Below are positions 1 to 64,000 of a stretch of 64,000 bases of DNA, piece by piece. This stretch comes from Protoeuglena noctilucae (lineage: Eukaryota), in the NCBI GenBank assembly GCA_958009085.1, contig OY253677.1, positions 682,001-746,000 of the forward strand, read 5' to 3'. Within the stretch, counting starts at the first letter, position 1; each line of letters begins with the position of its first letter. Below the pieces are notes generated by a model, which did not search any database, was not told the origin of the DNA, and was given only the letters and a program-made list of their open reading frames with translations. A program made the position numbers and the translations under genes.

Positions 1-701
1 TTGCAATGCGATAGCCAGCCAGACGGGGTTCACCCACATCAACCTGGGCGACCTCGTCAAGGAGAGGGAGCTGCACGACGGCTACGACGCGGAGATGGAC
101 TGCTACATCCTCGACGAGGACAAGGTGCGTGAGGGTGTTTCCTACGCTTTCGTCGGTGCGGCCGGGCGGTCCGTCCCGCCCCCGCGGCCCGCGCTGCAGC
201 GCAACTTGCCAACCCTAATTCCGCTGGCATCGGTGTCGCCGACCGGCCGCTCGGTCCCGCGCGGCAGGTCTGTGACGCGCTGGAGGACCAGATGGACGCG
301 GGCGGCAACATCGTCGACCACCACTCGTGCGACTTCTTCCCCGAGCGTTGGTTCGACCTGGTTGTCGTGCTGCAGTGCGACAACACGGTCCTCTGGAACC
401 GCCTCGAGAAGCGCGGCTACTCCAAGAGCAAAATCCAGGAGAACGTGCAGTGCGAGGTGACCGCGCGGGCTCTCGGGACGTCCGCAGCTCCCGATATGCA
501 ACGTGCGACCGTTCTTTTGCTCATTATCATCGCCGCGACGCGCCTCACCCTCCGCCGCAGATCATGATGGTGAAAGCTGAGGAGGCCTCCGAGTCCTATC
601 GCCCCGAGATCGTCAAGTACCTCCGCAGCGACTCGGTTGATGACATGGAACGAAACACCGACACGATCGTCGACTGGGTGCGCGCCGTCGCGCCATGCTG
701 A
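1..701 (+). CDS. AK6: Adenylate kinase 6 / Fap7 / hCINAP homolog (5' partial, 3 visible exons)
   Basis: Spliced translation ...[107 protein letters not shown]...VAPC*. GT-AG introns at about 125-267 and 457-560. The D(Y/H)[17 protein letters not shown] motif is typical of AK6. Confidence 0.93.
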
Positions 702-1431
702 CGGACGCGGCCGGTCGAGGACTCGAGACGTTGCTTTTCGCGTCCCGCGGCTCCCTCCGCCGTCAGGTCTCGCCCCTCAGTCGCCTTGGCAAGACCCTCA
801 CTTTGCGTGTTGGTTCCTGTTCCCACCCACCCCACCTTTGGTTCTCAGCCCCCCGCCCACCCCGTTGCATCGCACTGTTCTATCTTCCTTGATCCAGAGC
901 TGCTAGCCTCTCGAAGAAGATTCGGCGCAGTCGCTTAGCTTCACACCCAACAGGCGCCATCGTCGCACGCTATCGGGTTGTGTTAGAGGTTCACAACGCG
1001 TCACCCTCTATGCAAGCCACACTCACAGTAAGGACAAGACAGTTGCATGGCTTCGCACGGAAAGACCCACGAAAGCAGCCCCACGCATCTCCCTCAGCCC
1101 CCTCTCAGCCCCTCTCACCCCAACTCCCTCATCTCTCGCCCCCAGTGCCTCATCCCATCACCCCCACATGGCCACATTGGTCGAGAACGACCTCGTCCGC
1201 CCCAAGCTCTCCCGCGCAGGGAATCCACCTGCTGGGAAATCCACCTGCAGCCTCGGCAACGCCATCCCCTCAATCCCATCGCGACCACCCAAGCGACTCC
1301 TATCGCTGGCCGCCCTCGTGGGACGCTCCTTGACAACACGCACCCCCGCACCCGCCCCCGCCCCACTCTCCCCCGCCACCCCGCGCCCTTCCCCCCGCCT
1401 CTCCGGCGCCTCAAACCACAGCGGCGGCGCC

Positions 1432-4400
1432 TCAAAACACCGACGCCCCACCCGCCCGCGCACCGCCAAACACCTCAGCGCTCCTCCCGCGCGACTCGCT
1501 GACCCCCGCATCCCCACGCTTGGCCCTAGATGACGACCCCGGTCTGTCACGCGCTGCCCCCTCCTCGCCAGTCCCAGAGCTCCCGCCCGCCTTCGCCTGG
1601 CCCGACTCAGCGCCTCGGCCCGACAGTGCGGAGAGCAGTCCTCGGGACACAGACACGGCCGCGGCCAGGAGCAGCCGCCGCTTCCATTTGGGGTGGGCGT
1701 TGCGGGTGCGACGCGCGCGCCTGATCATCGCAGCTGCAACAGGGTGGGAGGGGTGGGGTCACTCGTCGATAACTGTACATTTGCAGTGCAGTCACCGCCG
1801 CCATAGGCCTGACTTAGCACAGTAAGTGCTCACCCCACCACAAGCAGCGGTCACCGCACACCATCTTCACCCCAGCCGCTGCTCACCGCTGGGTTGGCTC
1901 ACCCCACAACAAACAACACAGCACTCATTAAGCCCAAATCAGCCAACACTCATTCATCGCTCGCCCCACCCCCTTCAAATCCCTCACCGCTGGGGTCGGC
2001 TCACCCCACCACAGACAACACAGCACTGATTCACCTCAACACAATACTCGCCCCGCCCCATGCATCCCTCACCGCTGGGGTCGGCTCACCCCACCCCATA
2101 GACATCAATCCCCACAACACTCACTAAGCACCCCCCCGTCCCCCTGCACCCCTCACCGCTGGGATCGGCAAGCCCCGCCCCTCCGCTCCCCACGATGCGC
2201 TGGAACTCCCGGAAGGCGTTCTCCTGGTTACGCATGACGCTGAGCATGCCCTTGGCCACGACCGCGTTCACGATCGCGGGGTTGAGGCCCCCGTTGTCGT
2301 AATAAAGCGTGTCCACCTCCACCGCTGGGCCGTCGGGGCGCGTGGTTACCTGACGCATCGCGCCGCACGACACCATGTCTCTGACGTCGAAGCAGCGGCC
2401 CCGGCGCTTCACGACGGCCTCGGCGGCGTGCGACGCGGCCCTGCTGATGAAGTAGACAACCGGCTGGGGGGAGGAGGGCTGCGGGGGGGGGGGTGCGGGG
2501 GATGCAGTAAGTGTGTCGCGAGGGAGGGTATGGATGGTAGAGTGAAGTGAGTGACGTGGTACTTAGACTAGCGCAGCAGGGGACAGCTCGCAGCTGTCAG
2601 TACCACCCCTGCTGTCACCCCCGCCACCCCTCACCCCCCGCGCCGCCGGCGTCGACCCCGGCCCGGCGACCGGCACGGCCTCAAACACCCTCCGCGCGTA
2701 GGTGTAGTCCCTCTGGGCGAACGGCGGCGGGAACTTGACCCGGTTGTACATGTACGCGCACTCGGGGGTGGCCGCGTCCAGCTCCGGCTGCCACCCGGGC
2801 TGAGCCGGGTCGGCCGGCAGCACGTGCACGCACAACAGCGAGTCGTCAAAGGCCTTTCTAGCCAAGTCGTCGAAATGGAAGCGGCGGTACGTCTCCAAGT
2901 CCGCGTGGAAGTACACGGAACGTGCTTTGTAGATCATGAGCCCCGCGCGCCACGGCCGGCGCCACAGCTCGTACCGCATGCTTTCGGAAGCGAACCCCGT
3001 GACCCGGTCCCACCCCTCGGAGGGAGAAGGGTGGGTTGAGGCTCTGCCCGTGCCGTCGTTGGGGCGAGTGTCCACGGACTCTGCGCCGGACGAGGCGCCG
3101 TGGGAGCCGTCGGAGCGAGGGGACGCGGCGGTGGCAGCGGTGGTAGTGGCGGCTGTGTGGGTGGCGGCGGCGTGGGTGGCTGTTGCTCCGGTGGCTGCTG
3201 TCGCACTGGTGGTGGTGGGTGCATTAGCAGCTGCTGTGTTGGCTGCCGAACGGGTGGCTGTCGCATGGGTGGCTGCACGGGTGGTTGCGTTGGCAGTCGC
3301 ATTGGCGACTGCCGCGCTAGTTGCCACAATGGCACCCGCTGTGCGTGAGGGAGAGACCGGGGATGTGACTCCCGAGCCCCTCGCCGTCTCCGTCACTCCC
3401 TCATGTCCCGTAATCAAGGGTCCCGCCGACAGCCGCGGGGGCCCAAACAGCGACCCAGGCGCCTGGGACAGCGGGTGGGGTATACCCAGCCTGACCAGGT
3501 CCGCGTCCGTCACGCCGTCTCCCAGCATGTAGCGGAACTGCAGGAGATCCGACTCGGTGATGAGGCGGGCGACGTGGGCGGGGGAGTAGCCCTCGACGTG
3601 TCGCCTGGCGCCCATGGCGTGGACGGGGGGCGATCCGGGGGAGGCGTGCTTGTGGGATGCCTGGGGGGGGATGAAGGGGGGATGGAGTTGAGGGCGGGTG
3701 GTGGAGTGACCAGGCAGGCTCGGCTTAACAGCGGCAACCCAACCACGCAACGTGCTGTGTAAGCCGAGCACAACGCATAACATGCTGTGCACTTGATGAC
3801 TGCACTGGCACCCCTTCCCACCCCTCGCCTGCGACGCCCGCTTGAGTGCCGTCCCCGCCCACTGGCTCCACCGCACGACCGCAACGGGCACCTCTCTCGC
3901 CTGCCTAACCATCGCCAGGCATGCCTCGACCGAGTAGTTGCCCAACGCCTGCACCCCGACCAGCACCACCTGCACCAGACCCAACAGTACCCCCAGCAGC
4001 GCTCCTACTAGCACCGACACCCCCGCCACCACCCGTAGCAATAGCAGAGCCGGCCACAGGCACCACACCGCCACCGCTCGCGCGACCTCCGCCGGCGTCG
4101 CGTCCGCGAAGAGCTCGTCCGCGTCGACCCACGAGTCCATCAGCAGCCACCCGAATTGTGCCGTCTGCGTGCTCGCGTCGCGTTTGCGGCCCCACCCGGG
4201 GACCGAACCCCACGCGTCCCCAGCCACCCCCGCGCAGCCCTTCAGGTTCCCGAACGCAAACCCGGAATCCACGTCCACCCGCTCTGGCGCGCTCGGGCGG
4301 TACCATTCTCCCACACATGAAACGGGGGCGGCCCGCGTCGCGGTCTCGGCGTGCCGCCCGGCTGCGGCTGATGACAGCGCCGGGGGCGACGGCGGGAGCT

Positions 4401-5344
4401 CCCCGGTCGACATGCTCCTCCTCCGCAGCATGCGCGCCGTGATGGGGTGCACGGAGCCTGAGTCAGCCGACTCAATCGTAGCGACCCCCGCAGCAGTCTT
4501 GAGCGGTGTTGTGGGGGTGGACCTGAAGGCCCCCAGCACCGCATCCCAGGCGCCGAAGAACGCGGAGGGCAGGGTGTGGAACACACCATCGCCACCGTGC
4601 GATGTCGCCGGGTGGCGCGGCGGGGTGGTGACAGTGTCTGGGGTTGAGAGCGCGACTTCGGACTCGTCAATGGGACCCAATGGGGCGTCCCATTCGTGAG
4701 TGACGAAGTGGGAGTGGATACCGACGCCCTGGGGCCCGTGGAGGCGGGGCTTGGGGGATGGGGCTTGCGACGACCTGCGAGGGGTGGGAGGAGAGCAGCG
4801 GGGTTACTTAGTGAGTGGTGGGAGAGTAGTAATGGGACAAAGGGAGGTGAGAGAGAGGGGGGGAGCATCGCAACGTCGCGGCAGGCCACTCAGTGAGTGG
4901 TTGGAGAGAGGGGAGGGAGGTGGGGCGTGTGGCAAGGCTCGTGGCAAGTCGTCACCTGCCGTCGCATGCCACGTCCTCGCTCCCCCGCACGCTGCCGACC
5001 GGGCACGTGCTGCTCGTCGCGTCTTTCTCCGCTCCGTCGCCCTCCTCGGCCGGCCCCTTCAGCGCGCGAAGGGCCCTCCCCGCGCCCATCAGAACGTGCC
5101 CCAGAGCGCAGATGGGACCCAGCGGACGCCTCCCGCGGCGCGAGGGGGACTCCGCGATCACGCAGGGAGGTGCGCTGCGTGAGCTGAACTCCCGAGAGGG
5201 CCGCCGCGGCGGAGTCGCGGGGATTTCCAGGCCCGCAGGCCGCTGCGACCATGGCCCCGCCTCCCGATGCGACTCCGCGCGCGCCCCGGACGGCGTCGCC
5301 GGAAGTCCTAGCTCTACCGCTCCGTCCAGCTCGTCCATATCCAT
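1432..5344 (-). CDS. START (StAR-related lipid transfer) domain protein with an N-terminal hydrophobic segment and an Ala/Thr-rich insertion
   Basis: ATG 5344 and phase-consistent GT-AG introns near 4775-4955, 2463-2629 and 1734-2156. START-like motifs GWDRV...YELWRRP...IYKARSVY...FHFDDLARKAFD...YNRVKFPPPFAQRDYTYARRVF and C-terminal LNPAIVNAVVAKGM. The exact 3' end is uncertain; an alternative frame runs to about 1158. Confidence 0.8.
1826..2160 (-). repeat. Intronic repeats containing copies of the START-gene donor junction
   Basis: CTCACCGCTGGG(G/T)T(C/T)GGC occurs at about 1882, 1983 and 2068; the live junction CCTCACCGCTGGGATCGGC is at about 2151. Confidence 0.85.
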
Positions 5345-6217
5345 CGAACCGCTCGCGCTCGGGCCGCGGGACGCCGCACGAGGCGACTCGCGGCCTTGAC
5401 CCGGCTGCCCCGCGTCGTCCGGATACGCACTGACCACGGGTGCGCACAGCTGCAAGCGAGAACAAGCAGTGACTCGCGGCGGTTCATCGGGTCGCGCGCC
5501 CAGTGTCCCGCGCCCCATGCCACCCTAGCGATGGGTCACCTTCGCAAGCTCCTGGAAGGAAGGGGCGGGCGTTATGTGCGGGAGGTCGTGGCTCCGGAGT
5601 CTCTCGCGACGACCGCCCAACCCCGCCGCCGGCTCGCCCAGCGACGGGGCCTCGTCAGCGCCCATGACTACCTGTCCTGGCCCCCAGGCCTCCCTCACGG
5701 GACTACGTCCAGCACCCCAAATCCCTTTGCCTTCGCATGCGTTTGGGCTGCCGCTCCCCGGCGCTCCGAGCCCCGCCACCCCACGTGGTGGGCGCCACCC
5801 GCCGAGTTGGGTGAGCGATTAAATCCGGCGTCTGTGGATCGGCACGTCGCTCCCGGTGTCGCACAACGCAAAGGGAGAATCTAAGAAGGCTGAAATCGAT
5901 GCATCAACCGTGAGCAGGGCCGCGGGAAGGGGCTGTGCGGCCGCTGATTTGCCACAGAGCCTACAACGCGATAATGAGGAGGGCTCTCGGCTGCCTGGCG
6001 ATGTGATCGTGAGGCATTACACGAACAATGTCCACGGCTCGCGGTTTGCGGGGCTGTCTCGGGCGGGTTGGACGCAAAACCGAGGACACACTCGTTTCTG
6101 ACAAATGGCCGCAGCTTGATTGGTCGCCTTTGCAACCCCCCTCACCATTTCTTCACACTCTTTGCACCTGTCGATCCACCCGCCCCGCTTTCCATCCAAC
6201 CGCGAACCACGGCATCG

Positions 6218-8303
6218 ATGTTCACCGGGACCGTCAAGATCGCTGACCTGAGTGATTTCATCAGCCCCTCGCAAGCGTGCGTCGTCAAGCTCGACGGCTC
6301 CAAGGCAAGCGCGGACAGGGCACGTTCGTTGAGGGTCCGGCTGGGTCGGAGAAGCCGGCTGCATTCCCACGCTCTCGTGCGCCGCCATCGCGCGCAGGTT
6401 GAGAAGGAGGACGACAGGGACAGCGGCCTCGTCGGGCTCAATGCGAGGGCACTGAGGCGGCAGCCCGGACTGGGCCCGGTGTCGGCCCAGGGGGGCCGCG
6501 ACGCCGGCCCCGTGAAAATCACCCTGCACGACTGCCTGGCGTGCAGCGGGTGCATCACAAGCGCGGAGACGATTCTTCTTGGTGAGATCGTGCTCCGGCG
6601 ATTGCTCTCGCGGACTAACTCGGCCCTCGCTGATGCGCCGGGCCCGTCACGCGCTGCGCCCGCTTCCTCGTGCAGAGCAGCAGAGCGCGGGCGAGGTGTG
6701 GGCCCGCCTGCGCGACCCGGACAGCGTCGTCGTCTTCACGGTATCTCCCCAGTCCGCGGCGTCCCTCGCGGCGCACTACGGCGTGTCGCTCCCGTCTGCG
6801 TTCCTCCGCATCACCGCCTTTCTCCGCTCCGCGGGCGCGCGCCACGTCCTCGACTCCGCAGCGGCTCGCGAGGTATCTCTCATCGAGAGCGCCGTCGAGT
6901 TCGTGGACCGCTGCCGCGACGCGCTGCGCCGCGCGTCGGGCGCAGAGGCGGGGCCGCCAGCCCCCACGCAGCTCCCGCTCCTGGCCTCCGCCTGCCCCGG
7001 ATGGGTGTGCTTCGCGGAGAAGCAACACGGGGGCTACATCCTACCGCACATCAGCGCCGTCAAGAGTCCCCAGGCGGTCATGGGGACCTTCGTGAAAGGT
7101 CACCTCTCCCAACGCATGGGCTACGACCCCCGCCGCGTCCACCACGTCGCCGTCATGCCATGCTATGATAAGGTGAGAATGAATAAAGCGATATGTGCAG
7201 TAACAGGCGCGACCGGTCCGCGCAGGGCTTCGCCTGGGCTGCACAAATGAGCATGTTGCACTGCGCCAAGCCCCCAGCAATTCACTGCAGCTCCTGCGAT
7301 GTCTCGTAATACGAGTTATCCTCATTTTTACCTTTTTTCGATGTCGCAGAAGCTAGAGGCCGCGCGCGAGGACTTTCGGGAGGACGGCGTGGCGGGGACC
7401 GACACCGTCCTGACCACAGCCGAGCTGCACGGCATGATGGCCGAGGCAGGGGCGGCGTTCCTCGCACTGCCGGACGACGCGTCGCAGCTGGGGCTGCCGG
7501 GGAGCCCGGACCGGCTGATGAGTATGTTTGACGATCAAGGGCGCATGCTGGGGTACCCTGGGGGCAGCGGGGCCTACCTGGAGTGTGTGTATAGGCACGC
7601 GGCGAGGGAGCTGTACGGCCTGAGCGTTGGGCCTGGGCCGCTGCCGTCGACGCCGGTGCGTGGGACGGATTTCCGAGAAGTGACGCTCGGCGGGGGTGGG
7701 GAGGGTGGCGGGGGTGGCAGGAGTGGCGAGGGCCGACCGATGCTGCGCTTCGCCTATGCTTACGGTTTCAAGAGCATCCAGGGGGTGGTGCGTCGCGTGA
7801 AGCGAGGGCAGCCGGGCTACGATTACGTCGAGGTCATGGCCTGCCCGTCTGGGTGCCTGAATGGCGCCGGGCAGATGGGGGCGGGCGGGGGGACGGGGAC
7901 GGTGCAAGAGCGACTGGACGCTTTGGACAGGGTGTACCACGGGCCGGAGGTGAGGAGGAATTTGTGTGCTTTGATATTGTTACTGTGCTGTGCTGTGGGC
8001 GGTGGGTGAAATGGCTCTGCGGAGGCTGCAGTGCGCTGCGGGGGGTGGCAGAGTGGGTGGTGTACAGTGGCCAGGGGTGGCACTGGGGTGGTGCTGTGCT
8101 GTGCTGTGTAGTGGCGGTGATGTCAATGTCTCGTCCCGGCATTGCAGGTGGTGCCAAGAGACCCCTGGGAGAGTCCGACAGTGCGTGCTCTGTATGCGGA
8201 ATGGATACAGGACCAGCCGGGGAGTGCGCGTGCCAAGGCGTTACTGCACACAGCGTACCACCCGAGAGAGCAGTCGGCGGCTGCCAAGCTGTCTGACTGG
8301 TGA
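6218..8303 (+). CDS. NAR1: Cytosolic Fe-S assembly factor NAR1/IOP1/NARFL (FeFe-hydrogenase-like)
   Basis: MFTGTVKIADLSDFISPSQACV, ITLHDCLACSGCITSAE, LASACPGWVCFAEK, SAVKSPQ, VMPCYDKKLEA, YVEVMACPSGCLNGAGQ, and terminal LLHTAYH...DW*. Four introns; the first is GC-AG (6305-6397). Confidence 0.95.
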
Positions 8304-9130
8304 GCGATAGCGTCGTTCGACCTCGCGCGGTGCGAGCGTCGACCCTGGCCACTGGCACAACCACGGTGCCACTTGCATGTCGGTCATCGCCAGAGGCTGA
8401 GACTGGCTAGATGCCCCTAGACGTGCTTTCTGTCTATAATCACTCGTCTTAACGTTCAAATGGCGTCGATGAAAGATCAGAGCGTCGAAAGGGTGTCGTG
8501 GCAAAAGCCACGAGTGCGTGCGTGCTTGCATGTGCATGTGTATCGGCAAGCGGTCCATCCCATCTCCAGGCATCAATGCGCGCCCCGGTGCGCTGCGTGA
8601 GAGGAACTCGAGTCACGGAAAGCCTCTGAGCCCCATCTAAGTTGTCTAGGCGGGCAGGGCGAAGGCAGATGGCACGGGAATGCGCCACCATGCCAACACA
8701 CTGCCCTGCGCTGAGGGTCGCATGGGCCGGGAACTATACCCCTGCATCGCGAGAAAAGGCTCCCACGACGCGGAAACAAAAGTGGTTCTCATGACGTGTC
8801 GCTAGGACACCTAGGGCCTGGCTACTCGGTGATGACTACCACTGCATGTGCGTGTGTGCGTGGCGGTGATGGCGAAACGGGAGTTGGGCGGGGACCACCC
8901 CGTCCCACCATGGGAACGCACGGACTAAGGCTGACTCCTGCATTTCCAGGAGCGTTGGCTCTGGAAGTGAGCCCCGCGACGCGTGGGACTGAGGTGCGCG
9001 TCGCAAGGGGCGCCTACTTGCGACATACGGGGGTGCATGTCGCGGTGTGGGGGGTACCAGTCGCAGCACGGTGGCACCGTGGTGACTAGTGTACGGAGTA
9101 GTACTCGCGGGGCGATGCCAGGTGTCATTG

Positions 9131-9831
9131 TCAGGCGATGGTGATGACCTGCTCTCTCGGGTTCTCTACCTTAACCTTTGGCACGCCGTCGACCAGGATG
9201 GAGTAGCTGCCGTCGCACTTGATCGGGAACCGGCCGCCCATGGAGCTCACGAACTCGCCGGTGGCGTTGTTCAGAACGCCAATTGAACCCTCCTTTACGT
9301 CTGCGTGCAAAAGTTATTGCGCTTGTATGTCTATACGCATACGTTGATGGCTGCAACACGCCGCCTCCTCTGCGACCGCCCGGATCAGGGCATATTGTCG
9401 TTGATTAGCACCTCACCGTGATCGTGCTCATCGGTGACCCAGACGCTGGCCAGCCCCTCGTCCACGACCGCCATGTGCAGCTTTCTTCCCCCTCCCAGCG
9501 AAATGGGCGCGCCACGGTGGCCCACGCCATTCTGGTACGAGAATGAGCCCACGATCGGCATCGGGGTTGGCTGTCCTGCGGGCGTCGGGGCGAGCGCGAT
9601 CGCGAAGTGGCTGGGCGGAATGCGAGGCACGCGAGGCGAACGCAGCGCGCGCACCTGGATGTTTCCTGCGCCGGAAACGGTAGATGTGATGCCGATCGGG
9701 TCGAGACACCTGCGGCCGCGGAAGGCGGCATGGCGCGGTGAGCAGGTGCGCTGGCGGCTTGCTTTGACTGGGCCGCCCAGCGAAACCGGTGGCTGGGAAG
9801 TCGCAGGGACCCCCTCATCTCCTGTCGACAT
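9131..9831 (-). CDS. Uncharacterised 150-aa protein, 4 exons
   Basis: Exons 9831-9763, 9709-9655, 9575-9417 and 9300-9131 join in phase to give MSTGDEGVPATSQPPVSLGGPVK VSRPDRHHIYRFRRRKHPG QPTPMPIVGSFSYQNGVGHRGAPISLGGGRKLHMAVVDEGLASVWVTDEHDHD VKEGSIGVLNNATGEFVSSMGGRFPIKCDGSYSILVDGVPKVKVENPREQVITIA*. Third codon positions are GC-rich. Confidence 0.7.
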
Positions 9832-10055
9832 CGCAGTTTCCCATGTCCGCTGCTCGCCTGGTCCGCGGGTGTCGGAGAACGACGGGGAGGACGAGCACGG
9901 ATGAACGAGCTGTTTCTTGGACCCCTCACGAGCCTCTGCGCTCCCTGGTCAGTGGCGGCACCCAGATCTTGTCGAGTTCTGTGCATCGGGGTCCGAATGC
10001 TTCAATCAACTACGCCGGCAGGTAAACGTCGCCCTGACACAGGCCTCCAGCAGCT

Positions 10056-13000
10056 CTATTGGCCGAGATTCACGCTCTGACGGAGCTGATAAAACCGCGC
10101 GATTTCCGCGTCCACGGCGCTGTCGCCCGTGAAGGGCGGAGAGGCGCGCGCCTGCCCCGCCCCGCTCCCCGCGCCCGTCTCCGGCCCCCGCGCCGCGCGC
10201 GGCGCGCCCCCGATGACCCCGATGCCCCCGTAGACAGCCGACGGACCTCCACTGCCCGTCACGGCGAGCCCCGACGCGTCCGGCTGCGAGGCGCGCGAGA
10301 TCCCTGGCCGCCCTGCGCCCGGCCCCATCCCTTGCGCCCCCGCGGCCAGCCCGGCCGCCCGGGCGTACGCCGCCGCCCCCGCCACCTGCGCTGGAGTTTC
10401 CGGAGGCGGCCGCGAGACCGGTCGCGCGGGCGCGGGCCCCTCTTCCCACGCTCCCCTTGCCGACCCGCTCGCCGGCCCGGGCCCGGGCGCCGCGCCTCCC
10501 CGCGCCTGCCGGGTCATCACCGCGAGCCATTGCTCGAAGTCCTTTTGCAGCTGCGCCCGCGATTTGTCCAGCAGCATTTGGATCTGCTCGATTTCGTGCT
10601 TCGTGTCCTTGAGCGCCTCGTAGGACTCCCGGTACACGCTCTTGCGGGACTGCGGGGACAGCACGTTGTGAAGAACTGCGAGGATATTAAGTATATGAGG
10701 CGCAGACGGCCCTACACAGGACAGAGTCGGTCTCGTTCAAGCTAGTTACACCGGCCACACCCGACATCGCATCCATCACCCATCGCCTTGTGCTTTCTGT
10801 TAGCATCCACTCCCAAGCTCACCTCGATGGCCGCCCGCAGCTGCTCCTCTTCCGGCGATGGCGGCGCCGTGGCGGGGTCCTTCCCCTCCGCGATGACCGC
10901 AGCCGCTGCCTTGAGGCGCACCCCCTCCAGCTGGCCACGCATGTCCTGCGAATAGGGAGGGGGACTGGCATGGTGACACAGTGACTGTTTTTGGATGACC
11001 GGCCACGCATGGCCTGCGGGGGTGCACAGGGCAGCGGAACAGCTGCATGGGGACAGCTTTCTGTCACCCCCGCTCGCCACCCCGCATCACTCCCACACCC
11101 TCGCCCTCCCACCCCCTCCACACTCAACAACCACTCACCCCCCCACCTGTATGTCCCACATTGCCGCATCCACACCCTGACACCCCCTCCACATTCATCT
11201 CTACCCATACACACACCCTCAACACTCAACACCCCCACCCCACCCCCCCACCTGTATGTCCCTCTTGGCCGCGTTGACCTCCTGCGCCAGCGCCTTGGTC
11301 GCATCGTACTTTGCCTTGAGCATCGCCTTGTTGTCCTCGATCGCCTGGTTCTTGCGGAAACTCTTTCGGAATATCTCGAAAGCACGACTACGGTCCGCCA
11401 GGACCGACGGGTCCATCAGGGCCTCCAGCGCCGCCGCGTCAGACACACCGGTGTCAGAGACGCCTGTGTCAGAGGCGCCCGTGTCGGGGGCGCCGGGTGG
11501 GGCGGCGGGCGGGCGCACGGCGGGGCGTGGGGTGGGGTGAGAGGTCCCCGGTTCGGATCCCGCCAGCGAAACGGCGACGGTGCTGGCGGCGACGGACGCG
11601 TCGTGGGGCAGCGGCGGGCCTTGCGTATGCGCCCCTTGTGCATGGCGGTCCCTCAGCCCCCGCCCCCCCGCCTCCATCTTGCTCAGCATGCTCACGAGGA
11701 CGTTGATCTCGTTGTCCCGGGCCTTCAGCTGCGCACGGAGCTTGCGTACCTGGTCTGCCAGGGCCGCTGCGGGGGGGTGAGGGTGGGTGGGTGGGTGAGT
11801 GGGGGTGTGGGGTGCGGGGGTGGTCGGGCAGGGGTGCGGATGGGTGGCGTTTGTGAGAGCTAAAATGTAAATGGCACAGGCGCTTGGACTTGTTAGCAAT
11901 CAGTTCGGAGCAGTCATGTGCAGCGGTCATGCCATCAACCACCCCATTACACACCCACCATCACCTGTCACTGTCCTCGCCGTCTCACCATACCCCTACC
12001 CCCCACGCACACCCATGCCCCTCACCCGCGTCTCCGCTCGCCTCCCCCTCGCCCCCGTCCTTCCCCGCCACTCCCACACTCGCATCCAAACCCCCACGAC
12101 CCCCCCCAGGCCCCTCCAACGACCTCACCCCTCCACCCCCACCCCCACCACCCGCACCCCCACCGCTCCGCCCCCCACCCCCCCCCCCGACCCTTTCTCC
12201 AACAGCATGTCCTTAAATGCCTTGAAAGCCCCCCGAATGAACTCAATGGACCCTCCCAGGTTCAAAGCAGCGTCTGGGTCGACGCTCCCCACATACTGCT
12301 CCACCATCTTGCGAACATGCGCGTGCTCTTCCGACGTCAGTGGGCCGCGGTCCTCGTCGCCGCCTTTCAGCAATCGAATCTCGTCTTTCAAGTCCCGCAC
12401 CTCCTGGCGAAGCCTGGGGGGTTGGGGGGTGGCGGGTGGGGGCTGGGGAGGGGGTGAGAGGGGAGCGAAGGCGGTGGTGGGCAGATGACAGTGGGAGCAG
12501 TGCTACTAGTGCTATCGCCATGACCACGACCAAGCAATTGGCCCAATCAAGTACTGGGCAGCAGCGCCACTGTCATCCACGCTCACCTCCGTATGAGCAC
12601 CTGCGGGTCCAAGCATCTCTGGTTTCTCACATATATGATCGTTTCCCATACGCTCGTCTCACCTTCTGATCATCACTTGCGGGTCGACGCCTCTTACCAT
12701 ACCTTCCATCACAACACCCACACCCACCCACCCTCTTCTCACCTCCTGATCAGCACCTGCGGGTCCACGTCCTCGTTGACCTGCACCTTGTTGGAGATCA
12801 TGGCCACCCCCTGGGCGAAGCGGCACGTGGAGATCGACTCGTCCAGCTGTCCCGGGTCGGGGGTCACGGTGGCCACCATGGTCATGCGGCAGTTGCCGCC
12901 TAACGAGTCGCGGAGGGCCTGGGGGGGAGTGGAGGGGGAGAGAGTTTAAGATAGGGGAGTGATAGTGAGCACGGTTGTGCGGCAGTTGCCGCCCAGCAAG

Positions 13001-15368
13001 TCGCGCAGGGCCTGGGGGGGGGGGGGGGTTGAAGAGGGGAGTGTGAGAGAGCGGACAGCTAGTGAGAGTGACACTTTGGCAACCGTGGTCGTGCGGCAGT
13101 TGCCGCCGAGGGAGTCGCGGAGGGCCTGGGGGGGGTTTGTGGAAGAGGGTGATGAGAAGCAGATTGATATGCAAGAGGTGCTATGCCGAACCCCACGCAT
13201 TTATCATGGTCATCGTCATGCAGTTGCACTGCACATTCACATACACACCCCAAACACCCCCTCCACACCACACCCACCATGGTCATCATGCAGTTGCGGT
13301 AGGGCACGTGCTGCCTGCCCGTCCCCGTGGCCTTCTCCTGCAGTGCGATGATGACCTGCTCCAAGTAGTGAAGCGACAGGTTGATGTACGTCGCCTCGTT
13401 CAGAACCGACCCGGTTGCGCCCGTCTGCGGTGCGGATGAGGAGGCAAGGGATGATGCTAGTAAGAACTATTGGTTAGTAACAATAGTTGCTACATGTGGG
13501 TGGCATGCGTGCACTATGGGGGATCTACTCATGGGTGATAAGCCAGGGTAGCCATAGATGGCATCGACATCCACCCCTTATACCCACCCCTCACCTTGCT
13601 AACACGCTCGGACCCTGCCCATTCCACCCCTGCCAGATCCACCAGGTTAACAACTACATCAGTCCCTCACCTTGTTAACGCGTTCGGACCCCGCCAGGTC
13701 GACCAGTTTAATCATTCATATACAACATAACCATCCGTCACCTTGCTGACGCGCTCGGACCCCGCCAGGTCGACCAGATTGAGCTTGGACCGTCGCACCA
13801 GGTCCGACCCGTGTTGCCTGGCCTCGACGTGGATGGTGAAGATGCAGTGGGAGCGGGAGGAGGTCTCGTTCATGGCAGTGCTGAGTGGGGGTGGAGATGG
13901 GGGTTGGTTAGTGTTGAATGAGACTGGTGAAGATGCAGTGGGAGCGGGAAGAGGCTTGCTTTAACACACACCACTCACTTCGCCTCTGCCCTCTTCTTGT
14001 CCCCCTGCCACATGAGCTCAGCACCCACCCCTCCATTCATCGCATCACAGTAGCTATCAAACACACTTCATGTGCAGTACGATCATACTACCCATCCACT
14101 CACTTCGCCTCCGCCCTCTTCTCGTCCCCCTGCCACATCAGCTCCAGCGCCTCCTCCTCGGTCCCCACGCGCGTCAGTGATAAATTGCGCATCACCAGGT
14201 CGTGCTTGTCCGTCTCCTGGAAGTACACGCGGGGGAGGTCCTCGGGGTGGTACACCTGCAGGCGACGAGGGGGAGGGAAAGGGGAGTAACACGCGACGTT
14301 GACGGCGGAATATGATAGCGGTATCAAGCAAAAGGGTATGGGACAAACGCAGTGCACGCTGCTAAATCGGAGCAAGGCGAGTGGCCAGGCGTGTGCAACA
14401 TCAAAACGGGCGTGATGGAGTGATCGTGCTGTGCCGCTCGTCGCACCTGCCTCCCCGGGATGTCCTGCAGGAGGTCGTAGGGCACGTCGTTGTAGATTTG
14501 CATGTACGAGACGTGGATGTCGAAGTGCTGGTCGGTGCGCTTGGCGGCCTCGCGGAACATCTGAGAGGGACGGAAAGCGCAAGTGAGTTTGGTATCATGC
14601 TTACCGATCTTACTTGTTGCGATTTTGAACATTCGAACGAACCGCATTTATACATCTTGTGTAGATGTGCAGCGTCGCGACGGAGAGGCACGGAGTGCAC
14701 TCTCCCCACCAACAGCAGTCGCTCTCACCATGGAGATGGCGCGCGGGATGATGCCGCGCTCCGAGTAGCGCCGCTGGTCGTCGTCCTGGGAGTACCCGCT
14801 GATCGTGTACGTCTTGCCGGACCCGGTCTGGCTGCGAAGGTGGAGGGCTGTCGTCACGATGAGGCAAGAAAGACGAGACAGAAAGCACTGCCACAGTCAA
14901 GCACATACAGATAGCAACATGCTTTTTCTACACAGACACGAACTGCGCGCCATTCTCGTTTCCCTCCAAGCCCCGCCCAAGCGAGCTCCCTCACCCAGAG
15001 GCAAACACGGTGCCGTTGATGCCCTCCAGCGACCCCATGATGACATCTGTAGTCCATGGACGCAATGCACGCGTAAACTGACAAACGCATGCTGCAGCTG
15101 CGGAGTCACAGTCAGGTTAGCACGCGAGACCAAAGAAAGCCGACCATCGCACCTTTCGCCACGCGGTCGAAGACCTCCTCCTGCTTTGAGTCCGGCCCGA
15201 GGACCCCGGTGAACTTGAAGTGGTGTTCCTCGCGCTGGTTATTCACGTACCCGCGCGACTCCTCCCGAGGGATGAAGAAGGCCACGGTGCTCTCGATGGG
15301 GTCCCATGTCAGCGCCTTCGTGGCGCGCGATACGGGGCGGATTCGAAGGTAAATGTCGATGAACGACT
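10056..15368 (-). CDS. KIF6: Kinesin-9 family motor, KIF6-like (start exon not resolved)
   Basis: IDIYLRIRP...YVNNQRE...FKF; P-loop [16 protein letters not shown]; switch [13 protein letters not shown]; switch [28 protein letters not shown]...HVPYRN...[19 protein letters not shown]. The coiled-coil tail carries AFEIFRKS and [25 protein letters not shown], and ends [15 protein letters not shown]. About 12 introns. Confidence 0.92.
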
Positions 15369-16172
15369 GTAGGTGGGGATGAAGAAGGTATTTGTGCAAC
15401 TCAGGGCATCCCGCAAGCGGGGAGCGCGCGGACAGGGCTACGGTTGCGTTTGGAACGAAGGCGCTTCATTTGTGAGGTCGCGCGACGCGCGCGAGGAGCC
15501 CGGGTGCGGCCGGATGAGCGTGGACATCAAGCTACAAGCAGCGGCATCGAACTGCTTCATTCCCGCACTCCGGGCCGGAAACGCTGGGCCAGCATGCTCG
15601 AAGCGCGCCCGGCGCTGGTCTGGGCGCGCTCGCGCACCTGGCTCGGACCCTTCCCCATCCCACGCAGCTCAGAATATCACAAGAAGGGGTCTCCTCAGGT
15701 AAAACCCCCTTCCGGGGCTTCCCCGCGCCCAGCTGGGCACGGCGAGGGTGGGAGTTTCTCTCTCGGGAACCAAGCAATGGACCGCACCGGACGCGGCGCC
15801 GGATGACGTGTTGGATGATGCGGCCCCAAATGCGCACAACGATGCTACAGCAGGGGCTATCTCGCCCAAGGGCCGATCTCAGCGCAGGAAACGCCGCCAG
15901 ATGTTTTGGGCGCATATCTGATGTCCCGCCGACCCGCGCTCGCCAATTCTGGGTAGCTTGGGAACATGTTGTGCTAGACGCAAAGCCCGGGCCCTTGCCC
16001 CGCGGAGAATTGAGCCTGCTGCTTTCGGCGGGCTTTGCCGGCCCAGCACAGCCTCCAGAGCCGTCCACCTGCACGTTCGTGGACACCAGGAAGACCCTTT
16101 GTATAGTATCTGCCAGGTGGACCGGCTCCGTGGCGTGGGGGTCGCCGCCCTGAGCGAGGGGGGAGGGCAGCG

Positions 16173-19100
16173 ATGAGCGCGCCGGGACGGCCTGGCCCGT
16201 CGGGGGCCAGGGCCGGCGCCTCGGGCGCACCCGGTGAGTGGTGGCGTGGATGCATGAACTTCTCGTGTACACCAGGTTGGCCCCTCATCGCCGCCAGAAC
16301 AGACGTCCCGGGCCTTTCAGTGCACAACCGGGTCTCGCTCCGCGTTTCGCGGTCCCTCCTGGCGATGACGGCGATGCAACTCTGAGCAATGGTCTTATGT
16401 CGTTTGTTGCTTCCGATCGTGACGAATCTCGTTCGGCGCGAGCCCTGACGGCGCGGCCCTCGCCCCGCCCGCGCAGGCCGCCCACGCATCGACTTCAATG
16501 CGCTCAAGCCGCCTCCCGGGTACCAGCCCGGTCTGGGGCGTGGCGCGGCGGGGTTCACGACGCGTTCGGACATCGGTCCCGCGCGGTACGGCGCCGGGGA
16601 GGAGGAGGGCGGGGGCGGCCAGCCCGAGGCCCAGGAGGCACGGCAGGAGCAGCAGCCGGAGCAGCAATTCGACAAGTTCATGGGATCCGAGGCCGGGATG
16701 TTCTCGGGCGGCGTCTACGAAGAGGACGACAAGGAGGCCGACAAGGCGAGTTGAAGAGCGGACGGTTGCTGCAGCGTGTGCACGCGTGTTTGCAGGCCTC
16801 GTTCGCGCTCGCCGTGGCGCGAATCCCTGTGGGCCTTCTTCAATTATCCCAGATTTGGGACGAGGTTGAGGAGTACATGGATGAGCGCCGGCGCGACCAG
16901 CGGGAGAAGCGGCTGCGGAAGGAGGTGGAGCGCGAGCGGAAAGAGAACCCGAAAATCACCGAGCAGTTCCGGGACCTGAAGCGGCAGCTCGCGGACGTGA
17001 GCTACGAGCAGTGGGACGGCATTCCGGAGATCGGGGACTACACGGTCAAGAAACAGAAGCGGTTCGAGTCGTTCGTTCCCGGGAGCGACGCGCTTCTGGC
17101 CAAGGCAGTCGCGCAGGGGCAGGTCGCGGCGCGGGAGGTGCGTATTGCGCTTTATTTATGCGATTACTTGCGCACGGGGGCTCTCCGGGACGCGCTCGCG
17201 GATTCCGCTGCTGCACGCAGTCGGGGCGTGTCGGGCCTGGAGACGCCCGCGGGCCCGGGCGTCAACCAGGACCTCACGTCGATTGGCGCGGGGAAGAAGA
17301 CGATGCTCGCGCTCAATCTGGACAAGATGGGCGACGACGGTGGGTCCCGGGCGCAGCGCACGGGTGCACGTGATGTACTCGCAGTGCGAGCGCAGCAGGA
17401 AGCAACTGCCTTATTGCTTCGCCCTCGCAGTGGAGGGCAAGACGACGATCGACCCGCAGGGCTACATGACTGCGATGGCGGCCACTCCGCTGGCGAGCGC
17501 GGACATCCAGGACATCAAGCGCGCCCGGCAGCTCTTCAAGTCCGTCATCTCCAGCAACCCGAAGAACCCGGCCGGATGGGTCGGCGCTGCGGTGAGAGAC
17601 GTTTTCAATTTATCTTATTGTGACGTCGATATTACCAATACTACTACTGCGGGCGAACAGGGACAACCAGCACCGCACGGAGTGACGCCTTGCGGGGCAA
17701 CACCCTGCCCTTCCTCGCTCGCAGCGCCTGGAGGAGCACGCGGGCAAGCTCCAGGCGGCGCGCAACATCATCATGGAGGGCGTGGAGAAGTGCCCGAACA
17801 GCGAGGACGTGTGGCTGGAGGCGGTTCGGCTGCAGACCCCCGACAACGCCAAGGCGGTCCTGGCGAGGGGCGTGGCGGCCAATCCATCCAGCGTGCAGCT
17901 GTGGCTGCAGGCGGCGAAGCTGGAGAGCGAGACGGCAGGTGAGGTTTGGTGGGAAGCTGGATCATGCATGGAGGCATGGCTAACATGCCGGTGGTGTTGA
18001 CTTCTCTGACCATGCATGGTGCCATGGTCAACGTGCCTCATCACGCACCAGGAACTCCTAGTGTAGAATGCACAACGATCACACACACATACACCATGTC
18101 CTTCGTTCTTTCCCCCCTCCGCAGCCAAGGCCCGCGTGCTCCGCAAGGCCCTGGAGCGCATCCCCGCGTCGGTCTTGCTGTGGAAGGCAGCTGTTGATAT
18201 CGCACCTGAGGACGATGCCCGCATTCTGCTGTCGCGCGCGGTGGAGTGCTGTCCTCTGCACGCGGAGCTGTGGCTGGCGCTCGCAAAGCTGGAGGTGAGA
18301 GGAGTATGGGGGTGGGGAGGGATGCGTGTGATGTGGCTGCGTGCTTCTGTCTGCGGTGCCTTCTCTATTACAATACCGTCTCTCACAGACCTACGACAAC
18401 GCCAAGAAAGCCCTTTTGATTGTGACTGTATGTACGATAAATACTATATTACAACCACACCCTCTCCATCTCCCGCAGACCTATGATAATGCCAAGAAGG
18501 TCCTCAACCGCGCGCGCCAGGCGCTCCCCACCGACCGCAGCATTTGGCTGGCGGCGGCCAAATTGGAAGAAGCTCAGGGACACGAGGGCATGCCCACCAA
18601 GATCATTCCCAGGGCTATTAAGAGTTTGGAGGCCAATGGGGTGGTCATCGATAGGGACCAGGTGGGGGGTGGGTGTGTTGAGAGTTGATTGACAGGGAGC
18701 AGGTGTGAGAAGGGGTGTGCATAATGGTCCCATGTGCCACAGTCACGCCCATCTGCTCATACCACATCACCTTATCTCACTCACCCACTCCCCTTTCTCT
18801 ACAGTGGCTGGAGGAGGCCCGCATCTCTGAGTCCCACGACCCCCCCATGACCGAGACGTGCCGCGCCATCGTGGCAGCCGTCATTGGTCACGGAGTGGAG
18901 GCAGAAGACAGAGAGGCGACGTGGATGGGGGACGCGGAGGAATGTGCCAAGGCGGGGGCCATCGAGACGGCCAGGTGATTTTTCTATATCTATATCTATG
19001 GTCCATCTACGAGCATGCCCTGACCACATATCACATTGACTATAATTACGTTTATTTATAATGCATATTTATTTATACTCTTTTCATATCGCATCCACTC

Positions 19101-21326
19101 TCCAGGTCCATCTACGAGCACGCCGTGACGACCTTCCCCGCCAAGAAGGGCGTGTGGATGAAGGCTGCACAACTGGAGAAGAGAAATGGAGACTATGGCA
19201 GACTGGAGGCCATACTGGCAAGAGCAGTGCAGTTCTGCCCACAGGTGAAGAGGGGGGGTGGGGCCTTGGTCTGGGTGGGTGTGTGTGGGAAGGGGTGGGG
19301 GAGGTGGGAGTGTGATGGGCGCGGAGCGTTGATACACACAACAATGAGCTGTTACTTATAATAACTAACAAGTTTTCATCATAACTCACTCCTACCACCC
19401 CCTTCCCCTTAGGCCCACACGCTGTGGTTGTTGTGGGCCCGCGAGGCGTGGCGCACGAAGGGCGATGTCCACCAGGCGCGTCAGATTCTCGACAACGCAT
19501 TCCGATCGAATCCCAACTCGGAGGACATCTACCTGGCCGCGTTCAAGCTCGAGGCGGAGGTGAGGGTGATGGGAGTATGATTGGTAACTGTAGTTATGGT
19601 TGTGAGCGAAATGGACATCTATGTCTGGCCGCGTTCAAGCTGGAGGCGGAGGTGAGGGTATGGGCATATCAGGGAATGCATTGGTTGGGTACCCACGACA
19701 GCACCCTCACCTCACCACCCTCGTTCCGTCGCCAACACCCTCACTACCAATCACACCACCACCCCCCATACCCCCCCCGCATCCTACCAACACTGTTACC
19801 ACCTTTTCTCTCATTCCCACAGAACGGCGAGACGGAGCGTGCCCGCCTTATCCTGGCTCGTGCGCGCGACACCCCCGCCACCTCCACGCCACGCATGTGG
19901 ATGTACTCTGCGAAGCTGGAGAGGGATTCTGGCAAAGCGGCGGAGGAGAGGGCAATACTCACGCAGGCGAGTGATTGGGTGGGGGTGGGGTGGGGTGACT
20001 GTGTTTGGTGGGTAATAGGGTGGTGGGGTGAGTGTGTGTGGGGTGGGAGGAGAGGGCCATCAGCTTTTTTTCCCTTACATCATACATTGTTACAGCTTTG
20101 CTTTTATATCCAGGCCGTGGACCGCTTCCCCGACTTCTGGAAGCTGTGGCTGATGGCAGCGCAACTGGAGGAGCGGGAGGGGCAGACCGACGCCGCCCGA
20201 AAGACCTACGCCAGAGCGGTGCTGGCGTGCCCCAAGAGCGTGGGCGTGTGGAGGGCGTACGCCGCTTTCGAGGCCAGGGGAGGGGCGTTCCCCAAAGCGA
20301 GGGCGATTTTGGATATGGCGCGGCTGCGGGTGCCGAAGGACGCCGGGCTGTGGCTGGCCACCGTGAGGTGAGTCGAGGGTTTCAATTGGGCAAGTATGTG
20401 ATTGTGAGGAGTGTGTTGTGTGGGGGTAATCAAGCGCTGCACCCCTCACCCTCACTGACACCCCCACTCCCACCCTCACCGCCACCCTCACCCTCACCAC
20501 CCCCCCACCCCTCCGCAGAGTGGAGCTGGCGTCCGGGGACACCAAAGCCGCGGACGTGCAACTGGCCAAAGCCCTGCAGGAGTGCCCCACCTCCGGGCAG
20601 CTGTGGGCGCAGGCGGTGGCACTCGCGTCACGCCCCCAGCGCAAGTCCAAGTCGGCTGAGGGTCTGAAGCGCTGCAACAACGACCCTCACATGCTGTGCG
20701 CGGTGGCGCAGCTGTTCGTGCAAGAGAGGAAGCTGGAGAGGGCCCGGGACTGGTTCAACAAGTCGGTCGTGGGGAACCCGGGTGAGCTGAGGGGTGGGTT
20801 GAGCATAATAAGCGAATATGAATGGTTGTGATGGGAAGTGAGGTGAGGGACTGGTTCGACAAGTTTGTGGTGGGGAACCCGGGTGAGGGGTGATGCGGAC
20901 TACTGGGGATGGTTACGACAGCAAGTCGAAGGTTGGCGACTGCTGGGCCCACTGTTAGTACCCCACCCACCACCACCACTCCTACTCTCCCCACTCAGAC
21001 ATCGGCGACCACTGGGTCCACTGGTACCGCTTTGAGCTCATACTCAACTAACATGTTCTAACAATGGTATAACCAATTATCACTACTCTTACTCTCTCCC
21101 CCACTCAGACATCGGCGACCACTGGGCCCACTGGTACCGATTCGAGCTCAGGCACGGCACCCCCGACCGCGCCGACAAGGTGAAGGCCGCATGCGTGGCC
21201 CAGGAGCCCCGGCACGGTGAGTTCTGGCAGAGGGTGTCGAAGGAGCCGGGGAACGCCAAGCTGACGACGGAGGAGGTGCTGGTGAAGGTATGCAACAGCT
21301 TGGACGAACCGGCGCCGATTGGGTGA
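16173..21326 (+). CDS. PRPF6: Pre-mRNA processing factor 6 (U5-102K / STA1), HAT-repeat protein
   Basis: [76 protein letters not shown], many HAT repeats, and C-terminal [13 protein letters not shown]. About 14 introns, two of them GC-AG. Confidence 0.96.
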
Positions 21327-21794
21327 TGGTGGGTGGGTGGGGTGTGATGGGGTGGGGTGGGGGCTTTGGGTGGGGTGTGATGGGGTGGGTTGGGGTGTGA
21401 GGGGGTGGTGGTGAAGGGTGGGGTGGGGTTGGGGTGATGAGAGCGGTGTCGGGTTGCGCGGGGTGATGGGGGTGCGGGGTTGCGTGGGGTAGTTCGTGAC
21501 CCTTTGGGTCTGCTGCCTTCTTGCGTTGCTACAGAGAGGCCCCTCAGCGCCATCCGTTTGAAAGCACGTTGCGTCAGAGTGTGCGAGCCCTCTGGGTCAT
21601 CTTGTGTGTGAGACTGCCACTCCAGTGAGAGTGCGCCAGTGGCAATGGTGCACCCAGCAAACGAGCCCCTTGCATGTATGCATGTCAGAAGCTGACCCGG
21701 ATTTCAAATGCCGAGCGGGTGACAAAGGCGGGCCCGGGAGTCTGGGGGGAGGGAGCCAGCTGAGTGGCACTCATCGGGCGGGCGACGGAGCGAG

Positions 21795-21925
21795 GGAGGT
21801 GGCGAAGTAGCGAGGTGGCGAGAGCGAAAGAGAGAACGAGCGGGTGAGGTGGCGAGCGAGAGAGAAAGCTAGGTGGCGAGCGAGGCTGAAAGAGAGCGAG
21901 CGAGCGCGGGAGGTGGCGAGGGATG
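21795..21925. repeat. Purine-rich intergenic minisatellite (AGGTGGCGA) x 5
   Basis: AGGTGGCGA occurs five times with (GA)n spacers between the convergent PRP6 and MAPK 3' ends. Confidence 0.7.
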
Positions 21926-22309
21926 GATGATGGAGAGGGCGACAGCGAGGGAGCGACCACGTGGGGTCATCACGGCGACACACGGGGGGAGGCGGAGAGA
22001 GGGCGGACTTGCAAGAGGGAGAGAGAGAGAGCGGGGCGGCCGGGGAAACGAAGCGAAACGGTTCGAATCCCATCTGGGCCAGTGCGCCCCGTCTCCATGT
22101 ACCTAACGAGGGCGCTCCTCTGATAGACCGCCAAACGGGCCGGGCCTTGGGGGGATGACGGGGGTGTGATAGGATGTGAGGACTACACGACATGAGACGA
22201 GACACGCGACAGTTGTCAGCGGTTGTCATGGCATGGCCACTACGGCGCTGTCGATGGGTGTGTGTATGACTGGGTAGGTACCCCACGGCAGCGCCTACGC
22301 TGGCGCCTG

Positions 22310-24635
22310 TCATCCGCTCCCCCACGCCCACCACCGCCGCTTGGGCTTGGAACCTGGGGGCATGGGAAGGGGCACATGTGGTACTGCATGTGACATGGTG
22401 TGATAGCCGAGAACCAAGAAGGAAGTCCCATCTCCTGACCCAAAACCGCCAGCCACCGCACCCTCTCACACCCAATACCCCCCCACCCCCACCCAGCCTC
22501 ACCGTCAGTGATGGACGGCGTCCGGGCGAGCACCTGCGCCTGCTCGACCTCCTTCTGCACCTGTTGCAAGTCCTTGCCCTTGCTCGCGGCCCTCTGCGCG
22601 TCGCGTTCCTTGATGCGCCGCTTCAGTTCCTTCTTTCGCCTCACAATCTCCTGGTACAGCCGTTCTCGGTACTCCTGGATGGTGAACTTCGTGTTGTCGT
22701 TGATCGGGATCGTGATGACGCGCGAGCACCGGGGCTCGGTGGCGGGATCGTGGAACTGCGCGACGTAAGGGTGCGACAGCGCCTCCTCGGCCGTCATGCG
22801 CTTGTCCGGGTTGAAGACGAGCAGCTTGCGCAACAGGTCCGTCGCCTCCGGGCTCGCGTTCGGGAACATGTGCTCCAGATTGCGCTGCTTGGGCGTCGGC
22901 AGCTCGTCGAGCATGGTCATGGCGAACGACGAGCCGACCGCGTCGATGTCCGCCTTCTTGGGGCGGCCCGTCACCTCCAGGATGCGGTCCAGCTGGTTCT
23001 GAGATAGGGAGGGAGATGGGTGAGGGGATGAGGTGATGAGGTGGTGCGGGTGTTGCGGGTCGTGGATTTCAATACTGCATTCGGCTGCGAGGTAAGGGCC
23101 ACTTGACTGGCTCTGAGAGGGGTATGAGGTGATGAGATGGGCGAGGCGATGAAGTGGGTGGGGGTGTGTTGCAGGTCGGGGTATCCCTACCCAATGCCTG
23201 GCCACAGAGACCACGTCGCCGCTTCAGGACAACTTGTGGTGATGCCTTAGGACAGCAGCAGCACTGGACAACTCAGCTCCCCACAAACACTCTGCTGTAG
23301 AACAACTCAACTCCCCACACACACTCACCATGGTGCTGCTCCCCGGGAAGATGGGCTTGCCGCTGAGGAGCTCCCCCAAGATGCACCCGCAGCTCCACAT
23401 ATCGACGCCCCTTGTGTACCTGGTGGATCCCAGGAGGATCTCCGGAGCACGATACCACCGCGTCGCGACGTAGTCGGTCAGGACCGGGTTCGTGGCCGTC
23501 TCGCTCTCGATCTGGGCGATGGAGCGCGCTAGGCCGAAGTCCGCCAGCTTGACCTGGCACTCCGAGTTGAGGAGCAGGTTGCTCGGCTTGATGTCCCTGC
23601 GCGGGCGTAGAGGGGACCAGGGCGTGTTCGGACGGGCGGAGGGGCGCGACGGGCGCAAGGACGCGCGGGGATGGGGGAACGGAGCGCAGGGAGCAGGGAA
23701 GGCAGGTGCACTGCGGGAGAGGAAGGGAGAGAGCTCTGCGGACCGTCGCGGGCGTCGGAGCCGGACGCGGATAGTTACCGGTGCAGAAGCTCCGCGGAGT
23801 GCATGTACTTGAGGGCCTTGAAAAGCTGGTACATGATGTACTGCTTGTGGATGTTCTCCAGGATGTTGGCGCGAATCACGGCGTGCAGGTCGGTCTCCAT
23901 GTACTCGAAAACCAGGTAGATGTCGCGATCTGCGGGAGTGCGGGCGCAGGGAGCGCGGTCAGCGTCGGGCGGGCGCGAGGAGGGCGACGCCGTGCCAAGG
24001 TGGCGACGCCGCGCGAGGGCGGCCCCGGCGCGGCACGGCGGAGCCCCGCGCGCACCGTTGTCCGCCTTCAGGACATTGAGGAGTCGGATGATGTTCTCGT
24101 GGGCGGTCAGCTCCTGGAGGAACATGATTTCGCGGAAGGTGCGCTGCGCATCGGTAGAATTCTGAAAGGCGTCAAAGATCTTCTGCGGAGAGGGCGCGGA
24201 GCACACAGAAACCTCGCGAGAACGACACTCGATCGATGGAGGGGTGTCGGGACGCCCAGGAACGAGCGGGCCGGTCGCGGGCGCCCACGACATTACTGCG
24301 TCGCGCGCCGTGCATCGAGCGGCGGGGTCGCCGGGCGGTCCCGGCTAGCCGCCTCGCCTTGAGTGCTACCGTCGCGCCGGTCTTGCGGTCGATGGCCTTC
24401 CACACGATCCCGTACGCCCCCTTCCCGAGCTTCTGAAGTATCTCATACTTCTTCAGCACGTGCTTCTCGACCTCCTGATCGAGCGAGACCAGGAGACGCG
24501 TCAGGCGTTGCATAGAAATCAGGCCGGGGGCGGATTCCCCGGATCCTAAGCTCCGCTAGCGCGGGCCTGTCCGCGTCAGCGCGCCTGCGCCAAGAGCTGC
24601 GCCTGTGACCCGCCGCCCGCGCGCACCTCCGCCAT
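22310..24635 (-). CDS. MAPK15: ERK7/MAPK15-type MAP kinase (TDY activation loop)
   Basis: [93 protein letters not shown]. The first coding exon is 9 nt (24635-24627). The last exon ends [14 protein letters not shown]. Confidence 0.93.
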
Positions 24636-25188
24636 GGCGACGCGTCCAGTTACCCCGGGCGACTCCCGCCTCCTCGACCCCTATCGAGCGCGCTTGCACG
24701 CCCGCGTCCCCCTGCCCAGCCAGGTGACGAGTGTTCCCTGGTCCCTTGGGCTCAGGGCAGGCAGCGCTGCCTGGGAAACAGGCCCGCCTCGCACGAGACT
24801 TGAAGCAGACTCGAAGGAGTGTCGGGCGCGTCCCTCGCTGTGGGAAACTCCTAACGGGTGACGGGGACCCTACTGAGCGTGACCGACACGCAGTCACTCG
24901 GTCAACAGCGCGGTGCAGGCTGCTCTTCGCATCACTGGCGTAACAGCTGCGATGCCTGACGCCCCAAGGCCTCAACGTGCGGTGCCATCTGGCAAGGTCA
25001 CTGGCGCCCAAATTCGCCATGCGCGCCGTAGAGCTCATACGTAGCCCAGATTTCGTGAAGATCCGACTTACCTCACGCGCGATCGCCGAGACGGGGCCTC
25101 GCATCGCTCGTCGCGCTCAGGAAGGGGGGCTAGGCGGGCCGTCCTGGGCGCCTGAGCCTCCGGGCAGGCCCGCCGAGCTCGCGTGGCC

Positions 25189-26265
25189 ATGCCGAACAGC
25201 GAGGAAGATGCGTGGCTGAAGGACTCGGTGTCTGGCCGTGGGCTTGCCACCGGGGACAACATCATAGTTCGGCTGAGCAAGGGGCAGGTGACGGGACGGC
25301 CCCGGAACCTGCCGAGAGCAACGAAGTCGCTGCGGCTGCAGACTACCCGGAATCTGCCTTAGATATAGCCCCCCAGAGATAAACACGCGGCTGGGTCCCT
25401 TGTGTCTCCGTGCAGACGCTGGAGGGCCGTCTCTTTGCAATGGACGAGCAGCAGCAGCTGATCGTCATTTCACAGGAGGGCAGAAACCCCATGGAGCAGA
25501 CTTTCAGGTCAGCAGCGTCGCCCAGGCGCACGGAGGCTGGTTGCTCCCGCTGGAATGCTCTCGCCGCCGCGAGCGCGCTCGTCGCACCTAGTCGCATCAC
25601 GCGTCCACAACGCCGTACTGATGAGCGTCCGAATGCGCGCGTCCGTCCTCCGCCCGCGCCGCAGAATGATGCAGCTCGACATGATTGAGGAGTTGCAGCT
25701 CATCGAGAGCCAATCCCTGGTGAGCGACGTGCAGTGGACTGCTTGACGCTTTGTGGAGCCTCGTGCCGTGCCGCGCCTGCCCCCGCTTGTTCCGTACTGC
25801 CCCTCCGAGCCTCGCAAAAATTTGTGGGCACGTCCGCGCAGATGCCGGCGATGGAGCGCCTCCCGCGCGTGGACGTGGTGCGGATGCGAAAGAAGGAAGC
25901 CATGGTGAGCGCGCCGCAGCGCCGTGCGAGTTGCCCGGCGCAGACCGGCGCAGACCGCGTTGCGCATCATAGTTCCCCCGCCTCCTGCGCAGGCCCTCGA
26001 GCGCGCACAGAGGGAGCTCGTGGCGGCGAACCCCGATGCGTCGCGGGAAGGCCAGCTTATCTTCCACGCCCTCTCGCGCACCATGGCGTGTTCCTGGCGT
26101 CCCGGGGCGGAGATCGCTGTTTTGGAGGACGTCGTCATCGGCCCGCCCTACACCGTCGACCAGTGCCGTCTTACAGGCGTCGGAGACAACGCCGCGGCGC
26201 TTGAGCGGGTCCGGAAGGTCCTCCACGGCGAGCGCAGCAAGCTGGGACTCTCGGATGTCGCATGA
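25189..26265 (+). CDS. LSM12: LSM12-like protein (LSm domain plus anticodon-binding domain)
   Basis: Five phase-consistent exons: IIVRLSKGQ|TLEGRLFAMDE...TFR|MMQLDMIEEL...|...LPRVDV...|...ASREGQLIFHALSRTMACSW...IAVLEDVVIGPPY...ALERVRKVL. Confidence 0.85.
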
Positions 26266-26746
26266 CGCCACTGAACCTGTGCGGCCTGTCCCGTCACCCT
26301 GGCGGCTTGACTCTGACGGACTTCCCCCTGGCCGGTGTGTCCTTCGCATGGCGGCCAGCCCTGTTCCAATCACCGTACCTTGGGCCCGCTGCAGCTTGAT
26401 TTGACAGAGAGAGGCACGTGTTTTTTATCATCGTGTGTCCGGTCGGCCGGGCCGAGTTCATTGAAATCGCGGTTGGCCACAGGGCGTAGGAACAGGCACG
26501 ATGCGAGTACCATCACCGCATGCTGCCGTTCCCTGCGCAATGACGCGCCCTCGTAGTAACGCGGGTTCCCGGCTCTGCACCAGGCTCGCCTCACGGCCGT
26601 CAAGCTCCCAGTCGCCGACCGCCGGCCCACAGAGGAGCGTGGCGCGGCTGGCCTTCGTGCCCCAGCTGCATTGACATCGACGCCCAGGGAGGTCCTCAGC
26701 AGCACATCCCGGAGAGCATAGAGCGCATCAGACACATCGCGCCGCT

Positions 26747-28740
26747 CCACATCGTCGGCCGACCCCACGCCCGCGACCGACGACTGGCCAGGCGGGCCTG
26801 CGACGTTGGCCCCTTGCAACGTGCTATGGCCGCGTGCGGGTGGCGAGGCCAGCCAGTGGTGGACGGGTGGTGGCTTCGTCCGATCGCTCGGCTCCCATCC
26901 GACTCGTCGCATCCCGCCGCGGACCGTGCGGTAGGACCTCATCGATGATCCGGGCCCCGCTCCTGGCACCGTCCGGCTGACGGGCGATGCAGGCCCCGGC
27001 AATCTCTCGGGCCCGTCCGCGCCTCGGGGCAGTCGCTGTGATGTACTCGCATCGGTGTCGTGGACCAGGTCGCGTCGCATCGGGCCAGCGACTGCGCATT
27101 TACGCCGCATTGATTTCAGCGGTTACGCAGGACCGGGCAGAAAGGCAGAGGCAGGAGAGGGGTGAGTGCGGGTGTGAACGATGCAGTGAATATCTTCAGG
27201 TGTGGTATGGGAGACACAGGGTGAGCGGGGAGGGACAGCGCGCTGGACGGGAGGGCATGGAAAGAGATTGAAATGCGCACTTTTGCGCACGCTCAATTTG
27301 GCCCCTGTAAATGCAGTCGGATGTGTGCGCAAGCGTGATGTGTCGTAGGTGTGAGCTTTGCTTCGGCTATAAGCCCGGCACGCCGCTGAAGGCTCCGCTG
27401 CAAGGCTGCGCAGTGTGCGTGCCTGTTCTGGCGCCGCGGTCCCGATTCGGGCTCCGCGGACGTACATTGCACATTAAATGACTTCTCTGCTATCGCGCGG
27501 CATCGCTGCGGCCCCGGCCGGCGACCCTGGGCGCTGTCGGTGCGTGCTGCAGTGAGCGATGGACGGGGTGAGTCGTGCTGGCGCCGGGGCGAGGAGCGCG
27601 GGGGGCCAGGAGAGAGCGCGGGTGATTGCGGGGTACGAGGGCGAGGGTGGGGCGGAGGAGCGGGAGGAGGAGCGGACGGAGGGGGGGAAGGAGGGGTGGT
27701 TGGTGGGGCTGGTGCACGTGCTGGGGCAGCCAAGCGAGGTGCGGTGGAGGGCGGCGTGGGAGGCGGTGGCGGGGACGGCGGGGGTGGGGGGCGCGGGGCT
27801 GGAGTGGGCGGAGGTGGAGGCGAGGGTGCGGGCGGCGGAGAGGGCGGCGATGAGGACGGTCCAGCCGGCAGTGACAGTGCGGGCAGGGCCGGTTCGGTGG
27901 GCGGGGGCGCCTGGCACGGGCAGGTCTGTGAAGGTGTGGACGGAGCACGATGTGGCTAAGGCAGTGGCAAGGGGCGGAGAGGTGGACTTGAGGGGAACGG
28001 AGGTCGAGCTGATAAGCGTGGTGGTGGTGGTGGCTTCGGGAACGGTGGCGACGATCTTCAACGGGACACTGCAGGTGTCGAGTGCGAACGCTTGGTTGGG
28101 CAATGGGTGCGCTTTGGCGGCTTTTAGTGGCGGGGAGCTGCGTCTGGAGGATGTGCGGGTGGTGGGGACGGGGATGTGCTGCGCGGAGGGCGGGCGACTG
28201 ACGCTGGTGGACACGCACGTGACAGACGCACCCACTATTGTGGTAACGTGTGGGGGCCTTGGAAGCAAGGCGGTGGTACAAGGAGGGTCCCTAGTGCGGT
28301 CCAAAGCGGGTAACGGGGTGCTATGCATCGATAGCGGGCAGGTGAGCTAGTGGAGGTGGAGATCGCCGACTGCAAGAAGGGTGGCGTGGCCTGTGAGGGC
28401 CGGGGTAGCAGGGTGATCATACAGGGGGGCCGCATCACGGGGTGCAAGGAGCTGCATGGGGTACTGTGCGAAGATGGCGGGCAGGCGGAGGTGCGGGATG
28501 TGGTCACTCGCGAATGCAGCAATTTCGGCCTCTGCTGCATCACGGGGAGCACCCTCAGGCACAGCGGGTGCACGGTGTCGGGATGTGGGTTGGAATCACG
28601 TGACAACTGCTGAGGAGGGCCACTGTGGCGCGCGCATGGAGGTGAGCGTGACGTGGTCTCACACATGCACCATCCTGAGGCACGTGCGTGTTGGGGATGG
28701 CGACAGTGGCAGCGGGTGCTGCGCAGACTACCCTGAGCTA
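26747..28740 (+). repeat. Duplicated cassette, copy A (inverted homolog of 40810-43780)
   Basis: Near-identical upstream block (for example TACTCGCATCGGTGTCGTGG...TTTACGCCGCATT...GGTTACGCAGGACCGGGCAG), plus the coding region and the post-stop region (ATGGAGGTGAGC...GTTG[G/A]GGATGGCG), are shared with copy B on the opposite strand. Confidence 0.9.
27559..28613 (+). pseudogene. Right-handed beta-helix repeat protein, copy A (2 repeat units; 1-nt frameshift near 28344)
   Basis: ORFs 27559-28350 and 28350-28613 align end to end with the intact paralog at 40951-42960. Copy A reads CAGGTGAGCTAGTGGAG where copy B reads CAGGTGGAGCTGGTGGAG, so one G is missing. This could be a pseudogene, a sequencing error, or a gene rescued by splicing. 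Confidence 0.7.
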
Positions 28741-28787
28741 CAGTAAAGAAGCCTTTCGGATTTGTCCGCAAGGAAACTGTCATCGTT

Positions 28788-31700
28788 TCAATTCATGTCA
28801 ACGTCGACACCCACGCCACTTCCCTCACATCCCAATCCCTCACGCAATGCCCCCGCCCCCCACAGGTCCCTGCCCGTCCCTGGAAGACCGGGCGAGGGAC
28901 CCCGTCCTCTCCGCATGCCTCGCGCCCGTCAACGTCACCATGATGCCTGGCAGGGCCACCTCTGTCGTCGCCTCCACATGCGCACGCTTCTGGGGGAGGG
29001 CGGGAAGGGAGCAGTGGTGGGTGGGAGGTGGGTGGTGGTTGGTGGGCAGTGGTGCGTAGTGGTGGGAGGTGGATGGGGGCGACAGAGCGGCAGGGGCGAC
29101 GGGGAGATGGAGCGGTGGTGGGTGGTGGATGGGGGCGACAGAGTGGCGGCGTTCGCATAGAACATCGCATTGCCATAGTCAACGTCCAGGTCTGCTGCGC
29201 TCTGAACGCCGTGCCTGCAAACGATCCTTTTCTCACTTTGACACACATATGCTTGCCCCTCAGGTCACATGTATACTGCCCTGTTCTCAGAGACACAGAC
29301 ACATGCGTGCCCCTCGAATCACCTGCATACAGTCCTGCTCTCAGATAGACACAGACGCATGCGTGCCCCTCCAATCACCTGTATGCGGTCCTCTTCCTCC
29401 TGTGAGAGACGCAGCACCTCCGCCAGCACGGGCAGCAGTGTGGTGGACGGGGGGATGACCCCCGTGGTCAGGCCCTGCACCAGGATGGCGCGCAAATACG
29501 TGGCGTCCAGGCCGTGGGCGTTGCGCTGGTGCTCCTGGCGAAGCTGCAGTGGAGGAGCAGGGGCGGCGGCGGTGGCGGGGGCGGTGGAGATCGCGAAACG
29601 CGACGTGGCGCTGCATCGGCTACGCATGCGAAAGCTGTGCAGTACATCATGTGTGAATGATAGACATGTAAAGTGTTTACATACACATTCATGAAAAGGC
29701 CAAGAAAGAACAGGGCAGTCTACTAGTCTCGTCTCAAGTAGTAATATCGGTGCTGGTCACGAGTGCAAGAGGACCTCGTGCCCTGCCACGGCTGCCGCGG
29801 CTGCGCCCTCGCCTGTGCCTGCAGCGCTGCGACTTGCTTCCTGGCTTTGTCCAGCTCCGAGGCAGACTCGGAGGCGGGTGCTGACGCTGCGGCCGCGCCA
29901 CGCAGACCCCCGGCGATGGTCGACAGCATGCTCTTGCTGCTGTTGGAGGGGCTGGGGGGCTCTGCGGGGGGAAAGAGAGAGAGAGATGGGTGCTATCATT
30001 GCTGTGACAGAGGCAACCAAAGCGTTGGTGCAGCTCCTAAGGGCTCTTTCAGTCGTCCTGTTGCACTCGCCGTGCTTACATCCCACACCCACTCCACCCA
30101 CCCCACACCCGCACCACCCTCACCCTTGCGGCTGTGCTCGGGCATCTCGGGCGGCGTGCCGTGCGGGTCGGCCTGGGTTGACGCCCGGGGCACCACCGCG
30201 GCCTCTGGGGGAGGGGCAGGCACGCGCACACCGTGGCTCCTCAGCAGGCCCTCCAGCCTCTCGATGTGGCGGTCCTTCTGGTCCATCATCGATCGCGCGC
30301 GCCACCTGCATTTACATATCATGAAGCACATATCATGCACATCTAAGTGAAGCACTGGCGATGGTTGTGCGCGGGCGCGAGGCTGTCCGTGGGTACGGGT
30401 AGGAGTGTTCGATGGTTGGCGTGTTGGCGGCAGGATGGTTGGCGATGGTCGAGTGGAAATGTGCAGGTAGTGTAATGGCAGCTGTTGCGCTCGGTGGGAT
30501 TCGAACCCGCGACCCCCGCCATCGCACCTGACCGAGGCCAGGTCCTCCCGGAGCCTGTCCAGCCTCTCCCGGTGCTCCTCCGCGTCCTCCTGGGCATTCG
30601 CGAGCTGGCGCAGGCGCTCCGACTCCGCCTCCGCCACCGCGCCCGCACGGAGCAGACTGCGTGGGAGGGCGACGTGCGTGGGCATGCATGGTAGGGTGGG
30701 CATGGCAGGGTGGTGGGCATGCATGGCAGGGTGGTGGACATGCACGGCAGGGTCACATGCATGTGTGCATCCCAGCCTGTTTGCACTGTTGCACTGCTGG
30801 GCGCTGTGCGTGGCATCACCCCACACCCCTCCCCCGGCCTCACCGCGCCTCCAGCGCCCCCCTCATCTCCTCCATCCGCTGCACCATGGCCTCCTCCCTC
30901 GCCGCCAGCTCCCTCTCAATCACGCCCAGACGCGCCCTTAGAGCCTCGACCTCCCGCGCCCGCTCCGCCGCGCGCCCCTCCGCCGCCCGCGCCCGCCCCT
31001 CGGCCTCCTCCACCCTCCGACTCATCTGCGCTTCGACTGCGTCCTGAGCCTCCGCCACGCGGCCCTGTGCCTCGGCCTCTGCCGCCTCCTCCACCCGCTC
31101 CACCAGCCGCCGCACCGTGCGGGGCCAAAGGGATCGATTCCCAGAGTCCCCCGCGTTCAAAAGCTGGTCCAATTCTTCCAGGAACGCCGCGCGGGCCTTG
31201 GCGCTCTTGCGGCGCTCGTCCTCCAGGGCACGAGCTGCGGGGGGGGTGGGGTAGGGTGGGGTGGGGGTGAGGGGCGATGAGGTGAGAGAGCAGCTGGGGA
31301 GTAAGGCGGGAGGTGTAGTCATAACGCCTGCCCTGGCAGCCCTGTCCAGCATCACCCGCCACCGTCACTGCCCTGTGCCTGCCCTCCCTGTCCCATCCTC
31401 TCTCTCATACTCTCACCCGCTTTCGTCGGCACCTCCACCCTCACTTCCCCTCCCTGTCCCCATCCTCTCTCTCATACTCTCACCCGCTTTTGTCCCCACC
31501 TCCACCACCATCGCCTTCCCCTGCCCTCCCAACCCCCATCCCCTCCCCACCACCACCCTCACCCGCTTTCGTCGCCTCCTTCTCCGCCACCCTCAGCCGC
31601 GTCTCCAGCGCGGTGATGGCCTCTTGTGCTGCCGCCAGCTCCGCCTGGGCCGCGTCCCTCGCCGTCTCCAGTGCGTGGATCTGGGACGACGCAGCGCCCA

Positions 31701-33838
31701 CGTTGCCTGCGATGGGAGGAGGAGGAGGAAGGGTGGCGTGCAGAGGTCACATGTCATCGCGACGGTAGCCAGTGGTAATAGACTGCACCATGTACCACAG
31801 ACATTGCAGTACCACAGTGCAACTACGCGAGAATGGATATCGCAGCATGATGATCGAGAGCGATGGGAGTAGCAATCTGAAACAACAGCACAGCAAGTCT
31901 TTCCCAATTACAAGTCCGCGCACCTCCCATCCCCGCCGCGGCCGCGTCGGCCTCCAGAGCGGCGATGCGCATCCGCAGATCGTCCCGCTCGTCCGCCGCG
32001 CCCGCCATGCCCTGCAGGTTGTCCGCCAGCTCATCGCGCTCCCTGCGTGCAGCAAAGCACGCTCTTGCTCTCGCTGAGTGCTAGTTCCCTCACATCACGC
32101 ATGCGCGCCTGCTCACAGACCGACGCTGCCGCTACCCTCGCACCCCACTCCCACCACCCAGTCACAGTCACATACACCACCCTTGCCACCGACACCCACC
32201 AACCACGCTCACCTCCTCATCGCCTCGAATCGCCCCTCCGCCTTCCGCGCCTCGTCTTTCGCCCTCTCCAGCTCCCCCCGCACCCGCGACAGCTCCGCCT
32301 CAAGCTCCGCCGCGCGGCCACCATCCGCGCCCTCCAGCGCCGCAGCAGACCCCACGCTGCCCTGCGGCTTGTGCTCGCCCCGCCGGAACATCCCCATCCC
32401 CATGCTCATCCCGAGGTTCACCCCGATCCCGCGCGACGCCGCAGGGGCGTCCTTGCCACCCTCGGCCGCTGTAGGGGCAGCCGCGCGCCCCGCCGCCGCC
32501 TTGCCAGCCGGGGCTGGCTGCTGCGATGAGGGGCCCCCCGCTGGGCCGGGCTGCGGCTGCGTCGCCAAGCGCGCGACGGGGCCCGCCTGGCCAGGCCTGT
32601 CGGGCGCAGGGCCAGCCGTCGCTGCACGTGGCACGCCCCCGGTCGCCACCGGCACCGTCGGGGTCGCTGACTCAGGCGCGTGCGCCTTGTCCGATGCCTT
32701 TGGAGCATCGTGAGGCTTCGATACCTCAATTGCCTCGTGCACCTCTCGGGACGTTGGCCCGTCCTGCGCCTGGGGCTCATGGGTGCCCTGCCCGCCCTGC
32801 CCACCCACCGCGCCATCCGTGTCCGCATGCGAAGGGGGCTCTTGCGTCACTGCAGCGGCCCCCGGCGCCTCCTTCGGCGACGCGTCGGTGACGAAAGCCC
32901 CGAAATCCATCAAATCGTCCTGCCCCGCGGGCCCAGGGACCACGGACGGCTGCGTCGACGTGTGATGCTGCAAGGCGGGCGCGGGGTCCGAGGATCCCTG
33001 TAACGAGGACCCCGCCGCACCGCCGAATGGGTCCGACGAGTCAGCGGCGTGCGAGGAAGCCGGTGCGAGCTCAGGTGCCCCCCCGTCCGCGAAAGTCCCA
33101 AAGTCCATCAGGTCAGCGGCGGGGACCGCCTCGACTGCCGCTGCATGCTGTGGGGTCGCGTCGTGCGAATGCGACTCGTGCGCGTGCGGCTCGGCCGCCG
33201 TAGCTGACAGTAAATCGCCAGGATCGGGTCTCGAGTTGGCAGCCGGGTCCGCGTGGGCAGGCGCGGCCGACCCCCGACTCAGGGGCGACGCGCCAGAGTG
33301 GTCGCCGGGGTGCCGGGGGTCGTGGGCCGCAGCGGGCCGCGGGGGCGTGGCGGGAGCGGCGTGCCGCGATGGCGCTCCGGGCTGCCCAGAGACCCGGGCA
33401 AGGGACGGGGAGGAACGGGGGTCAGGCGCAGCGTGGCCTCCGGACGTGCGGGCCTGGTCCGGCGTCCCCGCCTCGTCGCGGCGCTTTATGCGGTCCGTGA
33501 GGGACTTGGCGCCCTCGACCATGCCGGAGAGGCCCGCGAACATCGACGAAGACGCCGCCGTGGTCGTCGCTAACGACTTCCTGCACGCGGGACGGGTCGG
33601 GGCACGTGAGCTGCGCGCGGCAGCATTCTTATACATGCGACGAACGAGGGTGAGCCGTTGCGGGGACCGGCGGGGTCCGCAGGTCGCGCGGGCACGGCCC
33701 GGTGTGGCACGAGCGATTCCCTCCTCGCCTCAGCCACGTCGTGCCTCCCGCGCCGTCCCCCGTGGGTGCTTCAGCCTTCTTGTCCTTCGCCATGCCCCAG
33801 CTGCCGAACATGTTCTTCTTCGACGGCTCGTTGCTCAT
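28788..33838 (-). CDS. GRIP-domain coiled-coil golgin-like protein
   Basis: About 10 phase-consistent exons: a low-complexity N-terminus, long Glu/Arg/Ala coiled coils, and GRIP-like LDATYLRAILVQGL...LLPVLAEVLRLSQEEEDRI (29380-29543). Two GC-AG introns. The last exon is tentative. Confidence 0.75.
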
Positions 33839-34472
33839 GGGTCACGAACTCCCTGCGCGCGCATGGGACGAGCAGTCAGGCCAAGCGTGGGACGGATGCA
33901 GCACGGCGACTTGCAGAACGTACGATAGCAAGGGAGCGGGGCGCAGGCGCGGGCCGGCGGGCCACCTCTCCAATCTCGGGGGTCTCCCAAATGGTTACTG
34001 GGGCGCTGCCACGAAAGCGCCGCGGGCACGACGCCTCCGAACGCACGGACGACTCTGCACTCGACACGGCTTGCGCGTCGCCGGGATGCAGCCCGGTTTG
34101 CGTCCGCTTGCGAGAGAACTCTCTAAGTTTCCTTCACGGGTCTGCGGGGGGATCGTCTGGCCGACTTCAGAGCGAACGGCAGCTCGCACGCGCTGCAGAC
34201 GCGCCAACAGTGCAGGCTGGTCACGCAGCGCCCGCGAGTTCAAGCACATCTCCCGCGAACTGGCGCAGCGCCAGACAGCGCCAGCAATGCTGCTCACTGG
34301 AACGTGGCAGGCCAGGCGCGGTTGCTCAGATCTCTTCTTGATACTGCCTCATTCGCACCCTGCCTTCAATTTCCTCGCTCCTGCGGCCAATCGGGCAGCC
34401 TGTCCTTGAACACAGAGCACCTGCTTTGCGCCCGCCGTCCACATTCCTCCCGCGGCGGCCGACGCGCAGTTG

Positions 34473-37393
34473 ATGAAACGGGACAAGGAGGAGGCGGGGC
34501 TGGAGGGGGATGAGAAGGAGGTCAAGCGCGCCAGGCGAGGGCCCGGTCGTGGTCTGATGCTCGCTTTGTGTGCCGCGATGCGCGGCCTGGGGGGCAGCTA
34601 CCCTGGATGTTCGTCTAACATTTGCCCATAACAACGCATCGGAAGGGCGACATCGTCTGTAGGCGGGTCCAGCAGTCGGTAGGGACGCAGCAACGCACTC
34701 CGCCCCTTGATGCAGGCCCAATGCGGGGCCCGGCGGCGATGCTGGGGCCGCCGACGACGGGGAGAAGACCGACGTGCCGGGCGCACCGGCCGCCAGTGAC
34801 GACGACGAGCCGGTCATGGGCGTGACGCGATCCCGAGAGACGCGCCTCGGTCGGGAGTGCCCTTTCCTGGACACGGTTTCCAGGTGAGCGCGGGGAACTG
34901 TCCGCATCGCATGTATATTGACGAAACCAAGTCGCGACTGCGATACGGAGGCGCAGGACCTCGGCGCAGACGCGAGGGACGGCTTGGGCGCACGGCGCCG
35001 GCCCATAAGCAGCGCGAATCGCATCACCCGGGCCCGCAGAGTCAACCTGGACTTCGACTTTGAGAAATGCTGCAGCGTGTCGCTGTCCCACGTAAACATT
35101 TACGCCTGCCTCGTCTGCGGGGCCTACTTCCAGGGCCGGGGCCCCAGCACCCACGCCAACGCGCACGCTCTCGAGACCAACCACCACATGTTCATGAAGC
35201 TGTCGGACACCAAAGTCTACTGCCTGCCAGAAGTGAGTGGGATAAGTGAACTCGACGTCCCTGCACCCCTCGATCTGCAGCCTGACCCATGCACATGCCT
35301 TGTGCACCCTCACGCCCCATTGTGGCCCCATCCTGGCTGCTCCCTGCAGGGTTACGAAGTGATCGACCGCTCCCTGGACGACATCCGCGCGGTGCTCCGG
35401 CCGACGTTCACCAAGGACGAGGTGACCTGAGTGGCGCGCAGGGCGTGTGGGGGGACACGGTGCATGGCGTGTGCGAATGCAAATGTGGGCGCTGAGCATG
35501 GGCTGAGGAGTTCTTGCAGATCCACGACTTGGACAAGAACAAGGCGTTCGCGTGGCGGAGGGCCATCGACGGCACGGACTTCATGCCTGGGCTGGTCGGG
35601 GTCAATAACATGAAGGCCAACGACTACGCCAACGTGGTCATCCAGGTGCGCTGAGTGTTGTCGCATGTCAGAGATGGTTGGGTTGATCTTGATTGTGACT
35701 CACGTGCCAGTGATACATGGCGCGCTGTGTGGGCGACTTCAACACTGTGGACGAGGCACGGTGCCCACAACCATCTGAGCCAATGCAGTGATCAGCACCG
35801 TTGCCCTTTCCCACCCTTGCCATGACAACAACATCACCCTTGCCACGACAGCGCCGTCGCCATGGAGTGATCGTGATTGTCACCCTCATCACCGTCGCCT
35901 GCTTCCCGCAGATGCTGGCGCGGGTAGAGCCCCTCCGCGTCTTCTTCCTGGACCCTTCCAACTACGCCTCCTGCAAGTCCCCGCTCGTGCACCGCCTGGG
36001 CGAGCTCCTGTGCAAGATCTGGAATCCGCGCAACTTCAAGGGGCAGGTGTCGCCGCACGAGTTCATGCAGGCGGTGATGGCGGCGTCGTCCAAGAAATTC
36101 GCCATTGATCGGCAGTCGGACCCCGTCGAGTTTCTCTCCTGGCTGCTCAACCAGGCGAGTCACGGGTCGCTGATGGGGTGACTGCGCCACTAGTTGGTGT
36201 CGATGTCGATATTCCACCTAATTGATGTCCATCCTGCGCCCGCCTGGGCTTGTCGAGCGCTGCGCTCGGACTGCAGCGCGAGTGACCATTGATGTGCACG
36301 TACAAGTGCCCATCAACTCCGACCATCTATCAATATATCCATGTGTTCTTCCATGGTCGCAGGTGCACATGGACTTGACGGGCGGCAAGCGCAAGAGGGC
36401 GTCGGTGATCACCGACACATTCCAGGGCGAGGTGGAGGTGACGACGGAGGCGGGGACGGGCGCGGCAGCTGGGTCAGTGGAGGACGTCGTCGATCGCGTG
36501 CCCTTCCTGCTCCTCTCGATGGACCTCCCCGTCGCGCCCGTCTTCCAGGACGTCATGGAGCAGAACATCATCCCCCAGGCGAGCCGCATGAGATGAGGCA
36601 GTGTTTTGTGATAGATGGGACGTAAACATCGGCGCTATGGGCGGCACGTCCTGGCCCGCCCGCGCCACCGCAGCGCCACTGCCTCGCCACCCTCCGCGCT
36701 CCCCTGTGTTCTCTCCAAACCCCTCAACCCCCCTTTCATCAGCTCGCCATCCTTTCGCGTAGTTTGCGTCGTCACCTCGCTGCTCACTGCGCTGCCACCA
36801 CAGGTGATGATCCAGGAGATTCTGCAAAAGTACAACGGCACGCGCGTGCTGGACGACGTGCGTATGGGGCGGAGGAGGTACCGCCTGCTGCGCCTGCCGC
36901 CCGTGCTGCTTGTCAATGTGCGACGCTTCACGCACAACAAGTTTCTGCTCGAGAAGAACCCCACCATCGTCAACTTCCCCATCAAGAACCTCGACGTCGC
37001 GGAGCACGTTCCAGGCGAGGGGGCGATCGTGCAGTGGGGCCTGCCGTGGCCGCTGTGCAGCACGATCGCATCCCTCGGCAGTAGCCTGGCTCGCGTCTGA
37101 CCCATCGTCGCGAGCCCTAACGTGCAGTGCGTGGGGTGGCGTCCGCCAAGTACGATCTGGTGGCCTCGGTCGCACACGAGGGCCCCACGAAGGTTCAGGC
37201 GGACAAGACGGTGCGATGCATGCCGGGGACGTGGCGGGTGTTCGTGCACAGGAGGGTGGAGGACATGTGGTACGAAGTGCAGGACCTGGCGGTGACGGAG
37301 GTGCTGCCGCAGGCCGTGGCGCTCTCCGAGGTCTACTTGCAGTGCTACGAACAAAAGAGCGTCGTGCCGGAGGGGGCGGGAGCCGGGTCGTGA
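34473..37393 (+). CDS. USP39: U4/U6.U5 tri-snRNP protein 2 (USP39/Sad1): UBP zinc finger plus inactive USP domain
   Basis: CPFLDTVSRVNLDFDFEKCCSVSLSHVNIYACLVCGAYFQGRG, PGLVGVNNMKANDYANVVIQ (no catalytic Cys), KIWNPRNFKGQVSPHEFMQAV, NIIPQV, EKNPTIVNFPI, WYEVQDL. Eight introns, four of them GC-AG. Confidence 0.96.
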
Positions 37394-37672
37394 GGCGTGG
37401 CGCGATGCGCGAGAGCGTGCGCTGCGATGGGTTGTAACTGCTTTGGATTTGTCGACGACGCCGACTTGAGCGTTCATCTCGCGCGCCCGGACGCCTCGCG
37501 GCTGGAAACCCTAAGTGACGTGCCAGACCCGCTGGGAACCACGCGAGGCGATTGCCAGGCCCGATTGCCAGGCTCTGCTACATCTCGTGAAAGCAAGTCG
37601 TGCATCTGCGTCTTGAAAGAGACAAGCCGGCGAGCCAGACGGCCCGGCAGGCGCACCACATGCGTGCGTGCG

Positions 37673-39654
37673 ATGGTGTGGACTCCCGCGCACGCTTCCT
37701 CGTCTCTGATGCGAGAAGCGAATGCAAAAATTCAAGATGAGATTCGTGAGTTGGAGCAAGCGTCGGGGGCGGCCGTACCAGCGCTGAGGACGCAGCGAGT
37801 CCGCGATGAGGTCCTCGCGAGCATGGGCCTCGCGCTGGCCCAGGTCCAGGCCGCCGGCTTCCGATGGGATGCTGCCAGCCATCTTTTCGTTACAGGTGAC
37901 GCGCCGATTGCGTCATACTGGTGGCTTGCGCCGCGCGCGGTGCTGCTGGTGGGTTCATGTGGCGTCCCGTGCTCCTGCGGGCACAGGCGGCCAGCGTGGC
38001 CCGCCGGGCCCCGCGGAGGAGGATGTGGAGCTAAGTCCAGCTCTGGAGGAGTGGCTGCGAAGGGTGGAAAGCGAGCGCAACCGCGCAAAGCCAGCGCTGC
38101 GGGCAGCAGAGGAGGCCAAGCGTCTCTTGGCGTCGCCCGGCGCGGCCCCGGACCGCAAAGCCGCGGATTGGGAGCGCATGTACGCGCACGTGTCTCAGAG
38201 GAGCGCGGACCAGCTGCGCGAGGCGCTCGCCGAGGCTTACGCACGCGAAAACGAGTGCCGGGGGCTGCGGAGCGAGCTCGAAGGGCAGCTGATGGCTCTC
38301 CTCGAGGTGCCGGGGAGCCATCTGCGCGAGTTGGTGCGGGCCAGCTACCCTGCCAAGCCCCCGGGACTCCCGGCGCCGGGGGCATTGTATGCGGAGGCGT
38401 GGGCGGAGGAGCGGCGGGCGCGGGCCGAGCGCCGGCGGGTGCAGGCGGAGCTGCGGGTTGTGCTGGCGGAGCAGCACTGCGCGGAGAAGCGTCTGGCGGA
38501 GGTGCAGGCGGCGCGGGAGGCGCGCGTCGCGGCGGCGAGCGGGGCGGTGCGGGCGTGGGAGGCGGCCTATGATAGGCAGACGAAGGAAGTCGTGGAGCGA
38601 GCGCGGCGCATGGCGCAGGCGGCAGCCAGGGCCGAGGTGGGCGCCCGGCGCGCGAGCGAGGACCGCGCATCGCAGGCGGAGTCGCGTCAGGCGCTGGCGT
38701 CCTCCGCGTACGGCCGCATCAGCGCTGCGGTGCGGCACGGTGCAAGCTTCCGAAGCCGCGAGGTGGCGGTGGGCGTGTGGGCGTGGGGGAGCGGCCGTGA
38801 CCGGGAGTTCTGCATCGAGCTGGACGTCTCCGGACATCGCAGCGGGGGCGTCGCGGTGCACGTGCAGATGCCCCTGCTGGTGTTTGAGGGCCGCCAAAAG
38901 ACCGAGCGCCTGGGCTTCCTCCGCGCGCGGTTCTCCGAGGCGTTCCTGGGCCAGCAGGTGGTGGTGGAGTACGTCCCGGGTTCGAATCCCACCGTGTCCG
39001 TGACCCCCGGCGTCCCCAGCCCGGGGCGCAAGCTCCCCGCGCATGCGCTAGCGTCTGCGGCGGGGGCCATGGCCGCCCTGTGCGCTGCTGCGGTGGAGGA
39101 TCTCTCGGCCCAGAGACCCGAAGCGGGGGCCCCGGGGAGCGTGCAGGTGAGCGCTGTGAGCGCTGTCGAGGTCCGGGTGCTGCTATGTTATGAGGTGCCA
39201 TCCGATGTCGAAGTGGCTTGCTGGCAAGCAAGCAGCGAGTGACGAGAGCCCAATTGAACCTTCCTTTCAGGTCATTGGCGGTCGCCGCGCCAACACCGCC
39301 GCGGCGCGCGTGGTGGAGGCTGTGGCACAGTGGATGCAGCGAGCGGTGGACACGTCAGCGGTCGCGGCCGCGGGGGTGGCGCTGGGGGAGCTTGACGTTT
39401 CCCAGGACCACGGAGAGTTGGCGGCTCACGAGGGCGACGCCTTCGCCACGCCGGCGAGGCAAAAGGTTCGATTCACGGTGGCGCCACCGGAGGCGGGGGC
39501 TTGGGAGGCAGACGGGGCGACGTCGGCACGCGGCAAGGGCAGCGCTAGAGCCTCGAGCCGCAGCGGGTCGGAGTGGGGCGGCGGGGAGGGCGCGTCGGAG
39601 AGCGGGTGGCAGCTTAGCCCGGTGCCGTTGCGTTCCATGGCGCACACCAGCTGA
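37673..39654 (+). CDS. Uncharacterised coiled-coil protein with a globular C-terminal part
   Basis: Long GC3-rich exon at about 37987-39146 (EEWLRRVESERNR...AEVQAAREARV...EFCIELDVSG...), spliced GSVQ|VIGGRR through GT-AG 39147-39270. Short 5' exons read REANAKIQDEIRELEQ and VQAAGFRWD. The start codon and first intron are uncertain. Confidence 0.65.
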
Positions 39655-40950
39655 CATCACCATGGCGTCAGGTCGTGATGCCGGTAGTAGGAAGGACGCG
39701 GCGTGGTTGGGAGAGCTCTACACAGCCCTGAAAGACTAATCGACAGTGAAATCATGGAACGCTTTGAACTCGTCAAAGACGATTTATCAGGCCTAATGTG
39801 ACGCGACCTGGCCGCGACACCAATGCTGATGCGTCGCCCGGAGTTGCGGACAAGCCCGAGAGGTCGCCTGCTGCGCCCGTCAGCCTACTGCCGACGCCAG
39901 GAGCGGGGCCGGGTGTCAGGCACCCTCTGCTCACACGCTCACCCTTCGGAGCGGAGTGCGCTGGCCTGGATGCGAGGCAGGCGATCTGCGGAAGCCATCA
40001 CAGGCCCAGCATTGCCCGGCCTTGCCAGCCTTGCAACGCGGCCATAGCACGTTTGCCACGTGGGGCGGGCGGTGTGGGCCCGCTTGCCCGGCCGACGCCG
40101 GCGCCGTGGGGTTGGTCGACCATGACCGTGCCCATGACCATGTGGAGAGACATGACTCCGCTGGGCCGCCCTCTGGACGCGCGGCAGAGCCCCTTCTGCC
40201 TGTCGGAGCGATTCAGCAGGGGCAAGCGTGCTCAACAGATGCGGACCCACGGTCGGTGACTGGGAGTGGCGCGGACCATGTCGAGCCCAACGCAGAGGAC
40301 AGAGCCCTCGGGAAGTCCAGGGCACAGGGGACAGCATGCAGGATGCCATGACGAGCACTCGTGCTCTGGCTGACTACGACGGTGCCACAGGAGGCCTCTG
40401 CGCTGCTGGTTATCGTAGCAGCCATGCCATCTCATACAAATATGTCTCACAAGCCAGCGCCTGCTGTGCTGCAAGCTGTACATGTGCTAGCTGTGGACTG
40501 CTTCAAGGCTCGCACGTGCCGCTGCTGCTGCAGCTCTGCGGCTGCCGTACGCCTCCAACCCAACGCATTTGCAGCTTGTCCTGTGCACCTCGTGTAGCCA
40601 CCCTACGCCACCCGCCATGCCTGCACCCATCTACCCTTCTGCCCAGCATGCCTGTGCCTCCTTCAACCATCCACACGCACGCTGCACCATGCACCAGCAC
40701 GTGGGCATCCAGGCCAGCCCTGCAGCAGCTCTTGGTCCCTCCGCGCTGCCAGTGGCTTGGCCTAGCCGACGCCTCTGCGGCCCTCTCCTGCACGCATCAG
40801 TATACAGGGCGCTCATGGTGAGCAGACCAGCCGCGGGCACTGCTATTGCCGCCATCCTCAACATGCATGGGCCCACCGGCGTGGATGGCGTCATGCACGA
40901 CGAGACTATGCCAGGCTCACCTCCATGCATGCGCCCCGCAGTGACCCTCC

Positions 40951-42960
40951 TCAGCAGTTGTAACGGGATCCCGAACCACACCCCGACACGGTGCACCCGC
41001 TGTGCCTGAGGGTGCTGATGCTGTCACACCAAAGGCCGTACCTGCTGCAGTCACGAATGACCACGTCGCGCACATCCGCCTGCCCGCCTTCGTGGCAAAG
41101 CACCCCGTGCAGCTCCTTGCATCCCGTGATGCGGCCTCCCTGCACGACCACTCTGCTGCCATGGTGAAGGCTGGCCACACCACACAAGTTGCAGTCGGCG
41201 ATCTCCACATGCCGCAACTCTGCGAGCCCCCCGGTTTGGCACGCAACTCCGTGCAAGTCCTTGGACCCCGTGATGCGACCCCCCTGCACGACCACCCTGC
41301 TACCGCGGCCAAGGCTGGCCACGCCATTCACCTTGCAGTCGGCGATTTCCACCTCCCGCACCACTGCCTGCCCGCCTTCTTCGCACGCAACCCCGTGACA
41401 GGACTTCGATCCCGTGATCCGCCCCCCCTGCACTACCGCCCTGCTACCCTGGCCGATGCTGAATACGCCAATCAGCTTGCAATCGGCTATCTCCACATCC
41501 CGCAACTCCGCTAGCCCCCCGTCTTGGCACAGCATCCCCTGACCATCCTTGGATCCAGTGATGCGACCCTCCTGCACGACTACCTTGCTGCCCTGGCCGT
41601 GACTGACGACGCCACTGTGCTCGCAGTCAGCGATCTCCACGTCCCGCACCTCCGCATGCCCACCCTCTTCACACAGCACCCCGTGAAACTCCTTGGACCC
41701 AGTGATGCGGCCCCCTTGCACAATTACCTTGCTGCCCTGACCAGTGCTATGAACACCACTCTCCTGGCAGTAAGTGATCTCCACATCGCGTACCTCTGCA
41801 TGCCCGCCCTCGCGACACCCGACCCCGTGATACTCCTTGGACCCCGTGATGCGCCCCCCGTGCACGACCGCCCTGCTGCCCTGCCCGCTAATGCCCACGC
41901 CACATTGCTTGCAGTCAGCGATCTCGACATCCCAAACCTCCGCCTCTCCACCTTCAGCGCAGGCCAGCCCAACACCCCGCTTAGACCCCGTGATGCGCCC
42001 CCTCTGCACAACCACCCTGCTGCGTTTGCCTTGGCTAACGATGCCATGCAGATTGCAGTCGGCGATCTCGACGTCCCGCACCTCCGCCTGCCCGCCTTCC
42101 TGGCACTTCACCCCGTTTGCCTCCTTAGACCCCGCGATACGGCCCCTCTGGACGACCACCCTGCTACGCTTGCCATGGCTGAGCACGCCACAAGCCTGGC
42201 AGTCGGCTATCTCCACCTCCACCAGCTCCACCTGCCCGCCCCTTTCGCATGTAACCCCGTGCAAGGCTTTGGACCCCGTGATGCGGCCCCCCTGCACTAC
42301 CGCCTTGCTCCCCCGATCAGAACAAGAGACCCCCACATCAGGCGCGTCTATCACGTGCGTGTTCACCAGCGTCACTCGCCCGTCCTGTGCACACATAACC
42401 CCCGTCCCCAACACCCGCACGCCCTCCAAGCGCATCTCCCCGCCCCATCCAGCTATCAAACCGTACCCTCTCCCCAACCCAGCATTCGCACTTGACACCC
42501 ACAGCGTCCCGTTGCGGATCGTCGCCACCTTATCAGCACCCGTCGCCCCCACCACACCCGTCAACTCGACCTCCGTTCCTCCCAGGTCCACCTCTCCGCC
42601 CCTCACCAGTGACGCCCTAACCTCTTCCTCCGTCCATACCTTCGTCGCGCTGCCCGCACCAGACGCCCCCGCCGACCCCAACGTCCTCATCGCCGCCCTC
42701 TCCGCCGCCCGCACCCTCGCCTCCACCTCCGCCCACTCCAACCGTGCGCCCCCCACCCCCGCCACCGCCTCCCACGCCGCCCTGCGCCGCACCTCGCTCG
42801 GCTGCCCCAGCACGTACACCAGCGCCACCCACCACTCCTCCGTCCCCTCCTCCTCCCGCTCCTCCGCCCCACCCTCGCCCTCGTGTCCCGCAATCACCCG
42901 CTCTCTCTCCTGGCACCCCGCGCTCCTCGTCCCGGCGCCGGCACGCCTTGCCCTGCCCAT
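40951..42960 (-). CDS. Right-handed parallel beta-helix repeat protein, copy B (669 aa, 9 x 48-aa repeats)
   Basis: Intronless ORF with consensus repeat GGRITGSKxxxGVxCxxGGxAEVRDVEIADCxxxGVxxxGxGSRVVVQ, which corresponds to two ~24-aa beta-helix coils per unit. Confidence 0.88.
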   Translation of the reverse strand: MGRARRAGAGTRSAGCQERERVIAGHEGEGGAEEREEEGTEEWWVALVYVLGQPSEVRRRAAWEAVAGVGGARLEWAEVEARVRAAERAAMRTLGSAGASGAGSATKVWTEEEVRASLVRGGEVDLGGTEVELTGVVGATGADKVATIRNGTLWVSSANAGLGRGYGLIAGWGGEMRLEGVRVLGTGVMCAQDGRVTLVNTHVIDAPDVGVSCSDRGSKAVVQGGRITGSKALHGVTCERGGQVELVEVEIADCQACGVLSHGKRSRVVVQRGRIAGSKEANGVKCQEGGQAEVRDVEIADCNLHGIVSQGKRSRVVVQRGRITGSKRGVGLACAEGGEAEVWDVEIADCKQCGVGISGQGSRAVVHGGRITGSKEYHGVGCREGGHAEVRDVEITYCQESGVHSTGQGSKVIVQGGRITGSKEFHGVLCEEGGHAEVRDVEIADCEHSGVVSHGQGSKVVVQEGRITGSKDGQGMLCQDGGLAELRDVEIADCKLIGVFSIGQGSRAVVQGGRITGSKSCHGVACEEGGQAVVREVEIADCKVNGVASLGRGSRVVVQGGRITGSKDLHGVACQTGGLAELRHVEIADCNLCGVASLHHGSRVVVQGGRITGCKELHGVLCHEGGQADVRDVVIRDCSRYGLWCDSISTLRHSGCTVSGCGSGSRYNC
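41000..42330 (-). repeat. Coding tandem repeat, 144-bp unit x 9
   Basis: CCCGTGAT(G/C)CG recurs every 144 bp (41123, 41267, 41411, and onward). Confidence 0.93.
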
Positions 42961-44030
42961 CGCTCACTGCAGCACACACCGACGGCGCCCAGGGTCGCCG
43001 GTCGGGGCTGCAGCGACGTCTCATGACAGCAGTGACATCTTACGATTCGCGATACACGACTATAACCGGATCCTGACCGCAATCGCGGCGGCGCAACAGC
43101 CTTTGCTCTGCACCCTGCACACAGCTGCGCAGGAGAGCCCCCCGAGGTGCGCTGGGTCTACTGCCGATACGAAGCTCGCCTACAAAGTATACTCAACCCT
43201 TGGACAGGTCGCGCTGCTTTGTTAAGGTCGCCATTCACGCGTAATTGGGCGGGTTCCACTTTCCCCCGCGATGTGCCCTTACGTTTAACGCAAAGCCTCC
43301 CCGCTCACCCGCTGTCTACCATACCACACCGGATATGCACCGCATCATCCACACCCGCACTCACCCCTCGCCTGCCTCTGCCTCTCTGCCCGGTCCTGCG
43401 TAACCGCTGAATTAATGCGGCGTAAATGCGCAGTCGCTGGCCCGATGCGACGCGACCTGATCCACGACACCGATGCGAGTACATCACAGCGACTGCCCCG
43501 AGGTGCTGACGGGCCCGAGAGATCGCCTGACTCAGGCAGCGCCCGTCAGCCGGACGGTGCCAGGAGCAGGGCCCAGATCATCGATGAGGTCCTGCCGCGC
43601 GGTCCGCAGCAAGCTGTGACGATCTGGATGGGAGCTGAGCGATCGGACGAAGCCACCACCAACCCAGCACCGGCCGGCCTCGCCACCCGCATTTGGCCAC
43701 AGCACGTTGCCAGGGGCCAACTGTGCGGGCCCGCCTGGCCGGTCGTCGGTCGCCGCCGCGGGGTCGGCCGACAATGTGGGGGTCTCTGAGTGCCACTGTT
43801 GCGTTGATGCATCGACGAGAAAGCCCCGTCGATCCTTTTGGGGGATGCTGCAGCAGGTGCGGGTCTCACTTCAACTTGTGCATGGTTGGTTCCTGCCAGG
43901 AGTGACTCGAGACGCCCGGTGCTTTAGACACGATGCGGCCATCCTCCGCAAGGCGGCCATCTCCCTCGCTAAGGAATTGTTGAGCCCCATCGCACTGCCC
44001 ATGTTGACGGCCCTGCACAAAGCCCCTAGC

Positions 44031-47000
44031 CTATCGGCTATCGGGTCCGCATAGTTTGAAGCCCCGAAGCTTGGACGTGAGAGCAGGAGTGGCCCAGTCG
44101 ACAGTGCTGAGCCGGACGTCGTGCAGCCGCGGCAGTGCGTCGACGAGTGGCACCAGATCGGATGGAGAGAGCGGGGAACCAACAGCCACGAGAGAGCGCA
44201 AGTCAGTGAGGCCCCTGCAGGTGCCAGCAGGACGGAACGCGTGTCAGGAGAAACTGGCATGCAGTCCTGAGCTGCAGCAGGGCAGCTGGTGGCCGGGTTG
44301 GGACGCAACGGATCGCAGCTCTGCAGCAACAGCCAACGTGTCACGAATACCAGGAAGAGGCGAGCGAAGAGTGTGACTAAGCTGTGATGTGCGATGTCCG
44401 CACCTGGCGTTCCTGGGCAAGGCGTCGATCTGCGTGCCGTCCAGGTGCAGCTCCCTCAGCCGACGAAGGGCCCCGATGCCCTCGCACAGCGTCCCGCGGA
44501 GGTCCGCGCAGCCGGACAGGCGCAGCCGCGTGAGCTGCGTCAGGCGTGAGACCGACGCAGGCAGCTGCCCTGCTGATTCCCGTTCCCCGCCGCGCCCCAG
44601 GCCCGACCACGCCATGCTGAGGTCCTCCAGACAGCCCAGGCTGCTCGGCACGCCCTTGCGAGTGGTGCTGCCGGCATTATCTGCTAATGACGGCGTTGAC
44701 GCTGATGACACCTCAGCCCCGTGAGAGAGGGCGCGGTCGAGCGACGCGGAGGTCAGAGACCGGCAATGGTCCAGGACCAGAGTCTTCAGTTTGGGCAACA
44801 GGGGCGCTCCCGCTGTCAGGTGCAACGCCAGCGGATCTTCCGCCCACTCGCTCAGGTCCAGGTGGGTCAGGCTGGTCAGGCCGGAGAGGGACCCAGGGAT
44901 GCCACACATCTGCGGAGGGCGCTGGGGGTCAGAATGGGCTCAAGTGGTGTACGATGATGGGTCGTGATATGATCTGACAGGAGATCAGAAACTGCCAAGG
45001 TCGAACTGAGCCTATTTCAGGTGCCCCACGCCTCACCTCATCGTCTAGGGATTGCGGGCCAGTCGATGCATCGCCCCGCTGTCCCCGCACCACCCGCGCC
45101 CCGGCCGCGTCAAGGCGCCGGAGGGTTTCTGGCAGCCGCAGGTGCCACGGCAGCAGGGCGTGCGCGCAAGAGAGCCGCGTCAGCCGAGACAGCTGCCACA
45201 AGCTGGCGTCCGCGGGTGGGTCGGCCACGGCCACATGCACGTTGTCCATGGCGAGGTCCTCCAGGTTCGGCAGGTTCCTGTGAAAGCACGTTGTTGCTGG
45301 ATGAGAAAGCTGCCACGTTCGAGAACCTCCCAAACACGGTAACAAGGTCTGTGTCCGAGGCACAGCACGATCAGTCCCTCGAGCACGATCACGTACCGGG
45401 CCCTTCACGCACACATGTGCTAGGCAAGACAGGTGTGGCAGGGTCGCGCCGCCGGGCGTCTGCAGAGCGGTGGTCACGCGACGCACCGGAAGATTTCAGG
45501 CAACCGGGACACGAAGTCAGGGTCTCGGACGTAGCTGATGTCGAGGGAGCGTAGGGCCGTGCCGGTCGCCACCCAGGGTCCTCCGTGCACCCTACTGCAT
45601 CCCACCAATGCGCCCGCCAGCGTCGAGCAGTCCCCACGGTGCGTGGGCAGGGAGGCCCCGTCTGGGTGACCCTGGGCCTGCACGGGAGACGCACTGGAGG
45701 ATTGCACCCTCGCTCCTGCCGCTCGTGATGCCCAGGCAAAAGCTGTGATGCACTTCTAAGCACGCTTTTCACATGCGAGGATGAAGCATGCATGCCATGT
45801 CGCACGTGGTGATGCACGAGGGGTGGTGATGCAGGGGCCGTCACCTGCAGCCTCGTGAGCCTCGGGAGGAATGCAAAGACGCCTCCGAGCCCCGCCGCCA
45901 CCTCTGCCAGAAACTTGAAGTTCGTGTGTCCAGAGATTTCCAGCACCCTCAGGTCGGGGTTTCTGGCCAGCACGGGGGCCACGCTGCCAGAGAGTCCACA
46001 GCTCCTGCGCGAGTGAGGTGTGCGACAGAGGTCGCTGGGGTCCCGCAGTTCTAATCAGATCGAGAGAGGGGAAACTGGGGTGCCATGCGAGCCACGTGCA
46101 CACCCAAAGCACGACAGCCCTCGTTGCGCACGTCGGCTCAGTCTCCCCGCCTCGCCTGGCGTGCAGGGCTTGCAGGGTGCTCAGGGACGTGAGCTGCGAG
46201 AGGCCGCGGACACCCATGGATGGGCAATGGCTGACGTCCAAGTGCGTCAGTTGATCCAGGGCTCGAATGCCAGCTACGGTCAAGTCGACTTCACTCGGGA
46301 ACACGCCGCTGAGGTGCAGCTCGCGGAGTCTCGGCATGCCACAGAAGACGGGGGCGGTCGTGGCCGTCCCGGGGGCCGTACCAGGTGCAGTTGCAAGTGG
46401 GCTGGGCATGGGCCTGTTGGGCCGGAGAGGCGTAAACGACGCGTCCAGGTACGTGAGGCCCTGGGAAGGCGTCAGTCGGGTCGGAGTGATGTATCAGACG
46501 GCGCTGATGGGTCATACGCACGGCAGTGAGGCAAGTCAAGATAAGTGCAGACGTCAGTTTCCCTCCCATGCAGCTGAGTCTAACCCCCGTCGCTCACCGG
46601 CAGCGGATCGATGTGCGCGACGGCCGTCCTGGCGATGCTCAGCCACTCAAGGCCCTTCAACGCCGCAACAGGGGTGGGCAGAAGCCCCGCATCGATCTCC
46701 ACGTCCCCCAGCAGGACGTTGCCGGAGAGGTCGAGGCGGCGGAGGCGCGTGAGGGTGGCGAAAGCGCCGGGGAGCTCTCGGAGGTAGTTGCCCGCGAGGG
46801 AGAGGCTGGTCAGGGCAGTCAAGTCAGGGCACCACTCTTGTGCAAACTGGCGCAGGCTGCAGGACTGCAGCACGAGGCTCTCCAGATGACGGAGCGGGCC
46901 GAGGGAGCCCAGGAGGCCGGAGGGTACCGCGCCGCGCACGTGCAGCGAGCCCATGCCGAGGGAGCGGGTGGCGACCCACGTGCATAGCTGCCTCGCACTG

Positions 47001-47334
47001 GCAGGGTCCGCGTAGGGCCGAGGGGTCACCGCGGGAGCGATTAACACGGATTTCCAGACCGTGTTGCCGTGCTGAGGGTCCGAAAGGAGCCTGCGAGCAT
47101 CACAAGCGCCACATTTTTACAAAAACCCTTGCTGCCCACTGCGAACACACTTTACAAAGCCTAAGCCACGCCGGCGCACCGGTAGAAGGCTTTGCACACC
47201 AGGGCGCAGTCCAGAAGGGATCGGAAGTCCAAATGAGAGAGAATCTCGCAGAGGGCGTCGTCAGGGAGGGCCAACAAGGTCAAGGCGCCCGTTTCGTCGC
47301 TCATCGCGCTCGGCGTGGCCTCCAAGTCCTCCAT
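44031..47334 (-). CDS. F-box / leucine-rich-repeat protein
   Basis: Exon 1 encodes an F-box, LLALPDDALCEILSHLDFRSLLDCALVCKAF (too short for the ORF track). LRRs follow (LRHLESLVL, LTALTSLSLAGNYLRELP, LRRLDLSGN, LTHLDVSHC, LRELHLDGT). Seven introns, one GC-AG (donor 46155). Confidence 0.87.
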
Positions 47335-47719
47335 CTGCTGATCACGTATCTCTGCCTATCCTGGCTATGATTTCTGGCCCGCGCGCCGCGCCACTCGGCC
47401 GCCTGTTGCGCCTGTGTCAGATGTGTCAGTTGCGCTTGACGAGCGCAAAGAGCAGCGGTCGGCGAGCGTTGCCGGGCAGTGCGTGGAGGTTGACGTCGGC
47501 AGGGAAAGCCTGGTCGCTTCGCGCAGCATTCCCCGCGCGTGCAGGCCAGAGCACGCTGAGCACGATCGAGAGTCCGCCTTCCTGTGCAAATTCGTTCCGG
47601 TTAGGCGGCTCGAGCCTGTTCGCGCGCACACTAGGAATCTACTTGGGGCAGCTGCGAGGACCCCCGCGGCCCATGGCTCGTGCCCCGGACTCCCGGTGAC
47701 AGCGGGTCCGAGAGGCGCC

Positions 47720-50700
47720 ATGTCTGGCGTGGATGCGTACCAGCAGGCCTGGTTCAACTTGGCCGATGAAGACAACGACGGAGTCGTCAGCGGGGCCGAG
47801 GCGGTGGCCTTCTTCACGCGCTCTGGGCTCCCCAAGAAGGCGCTCGCCGAGGTGCACTGCAGCGCCGGATCGGGCCCCGCAGAGGTCTTGTCACCTCGCC
47901 AGTAGGGCACGGAGACGTTGGCATAAGCGACCAAATGCGACAGATGCGCCTCGGCCGGGCCCGCGGCTGTCCCGTGCCTCTCGGTGCGTCTCCCCCACCG
48001 TGCGCCAAGCCTCGACCCGCCCGGCGCCGCAGGTGTGGGAGATTGTGTCGCAGGGGAAGAACGGTTTGGATCGGCGGCAGTTCGCGAGCGCCCTGAGCGT
48101 CATCGCGCTGGCGCAGCAGTCGGGCGGGTATATCGACCGTGGAAAGGCTGTCAAGGTCATCTCCGGCCTCGCCCCGCCCCCTCCGCCGCCGAAAATGGAC
48201 GGCTTGGAGGTCCCCGGCGCCGCTGAGCCCGCCAAGGCCCCCGTGGGGATGGCTTACTCGCCAGCGCCGGTGCGACCCCGCCGCAGCAAGGCTCATGCGC
48301 CGCGCCTCGCCTGTAGCCCACCCATCACGCCCGCCGGTCCACCGCTGCGCCTCGCTCCCGCTCCACCCGCGTGACCTCCGCCCGCAGGCGCCTTCCTCTC
48401 CCCCGACCCAGTCTTTCAGCGCCTCCCCGGGCGGCCCCTCATTCGCTCCCATGTCATCACATGACGAGGCTCGCTACGTGTCGTGGTTCGACCGCCTGGC
48501 CTCCGGCACCTCTTCTGTGCAAGGCTCCGTATGCTTTGGGGAGTTTCTCAACACAGGTGACGGCATGGCGTGCGTGAAACGCTGGCAACGGACGGGGCAT
48601 GAGAAATGGAACGCACGTGCTGACGGGGTCTGTGTGATGTTGCGCATGCCTGATTCTTCATGCTTGTAACACATTGGTTGTCTGTGCACCTATGGTACCC
48701 TTCTCACTTTGCCCATCATCTGCCCACCCATCGTCCTTACACCCCCCAGGCCTCAGCAAGGCTCATCTGAAGGACATCTGGGCAGCAGTGGCGGGAGATC
48801 AGGGGTACCTGACTCGGCAGCAGTTCATACAGGCGGCTTATCTAATCGACCACGCCAGGCGCGGGGGGTCACTACCCGCGACGCTAGCCCCTGACTTCCC
48901 GCCACGCACCGGGCAGGCCACAGGTGCGGCGCGCCTCGCGTTTGCCTCCGCGCTGCACGTTAATTCATTCGCCAGAGCTGTAGCTGTGTTGGTCTGTACC
49001 CGTCGCTGTGTCATCGCCCTTGCCCACCCTGGTCCTTCACGCCCCAACCACCACCCTGCGTCCCCTTTTGTACAACCCCGACCCCTGCCTCAGTTCCCAC
49101 CTAACCCAACTCCCTCTTTCTACCCCTCTCGCCCCCCGCAGCGCCCCAGCCCTACCAAGCCGCGAGCGCTACCCCCGGCCCCGGCCTGTCCGCCCCCCTC
49201 GGCATCCCCTCTGCGTTCGCTGAGCTGACCACGGCTCTCCCCGAACGATTCACGCGGCCGCCTGAGGCTAAGGAGTTTGTCTTCGCCCCCTCGGCGCCCG
49301 CCCCGTCTTCTTCGCCGGAGTTCGCTTCTCTTTCGGCCGGCGAGCGTCGTCAAGTGCAGGGGGCAGAAGAGGCGACGGCTAAGGCGGAGCGGGAATACCA
49401 GCAACAGCAGCACATGGCGACGGTGCTTAAGTGAGTGTATAAGAGAGGGGTGTACCAGCAACAGCAGCACATGGCGACGGTGCTCAAGTGAGTGTATGTG
49501 TGAGAGAGGGGGAGTACCATCAAGTTACCATGAAGTGTGAATGTGACGCACCATGCTTGCTTTGGTATGCAGGAGGACTGGTACCGTACCTCCACAGCCA
49601 TAGTGTGGATCACGACTTTCCATGCTCGTTTGCGTTCTTGCAGGAACAAGGAGTACTGGTACCGTACTCACCTCCACAGCCATAGTGTGGATCATGACGC
49701 ATCACGCTTGTCCTCGCTTGCAGGAACAAGGAGGACTGGTACCGTCGGGCGATGCAGGACCTCCGCCTCTACCAGGCCCGCATGGACTCTCAGGTGGTCG
49801 AGGTGCAGGCGGCGGCCAGGCAGGTGGAGGCAGAGACCAAGGCACTCGAGGCGCGGTACCAGCAACTGCTGCAGGGCACGCAACAGGTGGGTCGCTGGGG
49901 GTGGATGCGGGGAGATGTGGGATGGGCCGAGTGATGACTGCTGCAGAGCGCGCATGAGCTCCCCTCCTTCCCACCTCGCAGCGCCAGCAGCAGGCCAGCC
50001 CCGTGCTGTCGGCCATGCAGCGCGCGCAGGAGGGCCGCGCGGCGTTGCTTGCGAAGATTGCTGAGCTGGAGCAGCGCGCCCAGGACGACATGCGGGTGAC
50101 GCAGGAGGACGTGGCGAGGGTGGAGGGAGAGAACCGCAGGCTGATGGATGAGGTGAGGGATGCTTAGTGACTGCACTTCAAGAGGGCATGCAGTTTGGGA
50201 GATGAGGTGCGAGGGAGGCACGCACACCTTGCAGTGTGGGGCATGGGGTGTGGGGTGCTGAAGGGAGGACTGCGTGGATTGTTGTGCAAATGCTACTTCA
50301 TGCTACCTTGTGACTTGCAACCTGTCGCCTTCTCTGCACCGCGCGCATCCACCTTCCCTGGTACTAACCAACCCCTGTTCTTATTTTCCCAGGTCCTTCG
50401 ATTGGAGTCCCATGTCCGTGAGATGACGTCGACGAAGGATGAGGCGGAGCGTCGGTACAACGAGACGAGGAGGCAGAAGGAGCAATTGACGCTGAACCAG
50501 GCGGCGGTGGAGAGGGATTTGGAGAGGTACACGCAGGAGGTGAGGGGGCGGAGGGAGAGTCATTCAAATGGGGCAGAAGGTGGGGTGAGAGTGGGTTAAT
50601 GGTGAGGCTGGGCTGAGCTTAAGGCTCTCAAGCATCCGCACCCTCATCACGATGTTTGTACATGGCAACTTATACATTGTCACAATTTACAACTTGCGGT

Positions 50701-51499
50701 GGTGTTTGAGATGTCCAAGCTTACGCCCACGCCTTCCATGCCCCCACAGGTGGACCGCCTCATGCGCGAGGTGTCCTCCCTGCAGTCGGCGCCGCAGTAC
50801 CGGCAGCTGACTCAGGTCCTGCGTCAGGCGCTGGACGTGGTTTCGCAGCTGCAGCGGAGGGCCGCCGCGCTTGGGTTGCCCCTCCCGGCCGAGCTGGGCG
50901 CCCTGCCCCCATCCTGGGACGCCTCGTCTCTCGAAACGGCACAGGACTGGGACGCGTTCCCCGACGAGGGATTCGAACTCGTGACCTCCCTCCCGAGCCA
51001 CATGCGGCCCGCGGGGCTCCCGCCGCTCACGCCCGCGACGTGGCTGGGGCTGGGAGGGAGTGGAGGCGGAGGCGGTGGCGGTGGTGGTGGCAGTGGCGGT
51101 GGCGGAGGTGGCGGTGGGGGTGGGGACAGACATGGATCGGATGCGAGAGAAGGTCACGGGTACGGGGGAACCGGGGGGCAAGGGGGGCAAGGAAGTCACG
51201 GGGGAGCCCAACCTGTGAGTCGCTCCAGTGCGGGGTTAGCAACGTTTGGGGACGCGGCGGAGGATCCTTTCGAGTCGTGGGGGGGAGCGGGAGTGCCGCA
51301 AGGGACGGGGGCGAATGCGGCGGGGGCGGGTGGCAAGGCGGCGCAGGGATGGGCCGGGAATGGGTCGGTGGGGGGCAGTGGGGGCAAGGGCGGGGAGGCG
51401 TTCCCTTCGTTTGACTTTGGGTTTGGGTCTGCGCAGCAGGGCGTGGGCGGGGAGCACAAGGCAGCGGGGGACGTCTTTGGCGGCGACCCTTTCGGTTAA
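47720..51499 (+). CDS. EH-domain endocytic adaptor (Eps15/Pan1-like): two EH domains, coiled coil, DPF motifs
   Basis: AWFNLADEDNDGVVSGAEAVAFFTRSGLPKKALAEVWE (EH1); second EH domain FDRL...VQGSVCFGEFLNTGLSKAHLKDIW...YLTRQQF; coiled coil; WDAFPDEGF; C-terminal EDPF and GDPFG*. Confidence 0.88.
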
Positions 51500-51688
51500 A
51501 GATAGGCGCCGCTGTGAAGCGAGGCTGGGTCGGCTGGGTTCAGATGTCAGACACTGGCAACTCGTCGAAAAGTGATGCTGGCCGCGCCGTGACGATGTCA
51601 TGGTGTGTCTCTGAGAGCTGAACTTCCTGAGCTTGGCACTTGCGGGAGAGCGCAGCATGCCCCGCACTGGCTGGCCGTGACGCTTTGG

Positions 51689-53131
51689 ATGTCCGGCCCA
51701 GCGTCCCGGGTCGACGATGTGGGGCTCGGTAATCTCGTGAGGACCATCGTGAAGGATGGCTGGGCGCCGCCGCAGCTCCTGCGGGCCTGGCGGCAGCTCA
51801 TCGTCGACTTCTTGGCGGTGTGGACGGGTGCGTTCCGTCTACAGGCGCTTTCAGCATCCCTTCGCAGCATCCCACGATGCATCCTTACTTTATGCAGGTG
51901 TCCGTCCGACTTTCATGATTGACTACTGCCGGGGGACCGCGGAATCGTGGTGGGAAGTGCTGGTGCAGCTCGCCGAGCACTTCGGATTGCCCGGTGCGTG
52001 CTCGGCCTCCGATTCGTGCGCATGGATACGACATTGCACAGTCACAGCTGCCATTGCGCTCGCTGCGCGTCATTCGCGCAGGAGATGGCCTGGCGAACCT
52101 GGCTGTCCTGACGCTCGACGATTGCTGCTACGTCGCGGACCGCCGCGCGTTGAGGAGTCACCTGAGCACATGTATGCGTGATGTGCGATTCATCGCTTTC
52201 CCTGCCGAGGGCCCACATTGGGCGGAGAGGACGGGTGAGGGTCGGTTCTGCGCAGGCTCACAGCGGACTGCGATGGGTTTGTGAGGCCGACTTTCGCCAG
52301 CTGTGCGCAGAGGAGGGTCGCCGGTTGCAGGAGAAGCTTGGCAACAGCGTGAGAGAGGTCCTCCTGCCTCTCCTGGAGGACAATCCCGTCCCATCGCCAT
52401 CCTCTGCGGCGCGTGCTGTCATCGACCTCAGCACCGCAGCTGCCTTCATCGTCATGCCGATCCTGAACGGCCTTCTGGTAATTGCCGCAACGCGACGACA
52501 GCGAGGGACCTGATTGCATGGCCTGTACACCTCAACAGCTAATCCCAGCAGTGCAGGCGACTCCACTTGGGCATGGATGCTCCCGCGCTCCTCCCGCCGT
52601 AGGGAGTTCATGCTAGCCTGGGCCTCTACCCCCTCCCACCATGTCCGTGGCTGCAGTTGGGGTACCCTGTCGTGTACCTGCTGCGGCATGACAACGTCGC
52701 TCAGGCGGCCCGCGCCCTGACCAATGCAGACGTGCAGGTCGTGTCTGTCGAGTGCCGGTGCTTGCCTTCAGGACCCTCCGCCACCGCCTTCACCCTCACG
52801 GCATGCTCCGCGCCCTGCGACCTCTGCCCAGGTCAGTCCGGGTCGGTTGGGGCAGGTCACAGTCATTGCGTGGTGTGCTGGTGAATGTGGCAGTGACCAC
52901 GGCAACCGCTATGCCCTGCAAGGATGGTTAGCGTCACCAGCGTTCGCCATGAGCGTGATCGTTGGCCACTCATCACCCTCCGATCCCACGCTTCGCAGAG
53001 GGCGGTCAGGACGCCGTTGGACTTCCTGGGCCTCGCGAGCCAAGGACGAGGCGTCGCGCCAGAAACACCTGTTTTCTGACGTCGCCGTCGCCAGCCACGT
53101 GCACCCGGCGGGGAAGCCCGTGGCACTCTGA
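51689..53131 (+). CDS. UPF0739 / C1orf74 (DUF4504)-like protein
   Basis: Spliced DFLAVWTG|VRPTFMIDY, PILNGLL|LGYPVVY, ACSAP, and C-terminal KPVAL*. These match my recollection of the family motifs (RPxxLxDY, GxLLGYP). Confidence 0.7.
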
Positions 53132-54357
53132 CGATGAGCCTGCCAGTTCCGTACAGCATAGTGGCAAGAGCCGTGCTTAGCACGTTTCGCGTCTCACATT
53201 TCAAACGCGAGGAGCAGCAGCGGCCATGGCAGCGTAACAACCGTGCTTGGGCCCCTTGTGTTGCGGCGCTTGGGGCAAACGCCGCGCAAAGGTGGGTCTT
53301 GCCTTTGATACGCCCGGGTGAGGCCGGCAAGGGTTCTAAGGGTCACAACAAGTCACGAAACGTCGCACGGGGTCACGGAAAGGATCGCTGCAGTCGGTTG
53401 CCTTGATACGTGGCGAGCTGCGCCAGGCAGCCTGCGTCTGTGGCCACCGCGAGGTTCGTAGTCCGATGTGGAGACAGGCTGCGCTGGGCGAGCGGCCTTA
53501 AGCATGGAGGGAAACCGAATGAGAGTGCGGCGACGGTCAGCACATCCACCGTGTCGGGTGCAGGGTGCAAGCGGCAGCAGAGTACGACTGCCGGTGCCCC
53601 CCGGTGCGTGGGTGGACCTGCGGAGATATCACGGCAACGCCCGCGTGCAATTCTGGCTGCGTCACGTCGCTGCCAGAACGCAGCGGGGGCCGTGGCGGTG
53701 CTTGGGGTGGAGGAACAGCAAGGTCCTGGCGACTGCGCCGGGACAAGGAAGGGTCACGACGACAAAAAGCGCGCTCTACATGGCACAGGGCGTTATGAAG
53801 CTAGGGAGGAAAGGCAAAGGGGATCACAGCCTCGCGGACCTCGCACGGGGCGAGGTGGGGCAAGGTGGTGGAGGGAGTCGGGGCTAGGCGTGCGTGTTTT
53901 GGGACGGCGCGGCTGCGCCTGCATCGTTGGTGCGCAAGACAGAGAGGAGGGCGCTAGGCATAACTGACGGGGCGGCTAGGCCTAACAACGGAAACGGCTG
54001 GACCCTGGCACGAGTCATGCCTGACTGGGGAGCTGTCTGTCGGACACTGACGCGTGCCCGGGGGCGGGGCTACAAGCGAGGGGCGGAGGGCGCGGCAGGC
54101 GTGGGGCGGCTGCTAACCACCCTGTCGCGGCCCTCTGTTCTACAAACAAGCATGGTCTAAAATGTGGGCGGGGGAGGCCGGGCGGGGCTGAGGTGGCGCC
54201 GGGGCTCTCACGGGGACGCGCGCTGGGTCGGGCGCTGGCAAAAGGGATTCTGGCAAAATGGATTGACGCGCTCTGACTCTGTGGCGCGGGCCGCGCTGTG
54301 CCGCGGCGGGGCACCGAGTGTCCGTCGCAACTGCACCGCCCCCGCGTGTCCTGCCCC

Positions 54358-57300
54358 TCACAGCATATCCATAGACACGCCCTCCTGCTCCCCCTGCCCC
54401 TCCAGCTCAGTCACTAGGCTGGAAAGGCCCTCCAGGACTCTGCCTGAGAAGCTGTCCTTGGTGGGAGCAGAGAGGAGGTATGTCTGCATGGTGCCTTTAC
54501 CCTTGCACTCCACGCCGCCTGTGCAGAGAGGGCAGGGAGGGCGCGCGTGAGGGTCAGGAGACGTGCGACGTGACAAGGCACATGGCAAGACATCATGAGA
54601 TGTGACTATACATGGCGAGTATCAAAGGGCACATGCCTGTTACCACGGTCGTCGCTCACCGGTGGGGACAAAGTCGAGGGCGGCCGTGGCAGTGCCGTAG
54701 TTCTTCTTCAGCAAACTAAACATGTCTTGAGAGATCTGGATCTTGCCCGGCAGCCCCGTGCTCTCCATGCGTGACGCGGTGTTGATAGTGTCCCCGAACA
54801 GACAATAGCGGGGCATCTTGGTGCCCACCACGCCACTGCGAGGGTGGACCAGAGGGTGGGCAGGTAAGGGAGGTAGCGGTGCAGGGTGCAGGCATTGCCA
54901 CTGCACCAACCACACGCCATGCAACACGCGCATTGTGTTCATGCCTTCCACGCGGTCACCTCATGGCGGGCCCGACATGCAGCCCGATGCGGATGTTGAG
55001 TGGCTGGTCGTTGGGCATTAGAAGGCCCTGGGTGGCGGACATCATGTCGAGGGCGAGGGCGAGGGTGCGCAGGGGCGCCTCGCTTTCGCCTAAGAGCCCC
55101 CCCGCCACCATGTAAGCGTCCCCGATCGTCTCCACCTTGTAGAGGCCGTGGGCGTCGACGAGGAGGTCGAACATCTGCAAGGAGATGACGTAAGTTTAAT
55201 GATTGATCCATGGATCGGTCGGATAGAACGAGAGATGGGCGTAGCAGCCATGATTGATTCTTAACTCAATCGTAGCACAGATGAAGCGTGAGTTCCGTGT
55301 ATATAATACAGACTAGTAGTCGGTGCTAAGTCCGCACCTTTTCGCACCTTCTCCGTTACATCGCCCTCATCGTCTCACCTGGTAGAGGGCGTCTAGCATG
55401 GACATGACGTGGCCGGGCAACACGGCCTGGGACATGCTGGTAAAGCCCTTGATGTCTGGGAACAGGACCACGACCTGGCTGTGCTCCTCGGCATAAAGGG
55501 CGTCCTGGTTGCCGCACCAGTCGGGCGCAGGGATGGGGCCCGAGTCGTCCAGAGGGTTCAAACCCACGGTCAGGCACCTGGGGGAGGCGAGATAGGAACA
55601 GGTGAGATACGACGGGCGGACTGTTGAGTGTCACAGGTGCAAGCTCAGTGGCGAAACAACAGCCATGTTGCAAAGGCATCTTGCAAAGTCTACAGGAAGT
55701 GTCACCAGCGCATGTACGTTTTGCCTTCTCGCATCGCCTCACCGTATGACATGGCCCAGCGCCCCAAAGGGGAGGCTGTCTGCGTCCATAGACCCCGCAT
55801 CCGACGGCCGCTCCGAGATGCGAGAGAGAGCCACAGCAGGCGTGAGGTCTTTGGCCGTCTCGACACCCTCCGCGTCAACGCCGGCGTCGGGCACAGCCCA
55901 GCTACCCGAGGCATCCGCGGACCGGGCCTCCGCTACTGCGCTCGCCAGGCTGCGCCCGCTCGCGCCCGCGCGGAGGTGCGCGCTGCCGCGGGCCCGCTCG
56001 CCCCCGCTGCCGCCCGGCACAAGGTCCGCGCCAGACACCGCATCCATCAGCGCTGGGGTGTCCATCAGCGCAGCCAGGGCCGCCGCCGGGGGCGCCGCCG
56101 CACCGTTGCTCGCCCGGCGCATCGTGATTGCCCCCGCCAGCGACGGCCCGGACGCCCCCGCAACCCCGGCTCCCTGCGACGGAGTCCCGGCCCCCGCCAG
56201 CAGCCGCATGGCGCCGTTGGGCTGGCCCATGAGCTGCCGGCACATCAGCGCCCCGGCAATCTCACTCGCGTTGGCCGTGTGCGTCTTGACCAGCCGCGGC
56301 GGCGCCCGGCGGCCGCTGTTCTCTGCCGCATCGCCGTCCACCCCAGACCAGGGCCGGGGGTCCGTTCCCAGTTGCATGCCCGGCGGGACATTAGAGGGCG
56401 AGTCGGGCTGGCCGGCACGGACCGCGCCCTTCATGCTCTGCTGGGGCGTCCCCTCAATGCAGCTGCGCTTGTCGCCCCGGCTGCCCAGCAACGCGGCCAC
56501 CAGCGACCGCCCCCCGCCCTGCCAGCGGGGCGGGCCCCTCCGCGCCAGGCTCATCGTGTAGGGCATCCCAGACGCCACCAGCGAATCCTTTTCTAGATCC
56601 ACCGAGGCCGCGTGCGGGTGCTGTAGCATGCCGAGGTGCTGGGCCGCAGCGTCTGCCGACACCGCCCCAGCATTGCCGACATCACTGTCCAAAGCGGCCC
56701 CGACGTTCCCGGACCCCTGGGACTGCGACCAGGGCCGCGACTGCAGGGCCCCGGCCTCGGACGACGCGTGCCCGTGACCGGGCGCAGGCGGGGCGGCGTG
56801 GCTGGCCACGCCTGAGGACGTGGCCGGCCGACCACGCCTCCCGCCACCCGCCCCGGAGCTGTGGGCCGCCGCGGAGGGACTCGTGCCGCCGTCGCGCGAA
56901 TGGACCTCCGTCAACAGCTCGCGGATCTCGTCCACCATGCTGGTGCCCTGGCCCATCCTTGCTGACGACCCCGCCGGGCCTGCGCGGGGCGGCAGCGGCG
57001 CGGGCGCCCGCTGCTGCGCCGGCCGCGCCTGGGGCGGCGCGGGGGGCGCCTCGTCACAGCTAGAGCTGCGCGGGATGATCGGGACCCGCAGAGCCCCCAT
57101 GTCCGCCCCCCGTGAGATGCTGCCCAAGCCGCCCATCACCCCCAGGGGCCCCAGCGCGTGCCCTAGGCTCTTCTGCCGCAGCGTCTCGACCAGCGCCGCC
57201 GCCGCGTTGCCCTCGTGGCCCCGCGAGCCGCGCGCCGACGTCCCCTCCAGCGCAAAGCCCAGCACCTGGTTGCTGCCCTTGCCCTTCCTGCCGTTGCCCC

Positions 57301-60300
57301 GCACCCAGCTGAAAGGCTCCTCGGGGGTCGGAGACGCCTCCTCCCGCGTCGCAGCCAGCAGCGTCGCTCTCACCGCCTCCGCTCTCACTGCCTCCGCCCC
57401 CACGCCACCGTCCGAGTCCCCCGCCGCATCTGCCGCCGCGGTCGCGCCCTCGCCCCGGGCGGGCGCCCCGAACAGCCCCCGCACCACGCCCCGCTGCTTG
57501 CGCCCCTCCGCCCGCGCACCCGCCTCGCTCCCCGTCACCCTCTGCGCCCAGCTGTTCTCCCTGCTCTCCTCCGCCGTCGCCCCGTGCAGCACGCACGAGT
57601 TGTGCGAGTCGTGCAGATGCGTGTGGTCCATCGTCAACCCCAACGCCTGCTGGGCATTGCGGGGTGGGCCAGGGTGGGCCAAGGCGCCACGCCCGCGCCC
57701 CGACGACGCGACCGGGAGCTCCTCGGTGTCACCGCCGCCCCCCACGATGACCTTGAGCGGCGTAGGCGGCGACACACGCCGCGCGATGGCGTGGGCGGGG
57801 CCCGAGTAAACGTACCCCGGCTCCTTGGCGCTCCCGGACCGGCCCATCCACCCGCCCACGCGGGGCGTGGAGTCACCCGCGAGGGCCGGGCCGTCCGCGT
57901 CCGCCCCCGCGACGCTGTGCGTCAGGCGGCTGCGGTCGGCGCCCACCGACCGGCGGAACAGCCGCTCGTGGCCCGTGCCGGTCGGCCGCACCGACCAGAA
58001 CGTGGTCGCGGCGGGCAGCGCCGGCGTGGTCGCCGGCACCGCAGCGCCCGCCTCCGCCCCAGCCCCGGTGGACGGGAACAGCCCGCTGCTCGACGCGATG
58101 GCCAGCTGTGACTGCGACGGTGCCCCACCCACGCGGTTCCACCCTCCCGGCAGGTCCTGGCTGCCCCGTCGTCGCATGCGCGTGGCCAGGCTCGCATTGA
58201 TGCTCATCTGCATCTCAAGAGGGCCGAAGGATTCGCCACCCGCCGACGCATCGCCCAGCGAAGGGGGCGTGTGGCCGTCAGGGATAGGCGTCATGCTGGG
58301 GCCCCCACGGCCCGTGAGCCTCCCGCCACCCAGGAACCCCAGGCCACTCAGCGCGGCAGCCAGCCCGCCGTCCGCGCTCGTCTCCCCGCGCGTCCGCCCG
58401 CCGCTCTCGTCGTCGCTGCCGCCCTGTGGCACCGAGTCAAGGGTGGCGGTGTGCCGCGCCGACCATGCCTCGTTAAGAGCGCCGCCCTGCGCGGTGGGCC
58501 CCGACGTCGACCGGTGGCTCATGCCGACGGTGGAGTCGGTGCCGCGCGTCTTGGCGCTCTCCGAGAGCATCGCCAGGGGCCCGCTCGTGTTGTTGAGGCG
58601 CGAGCGGTGCAGCGCCGCCATTGACCGAGGGTGCGCCTCTGGGTCGCTGTGGCTGTCGGAGCAGAGAGACATGGACGCCGTCAAGTCGCCGTGGAGGTCG
58701 CTGGCGCACCGCTCGGCGCGCCCCCGGGCCGACCCCGTGCCCTGCTGCGAGCCCAGGTCGGCCGGGAGCGACATACGCGTGGCCTGCGCCTTGCCGCCCT
58801 CGTGCGTCGTGGGCACGCGCGGCGCCGCCGTCCCGCTCCCGGAGGCGGCGTTGTTGCGGGACCCGGTCAGGCTCGACCGGGCGCGCGACGACGACGACGT
58901 GCCCAGCCGCTGCCTCAGGTTCTGCATGTCGATGGCCTGGCTGCGGCTGCGGGTGGTCCATGTCGTGGCAAGCTTCTCCACGACCTGTCTCGGCATCATC
59001 TCGTACAGAAGGCTCTCCTTCTGCTCCTTCTCGTAGATGCTCCGTATGGCCAGGTCGATGGCCCGGTTGAGCATCCCGATCATGACGAGCGCCATGGCCA
59101 GCAGTGACGCCAGGCCCTGCACGATGCGCAGCTCCTCCAGGTGCAGCGTGGGGCGGGACGTGAGCGCGCCCATCAGCACGCCCACGCTCGTGCCGCACAC
59201 GACGATTGGGAAAGTCACCACGCAGTCGCTCTCGGGGCCGCCCCAGATGCCAGCCATCTCCGGGAACGGGCGCTCGTCCGCGGACCGGCCCCGCAGGTGA
59301 GGCACGACGACGGCGGCCTGCCGGCCGAGGCAGTGGGCCAGGAGGCCCCCGGGGACGAAGGGCACCTCGTCGCCCACGCCCAGCGGCGCGCCGTGTGACC
59401 CGAGCGTCCCCGTCTGCACCTTGAGCGTCGCGGACGGGCCGTTGGTCGAGACGACGCCTGCGTGGGTTGAGCGGGGAGGCGCTGCGTGAGGGCATGTCAC
59501 GGTTCTGAGACCGTCAGCTGTCCCCATCGTGACACTACCCTGACTGCGTGGCGAGTGCACTCATGCAGCCAGTCGTGGTGAGGGCATCCGTGCAGCCAAT
59601 CCGAGTCTCCGATCGACTCTCCCAGGGGCAGGGCAAGCACGGCAGGGCACACCCATGTTGTGTCACATCACAAATGGCATGCGGTCTGCCCCCATCCCTC
59701 ACCAGCCCAGTCGAGGTCGAGGATCTCTTTCATGCTCTTGGATATCCAGTCCATGGCCTCCTCGTCCGTGTCGAGCCGGTGCAGCATGTCGCCCATCTCG
59801 ACGATCAAGTCGTTCAGACGCCGCCCCTCGTGGACCTCCCCCATCGCCGGCTTGCGCTTGGGCGCGTGAGACAGCGCCACGGTGCTGCGGGGTGGGACGA
59901 GTGGATGTGACTCAGCCATTCGTGCTACAGGGATCCGCGCGCTGGCGAGCAGCAACGTACCGAAAACGAGCACTCGGCGCTGGGCTGAGCTGACGCGACA
60001 TGCGGCCACTGTCACTTTGCATGGGGTTCTTACCGAATGAGGGCCACGGGGATGCTCCACGCGTGGATGTGGGGATCCCAGAACACCGCGAGACCCTCGC
60101 CGCTGGAGCGGTCCGCGGCTGGGCCCCTCGGGGAGCGGACGCAAGCTGCCAGCGACCGAAGGGCGGCTATCGCGCCCGCCACGCCCGCGCCGCCCCCCTC
60201 GCGTCGGGTCGGGCCCCTCCCGCGAAGGATGCTCTTCTCCGCCATCATCCGGATGCCGCTGCCGTTCTCCGGCGGCGAAGGGACGACGCGGACGCGTGAG

Positions 60301-60886
60301 TTGCCCCGGGAGTGGCCTGTGCGGTCGCGGGTGCGGTTCGTGGGGGTGCGAGGAGTGCGGGGGGTGCCGTCCGCGACGCTCTCCACCATGCGCTCTTCCA
60401 TAACCGCTTCGAGCGGACCGGCCTTGAGCGGCCCGGACCAGCGGGCGGCCTCGTTTGTGCTGTGGCGCTGGGAGGTCTGCAAGCACGGCCGGCGACAGAC
60501 TCGTCGCGCGGGCTCGGAGAGCGAAATGACTAAGTCCGTGGTTTCGCGACTCGTGCGTGTGTCGAGTCGCACGCGCGCGCACCAGGGAGTTCGCCTGGGT
60601 CTCCAGGCTCTTCCGCCCCCCGTCCAAGGCCTCGCCAGCACCGTAGCCCTCCCCGCCGGCCAGCATCGCCTGCATTACCTGCGAGTGAGCGAGGTGCAAA
60701 CGTGGCACGCGCAGGGAGGGGAGGCCGCCGCGCCAGACACCAAAGCGCGCCTAGCCACGCCGCATGTAGCATGGTCCCGCGGTGGCCCCAGCTCCCGGTG
60801 CCACCCGCCGTGGCACGCTAGGACAGGTGGTGCATGCAGCGCACGCGCGCGCTGGGCGAGCGCGTCGCGACGGCCACCTGTTCCAT
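54358..60886 (-). CDS. Class III guanylate cyclase with GAF domain, signalling helix and a very long low-complexity insertion
   Basis: GAF-like [17 protein letters not shown]...[12 protein letters not shown]; helix [21 protein letters not shown]; catalytic [59 protein letters not shown]. The Glu (KVET) and Cys (RYCLFG) residues indicate GTP specificity. The start exon (MEQ) is tentative. Confidence 0.9.
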
Positions 60887-61738
60887 CACTCCCTCACGGC
60901 TGGAGGGTCCCTGCGTCGCGCGCCCGCGCCATCAAATCCTGCGTCGATGAGGAGAACGGGAGGAAGCGACTCAGGCCCGACAGCTCGGAGAACCGTGAGC
61001 TCCCGGCGGGGCAGGGGGAGCGAGACGGGGTTGACTGGAGTTGCGCCGGGCAAAGGCGCGCGTCCAGACAATGCACGAGCAGATTTGGCATCGTGAGATG
61101 TGCCTCCGTCACACAGGGCAAAGAGGCCCCGCCGGAACGCAGGGCCTGGGCCGTGGATGGCGGTGTGCCTAGGGCGCGAGGGGCCCACAGCACCTGCCGG
61201 GAAGTATGAGCGACGTTAGCGCACGCAGAGCGCTTTCTCCCCACTTCACGATCAACTGCAAGGCACATCGTCCCCGCCCACGCCTATGCACTCTTGTTCG
61301 GATTGGTCAATGGGAGTTAAAAGGTCCGGATGGCAGTCCAGTAGTCCAAGCTTCCCAGCAGAGAAAGATGTGTTGCACAACCGCACGAGCGCCGTGCACG
61401 CTGCCCGCGTGATGCATCTGCATGCCCCCCTCGCCTGAGCTCTCTGAAGCGACGGCAGCGAAGGGGACGGTACAGCGCACCACAGATGCGTCAATGAAGG
61501 CGCGCGCGGCAGCCCCTGGTCGAAAACCTGCCGAAAGCGTTTGGTCGCGTTCGCTCCGGCGCCGAGTGCTATGTAAAGAACGTACGGCCGGCGACAAGAC
61601 GGGGTTCTCGGCATGTGTCACGGGAGATATGAATGCGGTCCCGAATCGCCCTCCTCGACGGAGCAGCCGGTCAAAGGTCGGCTTGCAGGAACCACCAGCT
61701 TGTGCTGCAGCCCGCGTCGTTCACAAGAGCCGCACCGC

Positions 61739-62794
61739 CTACGCGAGCACGGAGCAGCTCGCCACGCTGATGCGCGCGAACGGGCGCCGGAAGCCCCTCT
61801 GCGCCACGGCGGCCCGCTTGTCGCCGATCGCCAGCCCGGCCTGCAGGAACGGCGAGCCCGAGTTGTCCTGCACCACCGGCAGCCTCCCCATGCGCTCGAT
61901 CACGTCCATGCCCTCCACGACGCGCCCGACGGGCAGCGCCAGGCCGTCCAGGGAAGGCGCCGCCTGGAGCGTGATGGCGAACCCCGTCCCGTTGGGGGCC
62001 TCGGGACCCAGCTGCGTCTCCACGACCGTGAGCTTCCCGTTCACGGCGACGACCTTGGACTCGACCGGCCGCGGCTTGTCGTCGCGCAGGATGAGCGTCA
62101 CCAGCCCGGGCGCATCATGACGCACTGCCGTTGCTAGCTGCGGGAAGGTGGCGCACTTGCCTGGTCTTACGCAAGCTCGGGCGCGCGAGCTCGTGACATC
62201 AGCAAGCAAGAGCCGCGTTCTCTTGCCTCGGGAAGCAGCGCGGCAACCGAATCGCCCCCAGGCAAGGGGCATGCTCCATCCGCCGAGTAGCTCAGGCGCG
62301 CCACGCCCCCGTTGAGCACATACTCATCCGTAATCTGGTCGAATTTGGACGCGCGGAGGCCGACGCCGCCACTGCCGCGGACGAGGCCCAAGAACCGCCC
62401 CGAGCGGTGGCAGGGGCAGGCGCCGTGGAGCGAGCGTGCGCAGTGGGCAGTGTGGGTCCTCTCCACAAATCTCTCCGTTCCGCACCTGGGCTGCTAATGT
62501 CTCGGGACGGAAGAGCTCGATGACGACGCGGCCGAAGGGCTTGCGGTCGACGGCGATGCTCAGCTCCACGCGCGGCGACACGGACGGGCCCTCTGCGGCC
62601 AACCCGGGGCCGGAGAGGGGAGGCGCGAGGGAGGCGACGGACGCGGTGAGCAGTAAAACGCTCCTGCGCGAGGAGAGGGGAATTCGCGGGCCTGGCACGC
62701 GGGAGGGCGGCGGGGCCAGCGGGACGGAGCTGTGTGCAGGGCCCGGCAGCGGCGCAGCGTCGCGCGGGAGGGGCGCCGCGCGAACGGAGGCCAT
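61739..62794 (-). CDS. CYP26-2: Thylakoid-lumen cyclophilin, CYP26-2-like
   Basis: Transit peptide with twin-arginine SRRSVLL; GRVVIEL, PNGTGFAIT, VGRVVEGMDVI; C-terminal VQDNSGSPF...IGDKRAAVAQRGFRRPF. Intron 2 is GC-AG (62226-62138). Intron 1 lacks a clear AG acceptor. Confidence 0.85.
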
Positions 62795-63466
62795 CCTGGA
62801 AGCCAGCCGGGTCGCTAGATAAGCAAATGTGAGCTCAGATGGCCGCTGAGATAGCGCAGCCTCCTGTCTGACGGAGTTTAACCCGGCATTGCCGAATCCG
62901 CGTCGCGAAACGCGAGTGGGCCGCCATGGAAGTTAGATATGGAGCTAATGGCGCCGCAGGTATTTCGCGGGGAGGGATCCGCTCACGCATTCGCGAGTTC
63001 CAGCGGGACGAAATCTCGGAGCGAGGGCGTCCCGCAAAACGTCGAGGGGCACCCGGCCTAGTCGAAAGGTGGCTGGTCTCGTTTGCGACTTTAAAGAGAA
63101 GGGAACGGGCATCGATAGGTCTGACACGGGGCCCGCATGGCATAGGATAGCCGGATTCCGCCCGTCGCGCGCGATTTCTCCGCGACAGACGGCCCCTCCG
63201 AGTCTCATGCAGGAGTTACGGATCCAACACGTGTCTTTGGGCTTCCGGAGGCCGTGGTCACGGCTCCAGGCGCACCAATGGAATGCTGAGGGGTTTGTCC
63301 AGGAGTTTGGCGGCCCCTGGGGAGGGTGCGCGGATCGCTGCACCGGCCCCTAGCTGCTAGTTGCATTCACGGTACCGGAGGGATCGGCCTCGGGGGCATC
63401 GTCCCATCCCCGGAACGGCACCAGGACGGGGGGCCCTCCCGTCGGCGGGGTGGGGGGCACCCGGGG

Positions 63467-63950
63467 ATGGATGTCGCTGCGGGACGCGTGTTCGAGGAGG
63501 CAGGACCGTCGCAAGGTGGGGCGGTGCCCTCAGCTCTGCAGACAGCCGTCAACGAATTGGGCGGCGCCCCCCGCGCACGTGGGCCTCGGGAAGGGCGGGA
63601 GTGCACAGTGATCGCTTCTGTGTCATAAATGAAAAGCGGCGTGCCCTTCCGTCTGGTTGTTGACCCTCTGGCGGCCGCACGCGGACGCCCGACTGTTCGC
63701 TTCCTGTTTGCAGAGGCCAGGGCGACCAGGGCCACCGCGGGCGTCTGCGGTGAGGGAACGGAGCAGCAGCCGACTTGTCGTGCCGCTGCTGCGCTCCGCC
63801 GCGGCCATCGGCAGCTCGCTGAGCCGCTGGGAGGTCGCCGTCGCGCCCGCAGTGTCTGGTACCAGCTTCGCCATCCTCCGGCTCGGCCAGCGATGTCCGC
63901 CGCCGCAGGACAGTCCCATATCCTCGGGTCAGGCCCGGGGCTCGTCGGGG
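63467..63950 (+). CDS. Possible 5' exons of an unknown gene running off the window
   Basis: Open GC-rich segment flanked by TTTGCAG (about 63712) and GTAAGC (about 63950), divergent from the cyclophilin. No recognisable motif. Confidence 0.25.
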
Positions 63951-64000
63951 TAAGCCACTCGCGTCTCACAGCGTCGGTTTTCAGATCCGAATTTGCGGTG

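Follow-up and report, generated by a model that had tools for sequence, protein, structure and literature searches.

The window, a 64-kb stretch of the genome of the GC-rich marine green alga Protoeuglena noctilucae, contains six genes in which short decayed copies of exon edges (hereafter echoes) lie within the adjoining introns, often together with a splice site. The kinesin (KIF6) and protein kinase (Pkinase) genes were identified by Pfam matches, and the identity of PRP6 is backed by homologs; the others are a golgin-like coiled-coil gene and the genes labeled 'START' and 'EH', names for which Pfam support was not found on the pieces tried. The echo-bearing junctions are listed in Table 1.

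Table 1. Echoes and their live junctions (scores are from own-intron alignment, given against the null)
Feature	Position	Strand	Content
'START' gene donor junction	1882..2176	-	live exon end ~2157-2176; three intronic echo units ~2066-2098, 1978-2010, 1882-1912, all ending GT
KIF6 3' part	11110..11272	-	live donor edge 11252-11272; echo 11147-11167; 1 synonymous, 2 non-synonymous differences
KIF6 intron 12414-12742	12582..12780	-	live donor edge ends 12743; donor echoes 12657-12693, 12582-12611; scores 49, 45 vs 19
KIF6 intron 12919-13277	12919..13277	-	live acceptor edge starts 12918; acceptor echoes 13077-13133, 12970-13019; scores 84, 65 vs 18
KIF6 intron 13425-13741	13425..13780	-	live donor edge ends 13742; donor echoes 13663-13709, 13588-13648; scores 69, 44, 24 vs 18
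KIF6 intron 13881-14103	13881..14160	-	donor echo 13971-14033; exon-internal copy 13925-13954; scores 86, 55 vs 21, 28
PRP6 intron 7 (18295-18478) acceptor echo	18386..18414	+	exon start 18479; score 33 vs 18
PRP6 intron 9 (18975-19105) echo	19000..19027	+	exon start 19106; lacks AG; score 41 vs 20
PRP6 intron 11 (19560-19822) donor echo	19613..19659	+	GT and 2-nt insertion; score 70 vs 21
PRP6 intron 14 (20782-21108)	20847..21040	+	donor echo 20847-20887; acceptor-side echoes 20935-20957, 20991-21040; scores 62, 31, 85 vs 18-20
Kinase gene intron	22993..23181	-	~96-nt repeat of acceptor-proximal intron; weak exon-start echo
Golgin-like coiled-coil gene	31382..31580	-	live donor edge near 31561-31580; two echo units of 67 nt (31382-31506), both with GT and a short copy of the exon end
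'EH' gene intron	49396..49745	+	donor echo 49453-49497; acceptor echoes 49570-49587, 49640-49665 of exon starting 49724

Placement of the echoes and use of the live junctions

The statistics are based on 14 PRP6 introns derived from the protein P0001 and eight KIF6 introns obtained from the ortholog P0057 and from reading of the sequence. Edges of 60 exonic and 8 intronic nt were each aligned against their own intron, with the 21 other introns serving as the null; a weak match in PRP6 intron 1 (score 20) was excluded as low-complexity. Echoes were found at 10 of the 44 edges, in 15 alignments that represent 14 copies and score 24-86; all alignments except one score 31-86, above the maximum of 28 reached in 924 comparisons with non-adjacent introns. 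Direct local repeats also outnumber mirror-repeat controls, by 100 to 9 at a score of at least 15 and by 62 to 0 at a score of at least 20. Additional echoes were recognized in the 3' part of KIF6, the 'EH' gene (one donor, two acceptor), the 'START' gene (three donor copies), the golgin-like gene (two) and the kinase gene (one), which brings the count to about 24 in the window. Exon-edge echoes are therefore real, and the first-pass annotation, which had reported more than 20 of them in six genes, each inside the intron touching the copied junction, is borne out in this respect.

In the KIF6 and PRP6 alignments, echoes always have the orientation of the exon and occur only in the intron that touches its junction, with donor-edge copies in the 5' half carrying their own GT, followed by acceptor-edge copies in the 3' half carrying their own AG. 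The GT is retained in all donor echoes examined and the AG in six of nine acceptor-side echoes, the PRP6 intron-9 echo having TG and two others beginning inside the exon. The copied edges are 23-63 nt long with one splice site each, so that full-length duplicated exons with both splice sites were rejected. Half of the introns in KIF6 and PRP6 have no echo. Among individual cases, both acceptor echoes of KIF6 intron 12919-13277 carry a C-rich tract and CAG, and the same intron has a weak donor-side echo without GT (13205-13227); donor echo 13588-13648 is interrupted by an insertion; and 13925-13954, a copy of the exon-internal live segment 13834-13863, stops short of the acceptor and has unmatched flanks, so that it is not tandem.

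The echoes cannot be put down to an error of this assembly, because Logan contigs of run X1 (a culture; 12198-17225, 17252-20442 and 20517-27051) and of X4 (a marine metagenome from another study; 13018-21309) are independently colinear with the window across them. These contigs show about 10 single-base differences from the window (~0.1%), are unbroken at introns and have single-copy depth. Mis-merged haplotypes, which had been put forward as a way in which the echoes might be refuted, are contradicted by this agreement. The sole item in favor of mis-merging or mis-polished repeats is a possible mismatch of 1 nt to P0001 near 17221-17226, whereas short-read contigs of two other studies reproduce the echo stretches colinearly; the chance of such an artefact is close to nil.

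The spliced-mRNA-like protein P0001 uses only the live, exon-contiguous junctions of PRP6. Four of the 15 alignments contain frame-breaking gaps (not multiples of 3), most repeat units have lengths not divisible by 3, the 'START' echoes contain an in-frame TGA, and use of the downstream echo donor would lead to an immediate stop in the 'EH' and PRP6 intron-14 cases. The suggestion that echoes are alternative exon ends still in use is thus disfavored, and in-frame alternative ends were rejected as P0001 matches live junctions only, although rare use may occur. RNA contigs of run X9 are unspliced. Judging from the sequence, translation of the echoes is unlikely, because of the frame-broken alignments and because some echoes have stops or lack splice sites.

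The echo-bearing introns are lineage-specific. In the related compact alga L001, PRP6 reads as a single open frame from residue 21 to 930, and a second gene is colinear but lacks the gaps seen in the window. The genes of L001 lie on both strands, demonstrating that this is genomic DNA. No long-range similarity between introns was found within the window, where a gene family accounts for the only long-range repeat; together with the single-copy depth, this argues, for the 64 kb covered, against a multicopy intron family of the introner type.

Divergence between echoes and live exons

Over 157 complete codons of KIF6 and PRP6, echoes and live exons show 32 synonymous and 19 non-synonymous differences (three of the latter in a doubtful G-rich alignment margin), with pS of ~0.30 and pN of ~0.05, and the 58 differences are distributed over codon positions 1, 2 and 3 as 10/12/36. 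The synonymous bias reported earlier (28:8) is thus correct in direction and overstated in size. Its premise, that neutral duplicates show mostly non-synonymous changes, is the wrong null, since every comparison includes the live exon, which can change only synonymously; much of the bias arises from this side. Outside the KIF6 and PRP6 stretches, no synonymous bias was seen in the echoes.

We therefore simulated a corrected null, in which a neutral echo is compared with a live lineage that accepts only synonymous changes. The simulation gives 14.7 synonymous to 24 non-synonymous differences and a third-position share of 43%, against 62% observed; by codon position, 12/11.9/18.3 are expected and 10/12/35 were observed in this test (post hoc P = 0.008 for codon positions and P = 0.002 for the synonymous to non-synonymous ratio). 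When a single echo is taken for each junction, the differences number 6/9/24 (P = 0.017), and the ratio of the position-3 rate to the rate at positions 1 and 2 is 3.35 (CI 1.97-5.7; P = 0.028 against 2). The spread over codon positions thus departs from that of a neutral copy at P = 0.002-0.03 depending on the test, in post hoc comparisons of a small sample from two genes.

The kind of change is also informative. Third-position transitions and transversions are 12:2 at two-fold codons and 6:12 at four-fold codons (Fisher P = 0.0045), the third-position spectrum differs from that of positions 1 and 2 (P = 0.003), and nine third-position G/C interchanges are seen against ~1.7 expected. CpG hypermutation does not account for the third-position excess, CpG transitions being distributed over codon positions as 3/5/7. 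At positions 1 and 2, GC-to-AT (9/171) and AT-to-GC (12/171) changes balance each other, the pattern of neutral intron-like DNA. Polarization against the orthologs P0002, P0004, P0057 and L001 places most polarizable non-synonymous differences on the echo side, and outgroup polarization places three C-to-T silent changes of the PRP6 intron 7 comparison on the live side. In two-echo families, each echo has private silent-site changes.

Since third-position transversions are nearly confined to silent sites and the corrected null is exceeded, a coding-like signature remains, weaker than reported and based post hoc on 58 differences in two adjacent genes. The residual, approximately two-fold third-position excess is unexplained by a model of duplication and neutral decay.

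Origin of the echoes

The reading to which we give an even chance is that short local duplications spanning exon-intron junctions occurred repeatedly and left the echoes as non-coding relics. Units of ~57-125 nt, often in arrays of 2-4 and some with unrelated filler, would be duplicated by replication slippage, unequal exchange or break repair with templated synthesis; only the exon-contiguous copy could be spliced correctly, and the remaining copies would be left in the intron, presumably decaying neutrally. As with junction-spanning short tandem duplications, the echoes have the exon's orientation, adjacency and a regular period, with TRF periods of 82 and 67, offsets of 57, 78-82, 92, 105 and 156, and arrays in KIF6, 'START', 'EH' and the golgin-like gene. 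They also form an age continuum, from one difference in 45 (the 'EH' donor echo) and three in 42 (the PRP6 intron-14 acceptor echo) up to ~19%. The youngest are nearly identical to the local exon, and new echoes thus look like local-exon copies. In young units (KIF6 11110-11272, golgin, 'EH') the intron part is homologous too, and in the KIF6 repeat the exon part has diverged about as much as 40 nt of intron. In older echoes, identity is 81-97% in the exon-derived part, whereas it is near random (8-22/40) in the 40-nt intron flank, a contrast that calls either for flanks highly prone to indels or for a constrained exon-derived core.

It should be noted that several observations speak against this reading, among them the exceeded corrected null, the near-confinement of third-position transversions to four-fold codons, the failure of CpG hypermutation to explain the excess, the echo-private silent changes, the core-flank contrast in older echoes and the echoes that are not tandem (13925-13954).

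A doubtful reading takes the echoes as fossil exon edges that diverged mostly while they were working coding sequence, either captured from diverged haplotypes or cryptic sister lineages, or retired in place. The specific proposal that they were templated by or recombined from a deeply diverged functional gene copy (another haplotype, a cryptic sister lineage or a lost homeolog) we consider unlikely: unequal exchange or break repair would set an edge that had diverged under purifying selection beside the resident one, and neutral decay would then have lasted only briefly. Such a history would explain why the constrained part of the divergence path exceeds the neutral part, and is consistent with the pS and pN values, the G/C interchanges, transversions occurring only where silent, the echo-specific silent changes, a per-echo silent divergence that looks compatible with a single value by simple arithmetic rather than a formal test, and the location of the strongest cases within a lower-GC stretch at 12-20 kb. 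However, no diverged second copy was seen among the window, X1 and X4 sequences, and a PRP6 search gave one 99% protein (a cluster of one member) and one 75% relative with nothing between; the near-identity of the youngest echoes to the local exon and the regular tandem periods typical of local duplication also argue against it.

That selection keeps the echo cores as splice-site decoys or helper modules is quite unlikely, although several features point this way. Exon-like sequence with a full-strength splice site would recruit or buffer splicing factors in these G-rich and C-rich introns. Indeed, all donor echoes examined keep a GT, in motifs as near to the local GTGAG consensus as those of live donors, or nearer; cores are far better conserved than flanks; echoes one and two of 'START' share an identical 30-nt core that takes in non-exon bases, whereas their units have otherwise diverged; 10 of 44 edges carry echoes; and intron ends, among them the live donor of PRP6 intron 11 as well as its echo, can pair with complementary sequence near the 3' end. 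A three-base periodicity of change is not expected from a splicing role, which also fits poorly with echoes that lack a splice site or stop short of the junction and with the echo-free half of introns in the same genes.

Tandem whole-exon duplicates, once mutually exclusive alternatives that diverged under protein constraint and then decayed, would explain the coding-like divergence but are very improbable, since only edges are found (upstream copies being exon starts and downstream copies exon ends, e.g., for KIF6 exon 12743-12918) with one splice site instead of two, the units of 57-125 nt fall short of exons of 139-263 nt, and duplicated kinesin motor core motifs would be intolerable in a protein.

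Duplicate splice junctions in introns pose a problem of splice-site choice, as echo donors look equal to live ones, yet persist to ~30% silent-site divergence. The lineage appears to be intron-rich by gain relative to its intron-less relative, and echoes may therefore be scars of intron origin or growth. If the silent-site excess holds genome-wide, introns would record diverged functional alleles or contain exon-like modules under selection not described so far; if it fails, the echoes would clearly exemplify how a duplicate pair can seem constrained on both sides when only one partner is. Were they fossil edges, introns would preserve past or foreign alleles in readable form, and the 12-21 kb stretch would mark an ancient haplotype divergence, e.g., a mating-type-like region.

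Comparison with known systems

Similarity between an exon and its adjacent intron is a known signature of tandem exon duplication. As in mutually exclusive exons, exon-like intronic sequence is found here with divergence that looks protein-constrained, but it comprises only 20-60-nt edges with a single splice site, and P0001 makes no use of the echoes.

According to the available part of PMC2891723, introns can be gained by tandem duplication of exon sequence with a proto-splice site, the new intron opening with sequence copied from the start of the downstream exon and closing with sequence copied from the end of the upstream exon. Both there and here, a short tandem duplication at a coding/intron border duplicates splice signals and leaves one copy intronic. 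In contrast to that model as given there, the upstream-edge copy here retains its GT and sits 50-130 nt within an intron that already exists, copies occur in arrays of 2-4, and the downstream exons have no GT at their start. Such Rogers-type intron gain was rejected, as the order of the echoes and their own splice sites (upstream-edge copies with GT at the 5' side, downstream-edge copies with AG at the 3' side) are opposite to its prediction.

Target-site duplications of introner-type elements are a few bases long, as compared with 20-60 nt and arrays here. With the introners and transposon-derived introns of marine picoalgae, as described in the accessible portion of PMC3879977, the present case shares the invasion of a compact, GC-rich marine green alga by introns specific to its lineage, a relative without introns, and intron ends with inverted complementarity; it differs in that the introns are unique sequences and contigs are unbroken at them. 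The part of PMC4540971 available to us does not mention duplication, tandem, target site or flanking exon.

Small tandem duplications and templated insertions left by break repair, such as polymerase-theta end joining as generally described, give no reason for codon-periodic divergence or for the retention of splice motifs, but they resemble the echoes in being same-orientation copies of tens of nucleotides within ~100-200 nt, sometimes with filler and not always strictly tandem.

Diverged copies of exon edges in KIF6 and PRP6 introns

For every exon edge, an alignment was made to the intron that it borders, with the 21 other introns serving as the null. In this way, 14 diverged intronic copies of the adjacent edge (echoes; 15 alignments, scores 24–86) were identified at 10 of the 44 exon edges of KIF6 and PRP6. 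The maximum of the null was 28 over 924 control comparisons, and 14 of the 15 echo alignments lie above it, which bears out the claim of the first-pass annotation that echoes exist beside exon edges. Among ungapped local repeats of the whole window, direct and mirror repeats numbered 100 versus 9 at scores of at least 15, and 62 versus 0 at scores of at least 20. Additional echoes were found in the 3' part of KIF6, in the provisionally labelled 'START', 'EH' and golgin-like genes, and in the kinase gene; on the pieces tried, Pfam gave no confirmation of the START and EH identities. Contigs of two independent assemblies, those of a culture run (X1) and those of a marine metagenome from a different study (X4), are colinear with the window through the introns that carry echoes and differ from it at about ten single bases. 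The echoes thus do not stem from a mis-merging of haplotypes in the present assembly. The read depth of the introns is that of single-copy sequence, and no multicopy intron elements were found within the window.

All echoes are in the sense orientation. In the edge-to-intron alignments, they occur only in the intron touching the copied edge, as had been stated from the sequence alone. Donor echoes are located 50–160 nt downstream of the live donor, i.e., the one contiguous with the exon body, and acceptor echoes 45–210 nt upstream of the live acceptor; introns with both kinds, such as PRP6 intron 14 and one KIF6 intron, have the donor echo first, followed by the acceptor echo. The repeat units are 57–125 nt long, with two or three copies at several junctions. 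The echoes had been described as usually carrying their splice site, which holds for donor echoes, where GT is kept, and for six of nine acceptor echoes, which have the C-rich tract and AG, but not for the rest. Young units show homology over their full length, whereas in older units nothing but the exon-derived core (81–97% identical) and splice motif can still be recognised, the 40-nt intron flank matching at 8–22 of 40 positions. One KIF6 echo is a non-tandem copy of an exon-internal stretch. Intron ends are G-rich on the 5' side, C-rich on the 3' side and partly complementary; the complementary pairs of two echo-bearing introns are listed in the table. The complementarity could serve to juxtapose the splice sites, or it could stem from a transposon-like origin.

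Coordinates of features in the window and of their counterparts in L001, a contig of a related alga
Feature	Window position	Counterpart or description
KIF6 codon ATG (Met)	12883-12885	conserved kinesin motif
Complementary intron ends	12921-12938 / 13257-13274	5' G-rich part includes donor
KIF6 intron	13881-14103	donor echo, then acceptor echo
Non-tandem echo	13925-13954	copy of exon-internal stretch
Lowest-GC part	12000-20000	57-63% G+C
PRP6	16173-21323	L001 9857-12697, without the window's introns
GC-AG intron of PRP6	16746	donor GCGAGT
G run	17221-17226	apparent extra G
AT-rich intron core (example)	18975-19105
Complementary intron ends	19553-19586 / 19745-19778	5' G-rich part includes donor
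GC-AG intron of PRP6	19967	donor GCGAGT
Repeat gene family	26747-28660 and 40902-43779	two copies in inverted orientation (74-89% identity); 144-nt tandem coding repeats
Second gene, four exons	34999-36076	L001 3-890, without the window's introns

Gene models, host and a related alga

GT-AG introns are present in the window; their donors are of the GTGAG type and their acceptor tracts C-rich. Fourteen PRP6 introns, two of them with GC donors, were defined by P0001, a PRP6 protein of 931 aa that shares 99% identity with the window PRP6; it is encoded on a 3019-nt JGI contig, which is therefore possible only as a spliced transcript. The end of intron 3 was placed by eye. At this intron end, a G run in PRP6 apparently has one extra G in the window relative to the frame matching P0001, being either a strain difference or an assembly homopolymer error. 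Eight introns of the KIF6 motor region were placed by tblastn with a KIF6-like ortholog protein (P0057) combined with reading of the sequence. At the contig level, metatranscriptome contigs (X9) are colinear with the DNA and retain the introns, and no KIF6 or PRP6 splice joint is among the 15 joints listed (there being 44 others); X13 contigs matched the window in short identical pieces only. The G+C content of the window is about 65%, and KIF6 and PRP6, with their many introns and many echoes, occupy its lowest-GC part; some of these introns have AT-rich cores.

The window sequence is present in runs of cultured 'organism A', in marine metagenomes and in marine metatranscriptomes. The nearest relatives of PRP6 in a protein search are green-algal and plant proteins, and the best match of the KIF6-like kinesin is a pedinophyte protein (65% identity), so the host is a marine chlorophyte; the hits lend no support to an assignment to Micromonas. 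In the related organism, the L001 contig is genomic, because it has genes on both strands, and encodes a PRP6 protein with 74% identity to that of the window. Residues 21–930 of this protein are in one open frame, and therefore all PRP6 introns of the window are absent from L001; likewise, a second L001 gene is colinear with four window exons without the gaps of the window. With two genomes compared, the difference reflects either gain here or loss there. The L001 alga is compact, with a GC content of 69% and convergent genes 80 nt apart.

X1 and X4 depth at 27.5–28.8 kb is about 3–10 times the single-copy level, so the gene family with 144-nt repeats has multiple genomic copies. X1 and X4 also have a contig of lower depth, with joints 13771>14801 and 14836>14990, that comprises only coding pieces of the kinesin P-loop and switch II; matching conserved kinesin motifs only, it was rejected as a KIF6 allele and is probably a paralogous kinesin gene with few introns, located at another genomic site.

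Codon differences between echoes and live exons

Across 157 complete codons of KIF6 and PRP6, the codon changes between echoes and live exons number 32 (synonymous) and 19 (non-synonymous), the differences by codon position being 10/12/36 over 172/170/167 sites (pN/pS = 0.17); these codon statistics are post hoc, coming from the same data as prompted the finding. The direction of the synonymous bias reported in the first-pass annotation is confirmed, at a smaller size than the 28 to 8 counted there. Its expectation of mostly non-synonymous changes under neutrality overlooks that the live exon is half of each comparison. We simulated a corrected null, in which a neutral echo is paired with a live lineage accepting synonymous changes only and positions 1 and 2 serve to calibrate the rates; it predicts 12/11.9/18.3 differences by position and a synonymous to non-synonymous ratio of 14.7 to 24. 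The observed position and synonymous shares were reached in 0.8% and 0.2% of 4000 simulated runs, respectively, with the calibrated rates taken as exact; the rate-ratio test carrying the sampling error of the rates gave 3.35 (CI 1.97–5.7; P = 0.028 versus the limit of 2). A single echo per junction yields 6/9/24 by position (P = 0.017). Among third-position differences, transversions make up 2 of 14 in two-fold codons and 12 of 18 in four-fold codons (P = 0.0045), and the four-fold spectrum is unlike the one at positions 1 and 2 (P = 0.003). Two mutational sources of the third-position excess were rejected: CpG transitions (3/5/7 by position) are not concentrated at the third position, and GC-to-AT and AT-to-GC changes are balanced at positions 1 and 2, contrary to AT-biased decay. 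Beyond PRP6 and the KIF6 motor region, the echoes had few differences and displayed no codon bias (K9, 1/1/1; 'EH', 1/0/1; and short pieces of 'START' and golgin).

Using L001 as the outgroup, with few codons usable and a silent-site polarity that is biased because both species favour G/C-ending codons, we found derived silent changes TAT, GAT, AAT and CGG plus one replacement (Leu to Val) in live exons, and AAA, CTT, CAT, CTG, GTG and TTT plus four replacements in echoes. One KIF6 codon is Met in the window but Thr (ACG/ACA) in X1, X4 and X9, where it reads ACG, as well as in the pedinophyte ortholog and in two echoes within introns; the Met at 12884 is therefore a recent CpG transition confined to the strain of the window.

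Judged from the sequence, translation of the echoes is unlikely. The suggestion that they are alternative exon ends in use is disfavoured by P0001, which contains live junctions only, by gap lengths not divisible by 3 in four of the 15 echo alignments, and by stop codons: the downstream donor of the 'EH' gene or of PRP6 intron 14, if used, would lead to a stop within a few codons, and 'START' echoes have an in-frame TGA. Some echoes also lack a splice site. Echo splice sites may be used rarely, with subsequent transcript decay.

Origin of the echoes and comparison with known systems

The simplest mechanism fitting the anatomy would be repeated short duplications across exon-intron junctions, which, we propose, are tolerated because splicing takes only the exon-contiguous copy. 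Such junction duplication would account for a large share of the silent-site bias and leave some over: between echo and exon, the path looks as if its constrained part were two to three times longer than its neutral part, a disparity that a plain duplication tree would not produce. The residual bias may be due to chance or to rate heterogeneity outside the simulation, an explanation that remains. Templating of the echoes from diverged functional copies also remains, but no copy of that kind came to light: the window and X1/X4 differ by about 0.1%, and the protein search gave no intermediate PRP6 relative. A third remaining explanation, selection of echo cores as splice-site modules, would not by itself produce a three-base periodicity. 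Selection acting indirectly via gene conversion was rejected: by our own calculation, it would be far weaker than drift, because silent divergence of about 30% requires conversion events to be roughly as infrequent as mutations, at a diversity of about 0.1%, and dN/dS in gene-conversion models cannot fall below 0.5.

Of the initial interpretation, which is partly supported, the coding-like signature persists, with a weaker bias and with use of the echoes in protein disfavoured. The pattern was not found described in the portions seen of the full-text literature on introners, intron gain and tandem duplication, exon-intron junction repeats, and Pedinophyceae genomes. Among known systems, intron gain by exon duplication orders and positions its copies differently from the window echoes, and tandem exon duplication differs in that here the edges alone are copied, with one splice site each; introner families differ from the introns of the window, which are unique sequences.
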